From an uncultured bacterium (GTDB taxonomy: Bacteria; Verrucomicrobiota; Kiritimatiellia; RFP12; UBA1067): a DNA stretch of 64,000 bases. This document shows positions 1 through 64,000 of the stretch, piece after piece (within the stretch, counting starts at the first letter, position 1; each line of letters begins with the position of its first letter). The DNA lies in contig CACWIW010000003.1 of assembly GCA_902761035.1 (NCBI GenBank), positions 508 to 64,507 on the forward strand, in the 5' to 3' direction. The notes beneath the pieces were generated by a model that was not told the origin of the DNA, made no database searches, and worked only from the letters and a program-made list of their open reading frames with translations. The position numbers were made by a program, and so were the translations under genes.

Positions 1-1
1 G

Positions 2-877
2 TGCGTGTTCAACTCAGACATGACGCTCTACTACCTCAAGAGCCTTGTCGAGACGGGCGAACCGCCGGAGAACATGGTGGACGCCAACATCAAGACGGAC
101 TACGACAAGCTCAAGACGATCTCCGACCTCCAGCGCACCGTGTTCAAGATGGAGCCCCTTGAGGCGCTGCCGATGACGGAACAGGCCGTCGCCAAGGGCG
201 GCATCCAGTTCCCGCTCGTGGAGTCGTTCCCCGCCGAGGCGATTGTCAAGCCCGAGAATTTCCGGTCGCTTTTCTTCTACTACGGACTTCTCTCGATGAC
301 CGGTTGGAAGACGGGACGTCCGGTTTTTGGAGTTCCGAACAACTGCGTGGAAAAACAGATCTACGGTTATCTACGTGACCGGTACTTCCCTCCGTCAAAG
401 AGCTTCCTCGACTGGGACGACGCCGCTTTCGCGTTCGCCTACGACGGGAAGTGGCGGGAGTTTTTTGAACTGGTGTCGAAGAACTTCGCCGAGACGACGC
501 CGATACGCGGCGGCATCGACGGCGAGGTGCGCATGCAGGGGTACTTCCAGTGTGAGATGGGGCATCTGCCGCAGTTCATCACGTGCCCGGAGTTGGAGAT
601 GTCGCACGGCAACTGCGACTTCTTCCTCTTCCCGGAGCGTCACTACTACGGCGACGTGCCGCACAGCTACATCGTCGAGTTCAAGTACCTCAAGAAGGGC
701 GCGAAGAAGGCGGAGCTGGAGGCGCAGCGCAAGGAGGGCATCGCGCAGCTGAAGGCATACGCGAAGGACAAGAAAATCCCCGCGCTCGCGAAGGGCACGA
801 CGCTCCACCTCGTCCTCGTCCAGTACCGTGGCCCGAAGATGTGTACCTGCGAACTGGTTGGTGAGAAGAGATACTAA
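2..877 (+). CDS. PD-(D/E)XK nuclease family protein, C-terminal part (PDDEXK_9/DUF1703-like, usually fused to an AAA-ATPase-like N-domain); 5' end lies outside the window
   Basis: The frame is open to the left edge. The C-terminal block GNCDFFLFPER...HSYIVEFKYLKKGAKKAELEAQRKEGIAQLKAYA matches my memory of the D...(D/E)xK core of that family. No search was run. Confidence 0.55.
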   Translation, partial: CVFNSDMTLYYLKSLVETGEPPENMVDANIKTDYDKLKTISDLQRTVFKMEPLEALPMTEQAVAKGGIQFPLVESFPAEAIVKPENFRSLFFYYGLLSMTGWKTGRPVFGVPNNCVEKQIYGYLRDRYFPPSKSFLDWDDAAFAFAYDGKWREFFELVSKNFAETTPIRGGIDGEVRMQGYFQCEMGHLPQFITCPELEMSHGNCDFFLFPERHYYGDVPHSYIVEFKYLKKGAKKAELEAQRKEGIAQLKAYAKDKKIPALAKGTTLHLVLVQYRGPKMCTCELVGEKRY

Positions 878-906
878 GATGTGAACTCGTCTCTTTGCCT
901 TACCCC

Positions 907-936
907 TTGACAGCATGCAATAAAACAATATATAAT
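907..936 (+). promoter_or_regulatory. sigma70-like promoter: TTGACA (907-912), 18-bp spacer, TATAAT (931-936)
   Basis: Both consensus hexamers are read directly from the sequence. They lie in the 57-bp gap upstream of the antitoxin ORF. Confidence 0.5.
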
Positions 937-943
937 GTTCGCC

Positions 944-1243
944 ATGAAAACAACTTTAGACATTCCTGACACGTTGTACCGCGAATTCAAGGCGAGGACG
1001 GCGACGAACGGCGAGAAGATTCGCAGCGCCGTCATCGCGTTCATCGTCGCGTACAATTCGGGGGAATGGGGACGGCCAGCCGTTGAAAAGGCTGCACAGC
1101 ATACGCGTAGGAGGGCAAAACCGCAGCTGCCCGATTGGGCAGGAATCGCCGAACCTTTCATCACGAAGTATCCGGACGATCCTCTTGACGGCGAGAAGAT
1201 GCGCGATGAGATCGTCGCGGCAAAGAGGGCTGGCCGTATATGA
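944..1243 (+). CDS. type II antitoxin, VapB/DUF2191-like
   Basis: The N-terminus MKTTLDIPDTLYREFKARTATNGEKIRSAVIAFI resembles the MRTTLDIDDELL...-type antitoxin fold. Its stop overlaps the start of the downstream PIN-like ORF (ATGA at 1240-1243). The ORF-track ATG at 935 lies inside the -10 box, so the ATG at 944 is preferred. Confidence 0.5.
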   Translation: MKTTLDIPDTLYREFKARTATNGEKIRSAVIAFIVAYNSGEWGRPAVEKAAQHTRRRAKPQLPDWAGIAEPFITKYPDDPLDGEKMRDEIVAAKRAGRI

Positions 1244-1662
1244 CGTATGGATGCGACACGTCTTTCCTGATGCGGATTCTGACGAACCATCCGCAGCCGC
1301 TTGCGGCGAAGGTCATAGCCGAGGCATACAGACGCGTGTTGGATGGACACGTCTTCGAGATTTCCGACTTGACGCTTTCGGAGGCGTATTATTCGCTCCA
1401 GGCGAGCTACGGCGTATCGAAGACCGATGCGCTGATGCTTCTTAAGAGGATTTCAGAGGCGACGGGTTTTGTCGTCAGTGGACATGCCAAAAACACGCTC
1501 GCCCTTCCGAACATCGCGAAAGTGAGTCCTGGGTTCGTGGACAGGCTGATTCACGGCGAGTATTTTGCGGAGGCTCGGACGACGGTTGCATGCGAGAAGT
1601 CGTTCAGGAGACTTCCCCTAGCGGAGGTGTTTACAGTTGACCGTAAGCCGCGTGGACAGTAA
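1240..1662 (+). CDS. PIN-domain toxin, VapC-like
   Basis: 140 aa. There is an acidic residue in the first strand (YGCDTSFLM), then LSEAYYSL and VDRLIHGEYFAEA, then TTVACEKSFRRLP in the position of the usual T-D-x-F motif. It is translationally coupled to the upstream antitoxin. Confidence 0.55.
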   Translation: MTYGCDTSFLMRILTNHPQPLAAKVIAEAYRRVLDGHVFEISDLTLSEAYYSLQASYGVSKTDALMLLKRISEATGFVVSGHAKNTLALPNIAKVSPGFVDRLIHGEYFAEARTTVACEKSFRRLPLAEVFTVDRKPRGQ

Positions 1663-1746
1663 TGTCCGCACATGGAGAAACATGTCCTACGCCCCCATCA
1701 ACGATGCGGTGATTTGGCATACTTATACACGTGAATTGCGGTCTGC

Positions 1747-1768
1747 TGTAATCGGGATGTAATCGGGA
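1747..1768. repeat. 11-bp direct tandem repeat TGTAATCGGGA x2
   Basis: Read directly from the sequence in the vapC-smc spacer. Confidence 0.7.
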
Positions 1769-1828
1769 TTGCGGTTAGGCCGCGATTTTGGTATCATAAT
1801 CGACCTAGCACAAAAAGCGCTTCTGCAG

Positions 1829-4800
1829 ATGTACCTCAAGCAACTGGACATACTCGGCTTCAAGTCCTTCGCGGACCGCACCCGGCTCACGTTCGAGCCG
1901 GGCATGATCGCCATTGTCGGGCCGAACGGCTGCGGCAAGTCGAACGTGTCGGACGCGATCCGCTGGGTGCTGGGCGAACAGCGTCCCACGGCGATCCGCT
2001 GCTCGAAGCTCGTGGACGTGGTGTTCAACGGCACGGACACGCGCAAGCCGCTCGGCCTCGCCGAGGTGTCCATCACCTTCGCCGACTGCGAGAAGGAGCT
2101 CGGCACCGAGTACCACGAGGTCACGGTCACGCGTCGCGTCTACCGTTCCGGCGAGGGCGAGTACTTCCTCAACAAGGTGCGCTGCGGACTGAAGGACATC
2201 AAGCGCCTCTTCATGGGCACGGGCATCGGCACGTCGTCCTACTCCGTGATGGCGCAGGGCCAGATTGACGCGATTCTCTCGTCGAAGCCCGAGGACCGCC
2301 GCGCGGTGTTCGAGGAGGCGGCCGGCATCACGAAGTTCAAGGCCGACCGCAAGGAGGCGATGCGCAAGATCGACCAGACCGAGCAGAACCTCCAGCGCGA
2401 GGCGGACGTCCTGCGCGAGATGAAGCGACAGATCGGGTCCCTCCAGCGTCAGGTGGGCAAGGCCAAGCGCTACAAGGAACTGCACGAGGAGCTGCGCGGG
2501 CTCGACATCTTCCTCTGCAAGGGAAAACTCCAGTATTTCAACCTCGCGCTCGAGGGCAACGCCCAGAAGCAGCGCGAAACGGACCAGTCGATCATCGACC
2601 TCACCGCCGAGGTGAACGCCGCCGAGAGCGGCACGCAGCAGATCCATGCGGACATGCACGCCCTCGAGGAGCGTCTCGGCTCGCTCGCGACGGAGGCGGC
2701 TGCCGCAGACGGCGCCTACTCCCGCGCCCGCGAGGTGATCGGCGTGAACGAGCAGCGCATCGCGGAGTATCGTGCGTGGCGCGACCGCGACGGACGCGAA
2801 ATCGACCTCACCCGCCAGCAGCTCGAGGAAATCGGGATGCAGACGGAGTCGCTCCAGCAGAAGACCGCGTTGCTGGAGGACGGGCTTGCAAGCGCGCGGG
2901 AGGCGCTCGAGGAGGCGGAGGCGACGTTCGGCGAGTCGACTACGAAGATCGACGCGTTGCGTCAGGGCCTGCAGCAGGGGCGGTTCGAGTCCGTCGCCTG
3001 CGACCGCCATGCCACCGAGGTGCGCGACGAGATCGCGCGTCTGGAGAATCAGGCGCGCGAGGTGATTCTCAAGCGCGAACGCCTGACGAGCGAGGAGGCG
3101 CAGCTCCAGGCGAGCGACGCGGAGGCGCAGAAGAATCTGGCGGACGTCGAGGCGCGCCTTGCGTCGGCGAAGGCGGCGGAGACCGAAGCGGCGGAACTGG
3201 CCCGGGCGGCGTCCGAGGCGCTCACGACCCTGCGCGAGGAGATCGCCGAGGCGCGCGACCACTTGGGCGAGATGCAGACAGCCGCCGCCGAGAAGGGCGC
3301 GCAGCTGGAGATGTTGAAGGACGAGACGGCCGCGAAGGCCGTGCTCGAGAACGTGCTGCAGGATGTTTCGGGCGACGTGCGGATCGTCGCCGTGGAGACC
3401 GGGCGCGAAGGCGCGGCGGCCGTTGCGGCCGGTGACCGCCTCGTGGACCATCTGGCGCTTTCGGAGGCGGACCGCGAGACGGCGGACCGTCTGCTCGGCG
3501 ACGTGGTGCTCGTGGACGGCGCGGACGGGAAGTGGACGCCCTCGACGGCGGTTGCCCCGTCGTCCGGACACCGTTCGCCGATCACCGAGGCCGAGAACGA
3601 ACTGGAGGACCTGCGCAACCGCATTGCGCGCGCGAAGGAGACGCTGGAAACCGGCGCGGCGCGCACGATCGCGCTCACGGACGAGTCGCGCGCGGCTGAG
3701 GAACGCCTCACGGCGGCCCGGCGCGGCGCGGCGCAGGCGGAGGGCGAACATGGCACCGTCGCGCGCGACGCGGCGGCCGTGAAGGCGCGCCTCGATGCGG
3801 TGTCGGCGGAGCTGAAGACGCTCGTCGAGGCCAACGCGGGCGATGACGCGCGGCGTGCCGCGCTCGTGCAGGATTTGGAGGAGACACTCGCGAAGCGCGA
3901 TGCGTTGATGGAGCGTACGGCGCAGCAGCAGGACGAGCTGCAGCGCGTGGAGATCGCGCACGCCGAGGAGAGCCGCAAGCTCACCGAACGGCGCATCACG
4001 GCGGCGCAGATGGAGAACGAGCTCCAGCTCACGGCGCAGCAGGGCGCGGACGCCGCGCGCCGGCGTTCGGAGCTGCAGAAGATGATCGAGGGACGCGAGG
4101 CCGGCATCCGCGGGTACGAGGAGTCGATCCAGCGTCTGCAGGACGAGACCGTGGAGCTGATGGGCTCGCTGGACGAGCTGAAGGAGAAGGCGTCCGCCAT
4201 CCACGGCCAGGTGGAGGAGGCGCGGGCGTCGCGCGGCGAGTTGCAGGCCCGCCTGTCGGCGGCCGAGGCGTCCGTGGGCGAGCGCCGTCGGGCGCTCGAC
4301 GAGGCGCGGACGTTCAAGGGCAAGCTCGAGGTCGCCGCCACCGAGGCGTCCATGCGCCGCCAGAACGTGTACGAGCACCTGAGCCAGGAATACGGACTCG
4401 ACGCGCAGGCCGTGTTGCGCGAGCCGGATCCGGACTGGGGGAAGGGCAAGGAGCCGCCGCCGCCGGAGACGCTTGAGGCCCGCGTGAACGAATTGAACGC
4501 GCAGATCGCGGCGCTGGGTCCGCTGAACATGGCGGCCATCGACGATTTCCGCGAGCTGGAGGAACGCTACACGCGCGAGAAGGAGCAGGAGGCCGACCTC
4601 CTCGCCGCGCGCGAAAAGATCCTCGAGCTGATCACGAACCTGAACTCGAAGTCGAGCGAGATGTTCCGCAGCACCTTCGAGCAGGCGAACGAGAACTTCC
4701 AGCGCATGTTCACGAAGCTGTTCAACGGCGGCGAGGCGCGCCTCGTGCTGCTCGAGAACGCCGAGGATCCGCTGGAGTGCGGCATCGACATCATCGCGCG

Positions 4801-5146
4801 TCCGCCCGGAAAGCGTCCGCAGAGCGTCACGCTCCTCTCCGGCGGCGAGCGCACGATGACGGCCGTCGCGCTGCTGTTCGCGATCTTCATGATCAAGCCC
4901 GCGCCGTTCTGCATGCTGGACGAGCTCGACGCGGCCCTCGACGACGCGAACATCGGGCGTTTCGTGGAGGCGCTGAAGGACTTCCTCGACCGCTCGCAGT
5001 TCCTGATTATCACGCACAACCAGCACACCATCGCGGGCAGCGACCTCGTCTACGGCGTGAGCCAGCAGGAGAAGGGCATTTCGCGCATCATCTCGATGCG
5101 CCTGGCGGACATCGGCGTGAAGCCGATGCCGGACGAGAAGGCGTAG
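1829..5146 (+). CDS. smc: chromosome segregation protein SMC
   Basis: The Walker A head FEPGMIAIVGPNGCGKSN follows directly after the ATG at 1829; the TTG at 1769 would add 20 non-conserved aa. There are two long E/A/R/L-rich coiled-coil arms, the signature motif LSGGERTMTAVALLFAI and the Walker B motif FCMLDELDAALD. scpA and scpB lie 2 kb downstream. Confidence 0.95.
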   Translation: MYLKQLDILGFKSFADRTRLTFEPGMIAIVGPNGCGKSNVSDAIRWVLGEQRPTAIRCSKLVDVVFNGTDTRKPLGLAEVSITFADCEKELGTEYHEVTVTRRVYRSGEGEYFLNKVRCGLKDIKRLFMGTGIGTSSYSVMAQGQIDAILSSKPEDRRAVFEEAAGITKFKADRKEAMRKIDQTEQNLQREADVLREMKRQIGSLQRQVGKAKRYKELHEELRGLDIFLCKGKLQYFNLALEGNAQKQRETDQSIIDLTAEVNAAESGTQQIHADMHALEERLGSLATEAAAADGAYSRAREVIGVNEQRIAEYRAWRDRDGREIDLTRQQLEEIGMQTESLQQKTALLEDGLASAREALEEAEATFGESTTKIDALRQGLQQGRFESVACDRHATEVRDEIARLENQAREVILKRERLTSEEAQLQASDAEAQKNLADVEARLASAKAAETEAAELARAASEALTTLREEIAEARDHLGEMQTAAAEKGAQLEMLKDETAAKAVLENVLQDVSGDVRIVAVETGREGAAAVAAGDRLVDHLALSEADRETADRLLGDVVLVDGADGKWTPSTAVAPSSGHRSPITEAENELEDLRNRIARAKETLETGAARTIALTDESRAAEERLTAARRGAAQAEGEHGTVARDAAAVKARLDAVSAELKTLVEANAGDDARRAALVQDLEETLAKRDALMERTAQQQDELQRVEIAHAEESRKLTERRITAAQMENELQLTAQQGADAARRRSELQKMIEGREAGIRGYEESIQRLQDETVELMGSLDELKEKASAIHGQVEEARASRGELQARLSAAEASVGERRRALDEARTFKGKLEVAATEASMRRQNVYEHLSQEYGLDAQAVLREPDPDWGKGKEPPPPETLEARVNELNAQIAALGPLNMAAIDDFRELEERYTREKEQEADLLAAREKILELITNLNSKSSEMFRSTFEQANENFQRMFTKLFNGGEARLVLLENAEDPLECGIDIIARPPGKRPQSVTLLSGGERTMTAVALLFAIFMIKPAPFCMLDELDAALDDANIGRFVEALKDFLDRSQFLIITHNQHTIAGSDLVYGVSQQEKGISRIISMRLADIGVKPMPDEKA

Positions 5147-5203
5147 GTGGGGCGAGGCGTCCCGCCGAGCCGGCTTTCTCAATCTTGACGTGGAGTATTT
5201 TAC

Positions 5204-5961
5204 GTGAACGTAGGCATTGTTGGACTTGGACTGATCGGCGGGTCGTTCGCGCAGGCGGCGACGCGCGCGGGGCATAGCGTCGCCGTGTGGAACCGCACGC
5301 GCGCAACGTCCGAACGGGCGGTCGCTGACGGCTCGGCGGCGACCGTGCTGGAGGAGGACATGACCTCGACGGCGGGCAGCCCCGACCTCTACCTCATCTC
5401 ACTGCCGCCCGACGCCGTCGTGCCGTGGATCGACGCTCACCAGTCCGCGTTCAAGCCCGGCGCCGTGGTGGTTGATGCGACGGGCGTGAAGGGCGCGATC
5501 TGCTCGGCGCTGCGCAAGTACGCCTACGACGACACGCCGTGGACGTTCGTAGGTGGGCATCCGATGGCGGGCAAGGAGGTGGCTGGCTACGCGAACGCGA
5601 CGCCCGACCTATTCTCCGACGCATCGATGATCCTCACTCCGTACCCTTCGTGCGGACGCGGTCCGCTCGACATGCTGGAGGCGTTCTTCAAGGGACTCGG
5701 CTTCGGGCGCGTGGTGTTCACCACGCCCGAGCACCACGACGAGATGATCGCCCTCACGAGCCAGCTCGCGCACGTCGTCTCGTCCGCCTACATCCAGTCT
5801 CCTCCGTGCTCGGCGGCCTCGTTGAGCGTCTGACCGAATTCAAGTCGGCGCTGGACGCGCAGGACGCACCGCGTCTGCGCGACCTGCTTGAGAAGGGCCG
5901 CATGGTGATCGAGTCCATGCCCCCCACATACAAGTCCATTGCGCGGCGCGCTTCTACTTGA
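5204..5961 (+). pseudogene. tyrA: prephenate dehydrogenase with an internal deletion and frameshift
   Basis: The Rossmann motif VGLGLIGGS, the HPMAGKE motif and SQLAHVVSSAY are typical of TyrA. Frame 2 stops at 5833, but the expected C-terminal helices (LVERLTEFKSALDAQDAPRLRDLLEKG) continue in frame 1 to 5961. The G-F-R-D-x-T-R / M-W segment expected between these two parts is absent in every frame. Confidence 0.6.
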
Positions 5962-6016
5962 ATTCGCACCCGAAAAAGGGTAAAATACTCCTTAATTTTT
6001 AGGAGGCATTAGGCTT

Positions 6017-6973
6017 ATGCGTATCTTGACAGGCATTCAGCCATCGGGGAAGTTGCACTGGGGCAACTACTTCGGGGCCATGAAGTCCATGTTCGACCTT
6101 CAGGCGAAGGGCGAGGACATGTTCATGTTCATCGCGAATTTCCACGCCATGACAACGGTGCGGGACGGCGCGGCGCTGCGCGAATCGACGCGCGAAGTGG
6201 CGCTTGACTACCTCGCCTGCGGACTCGACCCCGCGAAGACGATCGTCTACCGCCAGAGCGACGTGCCCGAGGTGCAGGAACTCGCGTGGTACCTCTCGTG
6301 TCTCACGCCGATGGGCCTCCTCGAACGCTGCCACAGCTACAAGGACAAGATGGCGCACGGCTTCGACGCGACGCACGGCCTTTTCGCATATCCCGTCCTC
6401 ATGGCCGCCGACATCCTCATCATGCAGAGCGACCTCGTGCCGGTGGGCAAGGACCAGAAGCAGCACCTCGAGGTGACGCGCGACCTCGCGATCAAATTCA
6501 ACAACGCCTACGGCGAAATCTTCAAGATTCCCGACGCCTACATCCCCGAGACCGTCGCCACCATTCCCGGCACCGACGGACAGAAGATGTCCAAGAGCTA
6601 CCACAACACGATCGAGCTCTTTGACGTCTCCGCCAAGAAGAAGGTGATGGGCATCGTCACGGACTCCAAGACGATGGAGGAGCCGAAGGAGCCGGAAGGC
6701 AACTCCATCTACGAGCTCTACAAGCTCTTCGCCACGCCCGAGGAGGTCGCGCAGATGGCTGCGAGCTTCCGTGCCGGGAACTACGGTTACGGCCACGCGA
6801 AGAAGGCACTCCTCGCGGCGTACCACAGGCTGTTCGACCCGTTCAAGGAACGGCGCGAGGAACTTGCGAAGGATCCCGCCGCGCTCGAGGACATCCTCCA
6901 GGACGGTGCGAAGCGCGCGCGCGCAGCCGCCGCCCCCACGATGGAGAAGGTGCGTCGGGCCGTGGGTCTGTGA
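6017..6973 (+). CDS. trpS: tryptophan--tRNA ligase
   Basis: It has the class I HIGH-type motif QPSGKLHWGNY and the KMSKS motif, and it is 318 aa. AGGAGG lies 10 nt upstream of the ATG. Confidence 0.95.
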   Translation: MRILTGIQPSGKLHWGNYFGAMKSMFDLQAKGEDMFMFIANFHAMTTVRDGAALRESTREVALDYLACGLDPAKTIVYRQSDVPEVQELAWYLSCLTPMGLLERCHSYKDKMAHGFDATHGLFAYPVLMAADILIMQSDLVPVGKDQKQHLEVTRDLAIKFNNAYGEIFKIPDAYIPETVATIPGTDGQKMSKSYHNTIELFDVSAKKKVMGIVTDSKTMEEPKEPEGNSIYELYKLFATPEEVAQMAASFRAGNYGYGHAKKALLAAYHRLFDPFKERREELAKDPAALEDILQDGAKRARAAAAPTMEKVRRAVGL

Positions 6974-6975
6974 AG

Positions 6976-7015
6976 AGTTGGGGAGTTTGCAAGTTGGCAA
7001 GTTAAACAGTTGAAA
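6976..7015. repeat. 8-bp phased tandem repeat AGTTnnnn x5
   Basis: AGTT occurs at 6976, 6984, 6992, 7000 and 7008. The array fills most of the trpS-scpA spacer. Confidence 0.8.
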
Positions 7016-7030
7016 ACCATTTAACTGACG

Positions 7031-7823
7031 ATGGCACAAGCGGAACTATTTGCAGAAGACTACAAGGTGAACCTCGAGATTTTCGAGGGGCCCCTTGATC
7101 TGCTTCTGTATCTCATCCGCCGCGAGGAGCTGGAGATCTACGACATCCCGATCGGACGCATCACCGAGCAGTACATGCAGTACCTCGACCTCATGCGCCA
7201 GCTCAACCTCGACGTGGCGGGCGAGTTCATCGTGATGGCCGCCACGCTCATGGTGATCAAGAGCCGCATGATGCTGCCCGTCGACCGCCGCCAGGCCGAG
7301 GAGGGGGCGGACGAAGAGTGGGTGGACCCGCGCCTCGACCTCGTGCGCCAGCTGATCGAGTACAAGAAATTCAAGGACGCCGCCGGCAAACTCGCAGAGT
7401 ACGAGGCGCTCACGCAGGAGTCGTTCGACTACGGCGGCGGAAGGCCCAAGTTCGAGAAGACTGCGGCGGACGCCGCGGACGCGCTCGCGAGCATCGACAT
7501 GTTCGACCTCCTCACCGCGTTCCAGGAGGTGCTCGCGCGTCTCAACGAGGTTCCGCAGGAGGAGCTGAAGGGCATGCGCTGGAGCGTGCCCGACAAGATG
7601 GACATGATCCTCGAGCGTTCGCGTTCGGAGGGGCAAATCTCGTTTTCAACCCTGTTTACGGCGCGTTCGCCGCGCGGCGAAGTGATCGTGACGTTCCTCG
7701 CCCTGCTCGAACTTCTTCGCCAACACCGCGTGATCGTCTACCAGAACGACGCTTTCCACGAAATCACGGTTCTCCCCTCAAAGGAGATGCCGGACGACAA
7801 ACCACTTGAGGCACCCGACGACT

Positions 7824-7834
<11 letters not shown>
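7031..7834 (+). CDS. scpA: segregation and condensation protein A (kleisin)
   Basis: The N-terminal motif FEGPLDLLLYLIRREELEIYDIPIGRITEQYMQYL is present, the length is 267 aa, and scpB is adjacent. Confidence 0.9.
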
Positions 7835-9021
<1,187 letters not shown>

Positions 9022-9035
<14 letters not shown>

Positions 9036-10125
9036 GTATTCCACAGGAATCGTGGCAACGTTGACCGCCGCGTTCCTCTGCGGTCTGTGCGGCTGCGGAC
9101 AGCCGACGGACGTTCCCAACAACTCCAGCGTGCGTGCCAACGCGATGGAGGACTTCCAGGCCGGACGCATAGACGCCGCGATCGCGGGCTTCAAGCACGT
9201 CCTCAAGAGCGACCCCAAAGACTATCTCGCGCATTTCCAGCTGGCGACGCTCCTGCAGGAACAGCGCAAGGACTACCAGGGCGCGCTTGTCCATTTCAGC
9301 CTCTATCTCGACATGCGGCCGGCGGAGGATAAGACGACCCTCGCCGCAGACAGGATTGAGGAATGCAAGAGCATGATGCTTGCAGAGCACGCGCGGAAGA
9401 GCGGGATTACGCCGCCGCGCAAGGTCGATCCCGCCGACGGAGAGAAGAAACTCAGTGCGGACAACTCCCGCCTGTCCGCAGAGGTTGCCCGCCTCCAGAA
9501 GGAGAACAAGAATCTGCGTTACCTTCTCTCGGGCGTCGGCACATCCGGGAAGGGGCGAGCGGCCAACCTGAACGCGGAGGCGAAGAAGCTGCTGGCAGAC
9601 CTGCATGTGCCTGATGAGGAGGAGCAGCGCCGCCGTCCGCTGATTCCGACGGACAAGGAACTCCTGGAAGACGACGGCGAAGATCGTCCGCTTGTCTCCT
9701 CTCCGGCTGTGAAGAGCCAGATTTCCAAGGTGAAGCGCGAAGAGGCGGGTGGGCAATCCCGTCCATCGGCCATCAAGAAGCCGGTTATCCCGGCCGACGA
9801 GATGTCGGGCCCCGTGCAGCCGCCGCCAATCAAGAAGCCGCCGCTTATCGTAGATCGTTCGGCCGAGCAAGACCCGAAGCCGGCGGCTCCTGCTGCCGGT
9901 GCCGCGCGCAGCGGCGGCCTGAACGGCCTGTTGGGCGGCATAAAGAAGCCTGAAAGCCCGTCCCGTCCCGACACCTACGTAGTCCAACCCGGCGACACGC
10001 TCATGACAATCGCCTCGCGCTTCTACGGTTCGCGCAGCAAGTGGCGCGACATCCGCGAGGCGAACAAGGCCACGATTCCCCTCAACGGCAGCGTGAGGGC
10101 AGGACAGACCATCAAACTTCCCTGA
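9022..10125 (+). CDS. LysM-domain lipoprotein with TPR-like and coiled-coil regions
   Basis: The signal and lipobox are VATLTAAFLCGLCGCG. There is a leucine-zipper-like stretch NSRLSAEVARLQKENKNLRYLL, then a Pro-rich linker. The C-terminal LysM is YVVQPGDTLMTIASRFYGSRSKWRDIREANK...GQTIKLP. GGAGG lies 6 nt before the ATG at 9022. Confidence 0.75.
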
Positions 10126-10127
10126 CC

Positions 10128-10400
10128 ATGTCCTCGGTTCACACATCGCTTGTAGAAAGAAACCACGCCTGGACGGGCGAGGACGTCCCGTGGCTTCTTG
10201 ACACTGAGGACGACGCGCTGTTGGGCACTCCGGGCACGGACCGCGTCCGCAGGCGCCTTTTCCACTACCTTTCTGGCGGAGGCCTTTCCGCATGCGGGTT
10301 TTCAAGTGCACGCGCCCTCGTGAGTCGGCGCCAGGCACGTTTTCTGACGTTCGCCGGCATTTTTGCCGCGCTGTGGATAATTTTCTGGATTGTACAATAA
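10128..10400 (+). CDS. hypothetical small tail-anchored membrane protein (90 aa)
   Basis: The ORF exactly fills the gap between the two LysM genes. A single C-terminal hydrophobic helix FLTFAGIFAALWIIFWIV is present. I recognise no homology. Confidence 0.35.
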   Translation: MSSVHTSLVERNHAWTGEDVPWLLDTEDDALLGTPGTDRVRRRLFHYLSGGGLSACGFSSARALVSRRQARFLTFAGIFAALWIIFWIVQ

Positions 10401-10411
10401 AGGAGAATAAA

Positions 10412-11176
10412 ATGAAGAAATCGTTCATAACTCTGTTTGGTCTTGCGGCCTTGGTGCCCGCCTGGGCGCAGGACGCCAACGTGATGGAGGCTTCCGCCAG
10501 CGTGCGCACGGCCTACCAGGAACGCCAGGCGCTTGAAGAGGTGCCGCGTCTCGTCCAGCAGTTCGAGGTGCTGGCGAACAACCAGGAGCAGATCGCCGCG
10601 CGTCTTGTGAAGGTCGAGAGCGGCAGCGGCGACACGGAAGAGCTCCGTGCGGACATCGACAAGCTGCGCGGCGAAATCGCCGAGTTGGGCGCGGCCGTCC
10701 GCCGCGACCAGGACGCGATGCGCCGCGAGATCGTGGACGACCTCACGCGCCGCCTGAACGAAATCACCGCGCAGATGCAGCAGAACCAGGCGCAGGCGCT
10801 TGCGCAGATACAGGCGCGGGCTGATTCCGCCCTCCAGGCTGCGGAGGCGGCCGCAAAGGCCGCGCGCGAACAGGCCGAATACACGAAGCGCATAGCGTCG
10901 CGTCCGCCCGCCCCCGCCCCCGCCCCTGCCACGGCTGCCCCGCGCACGGCTGGAGGTGCCCCCGCGAAGCCCGCCGCGCCCGTTTACAACGGCCCCTACT
11001 ATGAACACGTCGTCGAGCCCGGTCAGACTCTGTCCTTCATCGCGAAGGGCTTTGAGACGACCGTGCCGAAGATCCTCGCCGCGAACCCCGGACTCAAGGC
11101 GAACGCGCTTCGTGTGGGCCAGAAGCTGATCATTCCCGCCGAGGAAACGCAGCAGGCCGCGCCGAAGAAGAAGTAG
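10412..11176 (+). CDS. secreted coiled-coil LysM-domain protein
   Basis: AGGAG lies 7 nt before the ATG at 10412. The signal peptide is MKKSFITLFGLAALVPAWAQD. A Q/A/E-rich coiled coil and a Pro/Ala linker follow. The C-terminal LysM is HVVEPGQTLSFIAKGFETTVPKILAANPGLKANALRVGQKLIIP. Confidence 0.75.
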   Translation: MKKSFITLFGLAALVPAWAQDANVMEASASVRTAYQERQALEEVPRLVQQFEVLANNQEQIAARLVKVESGSGDTEELRADIDKLRGEIAELGAAVRRDQDAMRREIVDDLTRRLNEITAQMQQNQAQALAQIQARADSALQAAEAAAKAAREQAEYTKRIASRPPAPAPAPATAAPRTAGGAPAKPAAPVYNGPYYEHVVEPGQTLSFIAKGFETTVPKILAANPGLKANALRVGQKLIIPAEETQQAAPKKK

Positions 11177-11189
11177 TCCGGGGAATTCA

Positions 11190-12176
11190 ATGGACGGTTA
11201 TCCTGAAGTCCGGCTGCGGCGTCTGCGCCGCACGGCGGCGATCCGCGACATGTTCGGAATGGACGCGCCGTCGCCGTCGAAGTTCATCTGGCCCGTGTTC
11301 GTGGTGCCGGGCGAGGGACGCCGCGAGGCAATCGATTCAATGCCCGGCCAATACCGCCTTTCCGCCGACGAGCTCGTGAAGGAACTCGCGCCCGTCGTCG
11401 CGCAGGGCGTGAAGAGCGTGCTGCTCTTCGGACAGCACGAGGGCGACGGCAAGGACGAGTGCGGCACGCCCGCCGCCGACCCGCATGGGGCCGTGCAGCG
11501 CGCGATTCCCGTGCTGCGCCGAGCATATCCCGACCTCGTGATCCTCACGGACGTCTGCCTCTGCGCGTACACGGCGCACGGACACTGCGGCCCTCACGAT
11601 CTCGACGGCGATATCGACAACGACGCCGCCTGCGAGATGCTCGCTCGCGTTGCGGTGAGCCACGCACAGGCTGGGGCGGACGGTGTTGCGCCGTCCGCTA
11701 TGATGGACGGGCAGATCGCCGCGATCCGCCGCGCGCTTGACGACGAGGGCTTCAAGAAGACGTTGCTCATCTCTTACTCCACTAAGTTTGCCTCGCAGAT
11801 GTACGGTCCTTTCCGCGACGCGGAGAACTCCGCGCCGTCGCAGGGCGACCGCCAGGGTTACCAGGCATCGTACCGCGACGCGCGCACCGCGCTGCGAGAG
11901 TCCGATTTCGATGCGGCGGAGGGCGCGGACGCGCTCATGGTGAAGCCCGCTCTCTTCTACCTCGACCTAATACAGGAAGTTTCACGTCGTTCACTGCTTC
12001 CCGTGATGGCGTACAACGTCTCCGGCGAGTATTCCATGATCCACGCCGCCGCCGAGAAGGGGTACTGCGACCTCTACGCTACGGCAAGGGAGTCACTTTA
12101 CGCGATCTTCCGCGCCGGCGCGACGCAGGTGATTTCCTACTGGGCACCATTCTACAAGGAGATTTTCCGTCCATGA
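11190..12176 (+). CDS. hemB: porphobilinogen synthase (delta-aminolevulinate dehydratase)
   Basis: It contains RLRRLRRTAAIRDM, the Cys-rich Zn site DVCLCAYTAHGHCG, the active-site region MVKPAL and YNVSGEYSM, and it is 328 aa. Confidence 0.93.
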   Translation: MDGYPEVRLRRLRRTAAIRDMFGMDAPSPSKFIWPVFVVPGEGRREAIDSMPGQYRLSADELVKELAPVVAQGVKSVLLFGQHEGDGKDECGTPAADPHGAVQRAIPVLRRAYPDLVILTDVCLCAYTAHGHCGPHDLDGDIDNDAACEMLARVAVSHAQAGADGVAPSAMMDGQIAAIRRALDDEGFKKTLLISYSTKFASQMYGPFRDAENSAPSQGDRQGYQASYRDARTALRESDFDAAEGADALMVKPALFYLDLIQEVSRRSLLPVMAYNVSGEYSMIHAAAEKGYCDLYATARESLYAIFRAGATQVISYWAPFYKEIFRP

Positions 12177-13564
12177 CCGCCGTCGCCTCGTTCTGCGCAT
12201 TGTGTTTTCTTCTCGTCTGCGGCAAGGCAGTCCGCACCGCGCTTCCTTTCCTCAGGAAGCTCTACCTGCCTTCGTCCATCGTGGGCGGGGCGCTAGGCTT
12301 GATCATACTCACGAGCGCAGGACGGCACGTGCCGGCGGAATGGCACGAGGGGTGGAAGTCGATACCGGGATTCCTGATCAACATCGTTTTCGCCACGATG
12401 TTCATCGGCAAGAGCTTCCCGAACGTCCGCAACACCGGACGGGCCGTCGCCGAGCAGTTCTGTTTCGCGCAGATAATCGCATGGGGCATGTACGTGGTGG
12501 GCCTTGCACTTTCCATCCTCGTATTCACGCCTTGCTTCGGGGTGCATCCCGCGTTCGGCAACTTGCTCGAAATCGGCTTCGAGGGCGGACATGGCACGGT
12601 GGGCGGCCTATCCGAGACGTTCAACGCGCTGGGGTGGTCCGAGGGAAGCGACCTTGGCTACACGATGGCGACGATCGGAATGGTCATCGGCATCACGGTG
12701 GGAATGACGCTCGTCAACTGGGCGGTGCGGAAGGGCTACGTGAAAAACGTCCGTACCTTCGACGAGCTGAGCGACGTGGAGCAGCGCGGGTTCTATCCGG
12801 CGAACGCGCAACCGCCCGCCGGAAAGCAGACAGTGCTATGCGACTCCATTGACTCCCTCGCGTGGCACCTGGCGGTGGTGGGGCTTGCGGTGTTCGTGGG
12901 CTACGGGCTCAAGTCGCTGCTCGTCTGGGCGGGAGCCTACCTTCCGGATCACGTGCGGGAGCTTCGCATCATCGAGTCCATTCCGCTATTCCCGCTGTGC
13001 ATGATGGGCGGTTTGTTCATCCAGATGCTGCTCGTCGCAACGCGGCTCGATTCGCTCGTGGACCGGGGCCAGATCAACCGCATCGGCGGCGCGTCGCTCG
13101 ACTTCCTCGTGGTGGCGGCCGTGTCAACGATCCGTCTCGACTTCATCGTCAAGTACTGGCAGCCGCTCGCAATTCTCGTGGTGGCTGGCGTGGCGTGGTC
13201 ACTCTTCGGCGCCTGCTGGCTTGCGCGGCGCATGTTCGGCGATGACTGGTTCGAGCGCGCCATCGTGGAGTTCGGACAGTACACCGGCGTGACGGCGACA
13301 GGTTTGCTCCTGCTCCGTACGGTCGACCCCGACTCCAAGACTTCTGCGTCCACCGTGTTCGGCTGCAAGCAGCTTTTCCACGAACCTCTGATGGGAGGCG
13401 TGTGGGTGGCGATGTCGGTGCCGCTCGTGTTCAAGCTCGGCCCGTGGCCGGTACTCCTCATCAGCGTAGGCGCGACGGTGCTTTTCTGCGTTATATGGTT
13501 CATATTCCTGCGTCGCCCCAAGGCCGGGAATGTGGTACAATATGCCGCTTCGAAGAAGGATTAG
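12173..13564 (+). CDS. gltS: sodium/glutamate symporter family (GltS/ESS) transporter
   Basis: This is a polytopic membrane protein. LEIGFEGGHGTVGG and FGQYTGVTATGLLLLR align with the two conserved GltS re-entrant motifs (SGGHGTG... and GFGLGATPTA...). The ATGA overlaps the hemB stop. Confidence 0.75.
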   Translation: MTAVASFCALCFLLVCGKAVRTALPFLRKLYLPSSIVGGALGLIILTSAGRHVPAEWHEGWKSIPGFLINIVFATMFIGKSFPNVRNTGRAVAEQFCFAQIIAWGMYVVGLALSILVFTPCFGVHPAFGNLLEIGFEGGHGTVGGLSETFNALGWSEGSDLGYTMATIGMVIGITVGMTLVNWAVRKGYVKNVRTFDELSDVEQRGFYPANAQPPAGKQTVLCDSIDSLAWHLAVVGLAVFVGYGLKSLLVWAGAYLPDHVRELRIIESIPLFPLCMMGGLFIQMLLVATRLDSLVDRGQINRIGGASLDFLVVAAVSTIRLDFIVKYWQPLAILVVAGVAWSLFGACWLARRMFGDDWFERAIVEFGQYTGVTATGLLLLRTVDPDSKTSASTVFGCKQLFHEPLMGGVWVAMSVPLVFKLGPWPVLLISVGATVLFCVIWFIFLRRPKAGNVVQYAASKKD

Positions 13565-13566
13565 AA

Positions 13567-14985
13567 ATGGCAACTGCAAAGGACATACGGCATTTCAAGG
13601 ATGCCGAGGATTATACGAAGCATTTCGTCGTCCAGGAAGAGATCGACAAATACCTGCCCGGCGGCAAGCATTTCATCGACGAGGATCTGATCAACCGCAC
13701 GCTCGCGGCGGCGGACGCCGCGCCGGTCGACCCGGTGCGCATCCGCGAGATCATCGCCAAGAGCGAGCAGACGTGCGAGACGCTCACCGTGGAGGAGGTC
13801 GCCGCGCTCATGCGCGTGGAGGATCCCGCGCTATTCGAGGAAATGCGCGCGGCGGCGGACCGCATCAAGCACAAGGTCTACGACAACCGCATCGTGATGT
13901 TCGCGCCGCTCTACATGTCGAACCTCTGCGTGAACGGCTGCCGCTACTGCGGGTTCCGCAGCGGCAACGAACACCAGAAGCGCCGCGTCCTCACGATGGA
14001 CGAGCTCAAGGAGGAGATCGACGTCCTTGCGGGCCGCATCGGGCACAAACGCCTCATCGCCGTCTACGGCGAACATCCCACCACGTCCACCGACTACATC
14101 GCCGAGACGATCGAGACCTGTTACAAACGCCAGGTCAAGGCCCCGAAGACCGGCGCGCCCGTGGGCATTCGCCGCGTGAACGTGAACGCCGCGCCGCTTC
14201 CCGTTGCCGACCTCCGAGTGCTGCACGAGGTGGGCATCGGTACGTTCCAGGTGTTCCAGGAAACGTACAACCGCAAGCTCTACGAATCGATGCACCCCGC
14301 GTGGAGCGTGAAGGGCAACTACGACTGGCGCACCACGTGCTTCCACCGCTGCATGGAGGCGGGCGTGGACGACGTGGGCCTCGGTGTCCTCTACGGCCTC
14401 TGCGACTGGCGCTTCGAGCTGCTCGCCACCGTGCTGCACGCGCGCGACCTCGAACGCTGGTTCAACATCGGCCCGCACACGCTCTCGTTCCCGCGCCTGG
14501 AGCCGGCCTCCGGCACGCGCGTGCCGGAGGAGAGTCCGTGGCTCATCGACGACGACACCTTCGCGCGCATCATCGTGATCGCGCGTCTCGCCGTGCCGTA
14601 CACGGGCATCATCGTGACCGCGCGCGAAAGCCCCGCCTCGCGCAACCGCGTGCTGACACACGGCATGACGCAGCTCGACTGCTCCTCCAACATCGCGATC
14701 AAGGGCTACAGCGACTTCGCGAACGAGGCCCACCAGGAGAAGGAGCGCCAGCAGTTCATGCTCGGCGACAACCGCTCCATCGAGGAGATGGTGCGCTATC
14801 TCGCCGACCGCGGCATCATCACGAGCTTCTGCACGGCGGGCTACCGCTGCGGACGCACGGGCGGCTGCATCATGGACGCGCTCAAGACCGGACGCGAGGG
14901 CAAGTTCTGCAAGATCAACGCGGTGCTCACCTTCCGCGACTCGCGGGCATCAAGGAGTGGGTACCGAAGTTCTATCCGTCGGTGA
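13567..14985 (+). CDS. hydG: [FeFe]-hydrogenase maturase HydG (radical SAM tyrosine lyase); the C-terminal ~16 codons are probably out of frame
   Basis: The HydG-type N-region is present (FIDEDLINRTL, RIREIIAKSE, VEDPALFEEM, VYDNRIVMFAPLYMSN). The radical-SAM motif CVNGCRYCGF lies at 13927-13956. The C-terminal cluster region is FCTAGYRCGRTG...FCKINAVLTF. hydF is adjacent. See the finding on the frame change near 14940. Confidence 0.85.
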   Translation: MATAKDIRHFKDAEDYTKHFVVQEEIDKYLPGGKHFIDEDLINRTLAAADAAPVDPVRIREIIAKSEQTCETLTVEEVAALMRVEDPALFEEMRAAADRIKHKVYDNRIVMFAPLYMSNLCVNGCRYCGFRSGNEHQKRRVLTMDELKEEIDVLAGRIGHKRLIAVYGEHPTTSTDYIAETIETCYKRQVKAPKTGAPVGIRRVNVNAAPLPVADLRVLHEVGIGTFQVFQETYNRKLYESMHPAWSVKGNYDWRTTCFHRCMEAGVDDVGLGVLYGLCDWRFELLATVLHARDLERWFNIGPHTLSFPRLEPASGTRVPEESPWLIDDDTFARIIVIARLAVPYTGIIVTARESPASRNRVLTHGMTQLDCSSNIAIKGYSDFANEAHQEKERQQFMLGDNRSIEEMVRYLADRGIITSFCTAGYRCGRTGGCIMDALKTGREGKFCKINAVLTFRDSRASRSGYRSSIRR

Positions 14986-15040
14986 TGAAGCAGTACGAGG
15001 CAACCTGCGCCGGATCGAGAGATTTGTTCTTCTGAGGTCA

Positions 15041-15096
15041 GGACAAAGGACAGAAGACAGAGGACAGAGGTTTGAGGACTTTGGACTTTAGACTTT
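15041..15096. repeat. two adjoining 7-bp microsatellites: (GGACAGA-like) x4 at 15041-15068 and (GGACTTT-like) x3 at 15076-15096
   Basis: Read directly from the sequence. The repeats occupy the hydG-hydF spacer. Confidence 0.8.
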
Positions 15097-15106
15097 GGGA
15101 TAACGA

Positions 15107-16282
15107 ATGGCAGGATTGAATGAGACGCCTAAGGGCGACCGCGTGCATATCGCGTTCTTCGGTTTGAGGAACGCGGGGAAGTCGACGCTCGTCAATCGGT
15201 TGACGGGACAGGACGTGGCAATCGTGAGCGACGTGGCCGGGACGACCACCGACCCCGTCTCAAAGGCGATGGAGATCCTGCCGCTCGGTCCGTGTCTCGT
15301 CACGGACACGGCCGGCCTCGACGACGAAGGCCCGCTCGGAGAGATGCGCGTGAAGAAGTCGCTTGAGGTGCTCGCCACCACCGACATCGCCGTGTGGGTG
15401 GAAACGGGAGAAAACAGGTCAGACCTGTTTTCTCCCGTTTACGCGCGCTTCCTTAACGCATGTCGGGCACGGGACATCGCCGTGTTGCACTACCGACGCG
15501 GCGACGACGTGGAGGCATTCCGCCGCGAACTCGCAGCGGTGCGCCTTGCGGACGCGCCGCGTCCGCTTGTGGGCGACCTCGTGTCGGCGGGCGATCTCGT
15601 GGTATGCGTGTGCCCCATCGACGAATCCGCGCCGAAGGGGCGTCTCATCCTCCCGCAGCAGCAGGTCGTACGCGAACTCCTCGACGCCGGTGCGTCTGCG
15701 CTCGTGTGCCAGCCGCCGCAGCTCGCCGGTCTCCTCGCGCAGTTGAAGCGGCAAGAGTGCCGCTTCCCCGAGAGTCGCGATTCAGGTGTGAAATTCGTCA
15801 TCACCGACTCGCAGGCGTTCAAGGCTGTGGCCGCCGTCGTGCCGCCTGAGATCCCGCTCACCTCTTTCTCGATCGTCTTCGCGCGCGCGAAAGGCGACCT
15901 CGCGGCGTACTGCGCCGGTGCCGATGCGCTTGCTACACTGAAGGACGGCGACCGCGTGTTGATCTCCGAAGGCTGCACGCACCATCGCCAGTGCAATGAC
16001 ATCGGCACGGTGAAACTGCCTAAGTGGATTATGGCGAAGACGGGGAAGAAGCTCGCGTTTGAATGGACAAGCGGCAACTCCTTCCCTGAGGATCTTTCGC
16101 CCTACGCGCTCGTTGTGCATTGCGGCGGCTGCATGCTTATGCGCCGTGCGGTGCAGGCCCGCATTGCGCGTTGCCGCGCTGCGGGCGTGCCGATTACGAA
16201 TTACGGCGTGTGCATTGCCGCATGCAACGGCATTACAGCCTCGCCCGACACATGCATGGTGGCACGTGTCGGTGCGATCTAA
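15107..16282 (+). CDS. hydF: [FeFe]-hydrogenase maturation GTPase HydF
   Basis: The P-loop GLRNAGKST and the G-motifs TTDPV and DTAGLD are present. The C-terminal Fe-S ligands EGCTHHRQC ... VVHCGGC match the CxH...HCxxC pattern. Confidence 0.9.
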   Translation: MAGLNETPKGDRVHIAFFGLRNAGKSTLVNRLTGQDVAIVSDVAGTTTDPVSKAMEILPLGPCLVTDTAGLDDEGPLGEMRVKKSLEVLATTDIAVWVETGENRSDLFSPVYARFLNACRARDIAVLHYRRGDDVEAFRRELAAVRLADAPRPLVGDLVSAGDLVVCVCPIDESAPKGRLILPQQQVVRELLDAGASALVCQPPQLAGLLAQLKRQECRFPESRDSGVKFVITDSQAFKAVAAVVPPEIPLTSFSIVFARAKGDLAAYCAGADALATLKDGDRVLISEGCTHHRQCNDIGTVKLPKWIMAKTGKKLAFEWTSGNSFPEDLSPYALVVHCGGCMLMRRAVQARIARCRAAGVPITNYGVCIAACNGITASPDTCMVARVGAI

Positions 16283-17061
16283 CGCGTGCGGTTGACGAGG
16301 ACGCGCGCTAGTTCGGCAAGCGACGTGACGTCGCCGGGAAGGCCGGAGAGCGCCGCGAGGGCGGCATCGGTTTCCGACTGCACGAGACGCAAAGTCTCGT
16401 CGCGCGAGAAGGGCGAGTCGTCGTCCAGCAGGTCGTCCTCGTACTGAAACGCGAGTCCGAGGTGGTAGGCGTAGAGGCGCAGCTTCTCGACGGATTCGTC
16501 GTCGCCGCCGCCTACGAGCGCGCCCGTCACGGCTGCTGCCATGAAGAGGTCGGCCGTCTTGTGTTCGTAGATGAACGGCACGTCCTTCGTGCCGGGGACG
16601 ATGTCCTCGACCTGTCCGCGCACCACGCCGAGGGCGCAGCGTCCGAAGAACTCAATCATCTTCGCGCGCGCGCCGGTTCGGTGTTCAGGCGTCTGCGCAA
16701 GCGCCGTGAAGGCGAGCGCCTGCAGGGCGTCACCCGCGAGGATGGCGTTCGCCTCGCCGAACTTGGCCCACACGCTCGGTTTCCCGCGCCGTTCCGCGTC
16801 GTTGTCCATCGCAGGCAGGTCGTCATGTACGAGCGTGTATGAGTGGAGAAGCTCCACGGCGCAGGCGGGCAGCAGCGCGTCCGCAGCGGTTCCGCCGGCG
16901 GCGACAGCCGCCGCCAGGCAGATGCGCGGGCGGATGCGCTTGCCGCCGCCTTCAACGGCCCAGCGCATCGCGTCGACGAGGACGCGCGGGCGCCCCTCCT
17001 CCGACATCAGACGGAGCAGTTCGCGCTCTACGCCTTGAATGGCTTCCTCAATCACAGACAT
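16279..17061 (-). CDS. ispA: short-chain trans-polyprenyl diphosphate synthase (FPP/GGPP synthase-like), unusually compact
   Basis: It has GGKRIRP, the FARM motif LVHDDLPAMDNDAERRG, GQVED, KTADL and the SARM motif FQYEDDLLD. It is only 260 aa. Its stop codon overlaps the hydF stop (CTAA at 16279-16282). Confidence 0.8.
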   Translation of the reverse strand: MSVIEEAIQGVERELLRLMSEEGRPRVLVDAMRWAVEGGGKRIRPRICLAAAVAAGGTAADALLPACAVELLHSYTLVHDDLPAMDNDAERRGKPSVWAKFGEANAILAGDALQALAFTALAQTPEHRTGARAKMIEFFGRCALGVVRGQVEDIVPGTKDVPFIYEHKTADLFMAAAVTGALVGGGDDESVEKLRLYAYHLGLAFQYEDDLLDDDSPFSRDETLRLVQSETDAALAALSGLPGDVTSLAELARVLVNRTR

Positions 17062-17075
17062 TTACTTCCCTGGAA

Positions 17076-17314
17076 AATTGTTCACAAATCTCAATTGTTC
17101 ACAAATGCCACCATTTTACCTCTCCATGTTATATCTCACGCAGAGTCGCGGAGAGGCAGAGTTCGCAGAGTTTATCCCCATTGCTTGAGTATGTATTTGT
17201 TTTCACCAATTGGGTGAAAGAACTTTCCGAGATTCTTCTTTTCATGGTTTTCTTCTGCGTGAGACTTTCAGCCGAGGATTTTAGGATGATGGCATTGAAG
17301 ATTTGTGAACAATC
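17076..17314. repeat. composite palindromic intergenic element
   Basis: The terminal inverted repeat is AATTGTTCACAAATC (17076-17090, repeated at 17093-17107) against GATTTGTGAACAATC (17300-17314). Nested inside it, TCTCACGCAGAG... (17133-17172) pairs with CTGCGTGAGACTTTC (17255-17269). There is also a central palindrome TTTCACCAATTGGGTGAAA at 17201-17219. Confidence 0.75.
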
Positions 17315-18185
17315 AACGCTTCTTGTACTCGTCGAGCTGCTTCTTGGCGCAGTTGGTCGTGACCGTCTGCGCGCCGCGTTCGAACGCCTTGAGCGACTCG
17401 TCGAGCTTGTCGACCGTCCACACGTGGAACTCATATCCGGCGTCCTTCACCTTCTTGATGATGTCCGCCGTGATGATCTTGCTGTTGAACTGGCAGTCAA
17501 CGCCGTCCGCGCCGGTCTCCTTGATGCCCTCGATGATGTACTCGGCCGTCACGGGTTTCTTCGCGCCCTTCGGGCCAACATTTGCCCCCGTGAGCCAATA
17601 GACCTTGTACTCTGGCATCAGCTCCTTCAGCTTCTTGCACGTCTCGCGGTTGAAGGCGATGAAGAGCGCGTTCTTGGGCGTCGCGTTCTTCTGCTTCGCG
17701 AACACTTCCTTGATATACGGCACGATCTCCGGGCCGGGCTTCACCTCCACGTAGATCTGGCGTCCATCGCGCGCGAGCGCCAGCACCTCCTCGAGGAGCG
17801 CGGGACGCGTGGGCGAGTACTTCGAGCCTTTCCACTTGCCCCAGCCACCCACGTCGGCCTTGGAGATTTCCGTTTCCCAGTTCGCCTCGGCGCACTTCTT
17901 CGTGCAGACACCGCCGGTCGTGCGCTTGAGGTCGCGGTCGTGGAACGTGAACACGCGCTTGTCGGCGGAGAGATAGATGTCGCACTCGAAGCCGAAGCCT
18001 CGATCCACGGCCATCTTGTACGCGGGCAGCGTGTTCTCTGGCGCGTCGTGGGATTCGCCGCGGTGGCAGATGAACGTCGTGTAGTCGGGCTTCGCTATGC
18101 CTTTGCAGGACTTGGTCTGGCAGCAACCGCCAAACGCAATGGTTCCGGTGGCGATCAGGGCCGCCAATCCAATGATTTTCTTCAT
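17313..18185 (-). CDS. glycerophosphodiester phosphodiesterase (GDPD family), exported or lipoprotein
   Basis: The signal MKKIIGLAALIATGTIAFGGCC is followed by the catalytic region FICHRGESHDAPENTL ... FECDIYLSADKRVFTFHD. Confidence 0.88.
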   Translation of the reverse strand: MKKIIGLAALIATGTIAFGGCCQTKSCKGIAKPDYTTFICHRGESHDAPENTLPAYKMAVDRGFGFECDIYLSADKRVFTFHDRDLKRTTGGVCTKKCAEANWETEISKADVGGWGKWKGSKYSPTRPALLEEVLALARDGRQIYVEVKPGPEIVPYIKEVFAKQKNATPKNALFIAFNRETCKKLKELMPEYKVYWLTGANVGPKGAKKPVTAEYIIEGIKETGADGVDCQFNSKIITADIIKKVKDAGYEFHVWTVDKLDESLKAFERGAQTVTTNCAKKQLDEYKKR

Positions 18186-18225
18186 TTGCTAGTTCCTTTC
18201 TTGTTGTTGTTATGCAGAAAGTAGG

Positions 18226-19680
18226 TTAGGTGCGCTTCAGCTGCGGGAAGAGAACGACGTCGCGGATGGAATCGGTGCCGGTGAGGAACATCACGAGACG
18301 GTCCACGCCGAAGCCAAGACCGCCCGTCGGGGGCATGCCGCATTCGAGCGCCGAGATGAAGTCCTCGTCGATCTTCTCCGTATCCTCGCCCGCCTGGTTC
18401 TCGAGCGCCTTGCGCTGCTCGAGCGGGTCGTTCTGCTCGGTGTAGCCCGGACACAGCTCGCGACCGGCCACGACGAACTCGAACACGTCCACGAGCGACG
18501 GATCGTCCTTGCACGCCTTGGCGAGCGGGACGAACGCATGCGGGATGCGCGTCACGAACGTGGGCTGCATGAGGTTACGCTCGATGAGCTTGTCGTAGAC
18601 CTCGTGCGTGAGCATGAGTTCCGTGGTGACGCCGTCCAGCTCCAGGTTGGTGTCGGTCTCGCGTCCCTTGGCCTTGGCCTTTTCAAGCTGCGTGGCGAAG
18701 TCGAGGTCGAACCAGTCGTCGCCCATCAGCTCCTTTACGAGATCCTTGTAGGCCACGCGACGGTAGGGCGGGGTGAAGTCGATCACGTCGCCCTTGTCGC
18801 CGTAGGGAACCTTGCGCGTGCCGATCACCGTATCGCAGAGGTGCGGGAGGAGTCCCTCCATGATGTTCTCCATCGACTTGCGGTCGCCGTACGCCTCGTA
18901 GATCTCGCACACGGTGAACTCGGGGTTGTGCGTGCGGTCGATGCCCTCGTTGCGGAAGTCCTTGCCGAGCTCGAACACCTTGTTCATGCCGCCCACGAGA
19001 AGGCGCTTGAGGTAGAGTTCGGGGGCGATGCGCATCACGCAGTCCTTGTCGAGTGCGTTGAAGTGCGAGAAGAACGGCTTGGCGGCGGCGCCGCCGGCCT
19101 GGTCCTGGAGGATGGGCGTTTCCACCTCGACGAAACCACGGTCCCAGAGGTACTTGCGGATCTCCATGATGAGACGGGAACGCGTGAAGAAACGCTCGCG
19201 GCTTTCGTCGTTCGTCATCAGATCGACGTAGCGGCGGCGGTAGCACTCCTCCTGGTCGGCGAGGCCGTGGAACTTCTCCGGCGGCTGCTCAAGCGCCTTC
19301 GCGAGGAGGTCCCAGTCCTTCACGATCACGGACTTCTCGCCCTTCTGCGTGGTGAAGAGCCGGCCCTTGACGCCGATGATGTCGCCGAGGTTGAGCTGCT
19401 TGAAGCCGGTGAAGAGCCGTTCGTCCAGCTCGTCGCGCTTGAAGATGAGCTGGAAACGGTCCGTGCCGTCGTTGAGCGTGCAGAAGTTCATCTTGCCCAT
19501 GCGGCGGATCATCAGCAGACGCCCCGCCACCGTGACCTCCTTGCCCTCCTCGAACTCGGCGCGGACGACCTTCAGATCCGTGTGCGGGAATGCGTGGCCA
19601 TACGGGGTAAAGCCCAACTCCGCGAGAGCCTTCAGCGATGCCAACCGGTTCTCGCGGTATTCATTCGTCTCTTGTGCCAT
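18226..19680 (-). CDS. lysS: lysine--tRNA ligase (class II)
   Basis: The start MAQETNEYRENRLASL is the internal ATG at 19680; the longer ORF reads through the rubredoxin gene in another frame. The OB-fold region, FRNEGIDRTHNPEFT and GGLGFGVDRLVMF are present. Confidence 0.95.
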   Translation of the reverse strand: MAQETNEYRENRLASLKALAELGFTPYGHAFPHTDLKVVRAEFEEGKEVTVAGRLLMIRRMGKMNFCTLNDGTDRFQLIFKRDELDERLFTGFKQLNLGDIIGVKGRLFTTQKGEKSVIVKDWDLLAKALEQPPEKFHGLADQEECYRRRYVDLMTNDESRERFFTRSRLIMEIRKYLWDRGFVEVETPILQDQAGGAAAKPFFSHFNALDKDCVMRIAPELYLKRLLVGGMNKVFELGKDFRNEGIDRTHNPEFTVCEIYEAYGDRKSMENIMEGLLPHLCDTVIGTRKVPYGDKGDVIDFTPPYRRVAYKDLVKELMGDDWFDLDFATQLEKAKAKGRETDTNLELDGVTTELMLTHEVYDKLIERNLMQPTFVTRIPHAFVPLAKACKDDPSLVDVFEFVVAGRELCPGYTEQNDPLEQRKALENQAGEDTEKIDEDFISALECGMPPTGGLGFGVDRLVMFLTGTDSIRDVVLFPQLKRT

Positions 19681-19687
19681 GATGGTC

Positions 19688-19825
19688 TTACGCCTCTTCG
19701 AACTGGTCCTTGCCCACGCCGCAGACGGGGCACGCCCAGTCGTCCGGCAGGTCCTCGAACGCGACGCCGTTGTTCTCTGCGGGATCATACACGTGACCGC
19801 AGACCTTGCACACATACTTCTTCAT
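19688..19825 (-). CDS. rub: rubredoxin (45 aa, short-loop type)
   Basis: The sequence is [15 protein letters not shown]...[18 protein letters not shown], with both CxxCG knuckles. AGGAG lies upstream. The gene ends 8 nt before lysS. Confidence 0.85.
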
Positions 19826-19874
19826 GGACTTCTCCTTCTGTTTTTCCAGGGGACAAGCCCCCCGGACGGCGCAT

Positions 19875-19903
19875 ATTATACGCGATTCAGGGTCGTAGTT
19901 CAA
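19875..19903 (-). promoter_or_regulatory. sigma70-like promoter on the minus strand: TTGAAC (19903-19898), 17-bp spacer, TATAAT (19880-19875)
   Basis: The reverse complement reads TTGAACtacgaccctgaatcgcgTATAAT. This lies about 50 nt upstream of the rubredoxin start. Confidence 0.5.
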
Positions 19904-19914
19904 TCCCGAAATGG

Positions 19915-19969
19915 TTGAAAGTCTCACGCAGAGGCGCAGAGAGGCAGAGAGCGCAGAGAAAGTCCTTAT
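19915..19969. repeat. 55-bp CAGAG-rich repeat, copy 1 (exact second copy at 20259-20313; diverged copy at 17133-17172)
   Basis: TTGAAAGTCTCACGCAGAGGCGCAGAGAGGCAGAGAGCGCAGAGAAAGTCCTTAT is identical at both positions. Confidence 0.9.
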
Positions 19970-20007
19970 CCTAAAAATCGCAGTTGAACAAACGTCCTTC
20001 TTGTTTC

Positions 20008-20179
20008 TTAGCCGCAAAGAACACAAAGAAAGGATGTTTTTATTGATTATAATTGCCGTTCTTTCTGTACGGCAATTCACCCAATTGGTGAAAGCTAAAA
20101 ACAGAAGACATGTCTGGATAATTCGCAATAAATTACACATTGCAATGTACTTTGCGACCTTTGCGTTCTTTGCGGCTAA
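20008..20179. repeat. MITE-like 172-bp AT-richer element bounded by a 15-bp perfect inverted repeat
   Basis: TTAGCCGCAAAGAAC (20008-20022) pairs with GTTCTTTGCGGCTAA (20165-20179). Inside are the hairpin AATTGCCG-11 nt-CGGCAATT (20051-20077), the palindrome TTCACCCAATTGGTGAA (20076-20092, also at 17201-17219) and the 12-bp palindrome ACATTGCAATGT (20137-20148). No target-site duplication is visible. Confidence 0.5.
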
Positions 20180-20190
20180 AATACTATAAT
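20161..20190 (+). promoter_or_regulatory. promoter-like TTGCGT (20161-20166), 18-bp spacer, TATAAT (20185-20190)
   Basis: Read directly from the sequence. It points into the repeat cluster at 20213-20410, about 310 nt upstream of rpoZ. Confidence 0.3.
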
Positions 20191-20212
20191 CCAACTGCGA
20201 CGTTTAGGCTTG

Positions 20213-20410
20213 TTGCTTTCGCTGTTGGGAGTTTCGGAGTCTAGGAGGATGGAGGTAATTGAAAGTCTCACGCAGAGGCGCAGAGAGGCAGAGAGCGCAG
20301 AGAAAGTCCTTATTGCTTTCGCTGTTGGGAGTTTCGGAGTCTAGGAGGATGGGATTTGTAAAATATTCTCCTTAACTCCGAGACTCCCAATCTCCCAATA
20401 GCGAAAGCAA
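20213..20410. repeat. 100-bp tandem duplication (40-mer TTGCTTTCGCTGTTGGGAGTTTCGGAGTCTAGGAGGATGG + 55-mer) ending in a long hairpin
   Basis: The 40-mer occurs at 20213-20252 and again at 20313-20352. The 55-mer occurs at 20259-20313. The inverted arm ACTCCGAGACTCCCAA...TAGCGAAAGCAA at 20375-20410 pairs with 20313-20340. Confidence 0.85.
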
Positions 20411-20442
20411 TCAAAGTTATCCAAAAAAACGCACACACCCCC

Positions 20443-20471
20443 TTGCGTTTTCGCGGGGAAAAGGCTATACT
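20443..20471 (+). promoter_or_regulatory. promoter-like TTGCGT (20443-20448), 17-bp spacer, TATACT (20466-20471)
   Basis: Read directly from the sequence, 30 nt upstream of the rpoZ start. Confidence 0.4.
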
Positions 20472-20500
20472 ACTCCTTTCCCTTGAACAGCGGAGGAAAA

Positions 20501-20776
20501 ATGAACGTAGAATTTTTGAAAAAAGCGCACGAGCGCATCCCGTCGGTGCCGGTTCTCGTGAACCTCATCTCGAAGCGCGAGAAGCAGCTCATTGCGGGCG
20601 AAAAGCCGCTTGTGATGCCGCTCTCGTCTGAAGAGGACAAGGTGGACACCGCGCTGCGCGAGGTCGCCGAGGGCAAGCTCATCTCCGAAATCGACTTCGA
20701 CGCGATCGCGCGCGCCGAGGACGCGAAGACGCGCCACTCGAAGCATGCGGCGCTGAAGTCCATCTTCGCCGACTGA
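20501..20776 (+). CDS. rpoZ: DNA-directed RNA polymerase subunit omega
   Basis: GGAGGA lies 5 nt before the ATG at 20501. The sequence IPSVPVLVNLISKREKQLIAGEKP ... DTALREVAEGKL resembles the RpoZ helix pattern (xLVxxAxKRAxQL ... ALxEIAxGKI). Confidence 0.7.
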   Translation: MNVEFLKKAHERIPSVPVLVNLISKREKQLIAGEKPLVMPLSSEEDKVDTALREVAEGKLISEIDFDAIARAEDAKTRHSKHAALKSIFAD

Positions 20777-21243
20777 TGGCCGACAAGAAAAAGAAGAAGG
20801 TCCCCACTGGTGACTTGACCGTCAACCGCAGGGCCTGGCACGACTATGCCGTTCTCGACAAGATCGAGTGCGGCATCGTGCTTTCCGGCACCGAGGTGAA
20901 GGTGGTGCGCAACGGAGAGGCCTCTCTTTCCGGCTCGTATGGCGCGGTGTTGGGCGGCGAGCTGTACGTGGTGCAGATGAACATCCCCGTATACGCGTTC
21001 GGCAACCGCTTCAACCACCGTCCGCAGCAGAACCGCAAGTTGCTCGTCCACAAGAAGCAAGTGGAGGAGCTGCGCCTCAAGACCGAGGCCAAGGGCCTCA
21101 CGCTCATCCCGCTGCGCCTCTACCTCAAGAACGGACGCATCAAGCTTGAAATGGGCGTGTGCCGCGGCAAGGCCCTGCACGACAAGCGCGATACGCTGAA
21201 GAAAAAGGCGCTGAAGCGCGACATGGAACGCGGCGATGTCTAG
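20776..21243 (+). CDS. smpB: SsrA-binding protein
   Basis: It contains NRRAWHDYAVLDKIECGIVLSGTEVKVVR ... RKLLVHKKQVEEL ... KGLTLIPLRLYLKNGRIKLEMG, and it is 155 aa. Confidence 0.95.
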   Translation: MADKKKKKVPTGDLTVNRRAWHDYAVLDKIECGIVLSGTEVKVVRNGEASLSGSYGAVLGGELYVVQMNIPVYAFGNRFNHRPQQNRKLLVHKKQVEELRLKTEAKGLTLIPLRLYLKNGRIKLEMGVCRGKALHDKRDTLKKKALKRDMERGDV

Positions 21244-23041
21244 CGTGCTTATCCGTGGTGGCTTGGTAATCGACGGCACGGGGCGTGCCGCCTTCCCCGC
21301 CGACGTGCTGGTGGAGGGTGACCGCATCGCCGACGTTATCGAGCGCGATGAATCGGGGAGGGCCGCGCTCCGTCGCGGCCACGCTGATTCCGAAATCGAC
21401 GTCTCCGGCTGCCTCGTCACTCCTGGCTTCATCGACTCCCATGCCCACAGCGACGCCTACCTGCTCATCGAACCAGACGCCCCCTCCAAACTTTCGCAGG
21501 GAATCACCACCGAAATCAACGGACAGTGCGGCGGAAGCGTGGCACCCCGCTACGGCGCGGCGCGGCTTTCAAGCGACTGGGCGTCAATGACTTATCCTGG
21601 CGGCGACGGCATGCCAGGTCCTACGTGGCGGTCGATGTCCGAGTACCGCGCCCTGCTCGACCAGGTGCGCCCCGCCATCAACACCGTCCAGTTCGTGGGT
21701 CACAACACGTTGCGCAGTTCCGTTATCGGCTATGACGCCGTGCGTGCCACGCCCGAGACGTTGCGCGCGATGGAGGATTTGCTCTCGCGCGAACTCGACG
21801 ACGGCGGGTGGGGTCTCACGACGGGTCTCATCTACCAGCCCGGCAAGTACTCCGACGCGGCCGAGGTGACGGCGCTCGCTCGCGTGGCGGCGGCGCGCGG
21901 CGGGTACTATGCCACGCACATGCGCTCCGAGGGCGACGCCATCATCGAGGCGATTGACGAAGTGCTCGACCTCGTGCGCGCCACGGGCATCCGCGCGGAA
22001 ATCTCGCACCTCAAGACGAGCGGCAAGCGCAATTGGGGCAAGATCGACGCCGTGCTGGAGAAGATCCAGCGCGCCGTCGACGCGGGCGAGCTGCTCGGCA
22101 GCGACCGCTATCCGTACTGCGCGGCGGGCACGGACCTTGACGTTGTCTTTCCCGACTGGGCGGGCGAAGGGGGCGTGGTGGCTGAAATCAAGCGCCTCGC
22201 AGATCCCGCAACCCGCACTCGAATCGCCGCCGAGATCGACGCGCAGGACCGCGACTGGTCCACGGTGATGATCGGGGGTACGTGGAGCGAAGCGACGCGC
22301 GCATGCAGTGGGAAAAGTATTGAGGAAATAGTAAGGTCGGGGTGGCGGGCCCCTTCGGGGTGGCGGGCCTCCGTGCCCGCAGCTGGGTGGCAGGCCTCTT
22401 CGGGGTGGCGGGCCTCCGTGCCCGCAGCTGGGTGGCAGGCCTCGAGGCCTGCCACGGATTTGCGGGCGCAGAGGCCCGCCACCCCGACTGGGCCCGCCAC
22501 CCCGAATTTGCCCGCCACCCCGAAAGATACCACTCCAGGCACTCTCATTTGCGATATCTTGAGCGCGGACGCTTGCCGCACGGGGGCGTTCTTCTTCGGC
22601 ATGAGCGAAGAGAACCTCCAGAAAATCCTTTCGCGGCCGTGGATCGTGCCTGGGAGCGACGCCTCGCTGCGCGCGCCGTGGGGTCCGCTCGGCGCGGACC
22701 ATCCCCACCCGCGCGCGTATGGCACGATGCCGCGTTTCTTCAGAATGCTCACGGGCCGCGTGGAAGGGCACGCGCGCATCTGTTCGCGTGAAGAGGCAAT
22801 CAGGCGCATGACCTCCGTGCCGGCGGAGCGCTTCGGCATCCGCGACCGCGGAGTGATCCGTGCGGGAGCGTATGCTGATATTACGGTGTGGAACGAGGAT
22901 ACGTTCCGCGAGACGGCAACCTATACGTCACCGCATTCGTTCTGCGAGGGTGTTGAGGCCGTGCTGGTCAACGGCTCGGTTTCATATCGCGCCGGCAAGT
23001 TCACGGGCAATCGCTCCGGCCGTTTCCTTGAGAGGTTTTAA
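21236..23041 (+). CDS. D-aminoacylase / N-acyl-D-amino-acid deacylase family amidohydrolase carrying in-frame repeat insertions
   Basis: It contains LIRGGLVIDGTG...DVLVEGDRIADV and the metal site PGFIDSHAHSD, then YATHMRSEG, EISHLKTSG, SDRYPY, and FGMSEENLQKIL...PGSDAS. Confidence 0.82.
   Translation: MSSVLIRGGLVIDGTGRAAFPADVLVEGDRIADVIERDESGRAALRRGHADSEIDVSGCLVTPGFIDSHAHSDAYLLIEPDAPSKLSQGITTEINGQCGGSVAPRYGAARLSSDWASMTYPGGDGMPGPTWRSMSEYRALLDQVRPAINTVQFVGHNTLRSSVIGYDAVRATPETLRAMEDLLSRELDDGGWGLTTGLIYQPGKYSDAAEVTALARVAAARGGYYATHMRSEGDAIIEAIDEVLDLVRATGIRAEISHLKTSGKRNWGKIDAVLEKIQRAVDAGELLGSDRYPYCAAGTDLDVVFPDWAGEGGVVAEIKRLADPATRTRIAAEIDAQDRDWSTVMIGGTWSEATRACSGKSIEEIVRSGWRAPSGWRASVPAAGWQASSGWRASVPAAGWQASRPATDLRAQRPATPTGPATPNLPATPKDTTPGTLICDILSADACRTGAFFFGMSEENLQKILSRPWIVPGSDASLRAPWGPLGADHPHPRAYGTMPRFFRMLTGRVEGHARICSREEAIRRMTSVPAERFGIRDRGVIRAGAYADITVWNEDTFRETATYTSPHSFCEGVEAVLVNGSVSYRAGKFTGNRSGRFLERF
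21356..21380. repeat. 25-nt GC hairpin repeat GGGAGGGCCGCGCTCCGTCGCGGCC (copy inside the CDS)
   Basis: It is identical to 62449-62473. The stem is GGCCGCG / CGCGGCC with a 6-nt loop. Here it encodes GRAALRRG. Confidence 0.9.
22337..22523. repeat. about 187-bp GC-rich palindromic element lying in frame within the D-aminoacylase gene
   Basis: There are three GGGGTGGCGGGC copies on the left (22339-22350, 22357-22368, 22402-22413) and three inverted GCCCGCCACCCC copies on the right (22474-22485, 22492-22503, 22511-22522). The central perfect palindrome GGCAGGCCTCGAGGCCTGCC lies at 22434-22453. An exact 45-bp tandem duplication lies at 22353-22397 and 22398-22442. Confidence 0.85.
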
Positions 23042-23133
23042 TTGTCCATGTAGGCTCGATTGTCCATGTAGAACATGTAAAACATATAAATCATTTGCAT
23101 GTTTTTCTGTTCTACCTGTTCTACATGGACAAT
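23041..23133. repeat. palindromic element ATTGTCCATGTAG(AAC)
   Basis: Direct copies lie at 23041-23053 and 23059-23074. The exact 16-bp inverted copy GTTCTACATGGACAAT lies at 23118-23133. CTGTTCTAC-type direct repeats lie in the loop. Confidence 0.8.
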
Positions 23134-23169
23134 CCTCCATCTCCTTTTCTACCTGTTGGCGTTGGTTCG

Positions 23170-23271
23170 TTGCTTTCGCTATTGGGAGTTTCGAAGTCTT
23201 GGAGCTATTGAGACTTTTTCGAGTTTTTCTCCAAGCCTCCCAATTTCCTAATCTCCTAATAGCGAAAGCAA
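23170..23271. repeat. second full copy of the TTGCTTTCGC...GGGAG hairpin element family
   Basis: TTGCTTTCGCTATTGGGAGTTTCGAAGTCTTGGAG (23170-23204) pairs with CTCCAAGCCTCCCAAT...TAGCGAAAGCAA (23229-23271). This is the same family as 20313-20410. Confidence 0.8.
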
Positions 23272-23329
23272 GAAAGGTTTGGCAAGTGCGGGCGGTTGGC
23301 TGAAAGCAAAAAGATTTTGATTTTTTCAT

Positions 23330-23388
23330 TTGCATTCGCGCCGATTCCGTGTATAATTGCACTTGTTTCTTAGGGAAAGTGTACACTT
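23330..23388 (+). promoter_or_regulatory. possible promoter (TTGCAT 23330-23335, 16-bp spacer, TG-TATAAT 23350-23357) followed by the 12-bp perfect palindrome AAGTGTACACTT (23377-23388)
   Basis: Read directly from the sequence. This is the last non-repeat segment before the C10 peptidase start at 23427. The -35 element is weak. Confidence 0.3.
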
Positions 23389-23426
23389 CCCCTGTAGGAT
23401 TTTGTCTGAATAGGACGGTGAGCCTT

Positions 23427-26400
23427 ATGAAAAAGAGCATTTTATTGGCGTTTTTCGCCTGTTTTTCCGCGTGCGGCGCGCGCGCGGAAGTGGTCACGCC
23501 CGCCATGGCGATGGCCGCTGCCGACGCTTGGGCCGAGCGCAATGCGCAGTTTGATACCGGTAACAATGCCACGAACGTGATCACGGTCTGCGACACCAAT
23601 GCCGCGCAGACAGTCCTGTGGCACCAGGTGTCGATGGCCGGCGGCGGCTGTCTGATCATTGCGCCCGTCACGGAAATCGAACCGATCGTCATGGCGCTTG
23701 AACGCGACCCCGGCGAACTGCCTGCGGCGCATCCGCTGCACGCCATTCTGACTCTCGACATGCGTGGTCGTCTTCGCTTCCTGAACCTCTACCCGGAAAA
23801 CGCACCGTCCTCCGGCGGCAGGCTGCGCCTCGCGGCATCGTCATCGAGTGAGCCCGAGGATGAAGAAAAGGCTGCACACAAGGAGGTGGTGCGCCAGGAA
23901 TGGGCGGAGCAGCAGCAGTCAAAGTGGGAGAAACTCCGCGCACCCCGCAAGGGCGGCAAGGCGCGCCTCGGCGCGGACCTCACGAAAGCGGCGCCCGATA
24001 GCGCGATGAAGGTGAAGATCGTTTTGCCGGGCTTTGAGCCGGGAGGTAAGCTCACGCACTGGAACCAGAGCGGGGGCGTCTACAACATGTACACGCCGGG
24101 GGGCGTGCCGTGCGGCTGCGTGGCCACTGCGGCGGCGGCGATGATGGAGTATTTCCATGTCGGTGAAAAAGCAGGGCAGGAAATCGAAAAGGGAAAGGCG
24201 GACGCGGGTACCACTTACCTGGGAAAAACTTACGCGACTAAAACGAAAGGCGGCAAGTACGACTGGGCAAACGCAAATTCAGAGCTTTACGGCCGTGTGA
24301 CATTCGACGCGGGTGTAGCCGTTGGAATGGGCTGGAACGAGGGCGGATCTGGCGCACAGGAGTCGGCCACAGCCACTGCGTTTAGGGATTATTTCGGTTT
24401 CCAGGAAGCCCGTTACGTGGACAATCCCAGGCCAGACCAGTATGAAAAGCTCATCTACGCCCAATGCCGTTCTGGTGCTCCGGTCGGCATGGGCATCGGT
24501 AAAAGCTCGGGCGGGTCAGGACACTCCGTTGTCGCGGTCGGCTACGGCATAGACGACGACGACGTGGAGCGCGTGCGCGTGTTCCTCGGCTGGGGCGGAT
24601 CGGGCGACGGCTGGTACGCGCTCCCGTACATCAACACCAAGAGCACAATCGCCGGCGACGAAGACCTCTACGACATCCTGGCCGGCATCATCACGATGAT
24701 CGGCTACGAGAACGACAACGTAGTGCCCGTTTTCGGGCGGATGCTACCCTACATCAACCCGCCCATGACGATCAACGGCGTCGAGTACAGCCACGAGAAA
24801 AACGGCGACTACTTCGACAGCATCTTCACCGACGGCTTCTTCGGCGCGCGTGTTTCCGCAGCCGGAACGCAGGCGAACCGCCAGGTGGAACTCTCCTGCG
24901 CGGGCAAGTCGGGCAGCGTGACCATCGGTCCGGCCGCAAGCAAGAGCTCGTCTTACGTCAGTAGCGGCGACGCCATCTGCAAGTGGGTGCCCGATCCGGT
25001 CTTCTTCCCGCTTCTGAATTCCGAGGTGGCGCTGAGCTTCGCGGATGCACGGGAGAAGTGCATCGCGTCGTTTGAGACGACCACGAACAAGCCTGTCTTC
25101 GCCTTCAGCGGAAGCTGGGGCGAACCGGCCACCGACGCCGCATGGAACTACCTGTACTGGCTGGATACGGAAGCGGATGACGCGACGAAGGAGGCCTTCA
25201 CCAACAAGTACATCGTCCTGTGCGTACCCTATAGCATGGGGCTCTCCTCGGAGTCCGACGGAAAACCGTCCATCGGCCTGTTCGACGGACGCGCCATTTC
25301 CGCAGACGAGAACAAGATGTGGTCGTTCTACAACGGGCGCCTCTCGTACTGGACAATCGGCAGCGCGACGTACACGAACGACGTGGACGGCGCGGGCTTC
25401 CCCTACACGAACGTGGTTGAGACGATTGACGGCCCGTATGTTACTTATTCCTACACGAACGTGATTGACGGCGTGAGCGGCGAGGGCATTGACTACGTCA
25501 CGGGCGAACTGATCACGAACGAATTGATCCGCGTGATGGAGGTGGGCCTCACGAACTTCCTCAAGAGGGCTTCCGGCATATCCCTGACGGTGGAGCACAA
25601 CTGTCCCGAGCTACCCGGTCATCCGGATCCAGACTATGGTTTTTACGAAAACGCCTACACGAACGGCGTCACCATCAACGTGACTTCTCCCGAATATGCC
25701 ACGAATTCCGCCCAAACCGTCGAGTTCAGGTGCGTAGGCTGGGCCCTTTCATCGGATCAAGGCCCCGCAGTCGTGACCAATGAAATCACGGTGACGGAAT
25801 TCACCCCAGTCCGCAACGGCGCATACACGGTCACATGGCTGTGGGAGACCAACGCCGTGAAGATTACGCGGGAGATCATAGACGATAATAAGAATGTAGG
25901 CTCCATCACGCCCAATAAGGGAGATAACGATTGGTACAAGATTGGAGATGTCGTCACCTTCACCGCAACTGGGGGAAAGAAGGCGACCACTTCCTACGAT
26001 TTCAATAGTTGGGGGTTGGAAGGATTTCTGGAGGATGACGAGTATTCCGAGTCCGGGAACCTGTTTGTACTCAAGGTGGCGCATCCCGCGAAAATAAGTG
26101 CCACGTTCTCAAAAAGACAATCCAATACTGACACCTTCTACCTGACGGTGACGAACTTCGGAATCAAGGTGGGTGACTCCGTGCCGGAAACGCTCGTCGG
26201 CGGCATTGCGCTTCCATACGAAACGGTCACGAATCTCACTCGTAACATACCTACGGAAGTCATGCTTGCAACGAACGCCTATACGGACGTTGATGGCGAA
26301 GAGCGGACTTGCCTTGGGTGGCGGCTTATTGATGAAGACGGGAATTTCCTCTGCGCCGTGTACAACCTCGGCTTTTATGTTGTTGTGCCGACCAATTTCG

Positions 26401-27191
26401 TCAAGGTAGTTGACAAAGACAATACATATATCCGGGAAGGCAATGGCGGCGGGCTTGTCATCAACGGCAATGACATAAAAGATCCTGATACGGGCAAGGT
26501 CATTGCGGAGGAGGATGGTCTCCGGCTCTTCACTCTGGGCGATACAAGCCCGCTGTCGTGGATCGGTATCAATCCAAACGCCTACGGCATCACGAACGGG
26601 GCGTCGGTCACGCTCCAGTGGATGTGGGAAATTCCAAGGGAGCCGGATCCGAACACCACGTTTGACATCGTATGGAACGATACACTGGACAATCTACACA
26701 TCGGCTACGAGACGAACCTACTCTCCAAGGCGGAAATGGAGGAATTGGGCGTGGGGCTGGACGACCTCACCGTGACTGCGCCGGCGGGCTGGATTGTCAC
26801 GAAGTCGCTGGACGCCGACGGCAACGCCATCGCCACGCTCTCGCGCGACGACGAGCTCCTCACTTTAGCCATGAGCTACTGCACGCTCACGATTGAGCCC
26901 AAATCCGACGAAGAGGGCAAGTTTGAAGTGAAGGCCGACGTCTTCGGCGTGCGCGGGTTCTGGTACGTGCTCTACGGCTCGGACGACCTCACCACGTGGG
27001 AGGCGGTCACTTCAGGCATGTATGAGAGCGGTACGCCCGCCGCGCAGGGGCAGGGTACGGCGGAGGCACCCTTCTCCGCTGTCAGTCTTTCGATCATCGT
27101 CACGTCCGGCGATCCTGGCGCCGGCGCCAAGCGCTTCTACAAGGTAGTTACCGGGGCGACGAAATCTCCCCTTACAGAAATAAGCCCATGA
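23427..27191 (+). CDS. secreted C10-family (streptopain/SpeB-like) cysteine peptidase with propeptide and a ~750-aa C-terminal extension
   Basis: The signal peptide is MKKSILLAFFACFSACGARA. A propeptide-like region follows (AMAMAAADAWAERNAQ...LWHQVSMAGGGCLIIAPVTEIEPIVMALE). The catalytic Cys context is VPCGCVATAAAAMMEYFH (Cys codon 24117-24119). The His context is GGSGHSVVAVGYG (24522-24524). The tail has divergent InlB-B-like and Ig-like segments. Confidence 0.78.
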   Translation: MKKSILLAFFACFSACGARAEVVTPAMAMAAADAWAERNAQFDTGNNATNVITVCDTNAAQTVLWHQVSMAGGGCLIIAPVTEIEPIVMALERDPGELPAAHPLHAILTLDMRGRLRFLNLYPENAPSSGGRLRLAASSSSEPEDEEKAAHKEVVRQEWAEQQQSKWEKLRAPRKGGKARLGADLTKAAPDSAMKVKIVLPGFEPGGKLTHWNQSGGVYNMYTPGGVPCGCVATAAAAMMEYFHVGEKAGQEIEKGKADAGTTYLGKTYATKTKGGKYDWANANSELYGRVTFDAGVAVGMGWNEGGSGAQESATATAFRDYFGFQEARYVDNPRPDQYEKLIYAQCRSGAPVGMGIGKSSGGSGHSVVAVGYGIDDDDVERVRVFLGWGGSGDGWYALPYINTKSTIAGDEDLYDILAGIITMIGYENDNVVPVFGRMLPYINPPMTINGVEYSHEKNGDYFDSIFTDGFFGARVSAAGTQANRQVELSCAGKSGSVTIGPAASKSSSYVSSGDAICKWVPDPVFFPLLNSEVALSFADAREKCIASFETTTNKPVFAFSGSWGEPATDAAWNYLYWLDTEADDATKEAFTNKYIVLCVPYSMGLSSESDGKPSIGLFDGRAISADENKMWSFYNGRLSYWTIGSATYTNDVDGAGFPYTNVVETIDGPYVTYSYTNVIDGVSGEGIDYVTGELITNELIRVMEVGLTNFLKRASGISLTVEHNCPELPGHPDPDYGFYENAYTNGVTINVTSPEYATNSAQTVEFRCVGWALSSDQGPAVVTNEITVTEFTPVRNGAYTVTWLWETNAVKITREIIDDNKNVGSITPNKGDNDWYKIGDVVTFTATGGKKATTSYDFNSWGLEGFLEDDEYSESGNLFVLKVAHPAKISATFSKRQSNTDTFYLTVTNFGIKVGDSVPETLVGGIALPYETVTNLTRNIPTEVMLATNAYTDVDGEERTCLGWRLIDEDGNFLCAVYNLGFYVVVPTNFVKVVDKDNTYIREGNGGGLVINGNDIKDPDTGKVIAEEDGLRLFTLGDTSPLSWIGINPNAYGITNGASVTLQWMWEIPREPDPNTTFDIVWNDTLDNLHIGYETNLLSKAEMEELGVGLDDLTVTAPAGWIVTKSLDADGNAIATLSRDDELLTLAMSYCTLTIEPKSDEEGKFEVKADVFGVRGFWYVLYGSDDLTTWEAVTSGMYESGTPAAQGQGTAEAPFSAVSLSIIVTSGDPGAGAKRFYKVVTGATKSPLTEISP

Positions 27192-27199
27192 GGTGAAAT

Positions 27200-30100
27200 A
27201 TGATGTTTCGTTCCTCTGTTTTTGCGCTTATTGCGGCCACGATGTCCTTCGCGGCCGAAGGGGCGAACATTACTGTCAGCGCAACGGTTGACTCAGGGAT
27301 TGATTCTGTTGCGCTGAAAGCCGGGTACCAGAGCATGGAGGTTTCCAGCGCTGGTGCCACATGGAATGGATGGAGCATTGGCACGGCCTACACGCCAACG
27401 TTCAAGGGCGTCGCAACGGGGTATGAAGGGCGCTGGGCGGTTGAAAAGAGCGGCCAGGCAACGTTGTCCGGAGGAGAGGAAGACACCATAACCATCCCGA
27501 CGACGTCATATTCGGGCTGTTCGCTGAGGTTCTACAGCCAGGCGAAGCGGTACAAAGTAGCGTTGGACCAGCAGGGCGGCAGCGGCGAAACGACGTCTGT
27601 GACGGCGACCTACGGTGCGGCGATGCCTGCGGCGACGATGCCCACTCGCACGGGCTACACGTTCGGCGGGTACTACACGGGCCCGAACGGCGGCGGCACC
27701 CAGTACTACACGGCCTCAGGCGAGAGCGCGAGGAACTGGGACGCGACCTCGGTCACGAAGCTGTATGCAAAATGGACGGCGGGCGCGTACGCAGTCACGC
27801 TGGACCGGCAGTCTGGCACCGGCGGCTCGTCTGGCGTGACGGCGACCTACGGCTCTGAGATGCCGACGATTACCGTGCCCACGCGGACGGGCTACACGTT
27901 CGGCGGGTACTACACGGGCACGAACGGCGGCGGTACGCAGTATTACACGGCTGCTGGCACAAGCGCGAAGAGCTGGGACGGTACGAGGGACACGACGCTC
28001 TACGCGAAGTGGACGGCCCTTACGTACACGGTCAAGCTGGACCGTCAGTCCGGCACCGGCGGCGACAGATCCGTCACAGCGGCATACGGCAGCGCGATGC
28101 CCACGCTGACCACGCTCCCCGCGCGCACGGGCTACAGGTTCGGCGGGTACTACACGTCGCCGAACGGCGGAGGCACCCAGTACTACAAGGCGGACGGAAC
28201 CAGCGCGAGGAACTGGGACAAGACGAGCGCCACGACGCTCTATGCGTATTGGGCGTCCGCCACGTACACGGTCAAACTGGACCGGCAGTCGGGGAGCGGA
28301 GGCCCGGATACCGTGACTGCTACATACGGTTCTGCGATGCCTGAAGCAAAGATGCCCACTCGCCAGGGCTACACGTTCGGCGGGTACTGGTACTACTCGG
28401 AGGTGAACGGCGACGGGGTGCAGTACTACAAGGCGGACGGGACCAGCGCGAGGAACTGGAACAAGACGGACGACGCGACACTCTACGCGAAGTGGACGGC
28501 GAGTACGTACACGATTACGCTGGACATGCAGGACGGCAGCGGAGGTTCGAGTTCCGTTTGCGTGAAGTACGGTTTGCCGATGCTTACGCCGATCGTGCTG
28601 CCCACGCGCACGGGCTATACGTTCGGCGGGTACTACACGATTCAGGGCGGCGGCGGCAAGCAGTACTACACGGCCTCAGGCGGGAGCGCGAGGAACTGGG
28701 AAGAGACCTCGGTGACGAAGCTGTACGCGAAGTGGACGGCGGATGCGTGCAAGGTCACGCTCGATCAGCAGGGCGGATCTGGCGGCACGAACTACGTCAC
28801 CGTTGCCTACAACTCCACGATGCCGTCGATTGCCGGCGGCTTGCCCACGCGGACGGGCTACGCGTTCGGCGGGTACTACACGGGCGAGAACGGCGGCGGT
28901 ACGCAGTATTACAGGGCGGACGGGACTAGCGCGAGGAAATGGAACGAGACCTCGGATGCCAAACTGTATGCGAAGTGGACGGCGGACAAGGGCCTGGTCA
29001 CGCTAGACCAGCAGTCTGGCTCCGGCGGCGACGTTTCCATTACCGCGACGTACGACTTGGCGCTGCCGACGATTACCGTGCCCACGCGGACGGGCTACAC
29101 GTTCGGCGGGTACTATGCGGAGCAAAACGGCGAAGGGACGCAGTACTACAAGGCGGACGGGACGAGCGCGCGCAAGTGGGATAACACGGATATCAAGACG
29201 CTCTACGCGAAGTGGACGGTCGTCGAGTACACGGTCACGCTCGACCAGCAGGACGGGTCTGGCGGCTCTACGCGCGTGACTGCGAAATACAACGAGGCGC
29301 TCCCGTCCGTCGCCTGCCCTACGCGCAAAGGCTACACGTTCGGCGGGTACTGGACTGACATAAAAGGCGGCGGCAAGCAGTACTATACGCCATCGGGCGA
29401 GAGCGCGAACGACTGGAACGAGACCTCGGATACCAAGCTGTATGCCATGTGGACGGCGGAAACGGTCACGGTCACGCTCGACCAGCAGCCTGGCACCGGC
29501 GGTTCGCCTAGCGTGACGGCGACATACGATTCGGCGTTGCCGAAGATCACCGTGCCCACGCGGACGGGTTACACGTTCGGCGGGTACTATACGGGAGAGA
29601 ACGGCGGCGGGATGCAATATTACGATTCGAACGGGAGAAGCGCGCGCAAATGGGATAATACGGGCATCACGACGCTCTACGCGAAGTGGACGGTCATCAA
29701 GTACACGCTGACGTTCGACAAACAGTCGGGCACTGGCGGCACGTCCAGCGAAACGACGACATACGGTTCGGAGCTGCCGACGATTACCGTGCCCACGCGG
29801 ACGGGCTTTACCTTCGGCGGATACTGGACGGCGCCGGACGGCTGCGGCACGCAGTACTACAAGGATGATGGCACAGGCGCGAGGAAATGGGACGAGACGG
29901 ACAACACGACGCTCTACGCGAAGTGGACGGTCATCACGTACACGCTGACGTTCGACCGGCAGGATGGAACGGGCGGTACGTTTAGCGTGACGACGACCTA
30001 CGGCTCGGCAATGCCCGCAGCGACGATGCCCACGCGGACGGGCTATACTTTCGGCGGGTACTATACGGAACCGAACGGCCGAGGGACGCAGTATTACGAC

Positions 30101-33100
30101 TCTGATGGTAAAAGCGCGAATAACTGGGACAAGACGGACGACACGACGCTCTACGCGAAGTGGACGGTCATCGAATACACGCTGACGTTCGACAAGCAGT
30201 CGGGCACTGGGGGCACGTCTAAGGTGACGACGACCTACGGTTCGGAGCTGCCGGCGATTACCGTGCCCACGCGGACGGGCTATACTTTCGGCGGATACTG
30301 GACGGCGTCGGACGGCGGCGGCACGCAGTACTACGCGCCTGACGGGACACCGAAAAAATGTGATTTTACATCGGATTTGGCGTGCTACGCAAAGTGGATT
30401 CCATACGAGTATGAGGTCGCGTTCCACCAGAACGGTGCGGACGGCGGCGGCACGATGGCGAACATGCAGCTCACATACGACATTCCCACGAGTCTCACCG
30501 CATGCGAGTTTACGCGCACGGGCTATGCGTTTGACAGGTGGTCCAGCGACACGAACTACAACTCACGGACGAAGTACTACGCGGACTGCGAGGTGGTTTC
30601 CAATCTTACCACCACCGCCGGAACCGTCGTTGACCTCTATGCGAACTGGACGGGTATTGTCTACACGGTGACGTTCGATGCGAACGGCGGCGAGGGCACG
30701 ATGGATCCGATGGCTTGCACCTACGGCGTGACGACGAACCTTACTGCGTGCGAGTTCACGCACGGCGACGGCTGGGGCTTCAAGGAATGGACAAACGCCG
30801 TAGGCGATGTGTTTTGTGACAAGGCGCTCGTGACAAACCTCACCGCCACGGCCGGAGCGGAAGTGGCCCTGTACGCATGCTGGACGGGTGCCACGTATGC
30901 CGTCACGTTCGATGCGCGCGACCCTCGCGGTGACGGCGTGATGACGAATGGCACGGGTGAGTCGGTGAGCGTGCTCACAAATTACGTTGTCGTGGGCGAA
31001 GAATGGGAACTTCCCACCCCCACGAATCAAGTCAACCCGTATCTCGTGTTTGATTGTTGGATAGCGCCTGGTGTGACGAAAAGATTGCCGAACGAGGTGC
31101 CTCCGCCATCCGCCGGCGTGATGAACCTTGTGGCCACCTGGAAATGGAATCCGGATGAGTTGGCCATTGCCGTGAACGCGCCCGAACTGGAATTCAAAAC
31201 GTTCGGAACAACGAGTGAGAACTATGTATCTCCCACGGAATCGGAGTATTCGGCAAGCTGGTTTGCGCAGACGGACTTCACCCATGACGAGGAACATGAC
31301 GAGAAACAGGCCGTGCAAAGTGGCGCGTTGCCAAAACAATCAAGAGACGATCATGTGTACGTTTCCTGGCTCACCACTAAGGTCGAGGGGCGAGGAGTGC
31401 TGTCGTTCTGGTGGAAATGTAACGCGCAGCCGCTTCAGCAAGACTTGAACCAACATGCAACGGAAGGCAGGGTTGGCGACATGCTCTGGTTTTACTATTC
31501 AGATGATGTGCTTACGAACAAGGTTGCAGAGTTGTCCGAAGTTACTGAATGGCGTTATGTGGCGTTTACGAACAAGTCTGATGCGGCTGTCTCGTTTGCG
31601 TGGGCTTTTGTCTATGTTGGTGGTTGGAGTGATACTGCTAACGATTTTTATGATAACGGCGGCGGCACTGGTTGGGTGGACCGCGTGACGTGGACGCCGG
31701 AAAAATACACTGTTAGCTTCAATCCGAACGGCGGCTATGGCTGGATGGACGACCAGACATTTACCAACAACGTCGCCTCGTGTCTCTCGTCTAACGCCTT
31801 TACGAACATCGGCCACAAGTTTTTGGGCTGGGCTACGAACGAGACGGATGAGGTCGTATACTCCGATGGTCAGGAGATTTCCAAGCAGCCTGTTCCCGGT
31901 GGAACGGTGAAGCTCTACGCGGTCTGGGATCTGAACAAGTACACGATCTCTTTCCGTGATGGCGAGAATGAGGTCAAGTCCATCACGCAGGATTATGGTA
32001 CGGCGGTGACACCCCCTCCGAATCCGTCGCGGACGGGCTGCACCTTTGCGGGGTGGGCTCCTGCCGTTCCCGAGACGGTTCCCGCAGAGAACATGACATG
32101 CACGGCGCAGTGGATGACGAACAAGTACACGATCTCTTTCCGTGATGGCGAAAGAGAGGTAATGTCCATCACGCAGGATTACGGTACGGCGGTGACGGCT
32201 CCCGAGGATCCGTCGCGGACGGGGCATGCATTTGCGGGCTGGACGCCTGGCGTTCCCGAGACGGTTCCCGCCTCAAATGTCATTTGCACGGCGCAGTGGA
32301 CGACGAACAGGTACACGATCACGTTCGATGATCGTGGGGAAGTGGTCAAGTCCATTGCGCAGGATTACGGTACGGAGGTGACGGCGCCCGAGGTTCCGTC
32401 GTGGGCGGGCCACGAGTTTGTGGGTTGGACGCCTGCCGTTCCAGAGACTGTTCCAGCAGAAAACATGACTTGCACGGCGCAGTGGACGACGAACACGTAC
32501 ACGGTGGTGTTCGATGTCAACGGCGGCGAGGGCGAGATGGACGACCAGGATTTCGCATACGACCAAGTCTCAGGTCTCACGTCTAACGCCCTCACAAGGG
32601 TCGGGTATACTTTCAAGGGCTGGACGAACGTGACGGATGAGGTCTTTTTCGCCGATGGTGCTGCGGTTTCCAACCTGACCGACGTCGCCGGAGGTGCCGT
32701 GAAGCTCTACGCGGTCTGGGAGCTGAACGATTACACAATTACGTTCTATGACCGTGGGGAAGTGGTAGAGACCGTTACAAAAGGTTACGGTACGGCGGTG
32801 ACGGCTCCCGAGCTGTCGTGGACGGGCCATGAGTTTGCAGGCTGGACGCCTGCCGTTCCCGAGACGGTTCCCGCAGAAGACATGACATGCACGGCGCAGT
32901 GGACGACGAACACGTACACGGTGGTGTTCGATGTCAACGGCGGCGAGGGCGCGATGAACGACCAGGATTTCACATACGACCAAGCCTCAAGTCTCACGTC
33001 CAACGTCCTCACGAGGGTCGGGTATACTTTCGAGGGCTGGGCAACGGATGCGGCGGGCGAGTTCGTTTACGCCGATGGCGCCGTGGTTTCCAACCTGACC

Positions 33101-35428
33101 GACGTCGCCGGCGGAACGGTGACGCTCTACGCGGACTGGGCGCCGGATACGTACACGGTCACGCTCGATCAGCAGGGCGGTGCAGGCGGCTCGCCTAGCG
33201 TGAGGACGACTTACAACGCGACGCTCCCGACCATCACATGCCCTACGCGCACTGGCTATGCCTTTGGCGGCTACTATACGGCGCCGAATGGCGGTGGAAA
33301 GCAGTACTACGCGCCTGACGGGACGCCGGAAAAATGTGATTTTACAACTAATTTGGCGTTCTACGCAAAGTGGATTCCAAACGAGTATGAGGTCGAGTTC
33401 CTTCCGAACTGTACGGACTGCGACGGCACGATGGCCAAGCAGACTCTCACGTACGATCGCCTCTTGCGTCTCTCGCCCAACGCCTTCACGAGGCCAGGGC
33501 ATGTTTTCGCGGGCTGGGCAACGAATGCGACGGGAGAGGTTGTTTACGACGACGGTGCTGCGGTTTCCAACCTGACCGACGTCGCCGGCGAAACAGTGAC
33601 GCTCTTTGCGAAGTGGACGGCACTTGACGACGGTGAGCCTGATCCGGGGCCTGATCCGGTCGAGCCCGAGCTGGTGTGGACGTTGACGTTCGATGCGAAC
33701 GACGGCTCGGATGAGATGTCGATGCAGTCTTTTACGAATGGCGTGGAGCAGGCGTTGGCCTCAAATGCGTTTGTCCGCGTGGGCCATGCGTTCGCCGGGT
33801 GGGCGACGAATTCAACCGGCGAGGTAGTCTACGAGGACGGTGAAAGCGTGACGCTTGCCACGCACGCGCTTCTCTACGCGGTGTGGACGCCGGACACGTA
33901 CACGGTGACGCTCCACGCGAACGGCGGCGAGGGAAAAGATTCGGATGTAGTCGAATACGGCACGATGGTTGAAGACATTACGGTGCCAACCCGCGCGGGC
34001 TACACGTTTGCCGGCTGGTTCACGGCGGCAGAGGGCGGAGATTCGGTCCATGGCGACGTGCTGGTGACGGGCGACATGGAACTCTTCGCGCATTGGACTG
34101 AATCCGACGAGGAGGATACGGACACCCCCGAACCGGAGAACACCGACCCCTCGGAGCCGGGGAATACGGACACCCCTGAACCGGGGAACACAGACCCTTC
34201 GGAGCCGGGAAATACGGATACGCCAGAACCGGGGAATACGGACACTCCTGAACCGGGGAACGCCGACCCTGCGGAGCCGGGGAATACGGACACGCCGGAA
34301 CAGGGAAATACGGATACCCCTGAACCGGGAAATGCGCAGGGGCGGACGTATCTTTGGACTCCGGTTCTGCCTGACGGCGGCAATGGCGGCGATGCCGCGT
34401 TTACCGGAGAGATCGCGGAGTCATACGACGGATATTTACAGGATGCCGCCGGCAATGTAATGGGCACGATCACCCTTAAGGCAGCAAAGGCAAAGGGCGC
34501 AACGTCCAAGCTTACGGTGAAGCTCCAGTTGCTCGCGGAGAAGAAAACGACAGTGAGAGGCAGACTTGACATCGGCACAGGCAGGTTTGAGGCGACTGAC
34601 AGTTCCGGGCGTGCGCTGTCGCTGCTGGTTGGCGCGAACAGCCTGTCCGGGACCTACGGTTCGTACTTCATCGATGGCGGACAGAACAAGTTCACCACCA
34701 AGAGCGCCGCATCCAAGGCCATTGGCACGGCGGTGCTTGAGAAGTGGAAGGGCGTGACGACCGTGGCGTGGCGGCTCGCCGGGGACGGCTCGCCCTACCA
34801 TACGTTGTCCGTCTCCGTTGCCAACAAGGGCAAGGCGAAGGTGACGGGCACGCTCGCGGACGGAACGAAGGTGTCGGCGAAAGGACAGCTGATCGTTGGC
34901 GAGAGCTGGAGTTGCATTCCCGTGACATACGCCAAGAAGAACGCGAGGTTCGCGTTTAACGTGTGGTTGCCGAATGGCGCGGACGCGACGGGGCGCGTCC
35001 CTCCCGTGGTGACTGGGATTGAGGGAGCGATCATGGGCGCGCCGGGTTCGCTGAAGGGCGGGGCGGAGTTCAGGATCGACGCGGCGGCGCTCGGGTCGGT
35101 GCTGGGGAAGACCCTGCTTCCGTACTTGCCGGACGGCGTGCCCGTGGCGGGTGGCGCGAAGTGGACGCTGCCGAAGGCGGGGAAGGTCGTCTACGTGAAG
35201 GGCACGGCCACCGTGAACGAGGCGAAGGCTGGCGCGAACCCGTCTGGCCTGAAGCTCACGTACAAGGCGAAGGCCGGCACGTTCAAGGGATCGTTCAAGG
35301 CGTATGCGGATGTTGGCGGCAAGCCGAAGGCGACGACGGTGAAAGTGTCGGGCGTCGTAGTCGACGGTATCGGCTACGGTGCGGCCACGGTCAGGAAGGT
35401 TGGTGGCGTTCCGGTGAAGATTGAATAG
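27200..35428 (+). CDS. 2742-aa secreted protein with about 26 Listeria-Bacteroides repeat (InlB B-repeat, Flg_new-type) domains
   Basis: The signal peptide is MMFRSSVFALIAATMSFAAEG. GAGGTGA lies 4 nt upstream, and the start is 8 nt after the peptidase stop. The reiterated ~75-aa unit is Y.V.LD.Q.G.GG...VTATYGSAMP...PTRTGYTFGGYYT..NGGGTQYY...G.SAR.WD.T...TLYAKWT. Confidence 0.9.
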   Translation: MMFRSSVFALIAATMSFAAEGANITVSATVDSGIDSVALKAGYQSMEVSSAGATWNGWSIGTAYTPTFKGVATGYEGRWAVEKSGQATLSGGEEDTITIPTTSYSGCSLRFYSQAKRYKVALDQQGGSGETTSVTATYGAAMPAATMPTRTGYTFGGYYTGPNGGGTQYYTASGESARNWDATSVTKLYAKWTAGAYAVTLDRQSGTGGSSGVTATYGSEMPTITVPTRTGYTFGGYYTGTNGGGTQYYTAAGTSAKSWDGTRDTTLYAKWTALTYTVKLDRQSGTGGDRSVTAAYGSAMPTLTTLPARTGYRFGGYYTSPNGGGTQYYKADGTSARNWDKTSATTLYAYWASATYTVKLDRQSGSGGPDTVTATYGSAMPEAKMPTRQGYTFGGYWYYSEVNGDGVQYYKADGTSARNWNKTDDATLYAKWTASTYTITLDMQDGSGGSSSVCVKYGLPMLTPIVLPTRTGYTFGGYYTIQGGGGKQYYTASGGSARNWEETSVTKLYAKWTADACKVTLDQQGGSGGTNYVTVAYNSTMPSIAGGLPTRTGYAFGGYYTGENGGGTQYYRADGTSARKWNETSDAKLYAKWTADKGLVTLDQQSGSGGDVSITATYDLALPTITVPTRTGYTFGGYYAEQNGEGTQYYKADGTSARKWDNTDIKTLYAKWTVVEYTVTLDQQDGSGGSTRVTAKYNEALPSVACPTRKGYTFGGYWTDIKGGGKQYYTPSGESANDWNETSDTKLYAMWTAETVTVTLDQQPGTGGSPSVTATYDSALPKITVPTRTGYTFGGYYTGENGGGMQYYDSNGRSARKWDNTGITTLYAKWTVIKYTLTFDKQSGTGGTSSETTTYGSELPTITVPTRTGFTFGGYWTAPDGCGTQYYKDDGTGARKWDETDNTTLYAKWTVITYTLTFDRQDGTGGTFSVTTTYGSAMPAATMPTRTGYTFGGYYTEPNGRGTQYYDSDGKSANNWDKTDDTTLYAKWTVIEYTLTFDKQSGTGGTSKVTTTYGSELPAITVPTRTGYTFGGYWTASDGGGTQYYAPDGTPKKCDFTSDLACYAKWIPYEYEVAFHQNGADGGGTMANMQLTYDIPTSLTACEFTRTGYAFDRWSSDTNYNSRTKYYADCEVVSNLTTTAGTVVDLYANWTGIVYTVTFDANGGEGTMDPMACTYGVTTNLTACEFTHGDGWGFKEWTNAVGDVFCDKALVTNLTATAGAEVALYACWTGATYAVTFDARDPRGDGVMTNGTGESVSVLTNYVVVGEEWELPTPTNQVNPYLVFDCWIAPGVTKRLPNEVPPPSAGVMNLVATWKWNPDELAIAVNAPELEFKTFGTTSENYVSPTESEYSASWFAQTDFTHDEEHDEKQAVQSGALPKQSRDDHVYVSWLTTKVEGRGVLSFWWKCNAQPLQQDLNQHATEGRVGDMLWFYYSDDVLTNKVAELSEVTEWRYVAFTNKSDAAVSFAWAFVYVGGWSDTANDFYDNGGGTGWVDRVTWTPEKYTVSFNPNGGYGWMDDQTFTNNVASCLSSNAFTNIGHKFLGWATNETDEVVYSDGQEISKQPVPGGTVKLYAVWDLNKYTISFRDGENEVKSITQDYGTAVTPPPNPSRTGCTFAGWAPAVPETVPAENMTCTAQWMTNKYTISFRDGEREVMSITQDYGTAVTAPEDPSRTGHAFAGWTPGVPETVPASNVICTAQWTTNRYTITFDDRGEVVKSIAQDYGTEVTAPEVPSWAGHEFVGWTPAVPETVPAENMTCTAQWTTNTYTVVFDVNGGEGEMDDQDFAYDQVSGLTSNALTRVGYTFKGWTNVTDEVFFADGAAVSNLTDVAGGAVKLYAVWELNDYTITFYDRGEVVETVTKGYGTAVTAPELSWTGHEFAGWTPAVPETVPAEDMTCTAQWTTNTYTVVFDVNGGEGAMNDQDFTYDQASSLTSNVLTRVGYTFEGWATDAAGEFVYADGAVVSNLTDVAGGTVTLYADWAPDTYTVTLDQQGGAGGSPSVRTTYNATLPTITCPTRTGYAFGGYYTAPNGGGKQYYAPDGTPEKCDFTTNLAFYAKWIPNEYEVEFLPNCTDCDGTMAKQTLTYDRLLRLSPNAFTRPGHVFAGWATNATGEVVYDDGAAVSNLTDVAGETVTLFAKWTALDDGEPDPGPDPVEPELVWTLTFDANDGSDEMSMQSFTNGVEQALASNAFVRVGHAFAGWATNSTGEVVYEDGESVTLATHALLYAVWTPDTYTVTLHANGGEGKDSDVVEYGTMVEDITVPTRAGYTFAGWFTAAEGGDSVHGDVLVTGDMELFAHWTESDEEDTDTPEPENTDPSEPGNTDTPEPGNTDPSEPGNTDTPEPGNTDTPEPGNADPAEPGNTDTPEQGNTDTPEPGNAQGRTYLWTPVLPDGGNGGDAAFTGEIAESYDGYLQDAAGNVMGTITLKAAKAKGATSKLTVKLQLLAEKKTTVRGRLDIGTGRFEATDSSGRALSLLVGANSLSGTYGSYFIDGGQNKFTTKSAASKAIGTAVLEKWKGVTTVAWRLAGDGSPYHTLSVSVANKGKAKVTGTLADGTKVSAKGQLIVGESWSCIPVTYAKKNARFAFNVWLPNGADATGRVPPVVTGIEGAIMGAPGSLKGGAEFRIDAAALGSVLGKTLLPYLPDGVPVAGGAKWTLPKAGKVVYVKGTATVNEAKAGANPSGLKLTYKAKAGTFKGSFKAYADVGGKPKATTVKVSGVVVDGIGYGAATVRKVGGVPVKIE
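27551..31141 (+). repeat. InlB-B/Flg_new repeat array I (about 15 units)
   Basis: The units end in LYAKWT, LYAYW, LYAMW, CYAKW, LYANW, LYACW or LVATW. Confidence 0.8.
31703..34099 (+). repeat. InlB-B/Flg_new repeat array II (about 11 units, alternating short ~62-aa and long ~78-aa types)
   Basis: An example short unit is TNKYTISFRDGENEVKSITQDYGTAVT...TGCTFAGWAPAVPETVPAENMTCTAQW. A short-plus-long pair is reiterated at 32301-32720 and 32721-33145. Confidence 0.8.
34118..34333 (+). repeat. 24-bp (8-aa) tandem repeat TDTPEPGN x9
   Basis: The codon-level reading gives nine consecutive units with minor variants (TDPSEPGN, ADPAEPGN, TDTPEQGN). Confidence 0.9.
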
Positions 35429-35450
35429 TCGCACGGAGGAAAATTTCCTA

Positions 35451-35480
35451 TTGCCCTAACGGCAGAAATTGTGCTAAACT
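35451..35480 (+). promoter_or_regulatory. possible internal promoter: TTGCCC (35451-35456), 18-bp spacer, extended -10 TGcTAAACT (35472-35480)
   Basis: Read directly from the sequence in the 94-bp gap before the lipoprotein gene. Confidence 0.3.
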
Positions 35481-35522
35481 AAAAAACGCTTCCGAAAGGT
35501 TGGCCTTAAAGAGGCAGGATAG

Positions 35523-36032
35523 ATGAGACATATAAAAGAAAAAGCAGTCGCTCCGCTGGGAGCGGTTCTGTGCGTGTGCGCGTGCCTAGTTGGGTGCGAG
35601 CGTAGGGAGACTGCACCCTCGTCTCCCGCGCCAGCGCCGAAGGTCCAGCCGGTGGCCACGCCGAAAGAGCCTTCGCCCTTGTCGATCGAGGCGCGCGCGA
35701 AGGACAAGGACTACCAGGCGATGCTCAAGGGTAGCGTGGCGGCCCAGCGGCGCACGCTGGCGGAGCGGGAGAAGATCGAATCGCGCCTCGCCGTGTTGCG
35801 GGAGCGCGCGAGGAAGGCGCTGCCCGAGGGCGCCACGGACGCGCAGGTGCTTGAGGAACTTGAGAACAATCCCAGGAAGTATCCGGCCTGGCGCGAGCTA
35901 TCCGCCGCGATGAAGGCCAACGTGGCCGAGGAAGAGAAGCTCAAGGCGGCGGCTCAGTCGGCGCTTCGCCAGAGGATTTTGCGTGAAAAGACCGCAGGCC
36001 GCGCACAGGGCGCGCCTACGGTGGAAAAATGA
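35523..36032 (+). CDS. small coiled-coil lipoprotein (169 aa), function unknown
   Basis: The signal and lipobox are AVLCVCACLVGCE. The remainder is K/E/A/R-rich helical sequence. The gene ends 26 nt before the giant ORF start. Confidence 0.6.
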   Translation: MRHIKEKAVAPLGAVLCVCACLVGCERRETAPSSPAPAPKVQPVATPKEPSPLSIEARAKDKDYQAMLKGSVAAQRRTLAEREKIESRLAVLRERARKALPEGATDAQVLEELENNPRKYPAWRELSAAMKANVAEEEKLKAAAQSALRQRILREKTAGRAQGAPTVEK

Positions 36033-36058
36033 TTTACCTAGAAGGAAGGCGGTTCAAC

Positions 36059-39000
36059 ATGAACATGAAGAGAAAAATTGGCATCTGTGCCACGCTCCTT
36101 GCGGCGCTGCTGTTCGCAGTGCCCCAGTCGGCCCAGGCATCGGGCAAGATAAGGCGTGTCGACGTCTACGACCCCAGCGGCCTTCACACGTTTCCGAACC
36201 ACGATGGGCACGACAGGCCGCTGACGGTTGGCGACACTATCTACATCCGCTTCCGCCTTGCGAACCTCGAATGGCGGCGTACCGAGAATGATCCCTCCTA
36301 CACGAATCCGTGGGCGTTCACGTACACGGGGCCGCTAACTGGCAACGTGAGCATTGACGAGTTGAACCGGATCGCGGCGAACAAGCCGTGCCTCGGCCTT
36401 TGGGTAAGCGGTAGCCTCCGCGAGGCGGAGTGTGTCAACTGGCCGATGGGCGTTGCCTCCGACTGGCTGACCGCCGACGCACAAGATCCCAACGACCGAG
36501 GCTCCCTGAACGGCAGGCACTACACGGACCTCATCTTCAAGTACACAGTACAGGCTGGCGACATCGCCCTTCCGCTCCAGCTCGCCAATGAATCCGGCAA
36601 CGGCCCCTCCACAGGCGCCGAGGGGTATTACCTGAAGCGCGGCAAGCAGGACACTCTCTGGAAAATCCAGGCTACCACGAACTCGGCGGACACTGCGTAC
36701 ACCGTGACGGCGGATTTCAAGTTTGGCGAAGCGAACCTTGCTCTGGACCCTGATTTCAGCGGCGACGGAACTTCGTCCTGGCTTGATGCGCAGGACAGCG
36801 AAAACCGCGACCTCGACCTTTACATTGCGGGCGCGTACATCCAGGCCATTGACTTCGACAAGACGTACTTCAACGAGGGAGATGGGATTTGGCGCTCCAT
36901 CGCGCAGGGGTCGACCACGGCCGACCCCGGCACGCCCATGGTGGAAATCGCCGGCGGCGCGGCCGAGCCGATGAAGCTCTACCTGTGGACGACGAACGAC
37001 GTCGCCGAAATCGTGGTCGGCGGACAGGTGTATGAGGTCGTGGAGCGCGACTTCCGCGACGGGACGCACAAGGTGGGCACGCTCAGCATCACCGCCGGCA
37101 ACGAGAACGTGCCGTTCTCCATAAAGGCTACGGGAGCGGTCGGCGGCACTGCCGATATCTTCCTCTCCGCAACGCCGACGAACATCTACAATGATTCGAA
37201 CCTCCTCATCACCAACTTCATAAAGCGCACCATCAAGGTGGGCGAGCCGCTGCCCCCCAGCATGACCGTGAGCGTGAACGGCAAGAACCGGGATACGGTG
37301 GAGGCCAACCCGGACTTCAGCAAAGCCCTTGTGGCCGTGAGTGTCACATTGTCCGAGCCGTGGACGAACAACTACGAACTGTCCATCCCGATCAAGGTGA
37401 CGGTGAAGGAGGATCCTTCGCTGAACGCGACGAACTACGTGAGGATGTCGAGTGAGTCTGAATTTTTCAACGAAGCCTGGGAAGACGTGCTCACGGTGCC
37501 GGCCGGAACTCCGGCGAGCGGGAGCACCACCCCCACCTATTCGCTCTGGATGTACGCCAACCGCGGATCGGTAGAGACGGAGAACACCGGCCTGCTCGTG
37601 GAGGTGGATACGAACCGTCTGGACGCGGCCGCGCGCAGCATCTTCATCGGCAAGTTCACGCCCGCCACCGTGCTGGTGAAGCGCAGCACGCCCGAGATCA
37701 CGAAGGATGTGATCGTCACGGCGGATGCGAACGCCGACGCTCAGGTGACCGTGAACGTGGCCGACGCCTGGGGAGAGCTTCGCCCCCCCTGTACCTACAC
37801 GGTCTACTGGAGCAACTCCGGCAACGACTCGCCTGCTTACTACACGCCGATTTCCGACCTGGCCGCCACGGCTTCCGGCGACATTACCTTCAATGTCAAG
37901 TACTCGCAGAAGGGCGACTACGAGTCGCTGTTTTACGTGGTGAATGCGGATGGCAAGCAGTCGAACAAGCGTACCGCGTACGTACACGTGAACGCGGCGA
38001 AGGTGGTGGAGGCCACGCTCCTCAACCGCGGGAAATTCGCCGAAACCAATCCGTTTGACGAACCACAGCCAGTCGTCACACTTTCCTTCGGCGACGAAGG
38101 GTTCAGGATGCCGGACGATTCCGATTACGGGTACATTTTCTTTGTGCCGAAGAGCGATAACGCATCCAACCTCGTGACGTGCGCGGAGATGGACCGCGAC
38201 GACGAGCACGACTGGAAGTGGGGTGTTCAAGTGTATCGCGGCGACATGGAAGTCGGCCCGATTGAAATGACGCTCCTTGACGGTACCGCGAAGGGTCTCA
38301 AGATGGAGTACGACATCATCGTGCGTTCGGACCCTGACTTCGACTTGGGCTATCAGGTGACGAGCTGGAGCTCAAAGGGCTTCTACTTCACCGTTACGAA
38401 CGTGGCGCCAAACGTCAGCGCCGTGAAGATGGGTGCGGAGACGCTGTATGAGAGTGGCGGCCAGATGGGGAATGTGTCCCTTGGCGTGACGAAGTCGTTC
38501 TATGCCGAAACAGACGATCCATCGGACATCGACTTCTACGCCGACGAACCTAACTACGCCAATCAGGCAACAGTGTTCCAGACGCACTGGGACATCAAAC
38601 TCGGCACCAGCACCCTGTTCACCACCAACGTGTTCGGACCACCGACCGTACCGTTCAACTACACCTTCAGGCAGGCGGGAACATATACGGTTGAAGTGTC
38701 GATGCGCGACAAGGACTCGATTGACCGCACGCGCTATCCCGACAGATTCGGTCCGAAGTTCACGTTCACCGTGATTGTGGACTCCAAGCCCGCAGTCTCT
38801 CTTGCGCCTCATTTCGGAACGACCGCGTTCAATGAAAACTCCGGCGGTGCCGGCGAGAACGCCCTGAGCCGCATCGACGTGAACCTCTCGACCCTGCCGA
38901 CCGAGCAGATCGCCGTGCAGCTCACAATCGAGCGCGCGGGAGCGGACAACGGCAACTATCCCCTGCCCGAACTCAGCACCACGACGCTCTCGTTCGGCGG

Positions 39001-42000
39001 CGAAAGCCCCAATACAACCAACGCCTGGTTTACGCTGCGGAACCTGGACGGTACGGACCGTACGTTGGATCCCGGATTCGTGATTCGCGCCGCCGTCACG
39101 AACACGACGGTGAATGGCGACAGCGTGCCGTGGAAAGAAGTTTACCGTTCGACGGAACTTCCGATCACCATCGCAAACCTTGCGCCCGAGGTCACGCGGC
39201 CAGCTTCGAACACGGTTACGAGAGCCATCAACGAGCCGTTCACCATCAACTACACCTTCAAGGACTTCGGTTCCTACGATATGTATAACAATGGGGTCAA
39301 GGGCGAGACCCTATACTGGACAATCACCGGCGAGCCCTCGGTTGAGCAAACAATCACGCCGAACGCGAATACCTATCGTGGTACGTTCACGACCCAGTTC
39401 TCTAGCGCAGGCACCAAGACGATTCAGCTGCAGGTCGTGGACAAGGACGGCGGAGAGTCCGAGGTGGCCACATGGTACTACAGGGTCGATGCGGCCAAGC
39501 AGTTAATCGTCAATCCATGCGGCCCCGGTACAAGCGGTGGAGGCAATTTCGCGACCACATGGACCGGACAGCGCAACGTCGGCGTAGGCCGCGTGTGGGC
39601 AACAGGAGGCACAATCAAGCCGTTCTCCAACTTCTCGCACATCTACACCTACGCGCCGTCCATTGCCTCCGGCACCGCATTCGCCCATGGCTACAGCGCG
39701 GGGGCCGAAGACAGCGGCTCGCTGACGCCTGGAACGGACTATGCCGTCACGGACAGGGCGCATGGCGGCAGACACCCTGCAACAGGAAATTATTATAAGG
39801 CGGACGCGACGAAGGACAGCTTCTTCTACGCTTGGCTGCTAACGACGGGCGGCGGTGCGGCCGGCACCACCACGTCCCTGCTGAAACTCTCCCCGGAATA
39901 CGGTGCGGACAGCGTTGCAATGCAGCGCGTCGACCTTCCCGAAGAGGAGAAGGACGCCACTTACTATCCCGATACGGTCCTCGATGCAATCTTCTCGAAG
40001 GAATACCTCGTCTCCGACAACCTCGGCGACATCAACGGAGACCAGATTCCGGATGTTTACGCCGTGAGTCCGATCTGGGACGGCGGCAAGAGACTGTATG
40101 AAGTGGCCGGCTTCTCGGCCGAGTCGGGCGGCGACGTGTCGTTCCGCGCCTTCTCCTACAATGACGACGGCGACTACCTGCCGTCCAAGTCCTTCCAGGG
40201 CGGAATGCCGAGTACAAGCGACGGCTGGTCGACACTTGGCGAGCCATTCACCGCCTATAGGGAAATCCGCGGCCAACATGAGGGACTGAACCACCGCACG
40301 GAGCACGACGGGCTGAACCACTACGTCCGCGGCGAGTGGGTGTCCGTGCCGCACTTCTCCGAGGCCGAGACGAACGCCGTCGCGTACTGGAACGCCAAGC
40401 GCAACGGCAGTCCCACGCCCGATCTCGTGACATGGACGGAATTCAAGGCGGCTGCGACTAACGAGGCGACATACGCCACGGAATTTGCGGAATGGTCCAG
40501 CAAATTCGAGACCGCCGTCAGGGATCCGAACAGCTGGATCCCCGAGAAGCGCACGGACCCGACGCTTTGGGACACCGATGGCGACAGTCTGCCCGACGGC
40601 TACGAGTACTACTTCTGGTATAGGGCCGCCGTCGGCACGATTAATGACGGAAAATGGGTGCAGCTGACGGGCGAGAAGTTCACGCTGAACAACATCACAA
40701 AGGGCGATCCGCTTTCGCCAGAAGACATCATGAAGGCGTTCGACCCGACGGTTATGGCCAGCGGCGACATCGCCACGCGCGACACCGACAACGACGGCCT
40801 CACCGACCTCGAGGAATTCGCCATGGGCACCAATCCCATCCACTGGGACTCCGACGGCGACGGCATGAACGACCTCTGGGAGGTGATGCGCGGGTTGAAC
40901 CCGCTCAAGGTTCCCTCGAATCCCGAAATGAACCCGGACGGCGACTTCATGGCCTCCTACCACACGCCGAAATCGTACGCCATCGTGACGCTCAACAACG
41001 GAAAGGTCTACGCTCTCGAGCAGAACGGAACCAACCTCAAGACGTTCGAGGCGGAAAGCTTCGACGGCGACGGCGGCAAGACCAAGGGCGGCACGAACGT
41101 GCTCGCATCCGTCGTGTTCGGCGTGGAGGACGTCTCGAACGTCACGGCGATCGCCGTGTTCCACTACGGCAACAACTCCGCCGTGTGCGTGCCGAAGAAA
41201 CGCGGCAACCCCAATGCGCAGGAGAAGCCGCTCGATCCCGACGAGGTGAGCCTGGCCGATACGGAGGTCGTGTCGGTCCAGCTCAACCAGGATCTGATGC
41301 TCATCCACGACCAGGTCTACAACCAGCTTGAATTCCACCCGTACACGGCCTGGCACATCAACTCGAACGGAGACGTCTCCGCCCGCTGGGGCGCGGCCGT
41401 GAACACCGTGGCGTACAACTGCGTGGACGAATACCGCCTGATGAAGTACCGCTACGAGACGGGAATCGCCACCCGAGACAATAACCGGCCGCTTGCCGAC
41501 ATCTTCCTTGACCTCACCACCAATCCGAACAAGCCGTTCTCGGAGGCTGCCTATACCGTTTCCTGGGCCGGCACTGACGGCGGCGGATCGGAGCAGGTCG
41601 CAGCCGTCGCTGAGATTCCGACGTACTCCAGCACGAACCACGGCGCAGACACCGACGAGGACGGCATCCCCGACGGCTGGGAACTGTATGTGGGCGCCAA
41701 CCCAAACGACGCTCTAGACGCCAGCGGCGACGGCGACCACGACGGCCTGAGCCTGCGCAACGAATACGCCGGCTCCGACTCCTGCAACGCCTACGGGTTC
41801 GCCACTAACGGCAACAACGTGGGAACAATATACCAGTACCATCCCGGCCACGCAAAGGGCTGGTACAACAAGTTCACCCCGACCGACCCCAAGGACGGCG
41901 ATACCGACCGCGACGGCCTGAGCGACGGCAGCGAAGGCAGCGCGTTCATATACGGCGACCCGACGGACGACGGCTCCACGTGCATACGCGGCGGCGGCCT

Positions 42001-45000
42001 CAACCCGTGCGGCGTCGATACCGACTTTGACCTCCTGCCCGACGGCTGGGAGCGCCAGTACCAAGGCACGGTGGTTCCGGCAGGCAGAGGCTTCGAGGGC
42101 ATCAATCCGGACATAGTCCAGATCATCAAGCGCAACGACAACCTTGGAAGCAACGCCGTCATCCGCGCCTACATCTCGTTCGGCATGGACGGCACGTACA
42201 ACGACGCATTCAAGGTGCCGACCGCAAATCAGGTCGATCCGAGAACCGGCACCCGCCGCAACCTCGACTTCGACAACGACGGACTTCTCAACTTCCAGGA
42301 ATACCTCGTGCAGGTGCTCCGCCACCTCCGCTACGACGACACCGAAACCCCGCTCATGGGCAGTTACCTGCCCGACGGCATCGCCGGCACGCGCAAGTAC
42401 ATCGGCTTCCTGCCGATGCACGTCTGGGACGGCGCAACCTTCTTCAAGACGGCGCGCGCAGCCGGATTCACGGGCCTCTCCGCACGGCAGGGCGACGGCT
42501 TCAAGTTCAGGGAGCTGGGTTACTTCGCGCCCCCGGAGAAGACGTGGGATCTCACGATGTCTGGAAGCCGTCTCCTCAAGCCGCCGAGGGGACTCAGCGA
42601 CATCGCCACGGCTGACGACGAAAACCGCATGGGCGCCTCGCGCTACGTCGGCACCGACCCGCGCGACTGGGATACCGACCGCGACGGCATGGACGACTAC
42701 TACGAACTGTTCCACGGCCTTAACCCGCTGCTGGGCAGCAAGGACATTATCTCCGAGGCGTACAACACCACCCTGAGCAACGATAAGCTGTTCAGCGCCC
42801 GCTGCACCGCATGGTCGAACTGGGAGGAGAAGGAGCTCGTCTACGATGCGATGAGGTTCCCGTGGGCGATGGGCGTTGCCGAGGCGGACGCCGACGGCGA
42901 CGGCCTGCGCAACACGGACGAGGCGTTGCTCGTCAACATGCCCAACCCGCCGAACTACCACACCGACCCGACGCCGCTGTGGATGACGGACTCCTCCTCT
43001 AAGATAAGCGTCACGGCGCAGTACTACTGCCGCGACCCATACGCGAGCGGCGAGGGCGATGACATCCCGGCCCTATCCACCTTCCCCTGGTTCACCTACG
43101 TCGACGGCAGGGATCCGGGCAGCGTGAACAAGTACATGTTCACCTTCGAGGAGAACGAAGGCTACGACACCGACCACGACTGGATTCCCGACGAGCAGGA
43201 GCTCACGCACGCCGTGACCAGTGCTACCAGCCCGCTGCACGGCTCCGATCCCGACCGCCGCCAGGCGATGTACTTCCCCGGCGAGGAATCGGTGGTGCAG
43301 TCCTACTCCGGCAACCTCCACCGCCGCATCGGCGAGAACTACGCGATGCTCCGCGCGTTCTCGGTCGAGGCGTGGGTGCGTCCCGAGGACCTCTCGCGCG
43401 AGCAGACGATCGTCACGCGCGTGTGCAACTATCCCTCCAGCACGCTCTCCAACGCAACGCATCAGGTACGTGCCAACTTCCGCATCAAGATGGAGGCCGG
43501 CGGCCGAGTCTGGGGCCAGTACGACTCCGACGACGCCGTGCCGAACGGCAGCCCCAAGGGCTTCGGCACCACCTCGGTGGAGGGCATCACGCTTGAGTCC
43601 AACAAGTGGTCGCACGTGGCCCTGACGTTTGACGGCAGCGCGCTCATCATCTACGTGAACGGAATCCCGGTGGGCAATTCCCCCGCCAGCCTCATTCCCG
43701 CGAACGGCCTCATCGTGACGTTGCAGGAGGTCAACCCGAACGGCTCCAACTACGGCGTTGACGGCTACGATACATATCCGAGCGCGCTGCTCATCGGCGC
43801 GGACGCCAAGGAACTCGGCGCCCTCGACATTGGACCCGACTCCGCATGGACGAACTACTGCGCCCACTACAAGGGCTGGGTTGACGAAGTGCGCGTGTGG
43901 GACGGTGCCCGCACGGAGGCGCAGATCAAGGCCGACTACACCAAACGCTACACGCTCAAGGACGTTTCAGAACTTCGCGACATGGTTTATCGCGAGTGGC
44001 TTGAGGGTGGCACGCACAACCCGAACGACGGGCGTCCCAACCTGTCGCCGGAACTGGTGTTCCACTACGGCTTCCAGCAGCTGCCGAGCGAAGTCGAGGC
44101 CGACTACGTAACATCAGAGCCCAGCGGCTTCACCGAAAGGGTGCTCGACAACGTGAAGTGGAACGGACGCAGCGTCGATATCCGCTGCGGCTGGTGGAAC
44201 GCCGTCCCGATCGCCAGCACCGTTTACGGCAACCGCGCGATCGTGCCGTGGGTCCGCGACACGTGCGCCATGCTGCCCATGATGGACGGCTCCACCTACG
44301 ACAGCCGCTACTGGAGCGAGCTGATCGGAGGCGTGACGTTCCCAGTGGAAGTTGGCGTCGCGCAGTTCCTGTTCCCGAACGTAGCGAATCCGTATCCATA
44401 CTGGAACTACATGGCCGAAACGTTCTTCCGCGAGCAGCGTCTCAATTGGATGCGCGGTTCCATCGGAGGAGATACAACAAATGTCGTATTTGACGTGTAC
44501 AACCGCATCCGCTTCGGTACCCGTACCCTCTTCGTAGGCGGCTCGGATCTTCTGCCGCTCGGCGGCGCATTCGCGAAGCGCTGCCCAGACTTCTGGGATG
44601 GCAACGGCTCGACTGACGCCTGGACGGCCACGGTGGACGACACCGACAACGACGGCCTGCCCGACTGGTGGGAGGCCCATGCCGTAGCCGAATATGGCGC
44701 GGACGCCGCAACGTTGATAGCGGCAACAATGGTCAACTACAAGTTGCCTTCCGGCGCGGTCGTCGAGATGTCGGCATGGGAGGCGTACCAGATCGACCTC
44801 GCGCTCGGCATCATGCCAGGCGAACCTCCCACTTACGACCCGGCGTACGAGAGCCTTGCCGACAACAACAACGACGGCCTGCCCGACTGGTGGCAGAAGC
44901 TCTACGACGTCTACGACCTCGACCCGGACGACGATCCTGACAACGACGGCTTGTCGAACTACTATGAATGGCTGATTTCGTGGGGCGACGAGTACGGATT

Positions 45001-48000
45001 CGGCATCGCCAACGGATTCCCCCTGCTGAATCCGCGTCGTATTCGCACTGGTCGTAGCCAGGAGGTGACGGACTATTTCCTGCGCAACGACACATCGGCC
45101 GAATACGCTGGATACTACTTTGGCGAGATTACTTCCGACCACGACTTCATGGAGGACTGGTGGGAGAAGACCTACAAGCAAGATTATGCGAGCATTGGCG
45201 TGTACGACCCCTGGGACGACAAGGACGAAGACGGATGGAGCAACTTCGCCGAATGCCGCAATGCCCTTTGGGGCGGCACATATACAGCGGACGCCATCAG
45301 CCGCTACTTCGACGGCGAACAGATGTCGCTGTGCTATCCCTCGCCTGCTCTTGGCGTGCGTGTGACGTACAATGGCGCGCAGAACGTAGTGGGCAAGCCG
45401 CTGGTGGTGCGTACGCACACTGGCTTCCAGAAGCGAGAGGACGCGACGTTCGTGGTGGTTGGCGCGAGCGCAGACGTGCAGGAGAACACCAAGTTCATTG
45501 GCGGGTACTACACTGGCGCGACGACGCTTCGCGGCTTCATCGATCCCGGAGCGGTCATCCCTGCGGAAGGGCATTTCAAGCAGGCCTGGTTGGTAACGGG
45601 CAAGACATACCGGTGGGATGTCCCGAATTACTACACCTACCCGCGCGTTGGATCGTATGAAGAATTTATGGCAGACGTCCTGCGCTTTGGAAGAGCTAAT
45701 GTGATTTTGCTCACTTCCGAGCTTGATTGGAAGAATCTCGGTACGACTCGTGCGATTGATTCGCTGGGTAAGCACGGCGTAATCGACGCGGTTGATGGCA
45801 GCAAGCAGATCGGTACGATTGACTTCTCGACGGGCGAGTATTCGCTGGACATGGCGGCGATTGCAACGCTGAACGAAAATGACCTTGAAGGATGCGTGTT
45901 CAAGGTGGATTACCAGACGCGCGTTTCGCGCGACTGGCCGCAGTCGTTCTGGCTGAGCGCGCCGAAGGAGGGACGTGTCCGCGAAGGCAAGAACACGATT
46001 GAGGCGTTCATCGACCTCAACGAAGACGGAAACTATACGCCCGGCGAGCCGTTTGGCGTGGCGCAGAACGTGGACGTTGGCTGGTATCGGACTTCGGAAA
46101 CGCTGATCGAGCTAACGGACACGATCAGCGTGGTGCCGCGCATGAACATTGCCTCGCTGGCAAACGACCGTACGGTCGTCGGCGGAGTTTCGGGCGGCGT
46201 GGCTCTCGGTTCGGGCGAAGAGGGGAATTCCGAAGGTTCGTCAGGCCAGAGCTCTGGTAACAACGCCAACGGCCTTACGAAGCAGGTCCGCATCGTGCGC
46301 CGTGCGATCAACGGCGTTGATGCGCCGAATCGCATTCTGATGAACAAGTCTTTCGTGCTGAACGACCGTGCATACATCCACGAAGGGGACGTTCTCTCGC
46401 CGTCCCGTCTGGATCTCGATTGGCAGTGGCTCGCGACCGACGCTGCTGAAATGGAGATCGACACCATCCGCACCGTAGAGTATGCCATCGAGGAGGTGCG
46501 TAAGCTTTCGGACGGAGCCACCACGAACATCCAGCTTGCTACCTTCTTGAACCACTACAACCCCAGTCGTTCCGTGCCGACTGCCGTGAGGCCGGTTGAC
46601 GGCGAACCTGTGCATTCTGCAACGCCGACGTTCCGCTGGGCCGTGGGCGACGAAACCATGACGGCGTTCGAGCTGCAGGTGCGCGACGCGGACGGCGTGG
46701 TCGTGTACGACAGCGGTATCCAGCGCCTGCCCGGTCGTACTGCGACCTTCGTGGACACGGCGCATTACGCATTCAATCCGCTCCTCTCGGTTGACACCTG
46801 CACGAGCACGAACGGTTCGCCCGTATTCGCGGACGGCACGAACTGGCAGTGGCGCGTGGCGCTGTTCAATGCAAAATACAACACCGTAGACGAGGCGGCA
46901 TGGAGCCAGTGGGCCGATTTCCGCACGGACACGGTGAACGACGGCATCGCGACGGGCTACGGCTCTTGTACGGCTGCCGTTCGCTACTACGGTCCCGGCA
47001 CGATTGACGACCCCGGTCTAGTGGTTGTCGATGCCTTCACCACGCCGGACTTCTCCGGTCAGCCGCTCGCACGCGCCCGCCTGTCGAGCATTGACAAGCT
47101 CTCGAGCATTGACGACGTGACGACTACGAACACATGCTTCCGCGGCATCGAGCCCGGCACGGTCTACCTGCGTGCGTTCTTCGACCGCAACAACAACGGC
47201 AAATGGGATCGCTGGGAGCCCTGGGGCTACGCGAACAGGCGCGACGAGCTCGCGAGCGTTAGCGACATCTTCAGCCCGAGGGGAATGACGGTCACGGGCG
47301 ACCGCGCGGAGAACGTTCCTTCGATCACGATATACATCGAGGACACCGACGTGAACCGCAACAAGATTGTTGACGTCCTTGAGGACGAAGCACTGTTCGG
47401 CAACACGGTAAGCGAAGTCGATGCCGACGGTGACGGCATGGGAGAGGTCGAAGAGAACGATATCGGCACCGATCCCTCGGTATGGGATTCGGATGGCGAC
47501 GGCATGCCCGATGGTTGGGAGTTCCGGTTCGCCGCTACCGATCCGCTCATGGCGGATGCGAGCAAGACTGCCGAAGGCGACGTGATGGCATACGCGGAGG
47601 AGAACTGGATGCTCGTCACCGATGCATCTGACGCCATGTACCTAGTCAACCCGACGAACACTGATGTGCGCGTTGGCGATGTCCTGCCGCTCGCACGCCT
47701 CGTCTCCACATACGACTATGCCGGAAAGTACGGCGTTGGCACGAACCTGACCGACACCGTGACAACGTTCCGCGTGTCGAAGGTAGAAGACGTTACTGCC
47801 GTGTTCGTCCATGCTCAGGTGTACGACAGGTACGGCTACAGTCCGCTGACTGCCGTTCCTGCGGAGAATGCCGTGCATACAAAGCCGTTCACGTCGCTTG
47901 ACAAGTACCTCCTCATCCGCTACTTCGAGTCGCTCGGCTTCTGCAACGAAGCGGAAGTCAACGCCAACCGCATCTGGGCGGACTTCTCGCTCAAGCCCAA

Positions 48001-51000
48001 CGACCCCGACAACGACCGCGACGGCGTATATGACGGGTGGGAACTTTACGTGATGTTCGGAACGAACGAGATGGGCGTCGTCAACTTGACGGGCGGAACT
48101 ATCGTCAGTCCGTGGAACTCTGAAGATCGCTACACGAGGTTTGACGGCAGCACGGGTGGTCTTGCGCTCATCGAAGATTATGACGATGGATACATGCCGA
48201 CAGATCCCTGGCATAGCACCACAGAGGCGCTCGGACTTGTAGGCATCGACGATGTTGACGCATTCCGCTTCCGCCTGAAGTCGATTGAGTCCCAGCTTGC
48301 CGACGACGACAACGACGGTCTCTCCAACTGGGCGGAGTACCTCGCATACAAGTTGACGGGCAAATATTTTGACGTGAAGAATCCATGCTCCGTCACGCCC
48401 AACCGTCTTGATTACTTCTACCAGTTCGAGCAGGGCGGCGTGATGAAGTACATCGGCGAATGCATCGACATTGACGGGTTCGGCCTCATCGCCGACCACG
48501 ACTTCATGGAAGACTACAACGAAGACCTGTACGACGTCGATCTGCTCAACCGCTACTCATACGACCCGTTCCTCGATGCGGACGGCGACGGTTGGAGCAA
48601 CTATGCCGAGGCCAGGGCCGGCACTGCATCCGACCGGACTGTTACGCTTTCGATAGAAGATTCAAAGTATCCGGAATATCCAATACCGGTCATCAAGGCC
48701 GACTTCCTGTACAGGGGTAGCGAGTCCCTTGGCGGAGGCGTAATTTTACAGGCATATAGAGCTGGCAGCGCCAAGAGCGACGCAGAATGGAAATCCGCGA
48801 CTCCAGGTTTGGACGGTGTCAAGACCAAGATTTTGGGCACATGGCGCAACGGGGCATTGCGGTTCATGCTCTCGCCCAGTAATGTCCGTCCGGGCAGTGT
48901 CAACATACAGGCAAAGGACCTCGCGTTCGTTTATACGGATTCAATATATAACTGGCCGAGCTGGTACAACGACATTTGGTATGCCGGTACCGCCGCAGAG
49001 GCAGAGTGGTTTGACATTGTCTCCGACAGGCAGCGGGACGATGACAGACTGCGTGGTGATCTGATTTACAACAAGACCATTCTCACGAGTTCGTCAAGCG
49101 ATTCAAACGCAGCTGTGACCAACAATGAGATAAGGATTGTTGGTTGGGTTGATTATTTGACGGGTCAGTGCGAAATCGACTTCACAGCTCTTGACGGTTA
49201 TTTCTATAGGAACATAATGGCGGGTGCGAACTTCCGCGCCATGCGTTATAACTTGGAGAATTCGTATTTCCGTGTACGCCACAATAGCGAGTTTGTCACC
49301 GACAGTGTCAAGCAGACCTTCTACTTCTCCGAATGCGCTAACGGCATGTTGCTTGAGGGGAAGTATAACTTCATGGCGTTTATTGATGCCAACAGCGATG
49401 GTACGTATACGATTGGCGAGCCGATGGGTGTCGTTCGTGACGTCAACGTCGGATGGGACAGGGTACCCGACCTTTTGATTGAGCTAACGGATGATACGGT
49501 CGCCGGGGCGAGGTTCACGGTTCCGGCGCAGACCAACGGGGCGACGCGCGTCAGGGTCCTTCGCACCGCCATTAACGGCGTACCCATGGAACGCAAGCGC
49601 ACTGTCTATGTTAAGACGCTTGACCTTACCAAGGGGCGGACTTTCTCCGAGGTTGACTTCATCAAGGACGGCGAGTACGACTTTGATTGGGCGAACCTCG
49701 CCGCCGATGCCCAGGCTCTCCTCGGCATTGAGGCATCGAACATTCTGAATGCCGATTACGCCGTTTACCTCGACAGCGGAGATCCTACGCCGATCTACAC
49801 GTTCAGCCGGTCGTTCGACGCGATGAACCTGGCTCCTGCCGTAAGCTGGGCTTCGATCTCGAACCACAACGTTGTCGCAACCGCCCAGCCGACTCTTAAG
49901 TGGAAGGCTTCCGCTGGCTATCCGGCATTCGCTTTGCAGATTGCGAAGGACGAGGACTTCACGGACGTCATCTACTCCGTTACGAACCTGATGCCGGCCG
50001 CTACTGCCGACGGATGCCAGTTCAAGCCGGACGTGTACGCCGGGTACGGACTTGAAGACGGCTCCAATTACTTCTGGCGTGTCCAGCAGGTGAACGCCAA
50101 GTTCACAACGAACATCTGGAGCTCGGCTGCATCATTTACGATGAAGGTTGATTCCTCGAATGCGGACACGGGTTACGGCAAGCTCCGTGCGGAAGTCCGT
50201 TACTTCGGACCGGCCACGGACGACCTGACGAACGTCGTCGTGGGCGTTTATGAGAGCGCGGACTTCGTATCCATGCCTGTGGCGCGCATGCGCCTCTCCG
50301 GCGACGGCAAGGTGACCGACCTTACCAACGACCTCACACAGGCGTTCTCCGTTGTTGCCACAAGTGGCGTGAGCGTCGTGACGCTCGACGGCATCAAGCC
50401 TGGCACATACTACTTGATGGCGTTCATCGACTCGAATGGCAACAGCGTCCGCGACCCGTGGGAGACTTGGGGTTACGCGAACAAGGTTGGCACGGATGGC
50501 AGGGACATCTACACGCCGGTGTCCGTGACTGTCAAATCCGCAAAATCCGCCACGCCTTCCGCATACATCGTGATGGAGGATACGGACGTCAACCAGAACT
50601 GGATTCCGGACTGCATCGACACCGTTGACCTGGAAGGCTGGAAACCCTCCTCCGAGGTGAAGCCCGACGAGCCTACGGCTGACGTTGATACTGACGGCGA
50701 CGGCCTGACGGATGCCGAGGAGGACGACTACGGAACCGATCCTCGCAATCCCGACACCGACGGCGACGGTCTGCCAGATGGCTTCGAGGTCCAGGCCGGC
50801 ACCGATCCGCTCTTCGCTGATTCCGATCTCGCCGGCGCGAACGACGTGATGGCGTACAAGCTCGACACGCTGACCATCATGGTCGCCACGAACGCCGAAG
50901 GCTCCGTGACCAACAGATTCGTGGTCAACTCCCGCTTCGAGGACGGTTACCCGCAGATGAGCAACACCGTTTACACCGTGTTTGAGGTGAACGGCCAGCT

Positions 51001-54000
51001 CTTCGTCGGCGCGCCGACCAACCGTGCGGCGGCAACGGACGGTTACATGTACGGCTACATGACGACAAACGTGGTGGTTATGCACTCGGCCGTGTACGAC
51101 TTCTACGGCTACGACCCGACCACGGCGAAACCTGGCACCGCGACCGTTGACGACGAAGGCAACGCCACGACCGCCCTGGGCGCAAACACCGTTCCGTTCT
51201 CGGCGTACCTGAAGTACGTCACGCAGCAGTACTACCTCAAGGAGTTCGGCGACGCGACGAACGACTTCGCTCTCGCGATTAACAAGCTCGACTCCAACGC
51301 GAACTACCTGCCCGACGGCTACGAGCTGTATGTAAGGTATGCAACGTGGCACGACCCGTCTGTTTCGTACTCCGACGCTGACGCGCGTTCGTCTTACGGC
51401 GACAACGCGGCGGGCATGGCTTACGATCCGTATGAAGAGTACTTGTTCTTCAACCGCCTTGAGAACAAGGTTGGCGTGGTGAAGTTCACCAACTTTGAGG
51501 CTTGCCGTTATAACATCATTGACGGCGACCTCCTGAAGGATGAAGACAATGACGGACTTTCCAATTACCATGAGTTCCTTGCCTCGAAGGCCCCGTACAA
51601 TGTGATGCTCGACGTGATGAACGCGATGAGCGACGGCGCGACGCTTGACTACTTCCGCACGGCGGGTGGTACATACCTCGGTCTCGCCCTTAACGGCGGC
51701 GAGTTCATCGAGAATGAAGCCCGCACGAAGATGGGCATTGACATCCTTGACATGGCCGGCACGCGCTACCGTCCGTCCGACGGCTGGGACTACTGGAGCA
51801 TTGCCCGCTACAACTACGCGAACGCCGATACGAATGGCCTGGCCACGCCATTGCCCACGCCGGAGCCGCCGGTCACGATGACCCTCCGCTGGAGGAATCC
51901 GCACTGGACGCAGTACCAGGCGCAGGGCGTTACCATTAAGGCGTATCAGGTGAATCCCGCTTACCCCGAGCAGGGAGAGGACGAGATGATCGCCTGGGCA
52001 CCCAGCGCGAACAACTTCGAGCCCGATACGACGTTTGGCGGCGGAGTTGCTGTCCTCAGGGCCGACAAGTTAGCGTGGAGGCTTAGCAGTGATCCAGACC
52101 CTGACACAGGGGTCTTCAACCTCAAGCCCGGCAAGGTGCGCTTCGAGGTCACGCTCGACGACACCGACTTCGCCGGATCGGCGGAGACGGTCATCGGCTG
52201 GGCCGGCGTAGATGTGACGGTCACGCTCACCGACCGTGCCAACGGCCTCTCGTACCTGCCGGAAATCCAGCGCAACGACTCCGCGTCCCACGTGGCCATC
52301 ATCCGCACGAAGGTCAACGGACAGGCGGTCACGCCGCGCGGCGTGTGGTACAAGGTGTATTCCAACAACATCGATCGCAGAACGGTCATGCCGACTGAGT
52401 TCATGGATGATGAGTTCATCGGAATCGACAAGTTCCTCGCCGAAGCAGATGAGACGATGCTCGGCACGACTCTCGACAAGGTTGAGAGCGTGACATACGA
52501 AGTGCTTACCGGCACGCCTCCGTTCACAACAGCAAACCTCAACGGCGACGTTGCCGAGGAGGCAGGCGATGAGGCGGAAGCCGCATCGAGGAACCAGACG
52601 TTCACGATGCACTATTCGCTTGAACGCGACAAGGCCGAGATATTCTCCTTCGAGGACGGCGTGGAAGGCACGGCTACACTCACGTTCGGACCCTCCACCA
52701 ACTCCGCGAGCTGGAAGTTCTGGGTCAAGGTCGAGAACACCTTCAACGGCAACTGTGTCACCAACATCTATGGCGGCGACAGGGGCTTCTTGATCCCGAC
52801 GTTCACCGCCGAAGGCCGCGTGACGATCGATCCCGCCGAATACGGCATCGCGCTCACCGAGGGCACCAACGTGGTCTGCGTGGCCCTTGGCAACGACAAG
52901 TTCGGCGCGCCCGCAGAGGATGACGAAGCGGCATGGTCCGCGCCCGCCACGTTCTACACGAACAAGGCGGCGGACTTCCCGGGCTCGATCACGCTTGACG
53001 TGCGCCACCCGCTCATCGCGCCCGCAGACCTCAAGCCGGCCAACCTCGTTGTGGCCGCATACGAGCTGCCCGACCTGGCAAAGCCCGTTGTGATCGGCGC
53101 TAAGACGATGGTCGTGACCAACAGCACGGTGATCACGGGTCTCCGTCCGAGGGCGAAGTACTACGTGGCCGCGTGGTACGTCTCCGACAAGGACGCGCGC
53201 CTCGGCACCGCCGCTGCGCTCGAGCGCAAACCTTGGGACACCTGGGGCTACGCCGCCGACATCGGCAGCGACAAGGTTGCCGCGTTTACGCCCGTGGCGG
53301 TCGCGGCGGACTCCACCGAGCCTGTCGTGGTCTACCTCCAGGACACAGACTGGAACGACAACATCGTGATCGACCGTGAGGAAATCTTCTCCGCCGCCGA
53401 CAACGACTACACCGGCAGCTACTTCGGTGCCGCCATACTCGACTTCGACCGCGACGGCCTGCCCGACGCTTGGGAAGAGCTGTTCGGCAACGACCCGACG
53501 CTTGCGGACGACGCCGGCGTCGCCGCCGATGGCGACGTGATGGCGTACTTTGAGGAACAGCGCACCGCCGTCATCGTTACGAACAGCACCGGGGAGGCGA
53601 CGACTTACCTCCTCCCGCACGACGCGCTTGTCGCGCCGAAGGTGGGCGACGAGTTCTCCGCCACGGATACGCTCTCGCTCTTCACCTCCTACGAGTACGG
53701 CAACCTCCTCGGCGAGGGCACGAACGTGACGCTCGACGCCGGACGCGTGGTGTCGATCTCCAACGCGACGGTGGCAATCGTCCACTGGCAGGTCTATGAC
53801 CGCTTCGGCTTCGACCCGAAGACCTGCGTCAAGGACGACGACGCAGTGAACACGAAGGAGTTCACGGCGCTTGACAAGTACCTGCTCCTCAAGCACTTCG
53901 CCGCACTCGGCTTCAACGACGGTGCCGATACGCTGGCGAACTGGGAAGCCTGGACGCTCAAGCCCGGCGTGGTTGACGCCGACGGCGACGGCATCGCCGA

Positions 54001-57000
54001 CGGCTGGGAACTCTACACGATGTTCGGCCCGAACGACAAGACGACGGCCAACATGAAGCTCAGCCCGTGGAATTATGCCGATCGCAACAACAAGCTCTCG
54101 CCTGACGGTCTGCTTTCCAGCGTCGAGGAGTACGACGGCGGCAATTCGCCGACCGACCCGTACAGCGACGACACCGACCTTGACGGCATCACCGACGCGG
54201 TCGCATACGATTACCAGATCAAGTCCGCCGAGTCGCAGCTTGCCGACTACGACAACGACGGCCTCTCCAACTGGGCCGAGTACCTCGCCTCGCTGCTGAC
54301 GGGCGTGGACTTCGATGTGCGCAACCCGTACACCTTCGGCAACCGCCTCGACTACTTCTATCGTTACAACGGCATGTACGTTGGAGAAAGTGTTGACGCC
54401 GACGGCCTCGGCCTCATCGCCGACCATGACTTCATGGAAGACTACGTTGAAGACGTCATCGGCTACAATCGCTACGTTTACGACGCCAGCATCGACAAGG
54501 ACGGCAACGGCTGGGACAACTGGTCCGAAGTCCGCGCCCGCTACAACGAGGCAACGTGGGTTGTCGTTGGCGAAGAGACCAACACGTACACGAGGACGTT
54601 CAACTCCTTCACGCCAGAGGCAAAGGCTCAATGGCAGATGTGGTATGATAATGAATTCTTTCCAAAGGTGCTTGGTGGTACTAGGACTGCATGGCTTGTG
54701 TCTGCGCGGTACTATAATGCGAATGGCGAAGAGAAGTTTACCTACACTGGGGATGTGGCGGGTTATCCGATAAATGACTCTTCTTGCGAAGTGATTTGGT
54801 ACGAGCTAGATGACAAGAAGTCCTACGGCGGCAAGCCGCTGCCGAACGTCAACGTCCGCATCTATGGCGTTGAGGGTGGCGCGTCGAACATTACGGTTGC
54901 GGCATACTCCGACAAGAACCTCCGTTCGCCTGACGCGACGTTTGAGGTCGAAGGCAAGGCCGTTGACGGTGTGGTGGCGGCTTCGTTTGTCGGCGATGGC
55001 ATGAAGCAGGGCCTCAACACGTTCGTCGTGACGGCTGGTGCGAAGACTGGCTTCGCGAAGGCGAGCGTCGGCTTTGACCGCGTGGACGTGGAAATCGTGC
55101 TCCGCGACGGCGCAATCGCCTTCACCGTAGAGCCGCAGACGGACGCCACCACGCGCGTACGCGTCCTCCGCACCGCGATCAACGGAACCACTGTCGCGCC
55201 GCGTGCGGTCTACGCGAAGACGCTTGACCTCCGTAGCGGCAAGACGTTCACCGAGGCCGACCTCGTCAAGGACGGCGAGTTCGACTTCGACCAGACGTAC
55301 CTCGAGGCCGACGCAATCGCCGCCGGAATTGTCGCCTCTGCGACCGAAATCCGCTCCGTCGGCTACGCGGTCTATCTCGACTGGGGCGACGCACAGCCGA
55401 TCTACACCTTCACGCGCACGTTCGACGCGCAGAACCTCGCGCCCGCCGCGAGCGGCGCATCCGCGCAGCACGGCTACGTGGTCGCCTCCGCGCAGCCCGC
55501 CCTCACGTGGAAGGCGTCCGCCGGATATCCCGCGTTCGCTCTCCAGATCGCGACGGAAAACACGTTCGCCGACGACAAGATCGTGTACGCCACGACCAAC
55601 GTGATGCCCGGCGTCGCAGCCGACGGCTGCACGTTCAAGCCCGAAATCTACGTGGGCGACGGCCTCGACGACGCGACGACCTACTTCTGGCGCGTCGCGC
55701 AGCTGAACTCCAAGTTCACCACGAACAAGTGGAGCGAGGTCGCCGAGTTCACCACCGCCGTGAACGTCAGCAACGCCGACACCGGCTACGGCCGCGTCGC
55801 CGTCGATCTCCGCTACTTCGGACCTTCGGCTGAAACCCTCGACAAGGTCGTGGTTGGCGTGTACGAATCCGCCGACTTCACGACCGAGCCTGTCGCCCGC
55901 ATGCACCTCGTCGGAGCAGGCGGAGTCTCCGCGCTCGCCCGCGATCCTGCCGCAGGCAAGGAGTTCACCGAGGTTACGACGAACGTCGTGATCGACGGCA
56001 TTGCGCCCGGCGACTACTACGTGATGGCGTTCATCGACGCGAACGGGAACCACAAGCGCGACGCCTGGGAGACCTGGGGCTACGTGAACAAGATCGGCAC
56101 CGACGCCGCAGACCTTTACACGCCCGTCTCGCTCAAGGTGGTCTCCACCAAGGCCGGCGCTCCGTCCGCGTTCCTCGTGATGGAGGATACGGACGTCAAC
56201 CAGAACTGGACGCCTGACTGCATCGAACCCGCCGCCAACTTCGACGGCTGGACGCCTGCACAGCAGATTGAACCCGACCAGCCGACGGCAGAGGACATCG
56301 ATTCCGACGGCGACGGCCTGACCGACGCCGAGGAGGACGACTACGGCACCGATCCTCGCAATCCCGACACGGACGGCGACGGACTGCCCGATGGCTGGGA
56401 AGTCAAGAACGGCACCGATCCGCTCTTCGCGGACGCCGACCTTGCCGGACTGAACGACGTGATGGCGTACAAGGTTGATGCGCTTAAGGTGATGTTCACC
56501 ACCAATGATGTCGGCGAGGTGACTGGGCGCTATGTGGTCAACTCCCGCTTCGAGGATGGCTACGAGCAGCAGAGCAACACCGTTTACACGGTCTTCGAGG
56601 TAGGTGGCCAGCTTTACGTTGGTGCGCCGACGAACCGCGTTGACGTGACGAATGCCTACGCTTACGCATTCATGACCAACGTGGTCGTGATGCACTCGGC
56701 GGTTTACGACTTCTACGGCTACGACCCAACCACGGCGAAGCCGGGAACTGTGCAGGCGGTCGCCGGCGAAGACGGCGCTGCGACCGAACAGACCGTCCAG
56801 GGTGTGAACACCGTTCCGTTCACGGCGTACCTCAAGTACGTGACGCAGATGTTCTACCTCAAGGAGTTTGGCGACGCGACGAACGACTTTGCGCTCGCGA
56901 TCAACAAGCTCGACTCCAACGCGAACTACCTGCCCGACGGCTACGAGCTGTATGTCCGCTACGCCGTGTGGCACGATCCGGCGTTGACCTACGATGACGC

Positions 57001-60000
57001 GGACGCCCGCGCCTCCTACGGCGACAACTTCGCTCAGGTCCCGTATGACCCGTATGACGAATACGGCTTCTGGAACAGCCTGGTGGCGGCCAGTGCCATC
57101 AATAGCACTGCGACGAACTTCGTTGCCGGAGTCGCGAACGCGGAGCTTGTGGCGGCACTCGACGTGTACACGAACGACTGGAACTACGCGAACGGCGTGA
57201 TGGCTTACGCGCAGACGACGGCTCACGTGGCGACGAACGGAACGGACAAGTTCGTGGTGGTGATCGCGGGCGCGGACGACCCGGACGGCGTCGCGGAGGG
57301 CGCGGTGAAGACGGTTCTCAGGACGGTGACGCTGCCGAACGGCGAGCTGGTCGCGTGGGGCGAGACGGCCGATGTCGACGTGGTGGGCCTGCCGATCGGC
57401 GAGGAGCCGGTGACGCTCATCCACAGGGCGGTCTACCACTTCTACGGCTTCGAGGCGGACACGGCCCGCGGCTGCATCAACGACGGCGCGGCGTCTGCTG
57501 CCCCGGCGGCGGCCGACGGCGAGGACGGCGAGGAGACGGCTGCGGCGGCCGCAACCACTGCGGCGGGCACGGGCCACACGGCACCGTTCACGCACGCGTG
57601 GCGCTACTTCACGAAGGAGATCGTGGGCTACGCGGATCCCGTCGAGGTGGTGTACGACTTCGAGGATGGCACGGGCGACGGCCTCGCGGACGGCTGGCAG
57701 CTGTATGTCGGCGGCAGTGACAGGCATGCCTACCAGTACCGCTACGACCCGGCGGACGACTACTACTTCTACAATAACCTCGCGGTGCAGGATCCGGAAT
57801 TCGCGGCTTCGCTGCCTCCGTACGACAATACGTTCGCCATCACGAACGGCATCGCGAACGCGACGGTGGAAGCGCAGAAGGCGTTCTGGGACTGGGCGCC
57901 GGAGGACGACTACATGGCATACGTCCAGACCAACGTGCTGATTTCGGTGGTCACGAACGCCGGCGGCGTGGCCTCGATCTACGCGATCGACCCGGGCACG
58001 AACACGCTCTACGAGACGTTCTACGTGGGCAACGAGCTCTTCGTGGGCGCGGTCTGCACGAACGAATACGCCTACAATGCGATGGAGAACGGCGACTTCA
58101 TGACGATGGTCACGAACGCGACGGTCATCCACTCCGCAGTCTACGACTGGTACGGATTCGACCCGACGACGGCCAAGCCTTCGTACTGGTGGCCCGAGTC
58201 CATTGCCTACCTGGCGGAATCCAACTCGAACTACACCGTCGGCGCGAACAGCGTTCCGTTCACGCGTAGGCTGAAGTACATCACGCAGACGATGTACCTG
58301 CCGATGGTGGGCGCGGAGGACGACTACTTCCTCACGACATCGTGGACGGCCGATCCCTCGACGTGGTGGACTGACACCAACGGCAACGACATGCCGGACG
58401 GCTGGGAGCTGTACGTGAAGTACTCCGCCTCGAGCGATCCCAGCAAGCCGGACGACGATTACAGGGAGGACTTCACCGACGGCAGCGACCCGAACACCGA
58501 CGACACGGACGGCGACGGAATCCCTGACGACGTCGAGCAGTTCTTCGGCGTAACCGATCCGACGGTGCCAGACGGCAACCTTGCGCTTGAGAACGACGTG
58601 ATGGCGTTTGCCACCGTAAACGCCACGGTCGTGACCGTGCAGAATACTGCGGAAGGCAGCCTGCCGGTGAAGTACCTCCTCGCAGAGGAAATGGCGGGCA
58701 ACACCGTGGTTGCGCCCAAGGTCGGAGACTACGCTGATTCGCTTGCGCTGCGCGCGACGTACGAATATCTCGTGTCGACCGACGCCAACGACGGCTCCGT
58801 GACGAACCGCTGCGGCGTGGGCACGAACGTGACGCTCACGGCCGCTGCCGGAACAGCCAACCGCATCGTGGCAGTGGCAACCGAGCCCGTGGTGCTCGTC
58901 CACGCGCAGGTGTACGACTACTTCGGCTTCAACAAGGACACCGCGAACCCGACGGCGGTCACGAAGGAGGGCGCGAACTATGTCTATGGCGCGAACACCA
59001 AGCCGTTCACGGTGCTGGACAAGTACCTCGTCGTCCGCTACCTCGAGGCATACGGCCTTGCCAACGCGGCGGCCGACTGGAAGGCGCTCGCGCTTGCGCC
59101 GGCTTCGTCCGACAACGACGCCGACGGCGTACCGGACGGCTGGGAACTGTACACGATGTTCGGAACCGAGGGCGTGACGGCCACGCTTGCCGCCGCCAAG
59201 ATCAGCCCGTACAACTACGCCGACGCCCGTGCGGTCGCTCCGGCAGGTGACATCACCCTGCTTGAGAAGTGGAACGGCGGCGCTCCCGCGTACGACCCGT
59301 GGTCGAAGGATTCCAACGACAACGGCGTGGACGATGTCGATGAGATCAGGTACGTTCTCGATGAACCATACGGTGACGCTGACAACGACCAGCTGCCGAA
59401 CTTCACGGAGTTCCTGATCGCGAGCGGCTTCTCGCAGTACTCGGAATTCGCCGGCGTGTCAGACATCTCCGCGACGAACACCTACTCGCTGACGAACCTC
59501 ATACCGGACTATTTCCGCCGTATAAACAACAAGCTCTACCTCGGCGAAATGTTCACCGACCACGACTTCATGGAAGACCTCTGGGAAGACCTGTTCGACG
59601 TGAAGAAGGTCACGCGCGGACTCTACGACCCGTGGCGCGATTCGGACAGCGACGGCTGGAGCAACTACGCCGAGTGCCGCGCTGGCACCAATCCCGAGTT
59701 CGAAGCCAATACATACGGCGTAAAGGGTATAGTTGTAAAGAACTATCCTATACCGACAATCCACGCCAAGGTCGTGATGGGCCCGGGCGAGGGCATGCTG
59801 AACGGCACGATAGTGGTGCAGGCCTTCTCTGACACGAGCAAGCTGACCGGTCTGCCCGACGCGACATGGACGGTTCCCGTGGGAACGTCGTCCGGCGATT
59901 CCACAACTGGTTCGTCCTCGTCCGATTCCAGCGAGAATTCTGCAAAGACCAAATACCTTGGCGCAAACCCGAACGGCGAGGTTTCCTTCACCCTGTCTCC

Positions 60001-62392
60001 CGGATTCGTCAAGCCCGGAAGCATCTCGATGTCGTTCCTTGATCCGGACTTTGAGGTCATCGACACCAACGGCGTCGTTACGGCGCTTGGCGACATCAAC
60101 ACCGCCGAATGGCAGGCACTTGCCGAGGATCGTCAAGTTACAGGTACGTCTAGTGGCAAGATTCTGGTCAGCACGCCGACGAATTCACTGGAGATCGGCA
60201 CAGTTGACTACCACACGGGTCTGGTGACGGTTGACTACACGAAGTTGCCGACATCGTTGCCTGTTGTCGCCGAAGGCAATGATGCGACGAATTCCGTCCT
60301 GCTGCATCTCGCCAACAGCCATGTGAGGGTTTCCTGGGAAGCGGAGGTTGCAGGCGGTAATCCGTGGATGACGCTGCACCTTACGGATAGTGATGACACA
60401 ACCTCCGAGCAGGCTACCTACGGCCACGTGCGCGAAGGCAAGAACACGTTCGTTGTGTTCGTTGCAGGCGAAGGCGGCAAGTGGGCACCTGGTAATGCAT
60501 ACGGAGTTGTGAAAGACGTTGACGTTGGCTGGTCGGAAGCGGAATTCACGGTTGAGCTGACCAAGACGACTCCGATCATGGCCCGCTTCAACCTCAGCGC
60601 GGCAATAAGCGCCACTTCTGGCAGCAGCGGCGGAGAGGGCTCAACTTCCGCTCTCACGGACCGTGACACCGTCAATAACGGCAGGGGGTATGCTCCGAAC
60701 GAAGAGTCCAAGTATCCCGGAACGAACATGCCCTCCAATGTGTCGCTTACGCGTGTGAGGGTAATTCGAAACTGGATTAACCGTAGCGGTTCTAGAGGAT
60801 CGACGAGCTATAGCGCAGTTCTGTTTGATCAGAAGATTGACCTCTCTGTGCATCCGACTTTGACGGAGGCTGACCTCTTGACCGATGGCGTATATGATCT
60901 TGACTGGGGTACGCTTCTCCCCGCTTTCGGTGGTGGTGCCTCTGGTTTGACAAATGCAACGTATCGCATTGTGATAGGCGACGACGAACTTGGCGATTAT
61001 GAGGATCGCGCTAACAATCTGCCGGTGCTCTTCTCCAACCTGTTTGAGGCGAAGCCGCGGCAGACGCTGACGGTACCGGATCCAAAGCTTGCTGAGATTG
61101 AGTATGCAGGCCGTCCGACGTTCCGCTGGTCGCACACGAACACGATTGACAAGGCCTATCCGGCATTCCAGCTCCGAATCTATAAGTCCGACAAGACGAC
61201 AATCGTCTATGACTCCGGCGTGCAGCGTGCACCTGCCCGCGACTCGGATGGCATGTACGAGTGGACGGCACCTGTTTACGCAGGAATGGTCACGTCGAGC
61301 AACCATGTCTTCGAAGTCACGAACAACTACTACTGGGCGGTGTCAATGCTCGACGCGAAATTCACGACTTTCAACTACAACGAAACAAAGACGCCGTTCC
61401 GCCTTGGCACGAGTGGCAACCTGCTTGACGGCAAGGACTATGGTGCCATTGCCGTGCGCGTGAAGTACTTCGGCCCGCTCATTAGGCTTTCTGCGGTTCC
61501 AACGACCAAGAAGAACCTCGTGCGCGTCCAGGCGTTCACGTCGCCGGACTTCTCCGGCCTGCCCGTGGCTGAGACGTACGTCACCGATGTTTCGAAGGTT
61601 GCATATACATCCGTTATCGTCACTAACGCTGTCATTCGCGGCGTGGCGTGCGGCGGCACCTACTACGTGCGCGCCTACATCGACACCGACGCCGATGGCG
61701 TGAAGTCCGATTGGGAGTCGTGGGGCTACAACTGCTTCGTGCTTGATCCAGCGGTCACGTCCGTCTGGAGGCCGAAGCCGGTTACAGTGTCCTATCAGGA
61801 CATGATGCCCGATGCCACAGTGTTCATTGAAGATGCGGATACTGATAACGACGGATTCCCGGATGCTTGGGAGTGGAACGAGAATGGAAACCTTTCCGAC
61901 CAGGGTCCGATTAGCGGCAATACGTTCTTCGCGACGGTCAACCCGACGTTGACCTCCACGTTAAACGCCTACTCGCTGATCGCGGGCGGTATTGAAGGGG
62001 CGACGGCCGCGACGGGCAACATGCGGAACAACAGGCTGCAGGCGTCAATCAGCGCAAGTGCGCAGATTCTTGCCGACGCATCCGAGAACACTGCGGTGCA
62101 GATCAAGGCGTTCTCGCTTGAAGACGGCCTTGAGCTGGAGGTCGTGAACACCACGTCCGGCGGCGATTCCTCAAGCATGATCGTGTTCTCCAAGCAGGCG
62201 ACGGTCCAGTTGTCGCTCGCGTGCTCCGCGACGCCCGACTTCGCCGACGCGGTGGAGGTGCCGATCAAGTCGATCACGATCTACGCGAACCAGAAGACGA
62301 CTGATGGCATCGCCGTCACGGCCGAGGAGCTCGCCGAGGCTCGTGCCAAGGCACCAGAGGCCCGCTTCTTCAAGGCAATCATCACGAAGTGA
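36059..62392 (+). CDS. giant secreted multidomain protein, 8777 aa (PKD-like, TSP type-3-like Ca-binding repeats, LamG, four large super-modules)
   Basis: A single frame stays open for 26.3 kb. The signal peptide MNMKRKIGICATLLAALLFAVPQSAQA starts at the ATG at 36059; the upstream ATG at 36029 overlaps the previous stop and adds no signal. About three dozen D-x-D-x-D-G-x-x-D-x-x-E motifs were counted by eye. The sequence is amino-acid-like in this frame only. Confidence 0.9.
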   Translation: MNMKRKIGICATLLAALLFAVPQSAQASGKIRRVDVYDPSGLHTFPNHDGHDRPLTVGDTIYIRFRLANLEWRRTENDPSYTNPWAFTYTGPLTGNVSIDELNRIAANKPCLGLWVSGSLREAECVNWPMGVASDWLTADAQDPNDRGSLNGRHYTDLIFKYTVQAGDIALPLQLANESGNGPSTGAEGYYLKRGKQDTLWKIQATTNSADTAYTVTADFKFGEANLALDPDFSGDGTSSWLDAQDSENRDLDLYIAGAYIQAIDFDKTYFNEGDGIWRSIAQGSTTADPGTPMVEIAGGAAEPMKLYLWTTNDVAEIVVGGQVYEVVERDFRDGTHKVGTLSITAGNENVPFSIKATGAVGGTADIFLSATPTNIYNDSNLLITNFIKRTIKVGEPLPPSMTVSVNGKNRDTVEANPDFSKALVAVSVTLSEPWTNNYELSIPIKVTVKEDPSLNATNYVRMSSESEFFNEAWEDVLTVPAGTPASGSTTPTYSLWMYANRGSVETENTGLLVEVDTNRLDAAARSIFIGKFTPATVLVKRSTPEITKDVIVTADANADAQVTVNVADAWGELRPPCTYTVYWSNSGNDSPAYYTPISDLAATASGDITFNVKYSQKGDYESLFYVVNADGKQSNKRTAYVHVNAAKVVEATLLNRGKFAETNPFDEPQPVVTLSFGDEGFRMPDDSDYGYIFFVPKSDNASNLVTCAEMDRDDEHDWKWGVQVYRGDMEVGPIEMTLLDGTAKGLKMEYDIIVRSDPDFDLGYQVTSWSSKGFYFTVTNVAPNVSAVKMGAETLYESGGQMGNVSLGVTKSFYAETDDPSDIDFYADEPNYANQATVFQTHWDIKLGTSTLFTTNVFGPPTVPFNYTFRQAGTYTVEVSMRDKDSIDRTRYPDRFGPKFTFTVIVDSKPAVSLAPHFGTTAFNENSGGAGENALSRIDVNLSTLPTEQIAVQLTIERAGADNGNYPLPELSTTTLSFGGESPNTTNAWFTLRNLDGTDRTLDPGFVIRAAVTNTTVNGDSVPWKEVYRSTELPITIANLAPEVTRPASNTVTRAINEPFTINYTFKDFGSYDMYNNGVKGETLYWTITGEPSVEQTITPNANTYRGTFTTQFSSAGTKTIQLQVVDKDGGESEVATWYYRVDAAKQLIVNPCGPGTSGGGNFATTWTGQRNVGVGRVWATGGTIKPFSNFSHIYTYAPSIASGTAFAHGYSAGAEDSGSLTPGTDYAVTDRAHGGRHPATGNYYKADATKDSFFYAWLLTTGGGAAGTTTSLLKLSPEYGADSVAMQRVDLPEEEKDATYYPDTVLDAIFSKEYLVSDNLGDINGDQIPDVYAVSPIWDGGKRLYEVAGFSAESGGDVSFRAFSYNDDGDYLPSKSFQGGMPSTSDGWSTLGEPFTAYREIRGQHEGLNHRTEHDGLNHYVRGEWVSVPHFSEAETNAVAYWNAKRNGSPTPDLVTWTEFKAAATNEATYATEFAEWSSKFETAVRDPNSWIPEKRTDPTLWDTDGDSLPDGYEYYFWYRAAVGTINDGKWVQLTGEKFTLNNITKGDPLSPEDIMKAFDPTVMASGDIATRDTDNDGLTDLEEFAMGTNPIHWDSDGDGMNDLWEVMRGLNPLKVPSNPEMNPDGDFMASYHTPKSYAIVTLNNGKVYALEQNGTNLKTFEAESFDGDGGKTKGGTNVLASVVFGVEDVSNVTAIAVFHYGNNSAVCVPKKRGNPNAQEKPLDPDEVSLADTEVVSVQLNQDLMLIHDQVYNQLEFHPYTAWHINSNGDVSARWGAAVNTVAYNCVDEYRLMKYRYETGIATRDNNRPLADIFLDLTTNPNKPFSEAAYTVSWAGTDGGGSEQVAAVAEIPTYSSTNHGADTDEDGIPDGWELYVGANPNDALDASGDGDHDGLSLRNEYAGSDSCNAYGFATNGNNVGTIYQYHPGHAKGWYNKFTPTDPKDGDTDRDGLSDGSEGSAFIYGDPTDDGSTCIRGGGLNPCGVDTDFDLLPDGWERQYQGTVVPAGRGFEGINPDIVQIIKRNDNLGSNAVIRAYISFGMDGTYNDAFKVPTANQVDPRTGTRRNLDFDNDGLLNFQEYLVQVLRHLRYDDTETPLMGSYLPDGIAGTRKYIGFLPMHVWDGATFFKTARAAGFTGLSARQGDGFKFRELGYFAPPEKTWDLTMSGSRLLKPPRGLSDIATADDENRMGASRYVGTDPRDWDTDRDGMDDYYELFHGLNPLLGSKDIISEAYNTTLSNDKLFSARCTAWSNWEEKELVYDAMRFPWAMGVAEADADGDGLRNTDEALLVNMPNPPNYHTDPTPLWMTDSSSKISVTAQYYCRDPYASGEGDDIPALSTFPWFTYVDGRDPGSVNKYMFTFEENEGYDTDHDWIPDEQELTHAVTSATSPLHGSDPDRRQAMYFPGEESVVQSYSGNLHRRIGENYAMLRAFSVEAWVRPEDLSREQTIVTRVCNYPSSTLSNATHQVRANFRIKMEAGGRVWGQYDSDDAVPNGSPKGFGTTSVEGITLESNKWSHVALTFDGSALIIYVNGIPVGNSPASLIPANGLIVTLQEVNPNGSNYGVDGYDTYPSALLIGADAKELGALDIGPDSAWTNYCAHYKGWVDEVRVWDGARTEAQIKADYTKRYTLKDVSELRDMVYREWLEGGTHNPNDGRPNLSPELVFHYGFQQLPSEVEADYVTSEPSGFTERVLDNVKWNGRSVDIRCGWWNAVPIASTVYGNRAIVPWVRDTCAMLPMMDGSTYDSRYWSELIGGVTFPVEVGVAQFLFPNVANPYPYWNYMAETFFREQRLNWMRGSIGGDTTNVVFDVYNRIRFGTRTLFVGGSDLLPLGGAFAKRCPDFWDGNGSTDAWTATVDDTDNDGLPDWWEAHAVAEYGADAATLIAATMVNYKLPSGAVVEMSAWEAYQIDLALGIMPGEPPTYDPAYESLADNNNDGLPDWWQKLYDVYDLDPDDDPDNDGLSNYYEWLISWGDEYGFGIANGFPLLNPRRIRTGRSQEVTDYFLRNDTSAEYAGYYFGEITSDHDFMEDWWEKTYKQDYASIGVYDPWDDKDEDGWSNFAECRNALWGGTYTADAISRYFDGEQMSLCYPSPALGVRVTYNGAQNVVGKPLVVRTHTGFQKREDATFVVVGASADVQENTKFIGGYYTGATTLRGFIDPGAVIPAEGHFKQAWLVTGKTYRWDVPNYYTYPRVGSYEEFMADVLRFGRANVILLTSELDWKNLGTTRAIDSLGKHGVIDAVDGSKQIGTIDFSTGEYSLDMAAIATLNENDLEGCVFKVDYQTRVSRDWPQSFWLSAPKEGRVREGKNTIEAFIDLNEDGNYTPGEPFGVAQNVDVGWYRTSETLIELTDTISVVPRMNIASLANDRTVVGGVSGGVALGSGEEGNSEGSSGQSSGNNANGLTKQVRIVRRAINGVDAPNRILMNKSFVLNDRAYIHEGDVLSPSRLDLDWQWLATDAAEMEIDTIRTVEYAIEEVRKLSDGATTNIQLATFLNHYNPSRSVPTAVRPVDGEPVHSATPTFRWAVGDETMTAFELQVRDADGVVVYDSGIQRLPGRTATFVDTAHYAFNPLLSVDTCTSTNGSPVFADGTNWQWRVALFNAKYNTVDEAAWSQWADFRTDTVNDGIATGYGSCTAAVRYYGPGTIDDPGLVVVDAFTTPDFSGQPLARARLSSIDKLSSIDDVTTTNTCFRGIEPGTVYLRAFFDRNNNGKWDRWEPWGYANRRDELASVSDIFSPRGMTVTGDRAENVPSITIYIEDTDVNRNKIVDVLEDEALFGNTVSEVDADGDGMGEVEENDIGTDPSVWDSDGDGMPDGWEFRFAATDPLMADASKTAEGDVMAYAEENWMLVTDASDAMYLVNPTNTDVRVGDVLPLARLVSTYDYAGKYGVGTNLTDTVTTFRVSKVEDVTAVFVHAQVYDRYGYSPLTAVPAENAVHTKPFTSLDKYLLIRYFESLGFCNEAEVNANRIWADFSLKPNDPDNDRDGVYDGWELYVMFGTNEMGVVNLTGGTIVSPWNSEDRYTRFDGSTGGLALIEDYDDGYMPTDPWHSTTEALGLVGIDDVDAFRFRLKSIESQLADDDNDGLSNWAEYLAYKLTGKYFDVKNPCSVTPNRLDYFYQFEQGGVMKYIGECIDIDGFGLIADHDFMEDYNEDLYDVDLLNRYSYDPFLDADGDGWSNYAEARAGTASDRTVTLSIEDSKYPEYPIPVIKADFLYRGSESLGGGVILQAYRAGSAKSDAEWKSATPGLDGVKTKILGTWRNGALRFMLSPSNVRPGSVNIQAKDLAFVYTDSIYNWPSWYNDIWYAGTAAEAEWFDIVSDRQRDDDRLRGDLIYNKTILTSSSSDSNAAVTNNEIRIVGWVDYLTGQCEIDFTALDGYFYRNIMAGANFRAMRYNLENSYFRVRHNSEFVTDSVKQTFYFSECANGMLLEGKYNFMAFIDANSDGTYTIGEPMGVVRDVNVGWDRVPDLLIELTDDTVAGARFTVPAQTNGATRVRVLRTAINGVPMERKRTVYVKTLDLTKGRTFSEVDFIKDGEYDFDWANLAADAQALLGIEASNILNADYAVYLDSGDPTPIYTFSRSFDAMNLAPAVSWASISNHNVVATAQPTLKWKASAGYPAFALQIAKDEDFTDVIYSVTNLMPAATADGCQFKPDVYAGYGLEDGSNYFWRVQQVNAKFTTNIWSSAASFTMKVDSSNADTGYGKLRAEVRYFGPATDDLTNVVVGVYESADFVSMPVARMRLSGDGKVTDLTNDLTQAFSVVATSGVSVVTLDGIKPGTYYLMAFIDSNGNSVRDPWETWGYANKVGTDGRDIYTPVSVTVKSAKSATPSAYIVMEDTDVNQNWIPDCIDTVDLEGWKPSSEVKPDEPTADVDTDGDGLTDAEEDDYGTDPRNPDTDGDGLPDGFEVQAGTDPLFADSDLAGANDVMAYKLDTLTIMVATNAEGSVTNRFVVNSRFEDGYPQMSNTVYTVFEVNGQLFVGAPTNRAAATDGYMYGYMTTNVVVMHSAVYDFYGYDPTTAKPGTATVDDEGNATTALGANTVPFSAYLKYVTQQYYLKEFGDATNDFALAINKLDSNANYLPDGYELYVRYATWHDPSVSYSDADARSSYGDNAAGMAYDPYEEYLFFNRLENKVGVVKFTNFEACRYNIIDGDLLKDEDNDGLSNYHEFLASKAPYNVMLDVMNAMSDGATLDYFRTAGGTYLGLALNGGEFIENEARTKMGIDILDMAGTRYRPSDGWDYWSIARYNYANADTNGLATPLPTPEPPVTMTLRWRNPHWTQYQAQGVTIKAYQVNPAYPEQGEDEMIAWAPSANNFEPDTTFGGGVAVLRADKLAWRLSSDPDPDTGVFNLKPGKVRFEVTLDDTDFAGSAETVIGWAGVDVTVTLTDRANGLSYLPEIQRNDSASHVAIIRTKVNGQAVTPRGVWYKVYSNNIDRRTVMPTEFMDDEFIGIDKFLAEADETMLGTTLDKVESVTYEVLTGTPPFTTANLNGDVAEEAGDEAEAASRNQTFTMHYSLERDKAEIFSFEDGVEGTATLTFGPSTNSASWKFWVKVENTFNGNCVTNIYGGDRGFLIPTFTAEGRVTIDPAEYGIALTEGTNVVCVALGNDKFGAPAEDDEAAWSAPATFYTNKAADFPGSITLDVRHPLIAPADLKPANLVVAAYELPDLAKPVVIGAKTMVVTNSTVITGLRPRAKYYVAAWYVSDKDARLGTAAALERKPWDTWGYAADIGSDKVAAFTPVAVAADSTEPVVVYLQDTDWNDNIVIDREEIFSAADNDYTGSYFGAAILDFDRDGLPDAWEELFGNDPTLADDAGVAADGDVMAYFEEQRTAVIVTNSTGEATTYLLPHDALVAPKVGDEFSATDTLSLFTSYEYGNLLGEGTNVTLDAGRVVSISNATVAIVHWQVYDRFGFDPKTCVKDDDAVNTKEFTALDKYLLLKHFAALGFNDGADTLANWEAWTLKPGVVDADGDGIADGWELYTMFGPNDKTTANMKLSPWNYADRNNKLSPDGLLSSVEEYDGGNSPTDPYSDDTDLDGITDAVAYDYQIKSAESQLADYDNDGLSNWAEYLASLLTGVDFDVRNPYTFGNRLDYFYRYNGMYVGESVDADGLGLIADHDFMEDYVEDVIGYNRYVYDASIDKDGNGWDNWSEVRARYNEATWVVVGEETNTYTRTFNSFTPEAKAQWQMWYDNEFFPKVLGGTRTAWLVSARYYNANGEEKFTYTGDVAGYPINDSSCEVIWYELDDKKSYGGKPLPNVNVRIYGVEGGASNITVAAYSDKNLRSPDATFEVEGKAVDGVVAASFVGDGMKQGLNTFVVTAGAKTGFAKASVGFDRVDVEIVLRDGAIAFTVEPQTDATTRVRVLRTAINGTTVAPRAVYAKTLDLRSGKTFTEADLVKDGEFDFDQTYLEADAIAAGIVASATEIRSVGYAVYLDWGDAQPIYTFTRTFDAQNLAPAASGASAQHGYVVASAQPALTWKASAGYPAFALQIATENTFADDKIVYATTNVMPGVAADGCTFKPEIYVGDGLDDATTYFWRVAQLNSKFTTNKWSEVAEFTTAVNVSNADTGYGRVAVDLRYFGPSAETLDKVVVGVYESADFTTEPVARMHLVGAGGVSALARDPAAGKEFTEVTTNVVIDGIAPGDYYVMAFIDANGNHKRDAWETWGYVNKIGTDAADLYTPVSLKVVSTKAGAPSAFLVMEDTDVNQNWTPDCIEPAANFDGWTPAQQIEPDQPTAEDIDSDGDGLTDAEEDDYGTDPRNPDTDGDGLPDGWEVKNGTDPLFADADLAGLNDVMAYKVDALKVMFTTNDVGEVTGRYVVNSRFEDGYEQQSNTVYTVFEVGGQLYVGAPTNRVDVTNAYAYAFMTNVVVMHSAVYDFYGYDPTTAKPGTVQAVAGEDGAATEQTVQGVNTVPFTAYLKYVTQMFYLKEFGDATNDFALAINKLDSNANYLPDGYELYVRYAVWHDPALTYDDADARASYGDNFAQVPYDPYDEYGFWNSLVAASAINSTATNFVAGVANAELVAALDVYTNDWNYANGVMAYAQTTAHVATNGTDKFVVVIAGADDPDGVAEGAVKTVLRTVTLPNGELVAWGETADVDVVGLPIGEEPVTLIHRAVYHFYGFEADTARGCINDGAASAAPAAADGEDGEETAAAAATTAAGTGHTAPFTHAWRYFTKEIVGYADPVEVVYDFEDGTGDGLADGWQLYVGGSDRHAYQYRYDPADDYYFYNNLAVQDPEFAASLPPYDNTFAITNGIANATVEAQKAFWDWAPEDDYMAYVQTNVLISVVTNAGGVASIYAIDPGTNTLYETFYVGNELFVGAVCTNEYAYNAMENGDFMTMVTNATVIHSAVYDWYGFDPTTAKPSYWWPESIAYLAESNSNYTVGANSVPFTRRLKYITQTMYLPMVGAEDDYFLTTSWTADPSTWWTDTNGNDMPDGWELYVKYSASSDPSKPDDDYREDFTDGSDPNTDDTDGDGIPDDVEQFFGVTDPTVPDGNLALENDVMAFATVNATVVTVQNTAEGSLPVKYLLAEEMAGNTVVAPKVGDYADSLALRATYEYLVSTDANDGSVTNRCGVGTNVTLTAAAGTANRIVAVATEPVVLVHAQVYDYFGFNKDTANPTAVTKEGANYVYGANTKPFTVLDKYLVVRYLEAYGLANAAADWKALALAPASSDNDADGVPDGWELYTMFGTEGVTATLAAAKISPYNYADARAVAPAGDITLLEKWNGGAPAYDPWSKDSNDNGVDDVDEIRYVLDEPYGDADNDQLPNFTEFLIASGFSQYSEFAGVSDISATNTYSLTNLIPDYFRRINNKLYLGEMFTDHDFMEDLWEDLFDVKKVTRGLYDPWRDSDSDGWSNYAECRAGTNPEFEANTYGVKGIVVKNYPIPTIHAKVVMGPGEGMLNGTIVVQAFSDTSKLTGLPDATWTVPVGTSSGDSTTGSSSSDSSENSAKTKYLGANPNGEVSFTLSPGFVKPGSISMSFLDPDFEVIDTNGVVTALGDINTAEWQALAEDRQVTGTSSGKILVSTPTNSLEIGTVDYHTGLVTVDYTKLPTSLPVVAEGNDATNSVLLHLANSHVRVSWEAEVAGGNPWMTLHLTDSDDTTSEQATYGHVREGKNTFVVFVAGEGGKWAPGNAYGVVKDVDVGWSEAEFTVELTKTTPIMARFNLSAAISATSGSSGGEGSTSALTDRDTVNNGRGYAPNEESKYPGTNMPSNVSLTRVRVIRNWINRSGSRGSTSYSAVLFDQKIDLSVHPTLTEADLLTDGVYDLDWGTLLPAFGGGASGLTNATYRIVIGDDELGDYEDRANNLPVLFSNLFEAKPRQTLTVPDPKLAEIEYAGRPTFRWSHTNTIDKAYPAFQLRIYKSDKTTIVYDSGVQRAPARDSDGMYEWTAPVYAGMVTSSNHVFEVTNNYYWAVSMLDAKFTTFNYNETKTPFRLGTSGNLLDGKDYGAIAVRVKYFGPLIRLSAVPTTKKNLVRVQAFTSPDFSGLPVAETYVTDVSKVAYTSVIVTNAVIRGVACGGTYYVRAYIDTDADGVKSDWESWGYNCFVLDPAVTSVWRPKPVTVSYQDMMPDATVFIEDADTDNDGFPDAWEWNENGNLSDQGPISGNTFFATVNPTLTSTLNAYSLIAGGIEGATAATGNMRNNRLQASISASAQILADASENTAVQIKAFSLEDGLELEVVNTTSGGDSSSMIVFSKQATVQLSLACSATPDFADAVEVPIKSITIYANQKTTDGIAVTAEELAEARAKAPEARFFKAIITK
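38390..39500 (+). other. two PKD/Ig-like domains inside the giant ORF (about 38390-38790 and 39165-39500)
   Basis: The first reads VTNVAPNV...AGTYTVEVSMRDKDS...FTFTVIVDSKP. The second reads IANLAPEV...AGTKTIQLQVVDKDGGES...YYRVDA. Both resemble the GxYTVTLxVxDxxG pattern. Confidence 0.45.
40572..40905 (+). other. first cluster of thrombospondin type-3-like Ca-binding repeats
   Basis: It contains DTDGDSLPDGYE, DTDNDGLTDLEEFAMGTNP and DSDGDGMNDLWEVMRGLNP. Confidence 0.6.
43268..43939 (+). other. LamG / concanavalin-A-like lectin domain (Laminin_G_3-type)
   Basis: It reads MYFPGEESVVQS...FSVEAWVRPEDLSREQTIVTRV...WSHVALTFDGSALIIYVNGIPVG...YKGWVDEVRVWDGARTEAQIKADY. Confidence 0.65.
45137..61855 (+). 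repeat. four paralogous super-modules of the giant ORF: 45137-47356, 48494-50593, 54422-56200, 59558-61855
   Basis: Each module runs through the same order of landmarks: DHDFMED(W/Y/L).E; D.DGDGWSN(F/Y)AE; G(K/L)NTF..F.D.N.DG; DV.VGW...L.ELTD; RVRVLRTAING; PT(F/L)(R/K)W...YPAF.LQI; YG...V.RYFGP; F(T/S).P(D)F; W(E).WGYAN; EDTDVN. Confidence 0.85.
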
Positions 62393-62444
62393 TTGTTCAC
62401 AAATGGCAAATGTCACAATTGTTCACAAATGACAAATCTCAATT
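62391..62444. repeat. TTGTTCACAAAT-family repeat (two direct copies plus ACAAATCTCAATT)
   Basis: GATTGTTCACAAATG lies at 62391-62405 and CAATTGTTCACAAATG at 62416-62431. The same words occur at 17076-17107, and inverted at 17300-17314. Confidence 0.85.
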
Positions 62445-62448
62445 AAAC

Positions 62449-62473
62449 GGGAGGGCCGCGCTCCGTCGCGGCC
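62449..62473. repeat. 25-nt GC hairpin repeat GGGAGGGCCGCGCTCCGTCGCGGCC (intergenic copy)
   Basis: It is identical to 21356-21380. It lies 9 nt upstream of the ackA start. Confidence 0.9.
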
Positions 62474-62481
62474 AACAGAAA

Positions 62482-63699
62482 ATGGCTAAGAAAATCAATA
62501 AGGTACTGGTTGTAAACTGCGGCTCGTCGTCGCTGAAGTTCCAGCTCTTCGACATGACCGGCGAGAAAATGCTCTGCAAGGGCCTCGTCGAGCGCATCGG
62601 GATCGCGGGTTCGCGTCTCGTCTATACGAAGACGGGCTGCGACAAGATCGTGCGCGAGGTTCCGATGAAAGACCACGTCGAGGCCATCGCGCAGGTGATG
62701 GCCGTCCTGTGCGACCCCGATCACGGGGTCGTGAAGAGCCTCGCCGAAATCGACGCGATCGGCCACCGCGTGGTGCATGGCGGCGACAAGTTCTCCGCCC
62801 CGGCCAAGATCACCGCGGCCGCGAAGAAGCTCATCCAGAAGTGCGTGCCGCTCGCGCCGCTCCACAACCCCGCGAACCTTCAGGGCATCGAGGCGTGCGA
62901 GAAGGCGGCGAAGGGCGTCCCCAACGTGGGCGTGTTCGACACGGCCTTCCACCAGACTATGCCAGGCTGCGCCTACCAGTATGCGCTTCCGCGCAAGGTG
63001 GCGCGGAAGTTCGGAATCCGCAAGTACGGCTTCCACGGCACCTCGCACAAGTTCATCACGCAGGCCGCCGCCGAGTGGCTTAAAAAGCCGCTGAAGAAGG
63101 TGAACCTCGTCACGTGCCACCTCGGCAACGGGTCGTCGCTCGCCGCCGTGAAGAACGGCGAGTGCATCGACACGACGATGGGCCTTACGCCGCTCGACGG
63201 CCTGATCATGGGCACGCGCTCCGGCACGATCGACCCGGGCGTGATCTTCTTCCTCGGCAAGCAGGGCTACACCTTCGACCAGCTCGACAAGATGCTGAAC
63301 AAGGAAAGCGGCTTCCAGGGTCTCGCCGGCGCGCAGGGCGGCGACTCCCGCGACGTGGTTGCGAAGGCCGAGAAGGGCGACATCGACGCAGTTGAGGCGC
63401 TTGAGGCGTTCGGCCACCGCACCGCGATGTACATCGGCGGCTACAACACGCTCGTGGGCGGCGCGGACGCGATCGTGATGGCGGGCGGCATCGGCGAGAA
63501 CGCGGCGGAGCTGCGCGAGCAGATCGTGAAGCGTCTCGGTGCGCTCGGCGTGAAGCTCGACAAGAAGGCGAACCTCAAGGTGCGCTTTGGCGCGTCGGGC
63601 GTGATCTCCACGAAGGATTCCAAGATCCCGGTAATCGTGATCCCCACGAACGAGGAGCTGATGATCGCCAGGGAGACCGTGGCAGTGCTGAAGGGCTAA
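62482..63699 (+). CDS. ackA: acetate kinase
   Basis: The start is MAKKINKVLVVNCGSSSLKFQLFD. Also present are GHRVVHGG, LAPLHNPANL, FDTAFHQTMP, YGFHGTSH and IPTNEELMIA. Confidence 0.95.
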   Translation: MAKKINKVLVVNCGSSSLKFQLFDMTGEKMLCKGLVERIGIAGSRLVYTKTGCDKIVREVPMKDHVEAIAQVMAVLCDPDHGVVKSLAEIDAIGHRVVHGGDKFSAPAKITAAAKKLIQKCVPLAPLHNPANLQGIEACEKAAKGVPNVGVFDTAFHQTMPGCAYQYALPRKVARKFGIRKYGFHGTSHKFITQAAAEWLKKPLKKVNLVTCHLGNGSSLAAVKNGECIDTTMGLTPLDGLIMGTRSGTIDPGVIFFLGKQGYTFDQLDKMLNKESGFQGLAGAQGGDSRDVVAKAEKGDIDAVEALEAFGHRTAMYIGGYNTLVGGADAIVMAGGIGENAAELREQIVKRLGALGVKLDKKANLKVRFGASGVISTKDSKIPVIVIPTNEELMIARETVAVLKG

Positions 63700-63702
63700 A
63701 TC

Positions 63703-63775
63703 ATCTAGGCAATCTAGAAGGTCTAGCGATTCTAGATCTTCTAGAACAACTAGAACAGCTAGAACAACTAGAAGA
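63703..63775. repeat. 9-bp CTAG-phased tandem repeat x8 (nnCTAGAAn)
   Basis: CTAG occurs at 63705, 63714, 63723, 63732, 63741, 63750, 63759 and 63768, which is an exact 9-bp period. The array occupies nearly the whole 84-bp ackA-pta spacer. Confidence 0.9.
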
Positions 63776-63783
63776 AAAGCAAA

Positions 63784-64000
63784 ATGAAAGCGATTGAAAA
63801 GATCATTGAAAGGGCCTCGGCGCTGAACGGCACGGTCGTTCTGCCCGAAGGCATGGACGCTCGCGTGATAATCGCGGCATGCAGCTGCGTTGACCGCAAG
63901 ATATGCACGCCCATCGTACTTGGCACCGCAGAGGAAATCGCGACCGCCGAGGCGAAGGCGGGGCTCTCACTCGCCGAGCACGGCGTCAAGACCATCGACT
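63784..64000 (+). CDS. pta: phosphate acetyltransferase, N-terminal part (3' end outside the window)
   Basis: The ATG at 63784 opens MKAIEKIIERASALNGTVVLPEGMDARVIIAACSCVDRKICTPIVLGTAEEI, which is the typical PTA_PTB start. The gene follows ackA. Confidence 0.8.
   Translation, partial: MKAIEKIIERASALNGTVVLPEGMDARVIIAACSCVDRKICTPIVLGTAEEIATAEAKAGLSLAEHGVKTID

Follow-up and report, generated by a model that had tools for sequence, protein, structure and literature searches.

A cluster of GTGG-footed REP units in frame within a D-aminoacylase-family gene of a rumen Kiritimatiellae bacterium

Most REPs have been reported as intergenic, and intragenic REPs are an accepted subset of them (PMC3733652). 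Di Nocera, De Gregorio and Rocco (2013) found intragenic REPs mostly in Opitutus terrae and Rickettsia conorii; REP clusters within ORFs encode up to 43 to 82 residues, and most GTAG-20 units of O. terrae have a foot that has mutated to GTGG (PMC3733652). In recB of two Xanthomonas species, different REPs are present at about the same site (PMC3733652). A GT[AG]G foot is found in the class 2 REPs (TnpA-Y1 class 2) of Quentin et al. (2018), among which subclass 2.4 has REP copies in frame inside a transposase-like gene, and double-foot REPs are ascribed to central deletion of an inverted dimer (PMC6006769). The Rickettsia palindromic elements RPE-1 to RPE-10 (Ogata et al. 2000) are, in the summary given in PMC3733652, palindromes lying in frame in functional genes. 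Here we describe an in-frame REP cluster in a rumen Kiritimatiellae bacterium and follow its insertion site through orthologous loci.

The host gene and its repeat inserts

The window is the whole stretch of 64,000 nucleotides that was analyzed. It contains the following features of the host gene and its inserts.

21236 to 23041, + strand: gene for a 601-aa D-aminoacylase-family amidohydrolase (Amidohydro_3), its start overlapping the end of smpB
21356 to 21380, + strand: GGGAGGGCCGCGCTCCGTCGCGGCC, one unit of another family of hairpin repeats; its in-frame reading is GRAALRRGH, and it lies in a second variable loop
22337 to 22523, + strand: compound REP cluster, an imperfect 187-nt palindrome, in frame; with linker codons, residues 367 to 431
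22339 to 22350, + strand: head-only REP unit GGGGTGGCGGGC (GTGG foot and half stem)
22354 to 22443, + strand: exact 45-nt (15-codon) tandem duplication (22354 to 22398 equals 22399 to 22443, 0 mismatches)
22357 to 22380, + strand: full REP unit GGGGTGGCGGGC-CTCCGT-GCCCGC
22402 to 22425, + strand: second full REP unit, the duplicated copy
22430 to 22455, no strand: central hairpin, variant head GGGTGGCAGGCC and its complement, the innermost stem of the RNA fold
22434 to 22453: perfect 20-nt palindrome GGCAGGCCTCGAGGCCTGCC, the center of the element
22462 to 22485, − strand: inverted full REP unit GCGGGC-GCAGAG-GCCCGCCACCCC
22492 to 22521, − strand: two inverted head-only units with an 18-nt period (family D2), at 22492 to 22503 and 22510 to 22521

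The host protein matches Pfam PF07969 (7.6e-28) and the structures 3gip/1m7j (E, 1e-68), with which its HxH, Cys, His, His, and Asp motifs align. Among 64 orthologs, H69, H71, C98, H228, and H258 never vary and conservation of D475 is 90% or higher; the catalytic motifs of the enzyme are intact. The dN/dS ratio outside the insert, 0.08 to 0.16 (about 0.1), indicates purifying selection on that part of the gene. In a Foldseek search, the model of the protein matched 1rjq/1m7j/3gip with a TM score of 0.79, and the carbohydrate de-N-acetylase PpOngB (9kb1) matched the fold just as well. The host is thus assigned, by sequence and model, to the D-aminoacylase/N-acyl-D-amino-acid deacylase family, and an N-acyl-D-amino acid is its putative substrate. 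The earlier note had proposed modeling the structure; in the AlphaFold2 model, which is mediocre overall (mean pLDDT, 70.5), the insert appears as a low-confidence coil (pLDDT below 50 at residues 378 to 428) between two helices (residues 362 to 368 and 434 to 444).

The earlier note had described an imperfect 187-nt palindrome with three heads on each strand, a perfect 20-bp center, an exact 45-bp tandem duplication in the left arm, and an ORF reading across the whole; each of these was found in the sequence at the positions listed above. Six GGGGTGGCGGGC heads occur in the element (at 22339, 22357, and 22402 on the + strand and at 22474, 22492, and 22510 on the − strand), against an expectation of 0.77 per window, and six copies were reached in 0 of 100 shuffles. 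The duplication was also detected 14 nt off in register, at 96%. The arms (22337 to 22398 and 22444 to 22505) are 87% complementary, and because the units are inverted with their feet outward, the cluster as a whole forms a single long hairpin. Its RNA fold has an energy of −172.3 kcal/mol (z = −11.3), which was equaled in 0 of 200 shuffles. The element is modular, has about 70% G+C, contains no stop codon in any of its six frames, and accounts for about 65 of the 601 amino acids of the ORF. The insert is probably translated, and it is probably neutral or nearly so for the enzyme. In the mRNA, however, its hairpin of about 90 bp (−172 kcal/mol) might serve as a substrate for RNase III or obstruct ribosomes, and expression may therefore suffer despite the preserved frame. 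Peptides such as SGWRASVPAAGWQASR and AQRPATPTGPATPNLPATPK are expected if it is translated.

That the gene carries two such insertions, as had been proposed, is borne out by the 25-mer at 21356, which belongs to a separate family (77 genomic copies at two or fewer mismatches, with another exact copy at 62449 to 62473 of the window) and lies in another variable loop. This second loop (residues about 36 to 52) differs in length and content among orthologs and gathers different repeats; its block at residues 41 to 50 is modeled with moderate confidence (mean pLDDT, 67).

The REP family and its candidate transposase

The repeat unit has the form GGGGTGGCGGGC-N5-6-GCCCGC, with a GTGG foot, a 6-bp GCGGGC/GCCCGC stem, and a 5- to 6-nt loop (in short form, TCGGGGTGGCGGGC-loop-GCCCGC). 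This is within the definition of a REP (stem of 5 to 13 bp and loop of 2 to 20 nt), and the 44 genomic instances have varied loops. Every one of the six heads of the element, like every one of the 59 exact genomic heads, has GTGG immediately 5' of its stem. The genome search for head clusters suggested in the earlier note revealed a dispersed family: the exact heads form 44 clusters on at least 35 contigs, and 144 heads are present at one mismatch or fewer. The family is also lineage restricted, since this genome has 44 full units, one congener has 13, and 29 other relatives have 0 to 2; the reversed pattern, used as a control for this count, gave no matches. As in other REP arrays, units pair in inverted orientation into larger structures; here three units or heads of one strand stand opposite three of the other. 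The copy studied here sits within an ORF and not in the classical extragenic location. We assign the element to the GTAG REP superfamily, as a cluster of units with a GTGG foot.

In-frame REPs appear to be common in Kiritimatiellae. In a genome-wide census based on 14-mers with hairpin and flank-coding filters, 190 of 519 hairpin-bearing repeat intervals, in 151 genes, were internal, kept the frame, and had coding support on either side; the census is rough, as the genes come from a simple home-made gene caller. A census of 11-mers (count of 25 or more) was dropped because its threshold is under chance expectation in a genome of 60% GC. Pfam domains flank the insert on both sides in GH2, MutL, FecCD-fusion, and exosortase-EpsI ORFs, and significant matches are present on a single side of the insert in a GH2-like ORF (contig C45) and a GH106 ORF.

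The family is linked to one RAYT-like gene, on contig C55.

C55, 13894 to 15117: RAYT-like Y1 transposase gene, with the Y1_Tnp match at 14032 to 14343

Its Y1_Tnp score is 28.8 bits (Pfam cutoff, 23), and the best NCBIfam match of the protein is REP_Tyr_transpos (REP-associated tyrosine transposase), at 56 bits against a curated cutoff of 80. Four clusters of the GGGGTGGCGGGC REP lie within 1.5 kb of the gene, some of them inside it, and the flanking units carry a CTCCGT or CTCCGC loop. Among the four Y1 genes of the genome, only this one has GGGGTGGCGGGC-REP flanks. It is suggested that this candidate RAYT-like protein mobilizes the REP units. A tolerance of long palindromes through missing SbcCD was ruled out, as SbcD is present (172.7 bits).

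The insertion site in orthologs and its explanation

In orthologs of basal Kiritimatiellae, EI(V/L) and PGxL(I/V)C are separated by about 6 residues, compared with 67 here. In orthologs of the window's clade, the lengths at the insert site are 12, 30, 30, 66, 66, 75, 102, 156, 186, and 201 nt, every one of them a multiple of 3, and the site is in frame in 86 of 86 orthologous loci. Our analysis thus shows a short ancestral loop and a length series in multiples of three. The tree gives 18 nt as the basal state and restricts the GWRA-type insert to one 12-member clade (97% support). The 12-nt locus L085 was considered as an ancestral empty site and rejected: it is nested within the REP-bearing clade, keeps the TCGGGG...ACCCC outer ends, and is more likely a deletion remnant. 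Genuinely short states are found in the basal lineages, whose loops have 18 nt. Alignment with orthologs, called for in the earlier note, bounds the insertion at exactly this site with the frame kept, and no ortholog from a genome without this repeat family has a homologous segment; the presence of such a segment would have refuted the insertion proposed in the earlier note.

We consider it very probable that a REP of a genome-specific family entered a short loop, was remodeled, and was kept in its in-frame variants. A REP would have inserted into a loop of originally about 6 residues in an ancestor of the window's clade, and the repeat would then have expanded and contracted in place as units were gained and lost. 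This remodeling may have included slippage duplications of 18 and 45 nt, and deletions in the center may have given rise to the double-foot hairpins (5' GTGG ... CCAC 3') seen in the orthologs L050 and L089. Because the element is free of stops in all frames, variants in multiples of three would leave the enzyme intact, and they would be kept because the additional 65 residues make up a disordered Pro/Ala/Gly/Trp/Arg-rich loop off the conserved core.

On the tree, the loop must have switched between short and long states at least 14 times, and 9 to 10 of these switches are forced by well-supported branches. Repeated hits at one site would also be expected if REP insertion were directed there, whether by some feature of the DNA at this locus or by an already present REP, with loop tolerance not the main cause. 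REPs tend to insert beside other REPs. Other clades carry at this site unrelated palindromes from repeat families of their own genomes (that of L006 is dispersed over at least 40 loci and that of L017 over about 10), L007 retains the right foot GCCACCCC beside a unit of another family, and L009 and L048 have GTAG-footed units here. However, the second loop also collects repeats, and the conserved core has none in 120 orthologs, a pattern expected from a selection filter alone; moreover, no target motif common to short-loop alleles was seen, and target-site duplication is absent. We regard such targeting as possible but doubtful; it would explain only why the site is a hot spot and does not conflict with the history of insertion and remodeling given above. 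Still more tentative is the wider proposal that Kiritimatiellae REPs invade coding DNA frequently enough to be a general generator of loop insertions and that certain loops are landing pads, struck repeatedly by unrelated repeat families, through targeting and not tolerance alone. If this is true, existing hairpins or feet on single-stranded DNA would target insertion in rumen and gut Kiritimatiellae, and REP/RAYT systems would be a directed source of protein length variation as opposed to passive passengers. The locus is a place where targeting of REP insertion could be put to the test.

The extreme stability of the fold raises the question of a function at the RNA or DNA level. The hairpin might have been retained to tune expression of the gene or operon, by ribosome pausing, RNase III processing, or stabilization of the upstream rpoZ-smpB message, the peptide being a by-product. 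REP effects on mRNA stability and translation are known (PMC3733652), and the long form is retained in five related assemblies. However, the insert ranges from 12 to 201 nt in close relatives and consists of unrelated sequences elsewhere, which argues against a conserved RNA function. In near-identical strains, amino acid changes lie within the insert, and at least some of them must alter stem bases. No Rfam family, terminator, or promoter pattern was matched by the element; a resemblance to miRNA precursors in Rfam is below threshold (22 to 30 bits against cutoffs of 83 to 100). We therefore hold a regulatory role to be unlikely.

Selection for the peptide itself, as a Pro/Trp/Arg-rich 65-residue lid, tether, or interaction module, is less probable again. 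The frame is preserved in every case, and the insert adjoins the region most unlike solved D-aminoacylases (residues 300 to 447 align to merely residues 290 to 337 of 3gip). Nevertheless, its sequence is a mere translation of genome-wide repeat units, which in other genes are read in other frames (as TPATP, ARHPE, or GVAGV); its length and sequence vary among relatives, and it is modeled as a low-confidence coil. Finally, palindromes and tandem repeats are error prone in assembly and this genome is a 315-contig draft, but a palindrome or copy number produced by short-read assembly of a metagenome bin is extremely unlikely because the same form, including the duplicated SGWRASVPAAGWQAS, is present in four 601-aa proteins and one 600-aa protein on different contigs (3.1, 3.2, 7.7, 68, and 103 kb), and related versions are present in independent assemblies from other samples.

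Comparison with known systems

Like MITEs, the element is small, nonautonomous, palindromic, dispersed, and occasionally in frame. Unlike them, it is modular and made of far shorter units, its ends are REP feet without IS-derived terminal inverted repeats, and no target-site duplication is seen at its borders (...AGTAAGG / TCGGGG ... CCCCGA / AAGATACC).

RPE-1 elements are single elements of roughly 100 to 150 bp in the AT-rich genomes of obligate intracellular bacteria, and they are not known to have a transposase. The parallel to Rickettsia palindromic elements drawn in the earlier note holds as an analogy: here too the insertion is in frame and gene function is kept, and RPEs, as summarized in the source cited above, are likewise in-frame palindromes of several families that add peptide to several genes. 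It probably does not extend to homology: the insert here consists of clustered GC-rich REP units of 24 nt, accompanied by a candidate RAYT, and sequence homology would not be expected, given its modular structure and high G+C content.

REPtrons (REP/BIME plus RAYT, TnpA_REP) combine a Y1 HUH protein with flanks of the same REP family, as seen on C55, where the protein has the motifs NHLH ... WQ ... YIQLNP. As in subclass 2.4, REPs lie in frame within the transposase-like gene, and double-foot hairpins are shared with L050 and L089 (PMC6006769). The C55 protein differs in its score, which is under the REP-associated tyrosine transposase cutoff, and in an extra C-terminal domain.

There is a close correspondence with the GTAG-tagged REPs of O. 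terrae, which, like the present host, belongs to the PVC superphylum. Both are GC-rich hairpins with a tetranucleotide foot that includes the GTGG variant. Shared with GTAG-tagged REPs are several families per genome, inverted dimers folding into larger structures, locations wholly inside ORFs of known proteins and in frame, and two inserts in one gene (PMC3733652). The type of event has thus been described in Rickettsia and Opitutus, and no new kind of element is involved. Our findings extend in-frame REPs from these genera to the Kiritimatiellae. They matter for annotation because such inserts resemble low-complexity junk or frameshift-prone regions, and for protein engineering because they mark tolerant loops. 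In comparison with O. terrae, the host class is that of rumen Kiritimatiellae and the unit sequences differ; in comparison with the earlier survey (PMC3733652), the intragenic share looks unusually high (about 37% in our rough census), and one loop is followed over 86 orthologs through at least 9 to 14 state changes and lengths of 12 to 201 nt. The locus thereby provides a clean natural series in which selfish hairpin repeats were written into a working enzyme and then remodeled.

Composition of the element and its host gene

The palindrome of 187 nt at window positions 22337-22523 is imperfect and lies inside a D-aminoacylase-family ORF of 601 aa (21236..23041), which crosses it without a change of frame, as the earlier note had read it. 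The palindrome, mirrored heads, centre and duplication reported in that note were all recovered, with the following coordinates.

22339, 22357, 22402, + strand: three copies of the head GGGGTGGCGGGC
22474, 22492, 22510, - strand: three copies of the same head
22434-22453: perfect palindromic centre of 20 nt, GGCAGGCCTCGAGGCCTGCC
22354-22398 and 22399-22443: exact tandem duplication of 45 nt
residues 367-431 of the ORF product (65 aa): RSGWRAPSGWRASVPAAGWQASSGWRASVPAAGWQASRPATDLRAQRPATPTGPATPNLPATPKD

Six heads compare with 0.77 expected per window, and in 100 shuffles that number was never reached. The palindrome arms are 83-91% complementary, and the element as RNA has a fold energy of -172.3 kcal/mol (z = -11.3 versus dinucleotide shuffles). 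Stop codons are absent from all six frames of the element. No target-site duplication was seen at its borders in the window and orthologue sequences inspected, and neither Rfam families nor terminator or promoter patterns matched it. The left part consists of one head, a full unit, a variant head and the duplicated full unit; there follow a central hairpin (variant head and complement), an inverted full unit and two inverted heads with an 18-nt period. Because of this unit-by-unit make-up, the element is a BIME-type inverted cluster of REPs (short hairpin repeat units) with feet outward, not one long element.

Since five proteins of this architecture (four of 601 aa, one of 600 aa) are recorded on contigs of different sizes (3.1 to 103 kb), the long form is real. 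Three of these five, P0001, P0123 and P0126, near-identical to the protein of the window and encoded on separate contigs, carry one residue change each (residues 416, 422 and 424). All three changes fall inside the 65-residue insert (chance about 0.001), a pattern that relaxed constraint, an elevated mutation rate or hairpin sequencing error could account for.

The ORF product belongs to Amidohydro_3 (Pfam). Its nearest solved structures are 3gip (N-acyl-D-glutamate deacylase) and 1m7j (D-aminoacylase), with E about 1e-68; the metal-ligand motifs (HxH, Cys, His, His, Asp) align with these relatives, and the alignment is interrupted between query residues 300 and 447. An AlphaFold2 model with an alignment of 64 orthologues as input has the D-aminoacylase fold (Foldseek TM 0.79 to 1rjq, 1m7j and 3gip), and the carbohydrate de-N-acetylase PpOngB is as close to it as the D-aminoacylases are. 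Structural modelling had been proposed in the earlier note, and the insert appears as low-confidence coil (residues 378-428, pLDDT <50) between helices 362-368 and 434-444. Low model confidence and variability among orthologues suggest that the insert is surface-exposed. Because dN/dS is low with the insert excluded (0.08-0.16 at dS about 0.5, versus seven orthologues) and the ligand residues vary little or not at all among the 64 orthologues, the gene is under purifying selection while bearing the insert. In the Rfam scan a further palindrome just 3' of the stop codon (23059-23133) showed up, solely through miRNA-like hairpin matches that were below threshold.

The repeat family and a candidate transposase

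The 12-mer GGGGTGGCGGGC forms the head of a hairpin repeat scattered over the draft genome containing the window (G000; 6.14 Mb, 59.7% GC), with 59 exact copies in 44 clusters and 144 copies at <=1 mismatch. A genome-wide search for head clusters, also suggested by the earlier note, found the family dispersed over 35 or more contigs. The full unit, GGGGTGGCGGGC-N4-7-GCCCGC, is present in 44 copies; one same-genus genome has 13, and 29 other relatives have 0-2. The reversed pattern, used as a control, gave 0 matches. Each unit has a 6-bp GC stem, a 5-6-nt loop and the tetranucleotide GTGG at its foot, and at many loci a second hairpin, CAACGGGC-loop-GCCCGTTG, comes after it. The frame in which it is read differs between genes (SGWRA, GVAGV, ARHPE, TPATP). 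Where two heads on the same strand are <=60 nt apart, the spacing is a multiple of three in all 16 cases, from eight loci including window 22339-22521, and no out-of-frame tandem arrays of the head were seen across the genome. The spacings are 18, 24, 27, 33, 42 and 45 nt, and 15 of the 16 lie within crude gene calls.

Many other short hairpin repeat families are present.

Repeat families in the draft genome (sequence; foot, where assigned; copies)
TGTGACACCTAGGTGTCACA; ~180
GGTAGGGCGCGATCACCGAGCGCGCC; GTAG-footed; ~125
CGGTAGGGCGGTCGCCCCGCGACCGCC; GTAG-footed; ~100
GGGAGGGCCGCGCTCCGTCGCGGCC, the 25-mer of window 21356; 77 at <=2 mismatches

In addition, AATTGTTCACAAATCT forms long tandem arrays. 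Genes were called with a crude, self-trained method (3958 genes, 85.8% coding, GC3 0.75). On that basis, approximately 190 of 519 hairpin-bearing repeated intervals are gene-internal, in 151 genes, and on either flank of these the host gene's frame has the highest score; approximately 216 further intervals are intergenic. In four proteins the insert lies between Pfam domains: a Peripla_BP_2-FecCD fusion, an exosortase-EpsI fusion, a GH2 enzyme and MutL, where it is in the linker. Two more proteins with in-frame units, a GH106 enzyme and a GH2-like protein that has five 27-nt repeats, show significant Pfam matches on one side of the insert only. The MutL linker (DNA_mis_repair / MutL_C; contig C38, 13177-13346) bears two inverted units of the GGGGTGGCGGGC family, in line with published work in which intragenic REPs are enriched in genes for DNA repair.

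Y1_Tnp (PF01797) has four matches in the genome, and only one of these genes, at 13894-15117 of contig C55, is surrounded by the GGGGTGGCGGGC family. Its protein has the motifs NHLH, WQ and YIQLNP, and its top NCBIfam match is the REP-associated tyrosine transposase, at 56 bits, under the curated cut-off of 80. Four REP clusters lie within 1.5 kb of the gene versus ~0.02 expected (44 clusters in 6.1 Mb), and two of them are inside the gene itself, read in frame. One in-frame set follows the catalytic core (...AGAEARLGVAGAEARHPEV...) and another is at the C-terminus, with a conserved domain of ~100 residues between them. The C55 copies are also the nearest relatives in sequence of the window's units. 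By association, this protein, which resembles a REP-associated Y1 transposase (RAYT), may mobilise the REP units. At C55:9980-12968, two adjacent ORFs extend through REP units at their 3' ends, which encode the last 15-30 residues (...ARHPDVGAVKE, ...AARHPEVEEGGKE).

Recurrent occupation of one loop

Relatives of the amidohydrolase number in the thousands. Metagenome bins of rumen and gut Kiritimatiellae are the source of the close ones, which keep the synteny rpoZ-smpB-amidohydrolase. The orthologue alignment proposed in the earlier note delimits the insertion between ...EI(V/L) and PGxL(I/V)C; the protein has one other large site of variable length, a second loop near residue 40. DNA between the borders of the insertion ranges from 6 to 207 nt and is a multiple of three in 86 of 86 loci. 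On a tree built with the insert columns left out, basal lineages have 18 nt at the site, and short and long states require at least 14 changes; well-supported branches force 9-10 of these. The GWRA-type insert is limited to one clade of 12 members (97% support).

Insert forms at the site within that clade (locus; length; form)
L085; 12 nt; TCGGGGACCACCCC, outer ends only
L008; 30 nt; one REP hairpin
L050; 30 nt; double-foot hairpin (5' GTGG ... CCAC 3')
L088; 66 nt; intermediate
L089; 66 nt; intermediate, double-foot
L090; 75 nt; intermediate
L087; 102 nt; REP(+)-centre-REP(-)
L005; 156 nt; longer cluster
L086; 186 nt; longer cluster
window; 201 nt; the present element

The 12-nt form is probably a deletion remnant. 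Among sister lineages, L009 and L048 have GTAG-footed units at the site, L007 has a different family adjoining a kept GCCACCCC foot, and L006 has a perfect hairpin of 78 nt. For two loci the insert was matched to the genome it comes from: that of L006 has matches at about 40 or more loci, and parts of that of L017 have them at about 10. Other clades carry 24-nt tandem repeats read as EWSNGRMV; in one clade (L025, L026, L038 and L055) the loop is filled with GAATGGTC-rich 24-nt units, up to 207 nt, in a tandem, nonpalindromic array followed by a Ser/Pro-rich tail.

The second insertion that the earlier note had placed in this gene, the 25-mer at 21356-21380, was found to sit in the other variable loop; its second exact window copy is at 62449-62473. 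Orthologues have other repeat-like segments in that loop, e.g., GRVRSPSGPSGGLGEAALPD and PGCPVSPG.

Mechanism and relation to known REPs

The best-supported mechanism is entry, change in place and a selection filter. In an ancestor of the window's clade, a REP unit would have entered a loop that was short and tolerant. It would then have been remodelled in place by gain and loss of units, by head-to-head slippage, which would account for the duplications of 18 and 45 nt, and by deletion of central parts, with variants that break frame or fold purged by selection. Such inserts would be survivable because the units are stop-free in all frames, the loop is disordered and the gene is still constrained. 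Unrelated families repeatedly filling the same two loops across the class fit such a filter of tolerance. A targeting component, in which REPs insert at existing hairpins or feet, is conceivable but rather unlikely. Loss of SbcD was rejected as the reason why long palindromes are tolerated, SbcD being present in the genome. The earlier note's observation is confirmed and its interpretation of an in-frame insertion is supported. Its parallel with the Rickettsia palindromic elements is valid as a functional analogy, but the family itself is of the REP/BIME kind with a RAYT-like gene.

Recurrent occupation of one loop is the most interesting aspect of this case; in-frame REP insertion is already known, and the present element is a well-documented further example. 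REPs have been sorted into GTAG- and CGTC-tagged superfamilies, and most Opitutus terrae GTAG-20 units have a GTGG foot (Di Nocera et al. 2013, PMC3733652). In several species, above all O. terrae and R. conorii, the same study located REPs wholly within ORFs, with intragenic dimers encoding 20-30 residues and clusters 43-82; it recorded double inserts in a single gene, noted that recB carries different REPs at roughly one position in two Xanthomonas species, and proposed that intragenic REPs are neutral because of their location in flexible linkers or loops. Subclass 2.4 tnpA-REP genes contain in-frame REP insertions, and double-foot REPs arise when an inverted dimer loses its central part (Quentin et al. 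2018, PMC6006769). The present element matches the intragenic REPs of both studies feature for feature, in a related phylum.

What the first reader, a model, noticed from the sequence alone, without database searches (positions are those of the whole stretch)
23427..62392. 39-kb four-gene locus: C10 peptidase, 2742-aa InlB-repeat protein, small lipoprotein, 8777-aa megaprotein
The four co-directional genes are separated by gaps of 8, 94 and 26 nt. All four have Sec-type signal peptides, and one has a lipobox. I see no type I ABC/MFP/TolC genes, no autotransporter barrel or two-partner secretion partner, and no type IX C-terminal domain. I also see no LPXTG or PEP-CTERM sorting signal and no sortase in or next to the locus. 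How about 11,500 residues of extracellular protein cross and attach to the envelope is therefore unexplained. The organisation suggests a dedicated module. A papain-like protease with its own inhibitor propeptide could mature or shed the giant proteins. A repeat-lectin-like protein, a lipoprotein that could serve as anchor or chaperone, and a Ca-binding megaprotein complete the set. I do not recognise this as a described system.
Basis: partly seen in the sequence, partly recalled or inferred. Interest (0 to 1): 0.8.

Follow-up and report, generated by a model that had tools for sequence, protein, structure and literature searches.

The report
Protease–lipoprotein–giant surface protein cassette, Kiritimatiellia
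This is a real, conserved gene cassette of uncultured gut and rumen Kiritimatiellia that pairs a C10 cysteine protease and a small helical lipoprotein of a previously undescribed family with a giant calcium-binding surface protein; it is undescribed, but it is built from familiar parts and needs no new secretion route.

Summary
They are a 1254-aa C10 peptidase, a 2742-aa protein with 24 Flg_new repeats, a 169-aa lipoprotein and an 8777-aa protein with TSP3 and LamG domains. No known secretion or anchoring signal was detected by HMM.

Synteny shows the unit is real but differently shaped. The conserved core is three genes: C10, lipoprotein and giant. It sits after rpoZ-smpB in many Kiritimatiellia metagenome contigs, down to about 27-38% identity. 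The Flg_new gene is an insertion found only in the window's subclade. The giant is about 4000 aa in more distant lineages and has grown here by copies of a ~1000-aa super-repeat.

The C10 catalytic Cys and His are conserved in at least 97% of 120 homologues. The lipoprotein is a lipid-anchored proline-rich tether plus a helical hairpin, with no known relative. It always lies 2-37 nt before the giant.

The C10, the giant and some Flg_new orthologues end in an RF[FY]K strand. In the C10 this is the last strand of an Ig-like domain. It is not a T9SS-type domain.

Most likely this is a Sec-exported surface fibre or adhesin with a lipoprotein partner and a processing protease. Outer-membrane export probably uses general type II machinery encoded elsewhere. 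Function is inferred, not shown.

The parts
20501..21243 (+). rpoZ (20501-20776) and smpB (20776-21243). These are the conserved upstream neighbours of the cassette in most related loci.
   Evidence: Translation closely matches the L005 smpB. rpoZ coordinates are. The same neighbours occur in L005, L019-L023 and L027.
21236..23041 (+). Amidohydrolase gene. It lies between smpB and the C10 gene in the window's subclade.
   Evidence: Pfam Amidohydro_3 and Amidohydro_1. Same position in L004-L007 and L017.
23329..23357 (+). Best sigma-70-like promoter match of the region (TTTGCA-17-TATAAT), about 70 nt before the C10 start codon.
   Evidence: 10 of 12 matches. The number of sites in the region equals the chance expectation, so this is weak evidence.
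23427..27191 (+). Gene 1: secreted C10 cysteine peptidase, 1254 aa.
- Signal peptide: aa 1-21.
- Conserved pro-region: aa 22-199 (23490-24023).
- Catalytic domain: aa ~200-410 (24024-24656), with Cys231 (24117-24119) and His366 (24522-24524).
- Extension of about 730 aa rich in beta structure.
- C-terminal Ig-like domain: aa 1143-1254 (26853-27188), whose last strand is KRFYKVV (RFYK at 27132-27143).
   Evidence: Pfam PF01640. Interpain A alignment covers GCVATA and GH. Cys and His are conserved in at least 97% of 120 homologues. The AF2 model of the C-terminal domain has pLDDT 90.
27200..35428 (+). Gene 2: accessory Flg_new (Listeria-Bacteroides repeat) protein, 2742 aa. It has a Sec signal peptide, 24 repeats and a Pro-rich linker at aa ~2306-2379. 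Its C-terminus (…VPVKIE) lacks the RFFK motif.
   Evidence: The gene is absent in L009, L019, L021, L023 and L028. Orthologues in L004, L006 and L017 end in NRFFKV/L.
35523..36032 (+). Gene 3: small lipoprotein, 169 aa.
- Lipobox LVGC: aa 22-25 (35586-35597).
- Disordered Pro-rich tether: aa 26-50.
- Helical part: aa 55-160 (35685-36002), with the antiparallel hairpin formed by H62-99 and H122-160 and a conserved tip (LPEGATDxQV…NPRKYPAWREL).
- Net basic charge.
   Evidence: 157 homologues and no Pfam or NCBIfam family. AF2 gives pLDDT above 90 over the hairpin. Foldseek finds no hit with E<0.001.
36059..62392 (+). Gene 4: giant secreted protein, 8777 aa.
- Signal peptide: aa 1-27 (AQA|SGK).
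- Unique N-terminal ~3000 aa conserved among orthologues (36140-45058).
- About five diverged copies of a ~1000-aa super-repeat (45059-61873).
- Unique C-terminal ~170 aa (61874-62389) ending …PEARFFKAIITK (RFFK at 62363-62374).
- 26 TSP3-type Ca-binding motifs and one LamG domain.
   Evidence: There are no PDB sequence relatives.

Best explanation
This is a vertically inherited, operon-like cell-envelope cassette of gut and rumen Kiritimatiellia (PVC group, Gram-negative envelope). Its core is three genes.

1. **A Sec-exported C10 (SpeB/interpain-type) cysteine protease.** It is made as a long precursor with an N-terminal pro-region and a C-terminal Ig-like domain.
2. **A small lipoprotein.** It consists of a flexible proline-rich tether and a basic helical hairpin.
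3. **A giant acidic multi-domain protein.** It carries many thrombospondin-type-3 calcium sites and a LamG domain, and most likely forms a long calcium-stiffened surface fibre or adhesin.

**Proposed mechanism (inferred).** All proteins cross the inner membrane through Sec. The giant reaches the surface through general type II (pseudopilin-type) machinery encoded elsewhere. The lipoprotein gene is always 2-37 nt upstream of the giant gene and is probably translationally coupled to it. I propose that the lipoprotein docks or tethers the giant at a membrane. The C10 protease would process, trim or release the large proteins.

In the window's subclade a Flg_new-repeat protein has been inserted as an accessory surface component. 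The giant has more than doubled in length there through super-repeat duplication.

**Shown versus inferred.** Shown: gene structures, families, predicted catalytic competence, the lipobox, the predicted folds of gene 3 and of the C10 C-terminal domain, synteny and taxonomic range. Inferred: surface location, the export route, the tether role and the protease's substrates.
For: **Synteny of C10, lipoprotein and giant.**
- Found in independent contigs at 27-96% identity: L003-L007, L009-L017, L019-L024, L028.
- The giants are collinear over about 3200 aa at 42-81% identity, and at 27% identity in the most distant pair.

**Lipoprotein-giant coupling.**
- The gap between them is 2-37 nt in all loci, whereas insertions (Flg_new, the L018 genes) fall between the C10 and the lipoprotein.
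- In L026 the small protein and the giant are replaced together while the C10 stays.

**Protein features.**
- Catalytic Cys231 and His366 are conserved.
- The lipobox is invariant.
- The hairpin model is confident.
- The giant has 26 Ca-binding motifs and no TM segment.

**Origin and export.**
- Local GC is like the flanks, and the position after rpoZ-smpB is fixed, which argues for a native rather than mobile locus.
- Kiritimatiella has an outer membrane, Sec and a T2SS (PMC5148204).
- A pseudopilin-like gene sits in the equivalent slot in L026.
Against: - There are no expression, localisation or activity data.
- No secretion genes lie in the 64-kb window or in the flanks of related loci, so the export route is assumed.
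- L027 has the C10 and Flg_new with no lipoprotein and no giant. The protease is therefore not strictly tied to the giant.
- Conserved gene order within one bacterial class can partly reflect shared descent.
- The promoter and terminator scans are at chance level.
- The hairpin fold gives no functional clue.
Confidence: 0.45

Rival explanations
1. The small lipoprotein is a dedicated inhibitor of the C10 protease. It would be a functional analogue of Spi, the staphostatins and the Bacteroides Bfi proteins, guarding the envelope until the zymogen is exported. It would not be a partner of the giant.
For: - C10 and staphopain genes are typically co-transcribed with an adjacent small inhibitor gene, and some Bfi inhibitors are lipoproteins (PMC2873492).
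- In the ancestral three-gene form the lipoprotein gene lies directly after the C10 gene, with an 83-123 nt gap.
Against: - The predicted fold is a helical hairpin, not a staphostatin-type beta barrel.
- There is no profile similarity to the C10 pro-region, as a Spi-like origin would predict (hhalign probability 1.8%).
- Insertions separate it from the C10 but never from the giant.
- In L026 it is swapped out together with the giant while the C10 remains.
- In L027 the C10 exists without it.
Confidence: 0.18
2. The near-C-terminal RF[FY]K strand or domain is a sorting tag of a PVC-specific surface-attachment pathway. The co-encoded C10 peptidase would be its processing enzyme, working like PorU or a sortase, with the lipoprotein as acceptor or anchor.
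For: - The motif occurs once in the 8777 residues of the giant, 9 residues from the end. It occurs once in the 1254 residues of the C10, 19 residues from the end.
- It is kept in 117 of 120 C10 homologues, in all giant C-terminal fragments and in Flg_new orthologues.
- A profile of the C10 C-terminal domain finds 94 proteins among 1.84 billion, matched almost always at the C-terminus. These include Flg_new proteins and others.
- Like PorU, the protease carries the tag itself.
Against: - The window's own Flg_new protein lacks the motif.
- The giant's C-terminal region and the C10 C-terminal domain show no profile homology.
- In the model, RFYKVV is simply the last strand of a generic Ig-like sandwich, with no significant PDB match and no T9SS CTD among the hits.
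- An LRR protein outside the cassette carries the same ending, so the tag is not specific to this protease's operon.
- No T9SS or sortase-type HMM hit.
Confidence: 0.08
3. The genes are neighbours only through shared descent, with conserved gene order next to rpoZ-smpB. They act independently: a nutritional exoprotease, an unrelated lipoprotein and an unrelated adhesin.
For: - The upstream housekeeping neighbours are conserved too, so part of the synteny is plain vertical inheritance.
- All relatives belong to one class.
- L027 keeps the C10 without the giant.
Against: - The trio also occurs with different upstream genes: Lyase_1 in L009 and MFS in L028.
- The lipoprotein-giant spacing of 2-37 nt is maintained at 27-38% identity.
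- The C-terminal motif is shared.
- A related C10 is again paired with a small exported protein and a large protein in L026.
Confidence: 0.15

Closest known systems
Lap-type adhesin control (LapA giant adhesin, LapG cysteine protease, LapD) of Pseudomonas and the Dvh variant of Desulfovibrio (PMC13090378)
   Same: A giant calcium-binding repeat adhesin is encoded with a dedicated exported cysteine protease. The protease's plausible role is to process or release the adhesin from the envelope.
   Different: - LapA has no Sec signal. It is a T1SS substrate with RTX repeats and is held in a TolC-like pore.
- LapG belongs to the C93/BTLCP family, not C10.
- A c-di-GMP receptor is part of that system.
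- Here there is a Sec signal, no RTX motif, no ABC/MFP/TolC or LapD gene nearby, and a small lipoprotein instead.
C10 peptidases with adjacent small inhibitor genes (SpeB-Spi; Bacteroides fragilis Bfp-Bfi, PMC2873492) and large C10 proteases such as interpain A
   Same: - The catalytic domain is the same, with the GCVATA Cys and the GH His.
- The proteins are exported as precursors.
- A small lipoprotein gene lies next to the protease gene.
   Different: - The lipoprotein is a helical hairpin unrelated to staphostatins or to the pro-region.
- It is linked more tightly to the giant than to the protease.
- The protease has an ~850-aa C-terminal extension that is not a T9SS domain.
Type IX secretion cargo with Ig-like C-terminal domains and the PorU peptidase
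   Same: An Ig-like C-terminal domain ends in a basic-aromatic-hydrophobic strand. It is shared by a protease and by repeat or adhesin proteins, and the protease carries it too.
   Different: - No hit to T9SS CTD models.
- No T9SS CTD among the Foldseek matches.
- By general knowledge, T9SS is confined to the Bacteroidota/FCB group.
- The giant's C-terminal region is not homologous to the C10 domain.
Giant proteins of Omnitrophota encoded next to type II/IV-like secretion loci (bioRxiv 10.1101/2023.11.21.568195)
   Same: These are giant multi-domain proteins carrying signal peptides, with peptidase domains nearby. They are inferred to act in attachment, with T2SS-like export proposed.
   Different: - There the secretion genes are adjacent and the peptidase domains (C39, S8) are part of the giant.
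- Here the protease is a separate C10 gene, no secretion genes are adjacent, and a small lipoprotein is the constant partner.
Myxococcus TSP3-repeat envelope proteins (CglD, MtsD)
   Same: They share clusters of bacterial TSP3 calcium-binding repeats (NCBIfam partial hits).
   Different: Scores are far below the family cut-offs (59-63 bits against 400-800). Similarity is limited to the repeats, and the architecture and context differ.

Membership tests
MEROPS/Pfam C10 peptidase (SpeB, interpain A) | Match to the Peptidase_C10 model above the curated cut-off | tested here: met
   PF01640 scores 87.7 bits against a cut-off of 26, covering the full model 1-194. PDB best hit is interpain A at 1.8e-10.
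MEROPS/Pfam C10 peptidase (SpeB, interpain A) | Catalytic Cys-His dyad present and conserved | tested here: met
   Cys231 in GCVATA aligns with the interpain catalytic Cys, and His366 in SGHSVV aligns with AGHAFV. Both are conserved in at least 97% of 120 homologues.
MEROPS/Pfam C10 peptidase (SpeB, interpain A) | N-terminal inhibitory prodomain (I69-like) | tested here: inconclusive
   A conserved ~180-aa region precedes the catalytic domain. It has no Pfam hit at E<=1 and no PDB hit with a profile at E<=10.
Flg_new / Listeria-Bacteroides repeat proteins | Tandem Flg_new (TIGR02543) repeats | tested here: met
   24 repeats, 575.6 bits. TIGR02543 scores 124 bits.
Bacterial lipoprotein (Lgt/LspA substrate) | Signal peptide ending in a lipobox [LVI][ASTVI][GAS]C | tested here: met
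   LVGC at aa 22-25. G24 and C25 are invariant in 59 homologues. Acylation itself is not testable here.
T1SS RTX adhesins (LapA, SiiE type) | No Sec signal; C-terminal RTX nonapeptides and secretion signal; adjacent ABC, MFP and TolC genes | tested here: not met
   A Sec-type signal peptide is present. The giant has zero GGxGxD motifs. No such genes occur in the window or in related loci.
Type V secretion (autotransporter or two-partner) | C-terminal beta-barrel or N-terminal TPS domain, with a TpsB partner | tested here: not met
   No Pfam or NCBIfam hit of that kind in any of the four proteins.
T9SS cargo | C-terminal domain matching T9SS CTD models or fold | tested here: not met
   No NCBIfam or Pfam CTD hit at E<=0.1. 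The modelled C-terminal domain has no significant PDB match and no T9SS CTD in the top 50.
Sortase/exosortase-type C-terminal sorting signals (LPXTG, PEP-CTERM and relatives) | C-terminal motif followed by a TM helix and a basic tail | tested here: not met
   No hydrophobic 19-mer outside the N-terminal signal peptides. No NCBIfam hit.
Lap system | LapG-type (C93/BTLCP) protease and LapD receptor next to the adhesin | tested here: not met
   The protease is C10. No LapD-like gene occurs in the window or related loci.
C10/staphopain inhibitors (Spi, staphostatin, Bfi) | Homology to the protease pro-region (Spi) or a beta-barrel staphostatin fold | tested here: not met
   hhalign of the gene 3 family against the pro-region gives probability 1.8%. 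The AF2 model is an all-helical hairpin. Inhibitory activity cannot be tested here.

The most novel reading that the evidence does not exclude
The RF[FY]K-terminated C-terminal strand or domain marks cargo of an undescribed protein-sorting pathway in Kiritimatiellia and other PVC bacteria. The co-encoded C10 peptidase would act as a dedicated C-terminal processing or attachment enzyme, analogous to PorU or sortase. The helical-hairpin lipoprotein would be the membrane anchor that receives or holds the giant protein.
Probability: 0.08. Interest if true: 0.8.

Novelty: new variant of a known kind. Interest (0 to 1): 0.45.

Why it matters
Kiritimatiellia are common, mostly uncultured anaerobes of rumen and gut. 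Almost nothing is known about their cell surface.

This cassette is a conserved, native locus that spends up to 39 kb on three or four exported proteins. It is therefore likely to shape how these cells attach to particles, mucus or other cells.

It defines a new small lipoprotein family: 157 members in the large database, with no Pfam, NCBIfam or PDB relative. It also defines a distinct ~1100-1300-aa C10 protease subfamily.

The cassette offers a tractable entry point, in three ways:
- an enzymatically testable protease;
- a small soluble hairpin;
- defined termini of a giant protein.

With these, one can ask how PVC bacteria display very large proteins and whether a cysteine protease controls that display. 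If the shared C-terminal strand proved to be a sorting tag, it would add a new pathway to the list of bacterial surface-sorting systems.

Tried and rejected
**Searches for known signals and relatives**
- Known secretion or anchor signals: Pfam and NCBIfam scans of all four proteins found nothing.
- PDB sequence relatives of the giant: none.
- Homology between the proteins of the locus: BLAST found no significant cross hits.
- Rfam scan of the window: no hits.

**Tests on individual parts**
- Internal repeats of the giant: self-BLAST returned nothing because contained HSPs are culled. Cutting the protein into 250-aa pieces solved this.
- Common origin of the giant's C-terminal region and the C10 C-terminal domain: hhalign gave probability 2.5%. 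Only the short motif is shared.
- Lipoprotein derived from the C10 pro-region (Spi-like): hhalign gave 1.8%.
- Pro-region as an I69 inhibitor domain: no Pfam or PDB support.
- Fold of the lipoprotein: only generic helical hairpins, best E 0.33.
- Fold of the C10 C-terminal domain: generic Ig-like matches, best E 0.023.

**Scans with limited value**
- The GTDB genome scan with the lipoprotein alignment found only 4 loci, because the pattern was taken from the signal peptide. It underestimates the distribution; protein-based look-ups gave the wider picture.
- Promoter and terminator scans were at chance level.
- Literature searches found no description of this cassette.

**Readings considered and dropped**
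- A mobile or horizontally acquired island. GC matches the flanks and the chromosomal position is fixed.
- A toxin or contact-dependent inhibition locus. There are no toxin or immunity domains.
Full report
**1.

The window contains four co-directional ORFs: 23427-27191 (1254 aa), 27200-35428 (2742 aa), 35523-36032 (169 aa) and 36059-62392 (8777 aa). The gaps are 8, 94 and 26 nt, and each start codon has a Shine-Dalgarno-like sequence before it.

Pfam assigns the following:
- Peptidase_C10 to gene 1 (87.7 bits, cut-off 26);
- 24 Flg_new repeats to gene 2 (575 bits);
- nothing to gene 3;
- TSP3_bac and Laminin_G_3 to gene 4.

A regular-expression count finds 26 DxDxDGxxDxxE calcium-binding motifs spread over residues 1575-8594 of gene 4. 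There are none in the other proteins.

All four N-termini look like Sec signals. Only gene 3 has a conserved lipobox (LVGC). The Cys in the signal peptide of gene 1 is not conserved in orthologues, so gene 1 is not a lipoprotein.

Nothing in Pfam or NCBIfam points to a known export or anchoring signal. This covers T1SS, type V, T9SS C-terminal domains, PEP-CTERM and LPXTG. There is no hydrophobic segment apart from the signal peptides, and no RTX nonapeptide in the giant.

The rest of the window is housekeeping: SMC, TrpRS, ScpA/B, LysM proteins, HemB, HydG/HydF, an FPP synthase, LysRS, rpoZ, smpB, an amidohydrolase and acetate kinase. GC content of the locus matches the flanks.

**2. Whose locus it is, and how it is conserved**

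Gene 3 has 157 homologues in the large protein database. The few that carry names come from Kiritimatiellae MAGs, and the samples are largely rumen and gut metagenomes.

*Four-gene form.* Contigs carrying these homologues show the same order, amidohydrolase-C10-Flg_new-lipoprotein-giant. This holds in close relatives and in lineages with only 46-56% identity in gene 3.

*Three-gene form.* More distant lineages were reached through gene 3 (38% identity) or through C10 homologues (33-39% identity). They keep C10-lipoprotein-giant but have no Flg_new gene: L009/L010, L019/L020, L021/L022, L023/L024 and L028.

*Position.* In most of these the cassette follows rpoZ-smpB, as it does in the window. 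L009 and L028 have other upstream genes.

*The giants are true orthologues.* They are collinear with gene 4 over the first ~3200 residues at 42-81% identity. Identity is 27-28% over the first 600-800 residues in the most distant case.

*Length of the giant.* Lengths recorded across the loci are 3948-4001 aa in the three-gene lineages, then 4101, 5156, 6403 and 8539 aa, and 8777 aa here. The extra length in the window is a ~1000-aa multi-domain super-repeat. It is present in about five diverged copies between residues ~3000 and 8605, with the youngest pair 59-79% identical.

So the conserved unit is a three-gene core. The Flg_new gene (916-2743 aa) is a lineage-specific insertion between the protease and the lipoprotein.

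*Three informative variants.*
- L018 has three extra ORFs between Flg_new and the lipoprotein, two of them with an HU-type DNA-binding domain.
- L026 has a related C10 followed by a 211-aa pseudopilin-like (T2SSG) protein and an unrelated 2556-aa protein.
- L027 has C10 and Flg_new but neither lipoprotein nor giant.

**3. The parts**

*Protease.*
- The best solved relative is interpain A. The alignment covers the catalytic Cys (GCVATA) and His.
- Cys231 and His366 are conserved in at least 97% of 120 homologues, together with the GWGGxGDxWYALP block. The enzyme should be active.
- A conserved ~180-residue region lies where C10 zymogens have their prodomain. It matches neither Pfam I69 nor any PDB sequence, even as a profile.
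- About 850 residues follow the catalytic domain, and no family matches them.

*Lipoprotein.*
- The AlphaFold model, built from 59 sequences, has pLDDT above 90 over residues ~60-150. It shows a disordered proline-rich tether after the lipidated Cys and a long antiparallel helical hairpin (H62-99, H122-160) with a short helix at the tip.
- The most conserved residues cluster at the tip: LPEGATDxQV…NPRKYPAWREL.
- The protein is basic (K+R 18.9%, D+E 13.0%), while the giant is acidic.
- Foldseek finds only generic hairpins, best E 0.33.

*Giant.* It has no PDB sequence relatives, only weak PKD/Ig-like hints, one LamG domain, and TSP3 clusters between presumably beta-rich modules.

**4.

*Where the motif occurs.*
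- Gene 1 ends …AKRFYKVVTGATKSPLTEISP and gene 4 ends …PEARFFKAIITK.
- The pattern [RK][FY][FY][KR] occurs exactly once in each protein, in both cases next to the C-terminus.
- It is kept in 117 of 120 C10 homologues and in every recovered C-terminal fragment of the giants.
- The Flg_new orthologues of L004, L006 and L017 carry NRFFKV/L.
- The window's own Flg_new protein ends differently (…VPVKIE).

*How widespread the domain is.* A profile of the last ~90 residues of the C10 family was searched against 1.84 billion representative proteins. It finds only 94 matches, nearly all at the C-terminus. Most are C10 homologues, but some are Flg_new-repeat proteins and other proteins. An LRR protein near the cassette in L019 has the same ending.

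*What the domain is.* The AlphaFold model of the domain is confident (pLDDT 90, pTM 0.83). It is a seven-stranded beta sandwich in which RFYKVV is the last strand, followed by a short tail. Foldseek gives only generic Ig-like matches, best E 0.023, with no T9SS C-terminal domain among them.

*Limit of the similarity.* The giant's C-terminal region is not detectably homologous to this domain (hhalign probability 2.5%).

*Reading.* The motif is most simply the terminal strand of Ig-like end domains that are common on exported proteins of these bacteria. A role as a sorting tag is neither shown nor excluded.

**5. How it most likely works**

[quoted passage not shown] Export by Sec plus general type II-like machinery encoded elsewhere is the default reading. 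The pseudopilin-like gene in the equivalent slot of L026 is a weak pointer in the same direction. Giant proteins of the PVC-related Omnitrophota are likewise found next to T2SS-like loci (bioRxiv 10.1101/2023.11.21.568195).

*The lipoprotein belongs with the giant rather than with the protease.*
- Its gene is always 2-37 nt before the giant's gene.
- All insertions fall on its other side.
- In L026 the small protein and the giant are exchanged together.

I therefore favour a tether, docking or escort role for the hairpin.

*The inhibitor rival.* The precedent is C10 genes co-transcribed with small inhibitor genes, some of them lipoproteins, in Bacteroides fragilis (PMC2873492). Against it stand the all-helical fold and the lack of similarity to the pro-region, and the genetics above.

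*The protease.* Its constant presence and predicted activity fit processing or release of the large proteins, in the manner of LapG acting on LapA. It belongs to a different family, however, and L027 shows it can also occur without the giant.

All of these functional steps are inferences.

**6. Comparison with known systems, and novelty**

The locus works most like the following:
- protease-controlled giant adhesin systems (Lap);
- C10 protease-plus-small-partner operons;
- more loosely, T9SS cargo sets that share an Ig-like C-terminal domain.

It fails the defining features of each of these families (see the membership table). I found no description of this cassette in the literature searched.

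It is a new variant built from known kinds of parts. Its gene 3 protein belongs to a lipoprotein family with no Pfam, NCBIfam or PDB relative, and its protease to a distinct long C10 subfamily.

It is of moderate interest. It is a solid lead into the unknown cell surface of a widespread gut lineage, but nothing in the evidence requires a new secretion mechanism.

Noticed in passing
window 19900-20450: The intergenic region between a rubrerythrin-like ORF (minus strand) and rpoZ is packed with repeats. There is a perfect 55-nt direct repeat 344 nt apart, a 44-nt direct repeat 100 nt apart, and 31-36-nt inverted repeats. No Rfam family matches. It may be a small repeat element or a regulatory region.
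   Followed up: partly
L026:8528-21294: A C10 homologue (36% identical, lacking the RFYK ending) is followed by a 211-aa T2SSG pseudopilin-like protein and an unrelated 2556-aa secreted protein. The 'small protein + giant' slot seems exchangeable as a pair.
   Followed up: partly
L027:1136-11605: One lineage has rpoZ-smpB-C10-Flg_new (1759 aa) followed by a 76-aa ORF with a hydrophobic segment and then housekeeping genes. It has no lipoprotein and no giant.
   Followed up: partly
L018:1117-4374: Three ORFs are inserted between the Flg_new gene and the lipoprotein gene. Two carry an HU-type DNA-binding domain (PF14848). This may be a small mobile insertion.
   Followed up: partly
L019:6813-8849 (also L020:728-2728): An LRR_5 protein upstream of rpoZ ends …ATNRFFKLGLEN. 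The RF[FY]K ending therefore also occurs on exported proteins outside the cassette.
   Followed up: no
window 45059-61873 (gene 4, aa ~3000-8605): About five diverged copies of a ~1000-aa multi-domain super-repeat account for the size difference between ~4000-aa orthologues and this 8777-aa protein. A 96%-identical relative of the lipoprotein sits next to an 8539-aa giant, so copy number or length varies even among close strains.
   Followed up: partly
window 35523-36032 and homologues: Most members of the lipoprotein family end in Lys or Arg (…EK, …AK, …KK, …RR). This is reminiscent of the C-terminal Lys through which Braun's lipoprotein is linked to peptidoglycan. It is not strictly conserved, since some end in KN or KQ.
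   Followed up: no
window 34115-34336 (gene 2, aa 2306-2379): A Pro-rich low-complexity linker gives a spurious 'Cornifin' Pfam hit. The C-terminal module of gene 2 (…KGSFKAYA…GYGAATV…VPVKIE) differs from the RFFK-ended module of Flg_new orthologues in sister lineages, which implies a swap of C-terminal modules.
   Followed up: no
window 13402-16282: The [FeFe]-hydrogenase maturases are present: a HydG-like radical SAM protein and HydF. Together with acetate kinase at 62482-63699, they mark the organism as a fermentative anaerobe.
   Followed up: no

Follow-up and report, generated by a model that had tools for sequence, protein, structure and literature searches.

A 26.3-kb gene of uncultured rumen Kiritimatiellae encodes a predicted calcium-binding giant surface protein of a family that appears to grow by copying a 1,100-residue block

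The window, a 64-kb stretch of DNA from an uncultured rumen bacterium of the Kiritimatiellae, contains a single reading frame of 26.3 kb, which raises the questions of whether this frame is a real gene, how it reached its size, and what its product might do. The frame lies at 36059..62392 on the forward strand and comprises 8,777 codons plus TGA, its single terminal stop. The mature product would be an acidic protein of about 958 kDa with a pI of 4.3, a net charge of about -626, and 14.4% Asp and Glu residues, and Cys occurs only 45 times in the 8,777 amino acids.

A sequence-only reading of the window had placed the frame between a signal peptide and the TGA at 62390-62392, and it is indeed open for all 8,777 codons from the ATG at 36059. 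The ORF listing contains one frame at 36029..62392 (+), which is 8,787 amino acids long when counted from its first ATG and whose start overlaps the stop codon of an upstream lipoprotein gene as ATGA. The ATG at 36029 was rejected because the intervening spacer TGATTTACCnAGAAGGAAGGCGGTTCAAC (about 26-29 nt) is conserved at the nucleotide level in the orthologous loci L001-L006, despite only 43-84% identity of their N-terminal protein regions to that of the window, and because it is interrupted by an in-frame stop in L005. In L004, CTG replaces the upstream ATG. Given the L005 stop and the L004 CTG, the spacer is a leader rather than coding sequence; in the window it extends from the lipoprotein stop to the giant ATG (36033..36058, +) and carries a strong ribosome-binding site, AGAAGGAAGGCGG.

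At the same composition, 8,777 consecutive open codons have a probability of about 1e-120. GC content at codon positions 1, 2, and 3 is 0.575, 0.447, and 0.80, and GC3 stays at 0.67-0.90 in all 1.5-kb blocks of the frame, a coding signature along its full length. Comparison with L007, a 98%-identical strain, gives a dN/dS of 0.083 in frame versus >2 in shifted frames, a value taken from an ungapped 6.66-kb block only, the first 4.8 kb being left out owing to indels. The 26.3-kb frame is a real, single, uninterrupted gene under purifying selection, in agreement with the earlier impression that it reads as protein throughout.

A competing explanation holds that the frame is an artefact of repeat-induced misassembly, or else a decaying or inactivated relic. 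The window derives from a short-read metagenome, the gene contains paralogous blocks, and most database copies of the family are fragments annotated ‘hypothetical protein’, the majority of them truncated by contig ends. In addition, the L007 assembly has a 32-nt frameshifting deletion at the position of window 40875-40906, which may mean that the giant gene is dispensable or phase-variable, or that the L007 assembly is wrong. Against misassembly, the longest internal repeats at the DNA level reach only 71-88% identity over at most 300 nt, and TRF found no tandem array inside the frame; repeat-driven misassembly is therefore unlikely. The frame also shows the same coding signature all along, dN/dS stays at 0.08 in the part downstream of the L007 deletion, and L001, a different species, keeps the sequence at that site undeleted. 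The collinearity of orthologues extends over more than 4,400 amino acids. In an independent 174.5-kb assembly of the same species, also from the rumen, the gene is found uninterrupted at the same place; its product has 8,539 amino acids and is 98.9% identical to the window protein across the first 3,324 residues, and this intact gene largely answers the doubt about contiguity. An artefact or relic is thus very improbable, and that explanation can be regarded as already largely refuted.

The giant protein consists, from N- to C-terminus, of a signal peptide, about ten Ig-like domains, a TSP3-rich region, a LamG domain, a series of A and B modules, an Ala/Ser linker, and a C-terminal domain. The predicted Sec-type (SPase I) signal peptide MNMKRKIGICATLLAALLFAVPQSAQA (36059..36139, +) holds the sole hydrophobic 19-mer of the protein. 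It ends in AQA, with SGK following the cleavage site; it contains no Cys and no lipobox, and it is retained in orthologues. Judged by hydrophobicity, the full protein has no transmembrane segment other than the signal peptide and no hydrophobic helix at its C-terminus.

The N-terminal array (36140..39508, +) is composed of about ten Ig-like/FN3-like beta-sandwiches. Its AF2 model has a mean pLDDT of 72 and consists almost entirely of strands, and Foldseek matches to this model are confined to multi-Ig, FN3, and macroglobulin arrays. The region had been described as a beta-rich N-terminus of ~1100 amino acids with PKD-like domains. The beta-sandwich array is supported by the model, in which the sandwiches are generic Ig-like folds, and ‘PKD-like’ is best read in this general sense. 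PF00801 scores 21.9-22.1 bits in the window against a cutoff of 23.5, just short of threshold, and is recorded for the orthologues P0006 and P0008. A Gly/Thr-rich region follows at 39509..40540 (+), recognised by composition and by low pLDDT at its start, and Pfam at permissive E gave no match to it. The Gly-rich segment proposed here is present and modest, with 18 Gly per 100 residues around aa 1151-1250.

The first TSP3-rich region (40541..42930, +) contains about ten bacterial TSP3 Ca-binding-type loops and one B-like unit. TSP3_bac (PF18884, cutoff 25 bits) matches at 49.8 and 105 bits. Core motifs range over nt 40781-61838, and an extra degenerate copy at 40553 accords with a predicted onset of the repeats at about 40.6 kb. 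The count of three dozen D-x-D-x-D-G-x-x-D-x-W-E motifs given previously applies to looser forms only: the strict 12-residue form DxDxDGxxDxWE occurs 10 times, a relaxed form 29 times, and the core [DN]x[DN]x[DN]G 41 times, compared with 0 to 2.5 motifs in composition shuffles. A single Laminin_G_3 domain (PF13385), which has the concanavalin A-like lectin/glucanase fold, lies at 43352..43687 (+; aa 2432-2543) within the 43.3-43.9 kb interval where one LamG domain had been expected. It is matched at E-values of 5e-16 to 3e-18 and 59.6-66.9 bits against a cutoff of 27.6, and permissive Pfam searches of its surroundings found nothing besides LamG. A fold of this type does not by itself establish that the domain acts as a lectin.

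The remainder of the protein is dominated by supermodule A (~900 aa), present as four full copies and one degenerate copy, interleaved with six B modules (~200 aa), so that one A+B pair measures about 1,100 amino acids. The A copies were mapped with an HMM built from the four copies, and the B copies were likewise mapped by HMM; all lie on the forward strand. Copy 1 of A (44612..47431, 1306 bits) contains three TSP3 loops and about six beta-sandwiches, one of them DUF2141-like, and is the sole internal A copy found in ~4,000-aa orthologues. Copy 1 of B (47411..47998, 308 bits) consists of a tandem TSP3 pair and a region with a conserved H-x-Q/A-V-Y-D-x-x-G-F/Y motif. These are followed by A copy 2 (47984..50698, 1308 bits), B copy 2 (50678..51328, 298 bits), the degenerate A copy (51266..53383, two partial HMM matches of 42 and 52 bits), B copy 3 (53387..53968, 274 bits), A copy 4 (53948..56311, 977 bits), B copy 4 (56291..56950, 301 bits), and two further B-type modules at ORF aa 7288-7461 and 7484-7691 (57890..59101, 53 and 105 bits). 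The last A copy (59084..61873, 1276 bits) is kept in all family members.

Chunked BLAST aligned ORF aa 4461-5144 with aa 6335-7018 at 58-74% identity, the paralogous block shared by A copies 2 and 4, along with many weaker pairs, and the large internal paralogous blocks noted in the first reading are therefore real. The AF2 model of nt 59111-62389 has a pLDDT of 75.7 and a pTM of 0.74, and its last A unit is compact and not obviously rod-like. Foldseek with the last-A model returned FN3/Ig arrays only and no enzyme fold. Foldseek matches to sperm axoneme proteins, complement, contactins, and the lambda tail tip were set aside as reflecting fold class, not homology.

The giant protein belongs to a small family, so far without a name, from uncultured rumen Kiritimatiellae, and no known member is larger. 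The family is defined here by a conserved N-terminus, at least one A supermodule, a terminal FFK[AV] beta-sandwich, a lipoprotein gene immediately upstream, and a position beside ackA, all of which the window gene has. A survey of orthologues at the same locus gave sizes from 4.0k to 8.8k amino acids that rise with the number of A copies: one copy in proteins of about 4.0k (most orthologues), two in those of 5.1-5.5k, and three in that of 6.6k. Two further orthologues, outside this copy count, measure 5,135 and 6,403 amino acids. The window allele, with four full copies and one degenerate copy, is the longest in the family, and the two alleles of its own species measure 8,539 and 8,777 amino acids. 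The short orthologues correspond to window aa 11-3785 plus 7695-8785, that is, to both ends of the window protein joined, which places the variation in length in its middle part alone. This pattern suggests that the family grows through copying of a block of ~1,100 residues.

At the C-terminus, a conserved SGNTFFATVNP motif is followed by a flexible Ala/Ser-rich linker (61898..62086, +; pLDDT <50 at model residues 930-992) and a family-specific beta-sandwich of ~105 amino acids (62063..62389, +) that ends in ARFFKAIITK and is a candidate anchoring or sorting domain. A profile of this domain found 80 matches among 1.84 billion representatives, nearly all at the extreme C-terminus. The exceptions are two multi-stretch matches, one of which, P0082 (4,517 aa, 14 matching stretches), was rejected as a family member and is an unrelated repeat protein. 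Pfam and PDB contain no match for the domain, and it corresponds to no known anchor. A further possibility considered was that the C10 peptidase (ending in RFYKVV) or the Flg_new protein, both encoded nearby, has the same sorting domain at its C-terminus. BLAST and hhalign gave no significant result, and hhalign aligned just the terminal FFK/FYK strand at a probability of <2%, leaving a sorting domain common to the giant, C10 peptidase, and Flg_new proteins unsupported.

The lipoprotein gene (35523..36032, +) encodes 169 amino acids with the lipobox LVGC, a Pro-rich linker, and a helical/coiled-coil body, and Pfam at permissive E assigned it to no family. Its homologues form 157 clusters, all of 98-183 amino acids (most 150-183) and unannotated. 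The lipoprotein gene immediately precedes the giant gene in all of the roughly 20 loci inspected, at a spacing of 26-27 nt in close relatives and 14 nt in L008/L009 and with a 4-nt overlap in L010/L011. The conserved gene order is amidohydrolase, C10 peptidase, (Flg_new), lipoprotein, giant, and ackA. Scans for sigma-70 promoters and intrinsic terminators at both ends of the giant gene found nothing on the + strand. The 64-kb window contains no tRNA or Rfam matches and no secretion genes, including those of a T1SS. A lookup of the window AckA (405 aa), intended to reach the 3′ ends of the giant gene in other assemblies, returned nothing on record.

The synteny of the C10 peptidase gene with the giant gene across the family bears on a possible role as a scaffoldin-like organiser, in which the Ca loops would act in a dockerin- or cohesin-like manner and recruit enzymes such as the C10 peptidase. 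Dockerin- and TSP3-rich giant proteins are on record, and a scaffoldin-like role has been suggested for those of the Omnitrophota (West-Roberts et al., 10.1101/2023.11.21.568195). A profile search with the TSP3 cluster also gave a weak EF-hand/lanmodulin-like match, but at E about 0.06 it is not significant. Moreover, dockerin and cohesin Pfam matches are absent from all segments at E up to 0.1, and the C10 and Flg_new proteins have no detectable module in common with the giant protein, which makes this role quite improbable.

HMM scans with Pfam and NCBIfam on the whole protein, 900-aa segments, and the last 200 amino acids (to E 1) detected no enzyme, toxin, RTX, cadherin, Big, dockerin, LPXTG, PEP-CTERM, or T9SS signals. 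The lack of RTX, cadherin, and Big repeats and of a recognisable anchor is upheld by these scans, as is the statement that the protein is unlike classical giant adhesin types, for which membership tests failed. PDB searches with both protein halves and with profiles A1, A2, and A3 gave no significant match, the best being an EF-hand/lanmodulin and a 6-Cys domain at E about 0.05-0.07.

The giant protein resembles the RTX giant adhesins LapA, SiiE, and MpIBP as a near-megadalton, acidic, non-enzymatic, predicted surface protein with predicted long runs of beta-sandwich extenders and predicted Ca2+ sites, putative ligand-binding domains in one region, and an extender copy number that varies among relatives (features from PMC7493085 and PMC6272769). 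However, it has an N-terminal Sec signal, it lacks RTX nonapeptides (GGxGxD) and a T1SS signal at the C-terminus, and its gene has no ABC/MFP/TolC neighbours. Its repeating unit is a multi-domain supermodule of ~1,100 amino acids rather than a single BIg domain of ~100, with TSP3 loops as the predicted Ca sites. In RTX adhesins, extender repeats are known to be made rigid by Ca2+ (PMC7493085), and by analogy the repeats of the giant protein are proposed to serve as similar extenders.

Large to giant extracellular proteins with Sec signals and TSP3 repeats are already known from the PVC superphylum (bioRxiv 10.1101/2023.11.21.568195; PMC12057145), which weakens the earlier statement that proteins of this size are rare in bacteria. 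Like the giant protein, the Omnitrophota dockerin/TSP3 giants and other PVC TSP3 proteins with Sec/SPI signals come from bacteria known only from metagenomes, are very large and predicted to be extracellular, combine bacterial TSP3 with carbohydrate-binding-type domains, and have been suggested to elongate via internal duplication. The Omnitrophota giants have many dockerin/EF-hand and TSP3 repeats, at least 30,000 amino acids, and a predicted membrane anchor (10.1101/2023.11.21.568195). By contrast, the giant protein has 8.8k amino acids, lacks dockerin, discoidin, CASH, Rhs, and lyase domains as well as transmembrane helices beyond the signal peptide, and differs further in its partner lipoprotein and in a C-terminal domain specific to its own family.

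Among NCBIfam models, the best partial matches are to the gliding-motility adhesin CglD and the cell-cohesion protein MtsD of Myxococcus, both of which, like the giant protein, contain clusters of bacterial TSP3 repeats and have known or proposed roles in adhesion (10.1101/2023.10.19.562135). CglD (NF033765) scores 58.6 and 62.7 bits against an equivalog cutoff of 400, at model positions 137-237 only, and MtsD (NF047639) scores 47.4 and 51.6 bits against a cutoff of 800. The match spans just ~100 residues of TSP3. The giant protein is 8-13 times larger, and Pfam scans found no VWA/integrin-like domain of the kind that characterises CglD. Thrombospondins and COMP combine a LamG-like module, type-3 Ca-binding repeats (DxDxDGxxDxxD/E), and a C-terminal beta-sandwich, the same combination as in the giant protein. 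The giant protein, however, lacks EGF, TSR, and disulfide-rich repeats and has no detectable sequence relation to them beyond the repeat. The likeness is one of convergent motif use, not membership.

Myxococcus MtsD and eukaryotic thrombospondins organise extracellular matrix, and the giant protein could similarly be released as a matrix, S-layer-like, or biofilm scaffold in which Ca2+ cross-links cells or polysaccharide into aggregates. The thrombospondin-type domain combination, the partial matches to CglD and MtsD via TSP3 regions, the strong acidity, and the lack of a recognisable anchor are all consistent with such a scaffold. However, the scores of 47-63 bits fall far below the cutoffs of 800 and 400, and the strictly conserved upstream lipoprotein and the terminal position of the C-terminal domain are better suited to tethering. 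A released scaffold is thus unlikely.

The giant protein is probably a Sec-exported, calcium-loaded acidic fibre of ~1 MDa that serves rumen Kiritimatiellae as a non-enzymatic surface adhesin or spacer. Its N-terminal head (~2,850 aa), which comprises the Ig-like array, TSP3 loops, and LamG, would be the distal end of the fibre and the likely site of ligand or glycan binding, with LamG as a putative glycan-binding domain. The conserved C-terminal base would consist of the last A supermodule, the flexible Ala/Ser linker, and the beta-sandwich of ~105 amino acids, with a variable number of A+B supermodules between head and base. Ca2+ binding by the TSP3 loops of A+B is predicted to stiffen the chain, and the number of copies would thereby set the distance from head to cell, as proposed here. 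The coiled-coil lipoprotein, which is probably co-transcribed, may serve as an outer-membrane tether or chaperone for the giant protein, acting via the C-terminal domain of the latter.

A more speculative extension, which we consider possible but rather unlikely, is that the lipoprotein and the C-terminal beta-sandwich (...FFK[AV]xxK) form an undescribed two-component tethering or export device for Sec-dependent megadalton fibres of Kiritimatiellae, and that gain and loss of A+B units between strains and species is an adaptive ‘reach-tuning’ for attachment in the rumen.

Kiritimatiellae are common, uncultured members of the rumen community. The giant gene encodes by far their largest protein, at about 1 MDa, and occupies a fixed chromosomal position across many species. 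The family, known in databases mostly from fragments, is well suited to trying out assembly and annotation. Its series of 4k, 5k, 6.5k, and 8.8k amino acids, which arises by duplication of a single supermodule, illustrates giant-gene growth cleanly in nature and permits testing whether fibre length matters. Through the invariant lipoprotein and the C-terminal domain peculiar to the family, a new route may come to light by which diderm bacteria hold Sec-exported giant proteins at their surface.

The giant gene occupies positions 36059-62392 of the forward strand. The ORF listing and its translation extend the frame to 36029..62392 (+), or 8,787 aa counted from the first ATG, with a lone stop at the end. 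The start at ATG 36059 proposed by the sequence-only reading, which gives 8,777 residues, is borne out by a leader lying between the stop of the upstream gene (36030-36032) and this codon. The leader, TGATTTACC(T/A)AGAAGGAAGGCGGTTCAAC, is conserved base by base across six related genomes, in which the proteins share just 43-84% identity. In the related locus L005 it carries an in-frame TAA, and in L004, another such locus, CTG replaces the upstream ATG. This nucleotide conservation, together with the TAA and the CTG, identifies the stretch as a leader bearing a strong ribosome-binding site, gives a protein of 8,777 residues, and rules out ATG 36029 as the functional start.

The giant frame is coding along its whole length. 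A stop-free run of 8,777 codons has a chance of ~1e-120 at the base composition of the ORF, codon positions 1/2/3 have GC fractions of 0.575/0.447/0.80, and no 1.5-kb block leaves the GC3 range of 0.67-0.90. Purifying selection acts on the gene: in an ungapped 6.66-kb block shared with the 98%-identical strain L007 (ENA ERZ913622 scaffold_1139), 70 differences are synonymous and 20 non-synonymous, with a dN/dS of 0.083 in frame and 2.0-2.5 in the two shifted frames. The ORF, GC3, and dN/dS thus uphold the earlier claim of a single, real protein-coding frame.

The giant protein is exported, acidic, and non-enzymatic, and consists of a chain of beta-sandwiches and TSP3 Ca-loops; its mature form has a mass of ~958 kDa, a pI of 4.3, and a net charge of ~ -626. 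Its residues are numbered here from 36029; subtracting 10 gives the numbering from 36059. The signal peptide MNMKRKIGICATLLAALLFAVPQSAQA/S (aa 11-37) contains the sole hydrophobic 19-mer of the protein and has no lipobox. It is followed by an array of ~ten Ig-like beta-sandwiches (aa ~38-1160; AF2 pLDDT 72), for which Foldseek returned only Ig/FN3/macroglobulin arrays. Of the PKD-like N-terminal region described earlier, the beta-sandwich array therefore stands, while the PKD score itself falls just under threshold. Next come a Gly/Thr-rich segment without assignable fold (aa ~1160-1500), a TSP3-rich region (aa ~1500-2300), and a Laminin_G_3 domain (aa 2442-2553; nt 43352-43687; E 5e-16). TSP3 motifs number 10 in the strict form DxDxDGxxDxWE, 29 in a relaxed form, and 41 as a core, compared with 0 to 2.5 in shuffles. 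These counts and the Laminin_G_3 E-value confirm the TSP3 repeats and the single LamG domain; the estimate of three dozen motifs fits the relaxed and core counts and fails for the strict form.

The large internal paralogous blocks noted from sequence resolve into two repeat types. Supermodule A (~900 aa) comprises three TSP3 loops and then ~six beta-sandwiches, one of them DUF2141-like, with full copies at aa 2862-3801, 3986-4890, 5974-6761, and 7686-8615 and a degenerate copy at aa 5080-5785. Module B (~200 aa) contains a tandem TSP3 pair and a conserved HxQVYDxxGF region, and its copies lie at aa 3795-3990, 4884-5100, 5787-5980, 6755-6974, 7288-7461, and 7484-7691. After aa 8604, the last TSP3 loop, an SGNTFFATVNP motif, and an Ala/Ser linker (pLDDT <50) lead to a C-terminal beta-sandwich (aa ~8680-8787). 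The AF2 model of the last A unit and the C-terminus has a pLDDT of 75.7 and a pTM of 0.74, and Foldseek matched it to FN3/Ig arrays only. Domain scans covered the whole protein, ten segments of ~900 aa (E up to 0.1), and the final 200 residues (E up to 1); none of them returned an enzyme, toxin, RTX, cadherin, Big, dockerin, VWA, LPXTG, PEP-CTERM, or T9SS domain, in agreement with the reported absence of RTX, cadherin, and Big repeats and of a recognisable anchor. A sequence search found no significant PDB relative. A scaffoldin-like role, in which the protein would organise enzymes, is improbable, since neither dockerin nor cohesin was found.

Across the family, the ends of the protein are invariant and the middle changes in length by whole supermodules. 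Three complete orthologues from species-representative genomes (L002-L004; 4,125, 4,060, and 4,073 aa) align to aa 11-3785 and then 7695-8785 of the window protein, which therefore has ~3,900 extra residues in its middle. A profile of the C-terminal domain matched only 80 of 1.84 billion representative proteins, and nearly all of these carry it at their extreme C-terminal end, apart from two multi-stretch matches. One of the two, the database protein P0082, is an unrelated repeat protein and was rejected as a family member. Complete members from this search cluster at 3,883-4,146 aa, with a few at 5,057-5,547 aa and one at 6,576 aa, and look-ups through the lipoprotein partner added complete genes of 4,101, 5,135, 6,403, and 8,539 aa. 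Proteins with one A copy measure ~3,900-4,150 aa, those with two 5,057-5,547 aa, and that with three 6,576 aa; the window protein, with four full copies and one degenerate copy, is the largest seen at 8,777 aa. The survey of orthologues suggested by the sequence-only reading thus gives sizes from ~3,900 to 8,777 aa, which track A copies in the members where these were counted. The expansion is not very recent, because copies A2 and A4 share 58-74% identity and a second A copy is already present in L001 and L005.

Agreement with the window comes from two independent assemblies. L007 spans 26133-47566 with 97.8-98.6% identity, while L012 (ENA ERZ28613024, STEW19 scaffold_48, 174.5 kb) is of the same species, with 98.9% aa identity across the first 3,324 residues. 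The L012 gene, called after the lipoprotein from locus position 10537, encodes 8,539 residues, 238 fewer than the window allele, a gap of about one B module. In L001, a more distant relative, 4,487 residues align collinearly with the window, and the frame has not closed where the locus ends. Within the giant ORF, the longest DNA repeats (136-300 nt, 71-88% identity) lie ~5.6 kb apart, and TRF detected no tandem array inside it; misassembly driven by repeats is unlikely. At position 14828, L007 lacks 32 nt (window 40875-40906) within a tandem TSP3 pair, and the resulting frameshift splits the gene call into products of 1,750 aa and 2,099 aa (or longer). The undeleted sequence is common to the window and L001. 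The part downstream of the deletion remains under purifying selection, so the 32-nt loss reflects either a mistake in the assembly or an allele inactivated very recently, as a knockout or phase variant. The notion that the giant gene itself is an artefact or a pseudogene is largely refuted and highly improbable.

The window is ordinary chromosome, and its genes include smc, scpA, scpB, trpS or tyrS, hemB, lysS, an amidohydrolase gene, and ackA. Homologues of the giant gene come from metagenome-assembled "Kiritimatiellae bacterium" or "uncultured Lentisphaerae" genomes from goat omasum, cattle rumen, and other ruminant datasets. The conserved gene order is amidohydrolase, C10 cysteine peptidase, Flg_new-repeat protein (present in close relatives), small lipoprotein, giant gene, and ackA. 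Long ORFs of up to 1,365 aa on the strand opposite smc and the giant gene (1805-5275(-), 54806-58903(-), and others) were rejected as genes, being expected by-products of 61% GC and a GC3 of 0.8. ORFs at 13530-15035 (501 aa), 16839-18224 (461 aa), and 20470-21432(-) (320 aa) have no Pfam family; the last is a real conserved gene, as its product is 74-80% identical in L002-L004.

The small lipoprotein (169 aa; 35523-36032 (+)) has an LVGC lipobox, a Pro-rich spacer, and a helical body, and matches no Pfam family. Its homologues form 157 unannotated clusters, all of 98-183 aa and most of 150-183 aa. In all ~20 loci inspected, the window included, its gene immediately precedes the giant gene and shares its strand, which demonstrates strict coupling. 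The spacer is 26-27 nt in close relatives and 14 nt in the L008 and L009 loci, and the two genes overlap by 4 nt in L010 and L011.

Two further large secreted proteins are encoded directly upstream on the same strand, their genes separated by 8 nt: a C10 (streptopain-family) cysteine peptidase (23349-27191; 1,280 aa), syntenic throughout the family, and a Flg_new (Listeria-Bacteroides) protein (27200-35428; 2,742 aa, 24 repeats) with a PEPGNTDT proline-rich tandem repeat at 34116-34333. The genes for these two proteins, the lipoprotein, and the giant protein may make up a ~39-kb operon for surface proteins. A small beta domain predicted at the end of the peptidase (26990-27188; ...YVLYGSDDLTTWEAV...KRFYKVV) resembles the ...ARFFKAIITK end of the giant protein (62063-62389) and the FFKV/FFRV endings of distant members. 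Neither BLAST nor hhalign found significant similarity between the two C-termini; the resemblance raises the idea of a common C-terminal sorting domain. Between the giant stop and the true ackA start (ATG 62482) lies a 26-nt direct repeat, ATTGTTCACAAATGACAAATCTCACA (62392-62441; 1.9 copies, 91% match), a possible operator or promoter element of ackA. In distant members, ackA is followed by pta, a SIS/CBS isomerase gene, an Amuc_1102-family gene, and PilM (L010:21551-24015, L008:17882-18604); this run, beyond the window end, is similar to the Akkermansia Amuc_1098-1102 pilus-like or type II secretion-like cluster.

The giant protein works like a giant adhesin, yet it falls outside the named types. 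It is not an RTX/T1SS adhesin because it has a Sec signal and lacks RTX repeats and T1SS genes. It scores 59-63 bits against CglD (cutoff 400) and 47-52 bits against MtsD (cutoff 800). Unlike the Omnitrophota dockerin/TSP3 giant proteins of at least 30k aa (10.1101/2023.11.21.568195), it has 8.8k aa and neither a dockerin nor a transmembrane anchor. It belongs to the broad classes of bacterial TSP3-repeat and LamG_3-containing proteins and also to a lineage-restricted family that has no name and is defined in this analysis. Since PVC bacteria are reported to have large extracellular proteins of the Sec/SPI plus TSP3 type (10.1101/2023.11.21.568195; PMC12057145), the kind of protein is already known. 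The sequence-only reading was correct in setting this megaprotein apart from classical giant adhesins, but its kind has precedents. The literature searched holds no description of the family, its supermodule, its C-terminal domain, or its lipoprotein partner. The giant gene is real, intact, and remarkable; it is not unprecedented.

By analogy with the extender regions of RTX adhesins, which are rigidified by Ca2+ (PMC7493085), the giant protein is probably a cell-surface fibre or adhesin. Ca2+ binding by the TSP3 loops would stiffen the chain, the N-terminal Ig/TSP3/LamG head would bind a ligand, probably a glycan, and the A+B copy number would set the reach of the fibre. Attachment to the outer membrane might be through the linker and the C-terminal domain, with possible help from the lipoprotein, although these tether details are considerably less secure than the general reading. 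An unlikely alternative is that the protein is released and serves in a matrix or in cohesion. Of the leads that emerge, the clean copy-number series and the pairing of the lipoprotein with the C-terminal domain are the most valuable.
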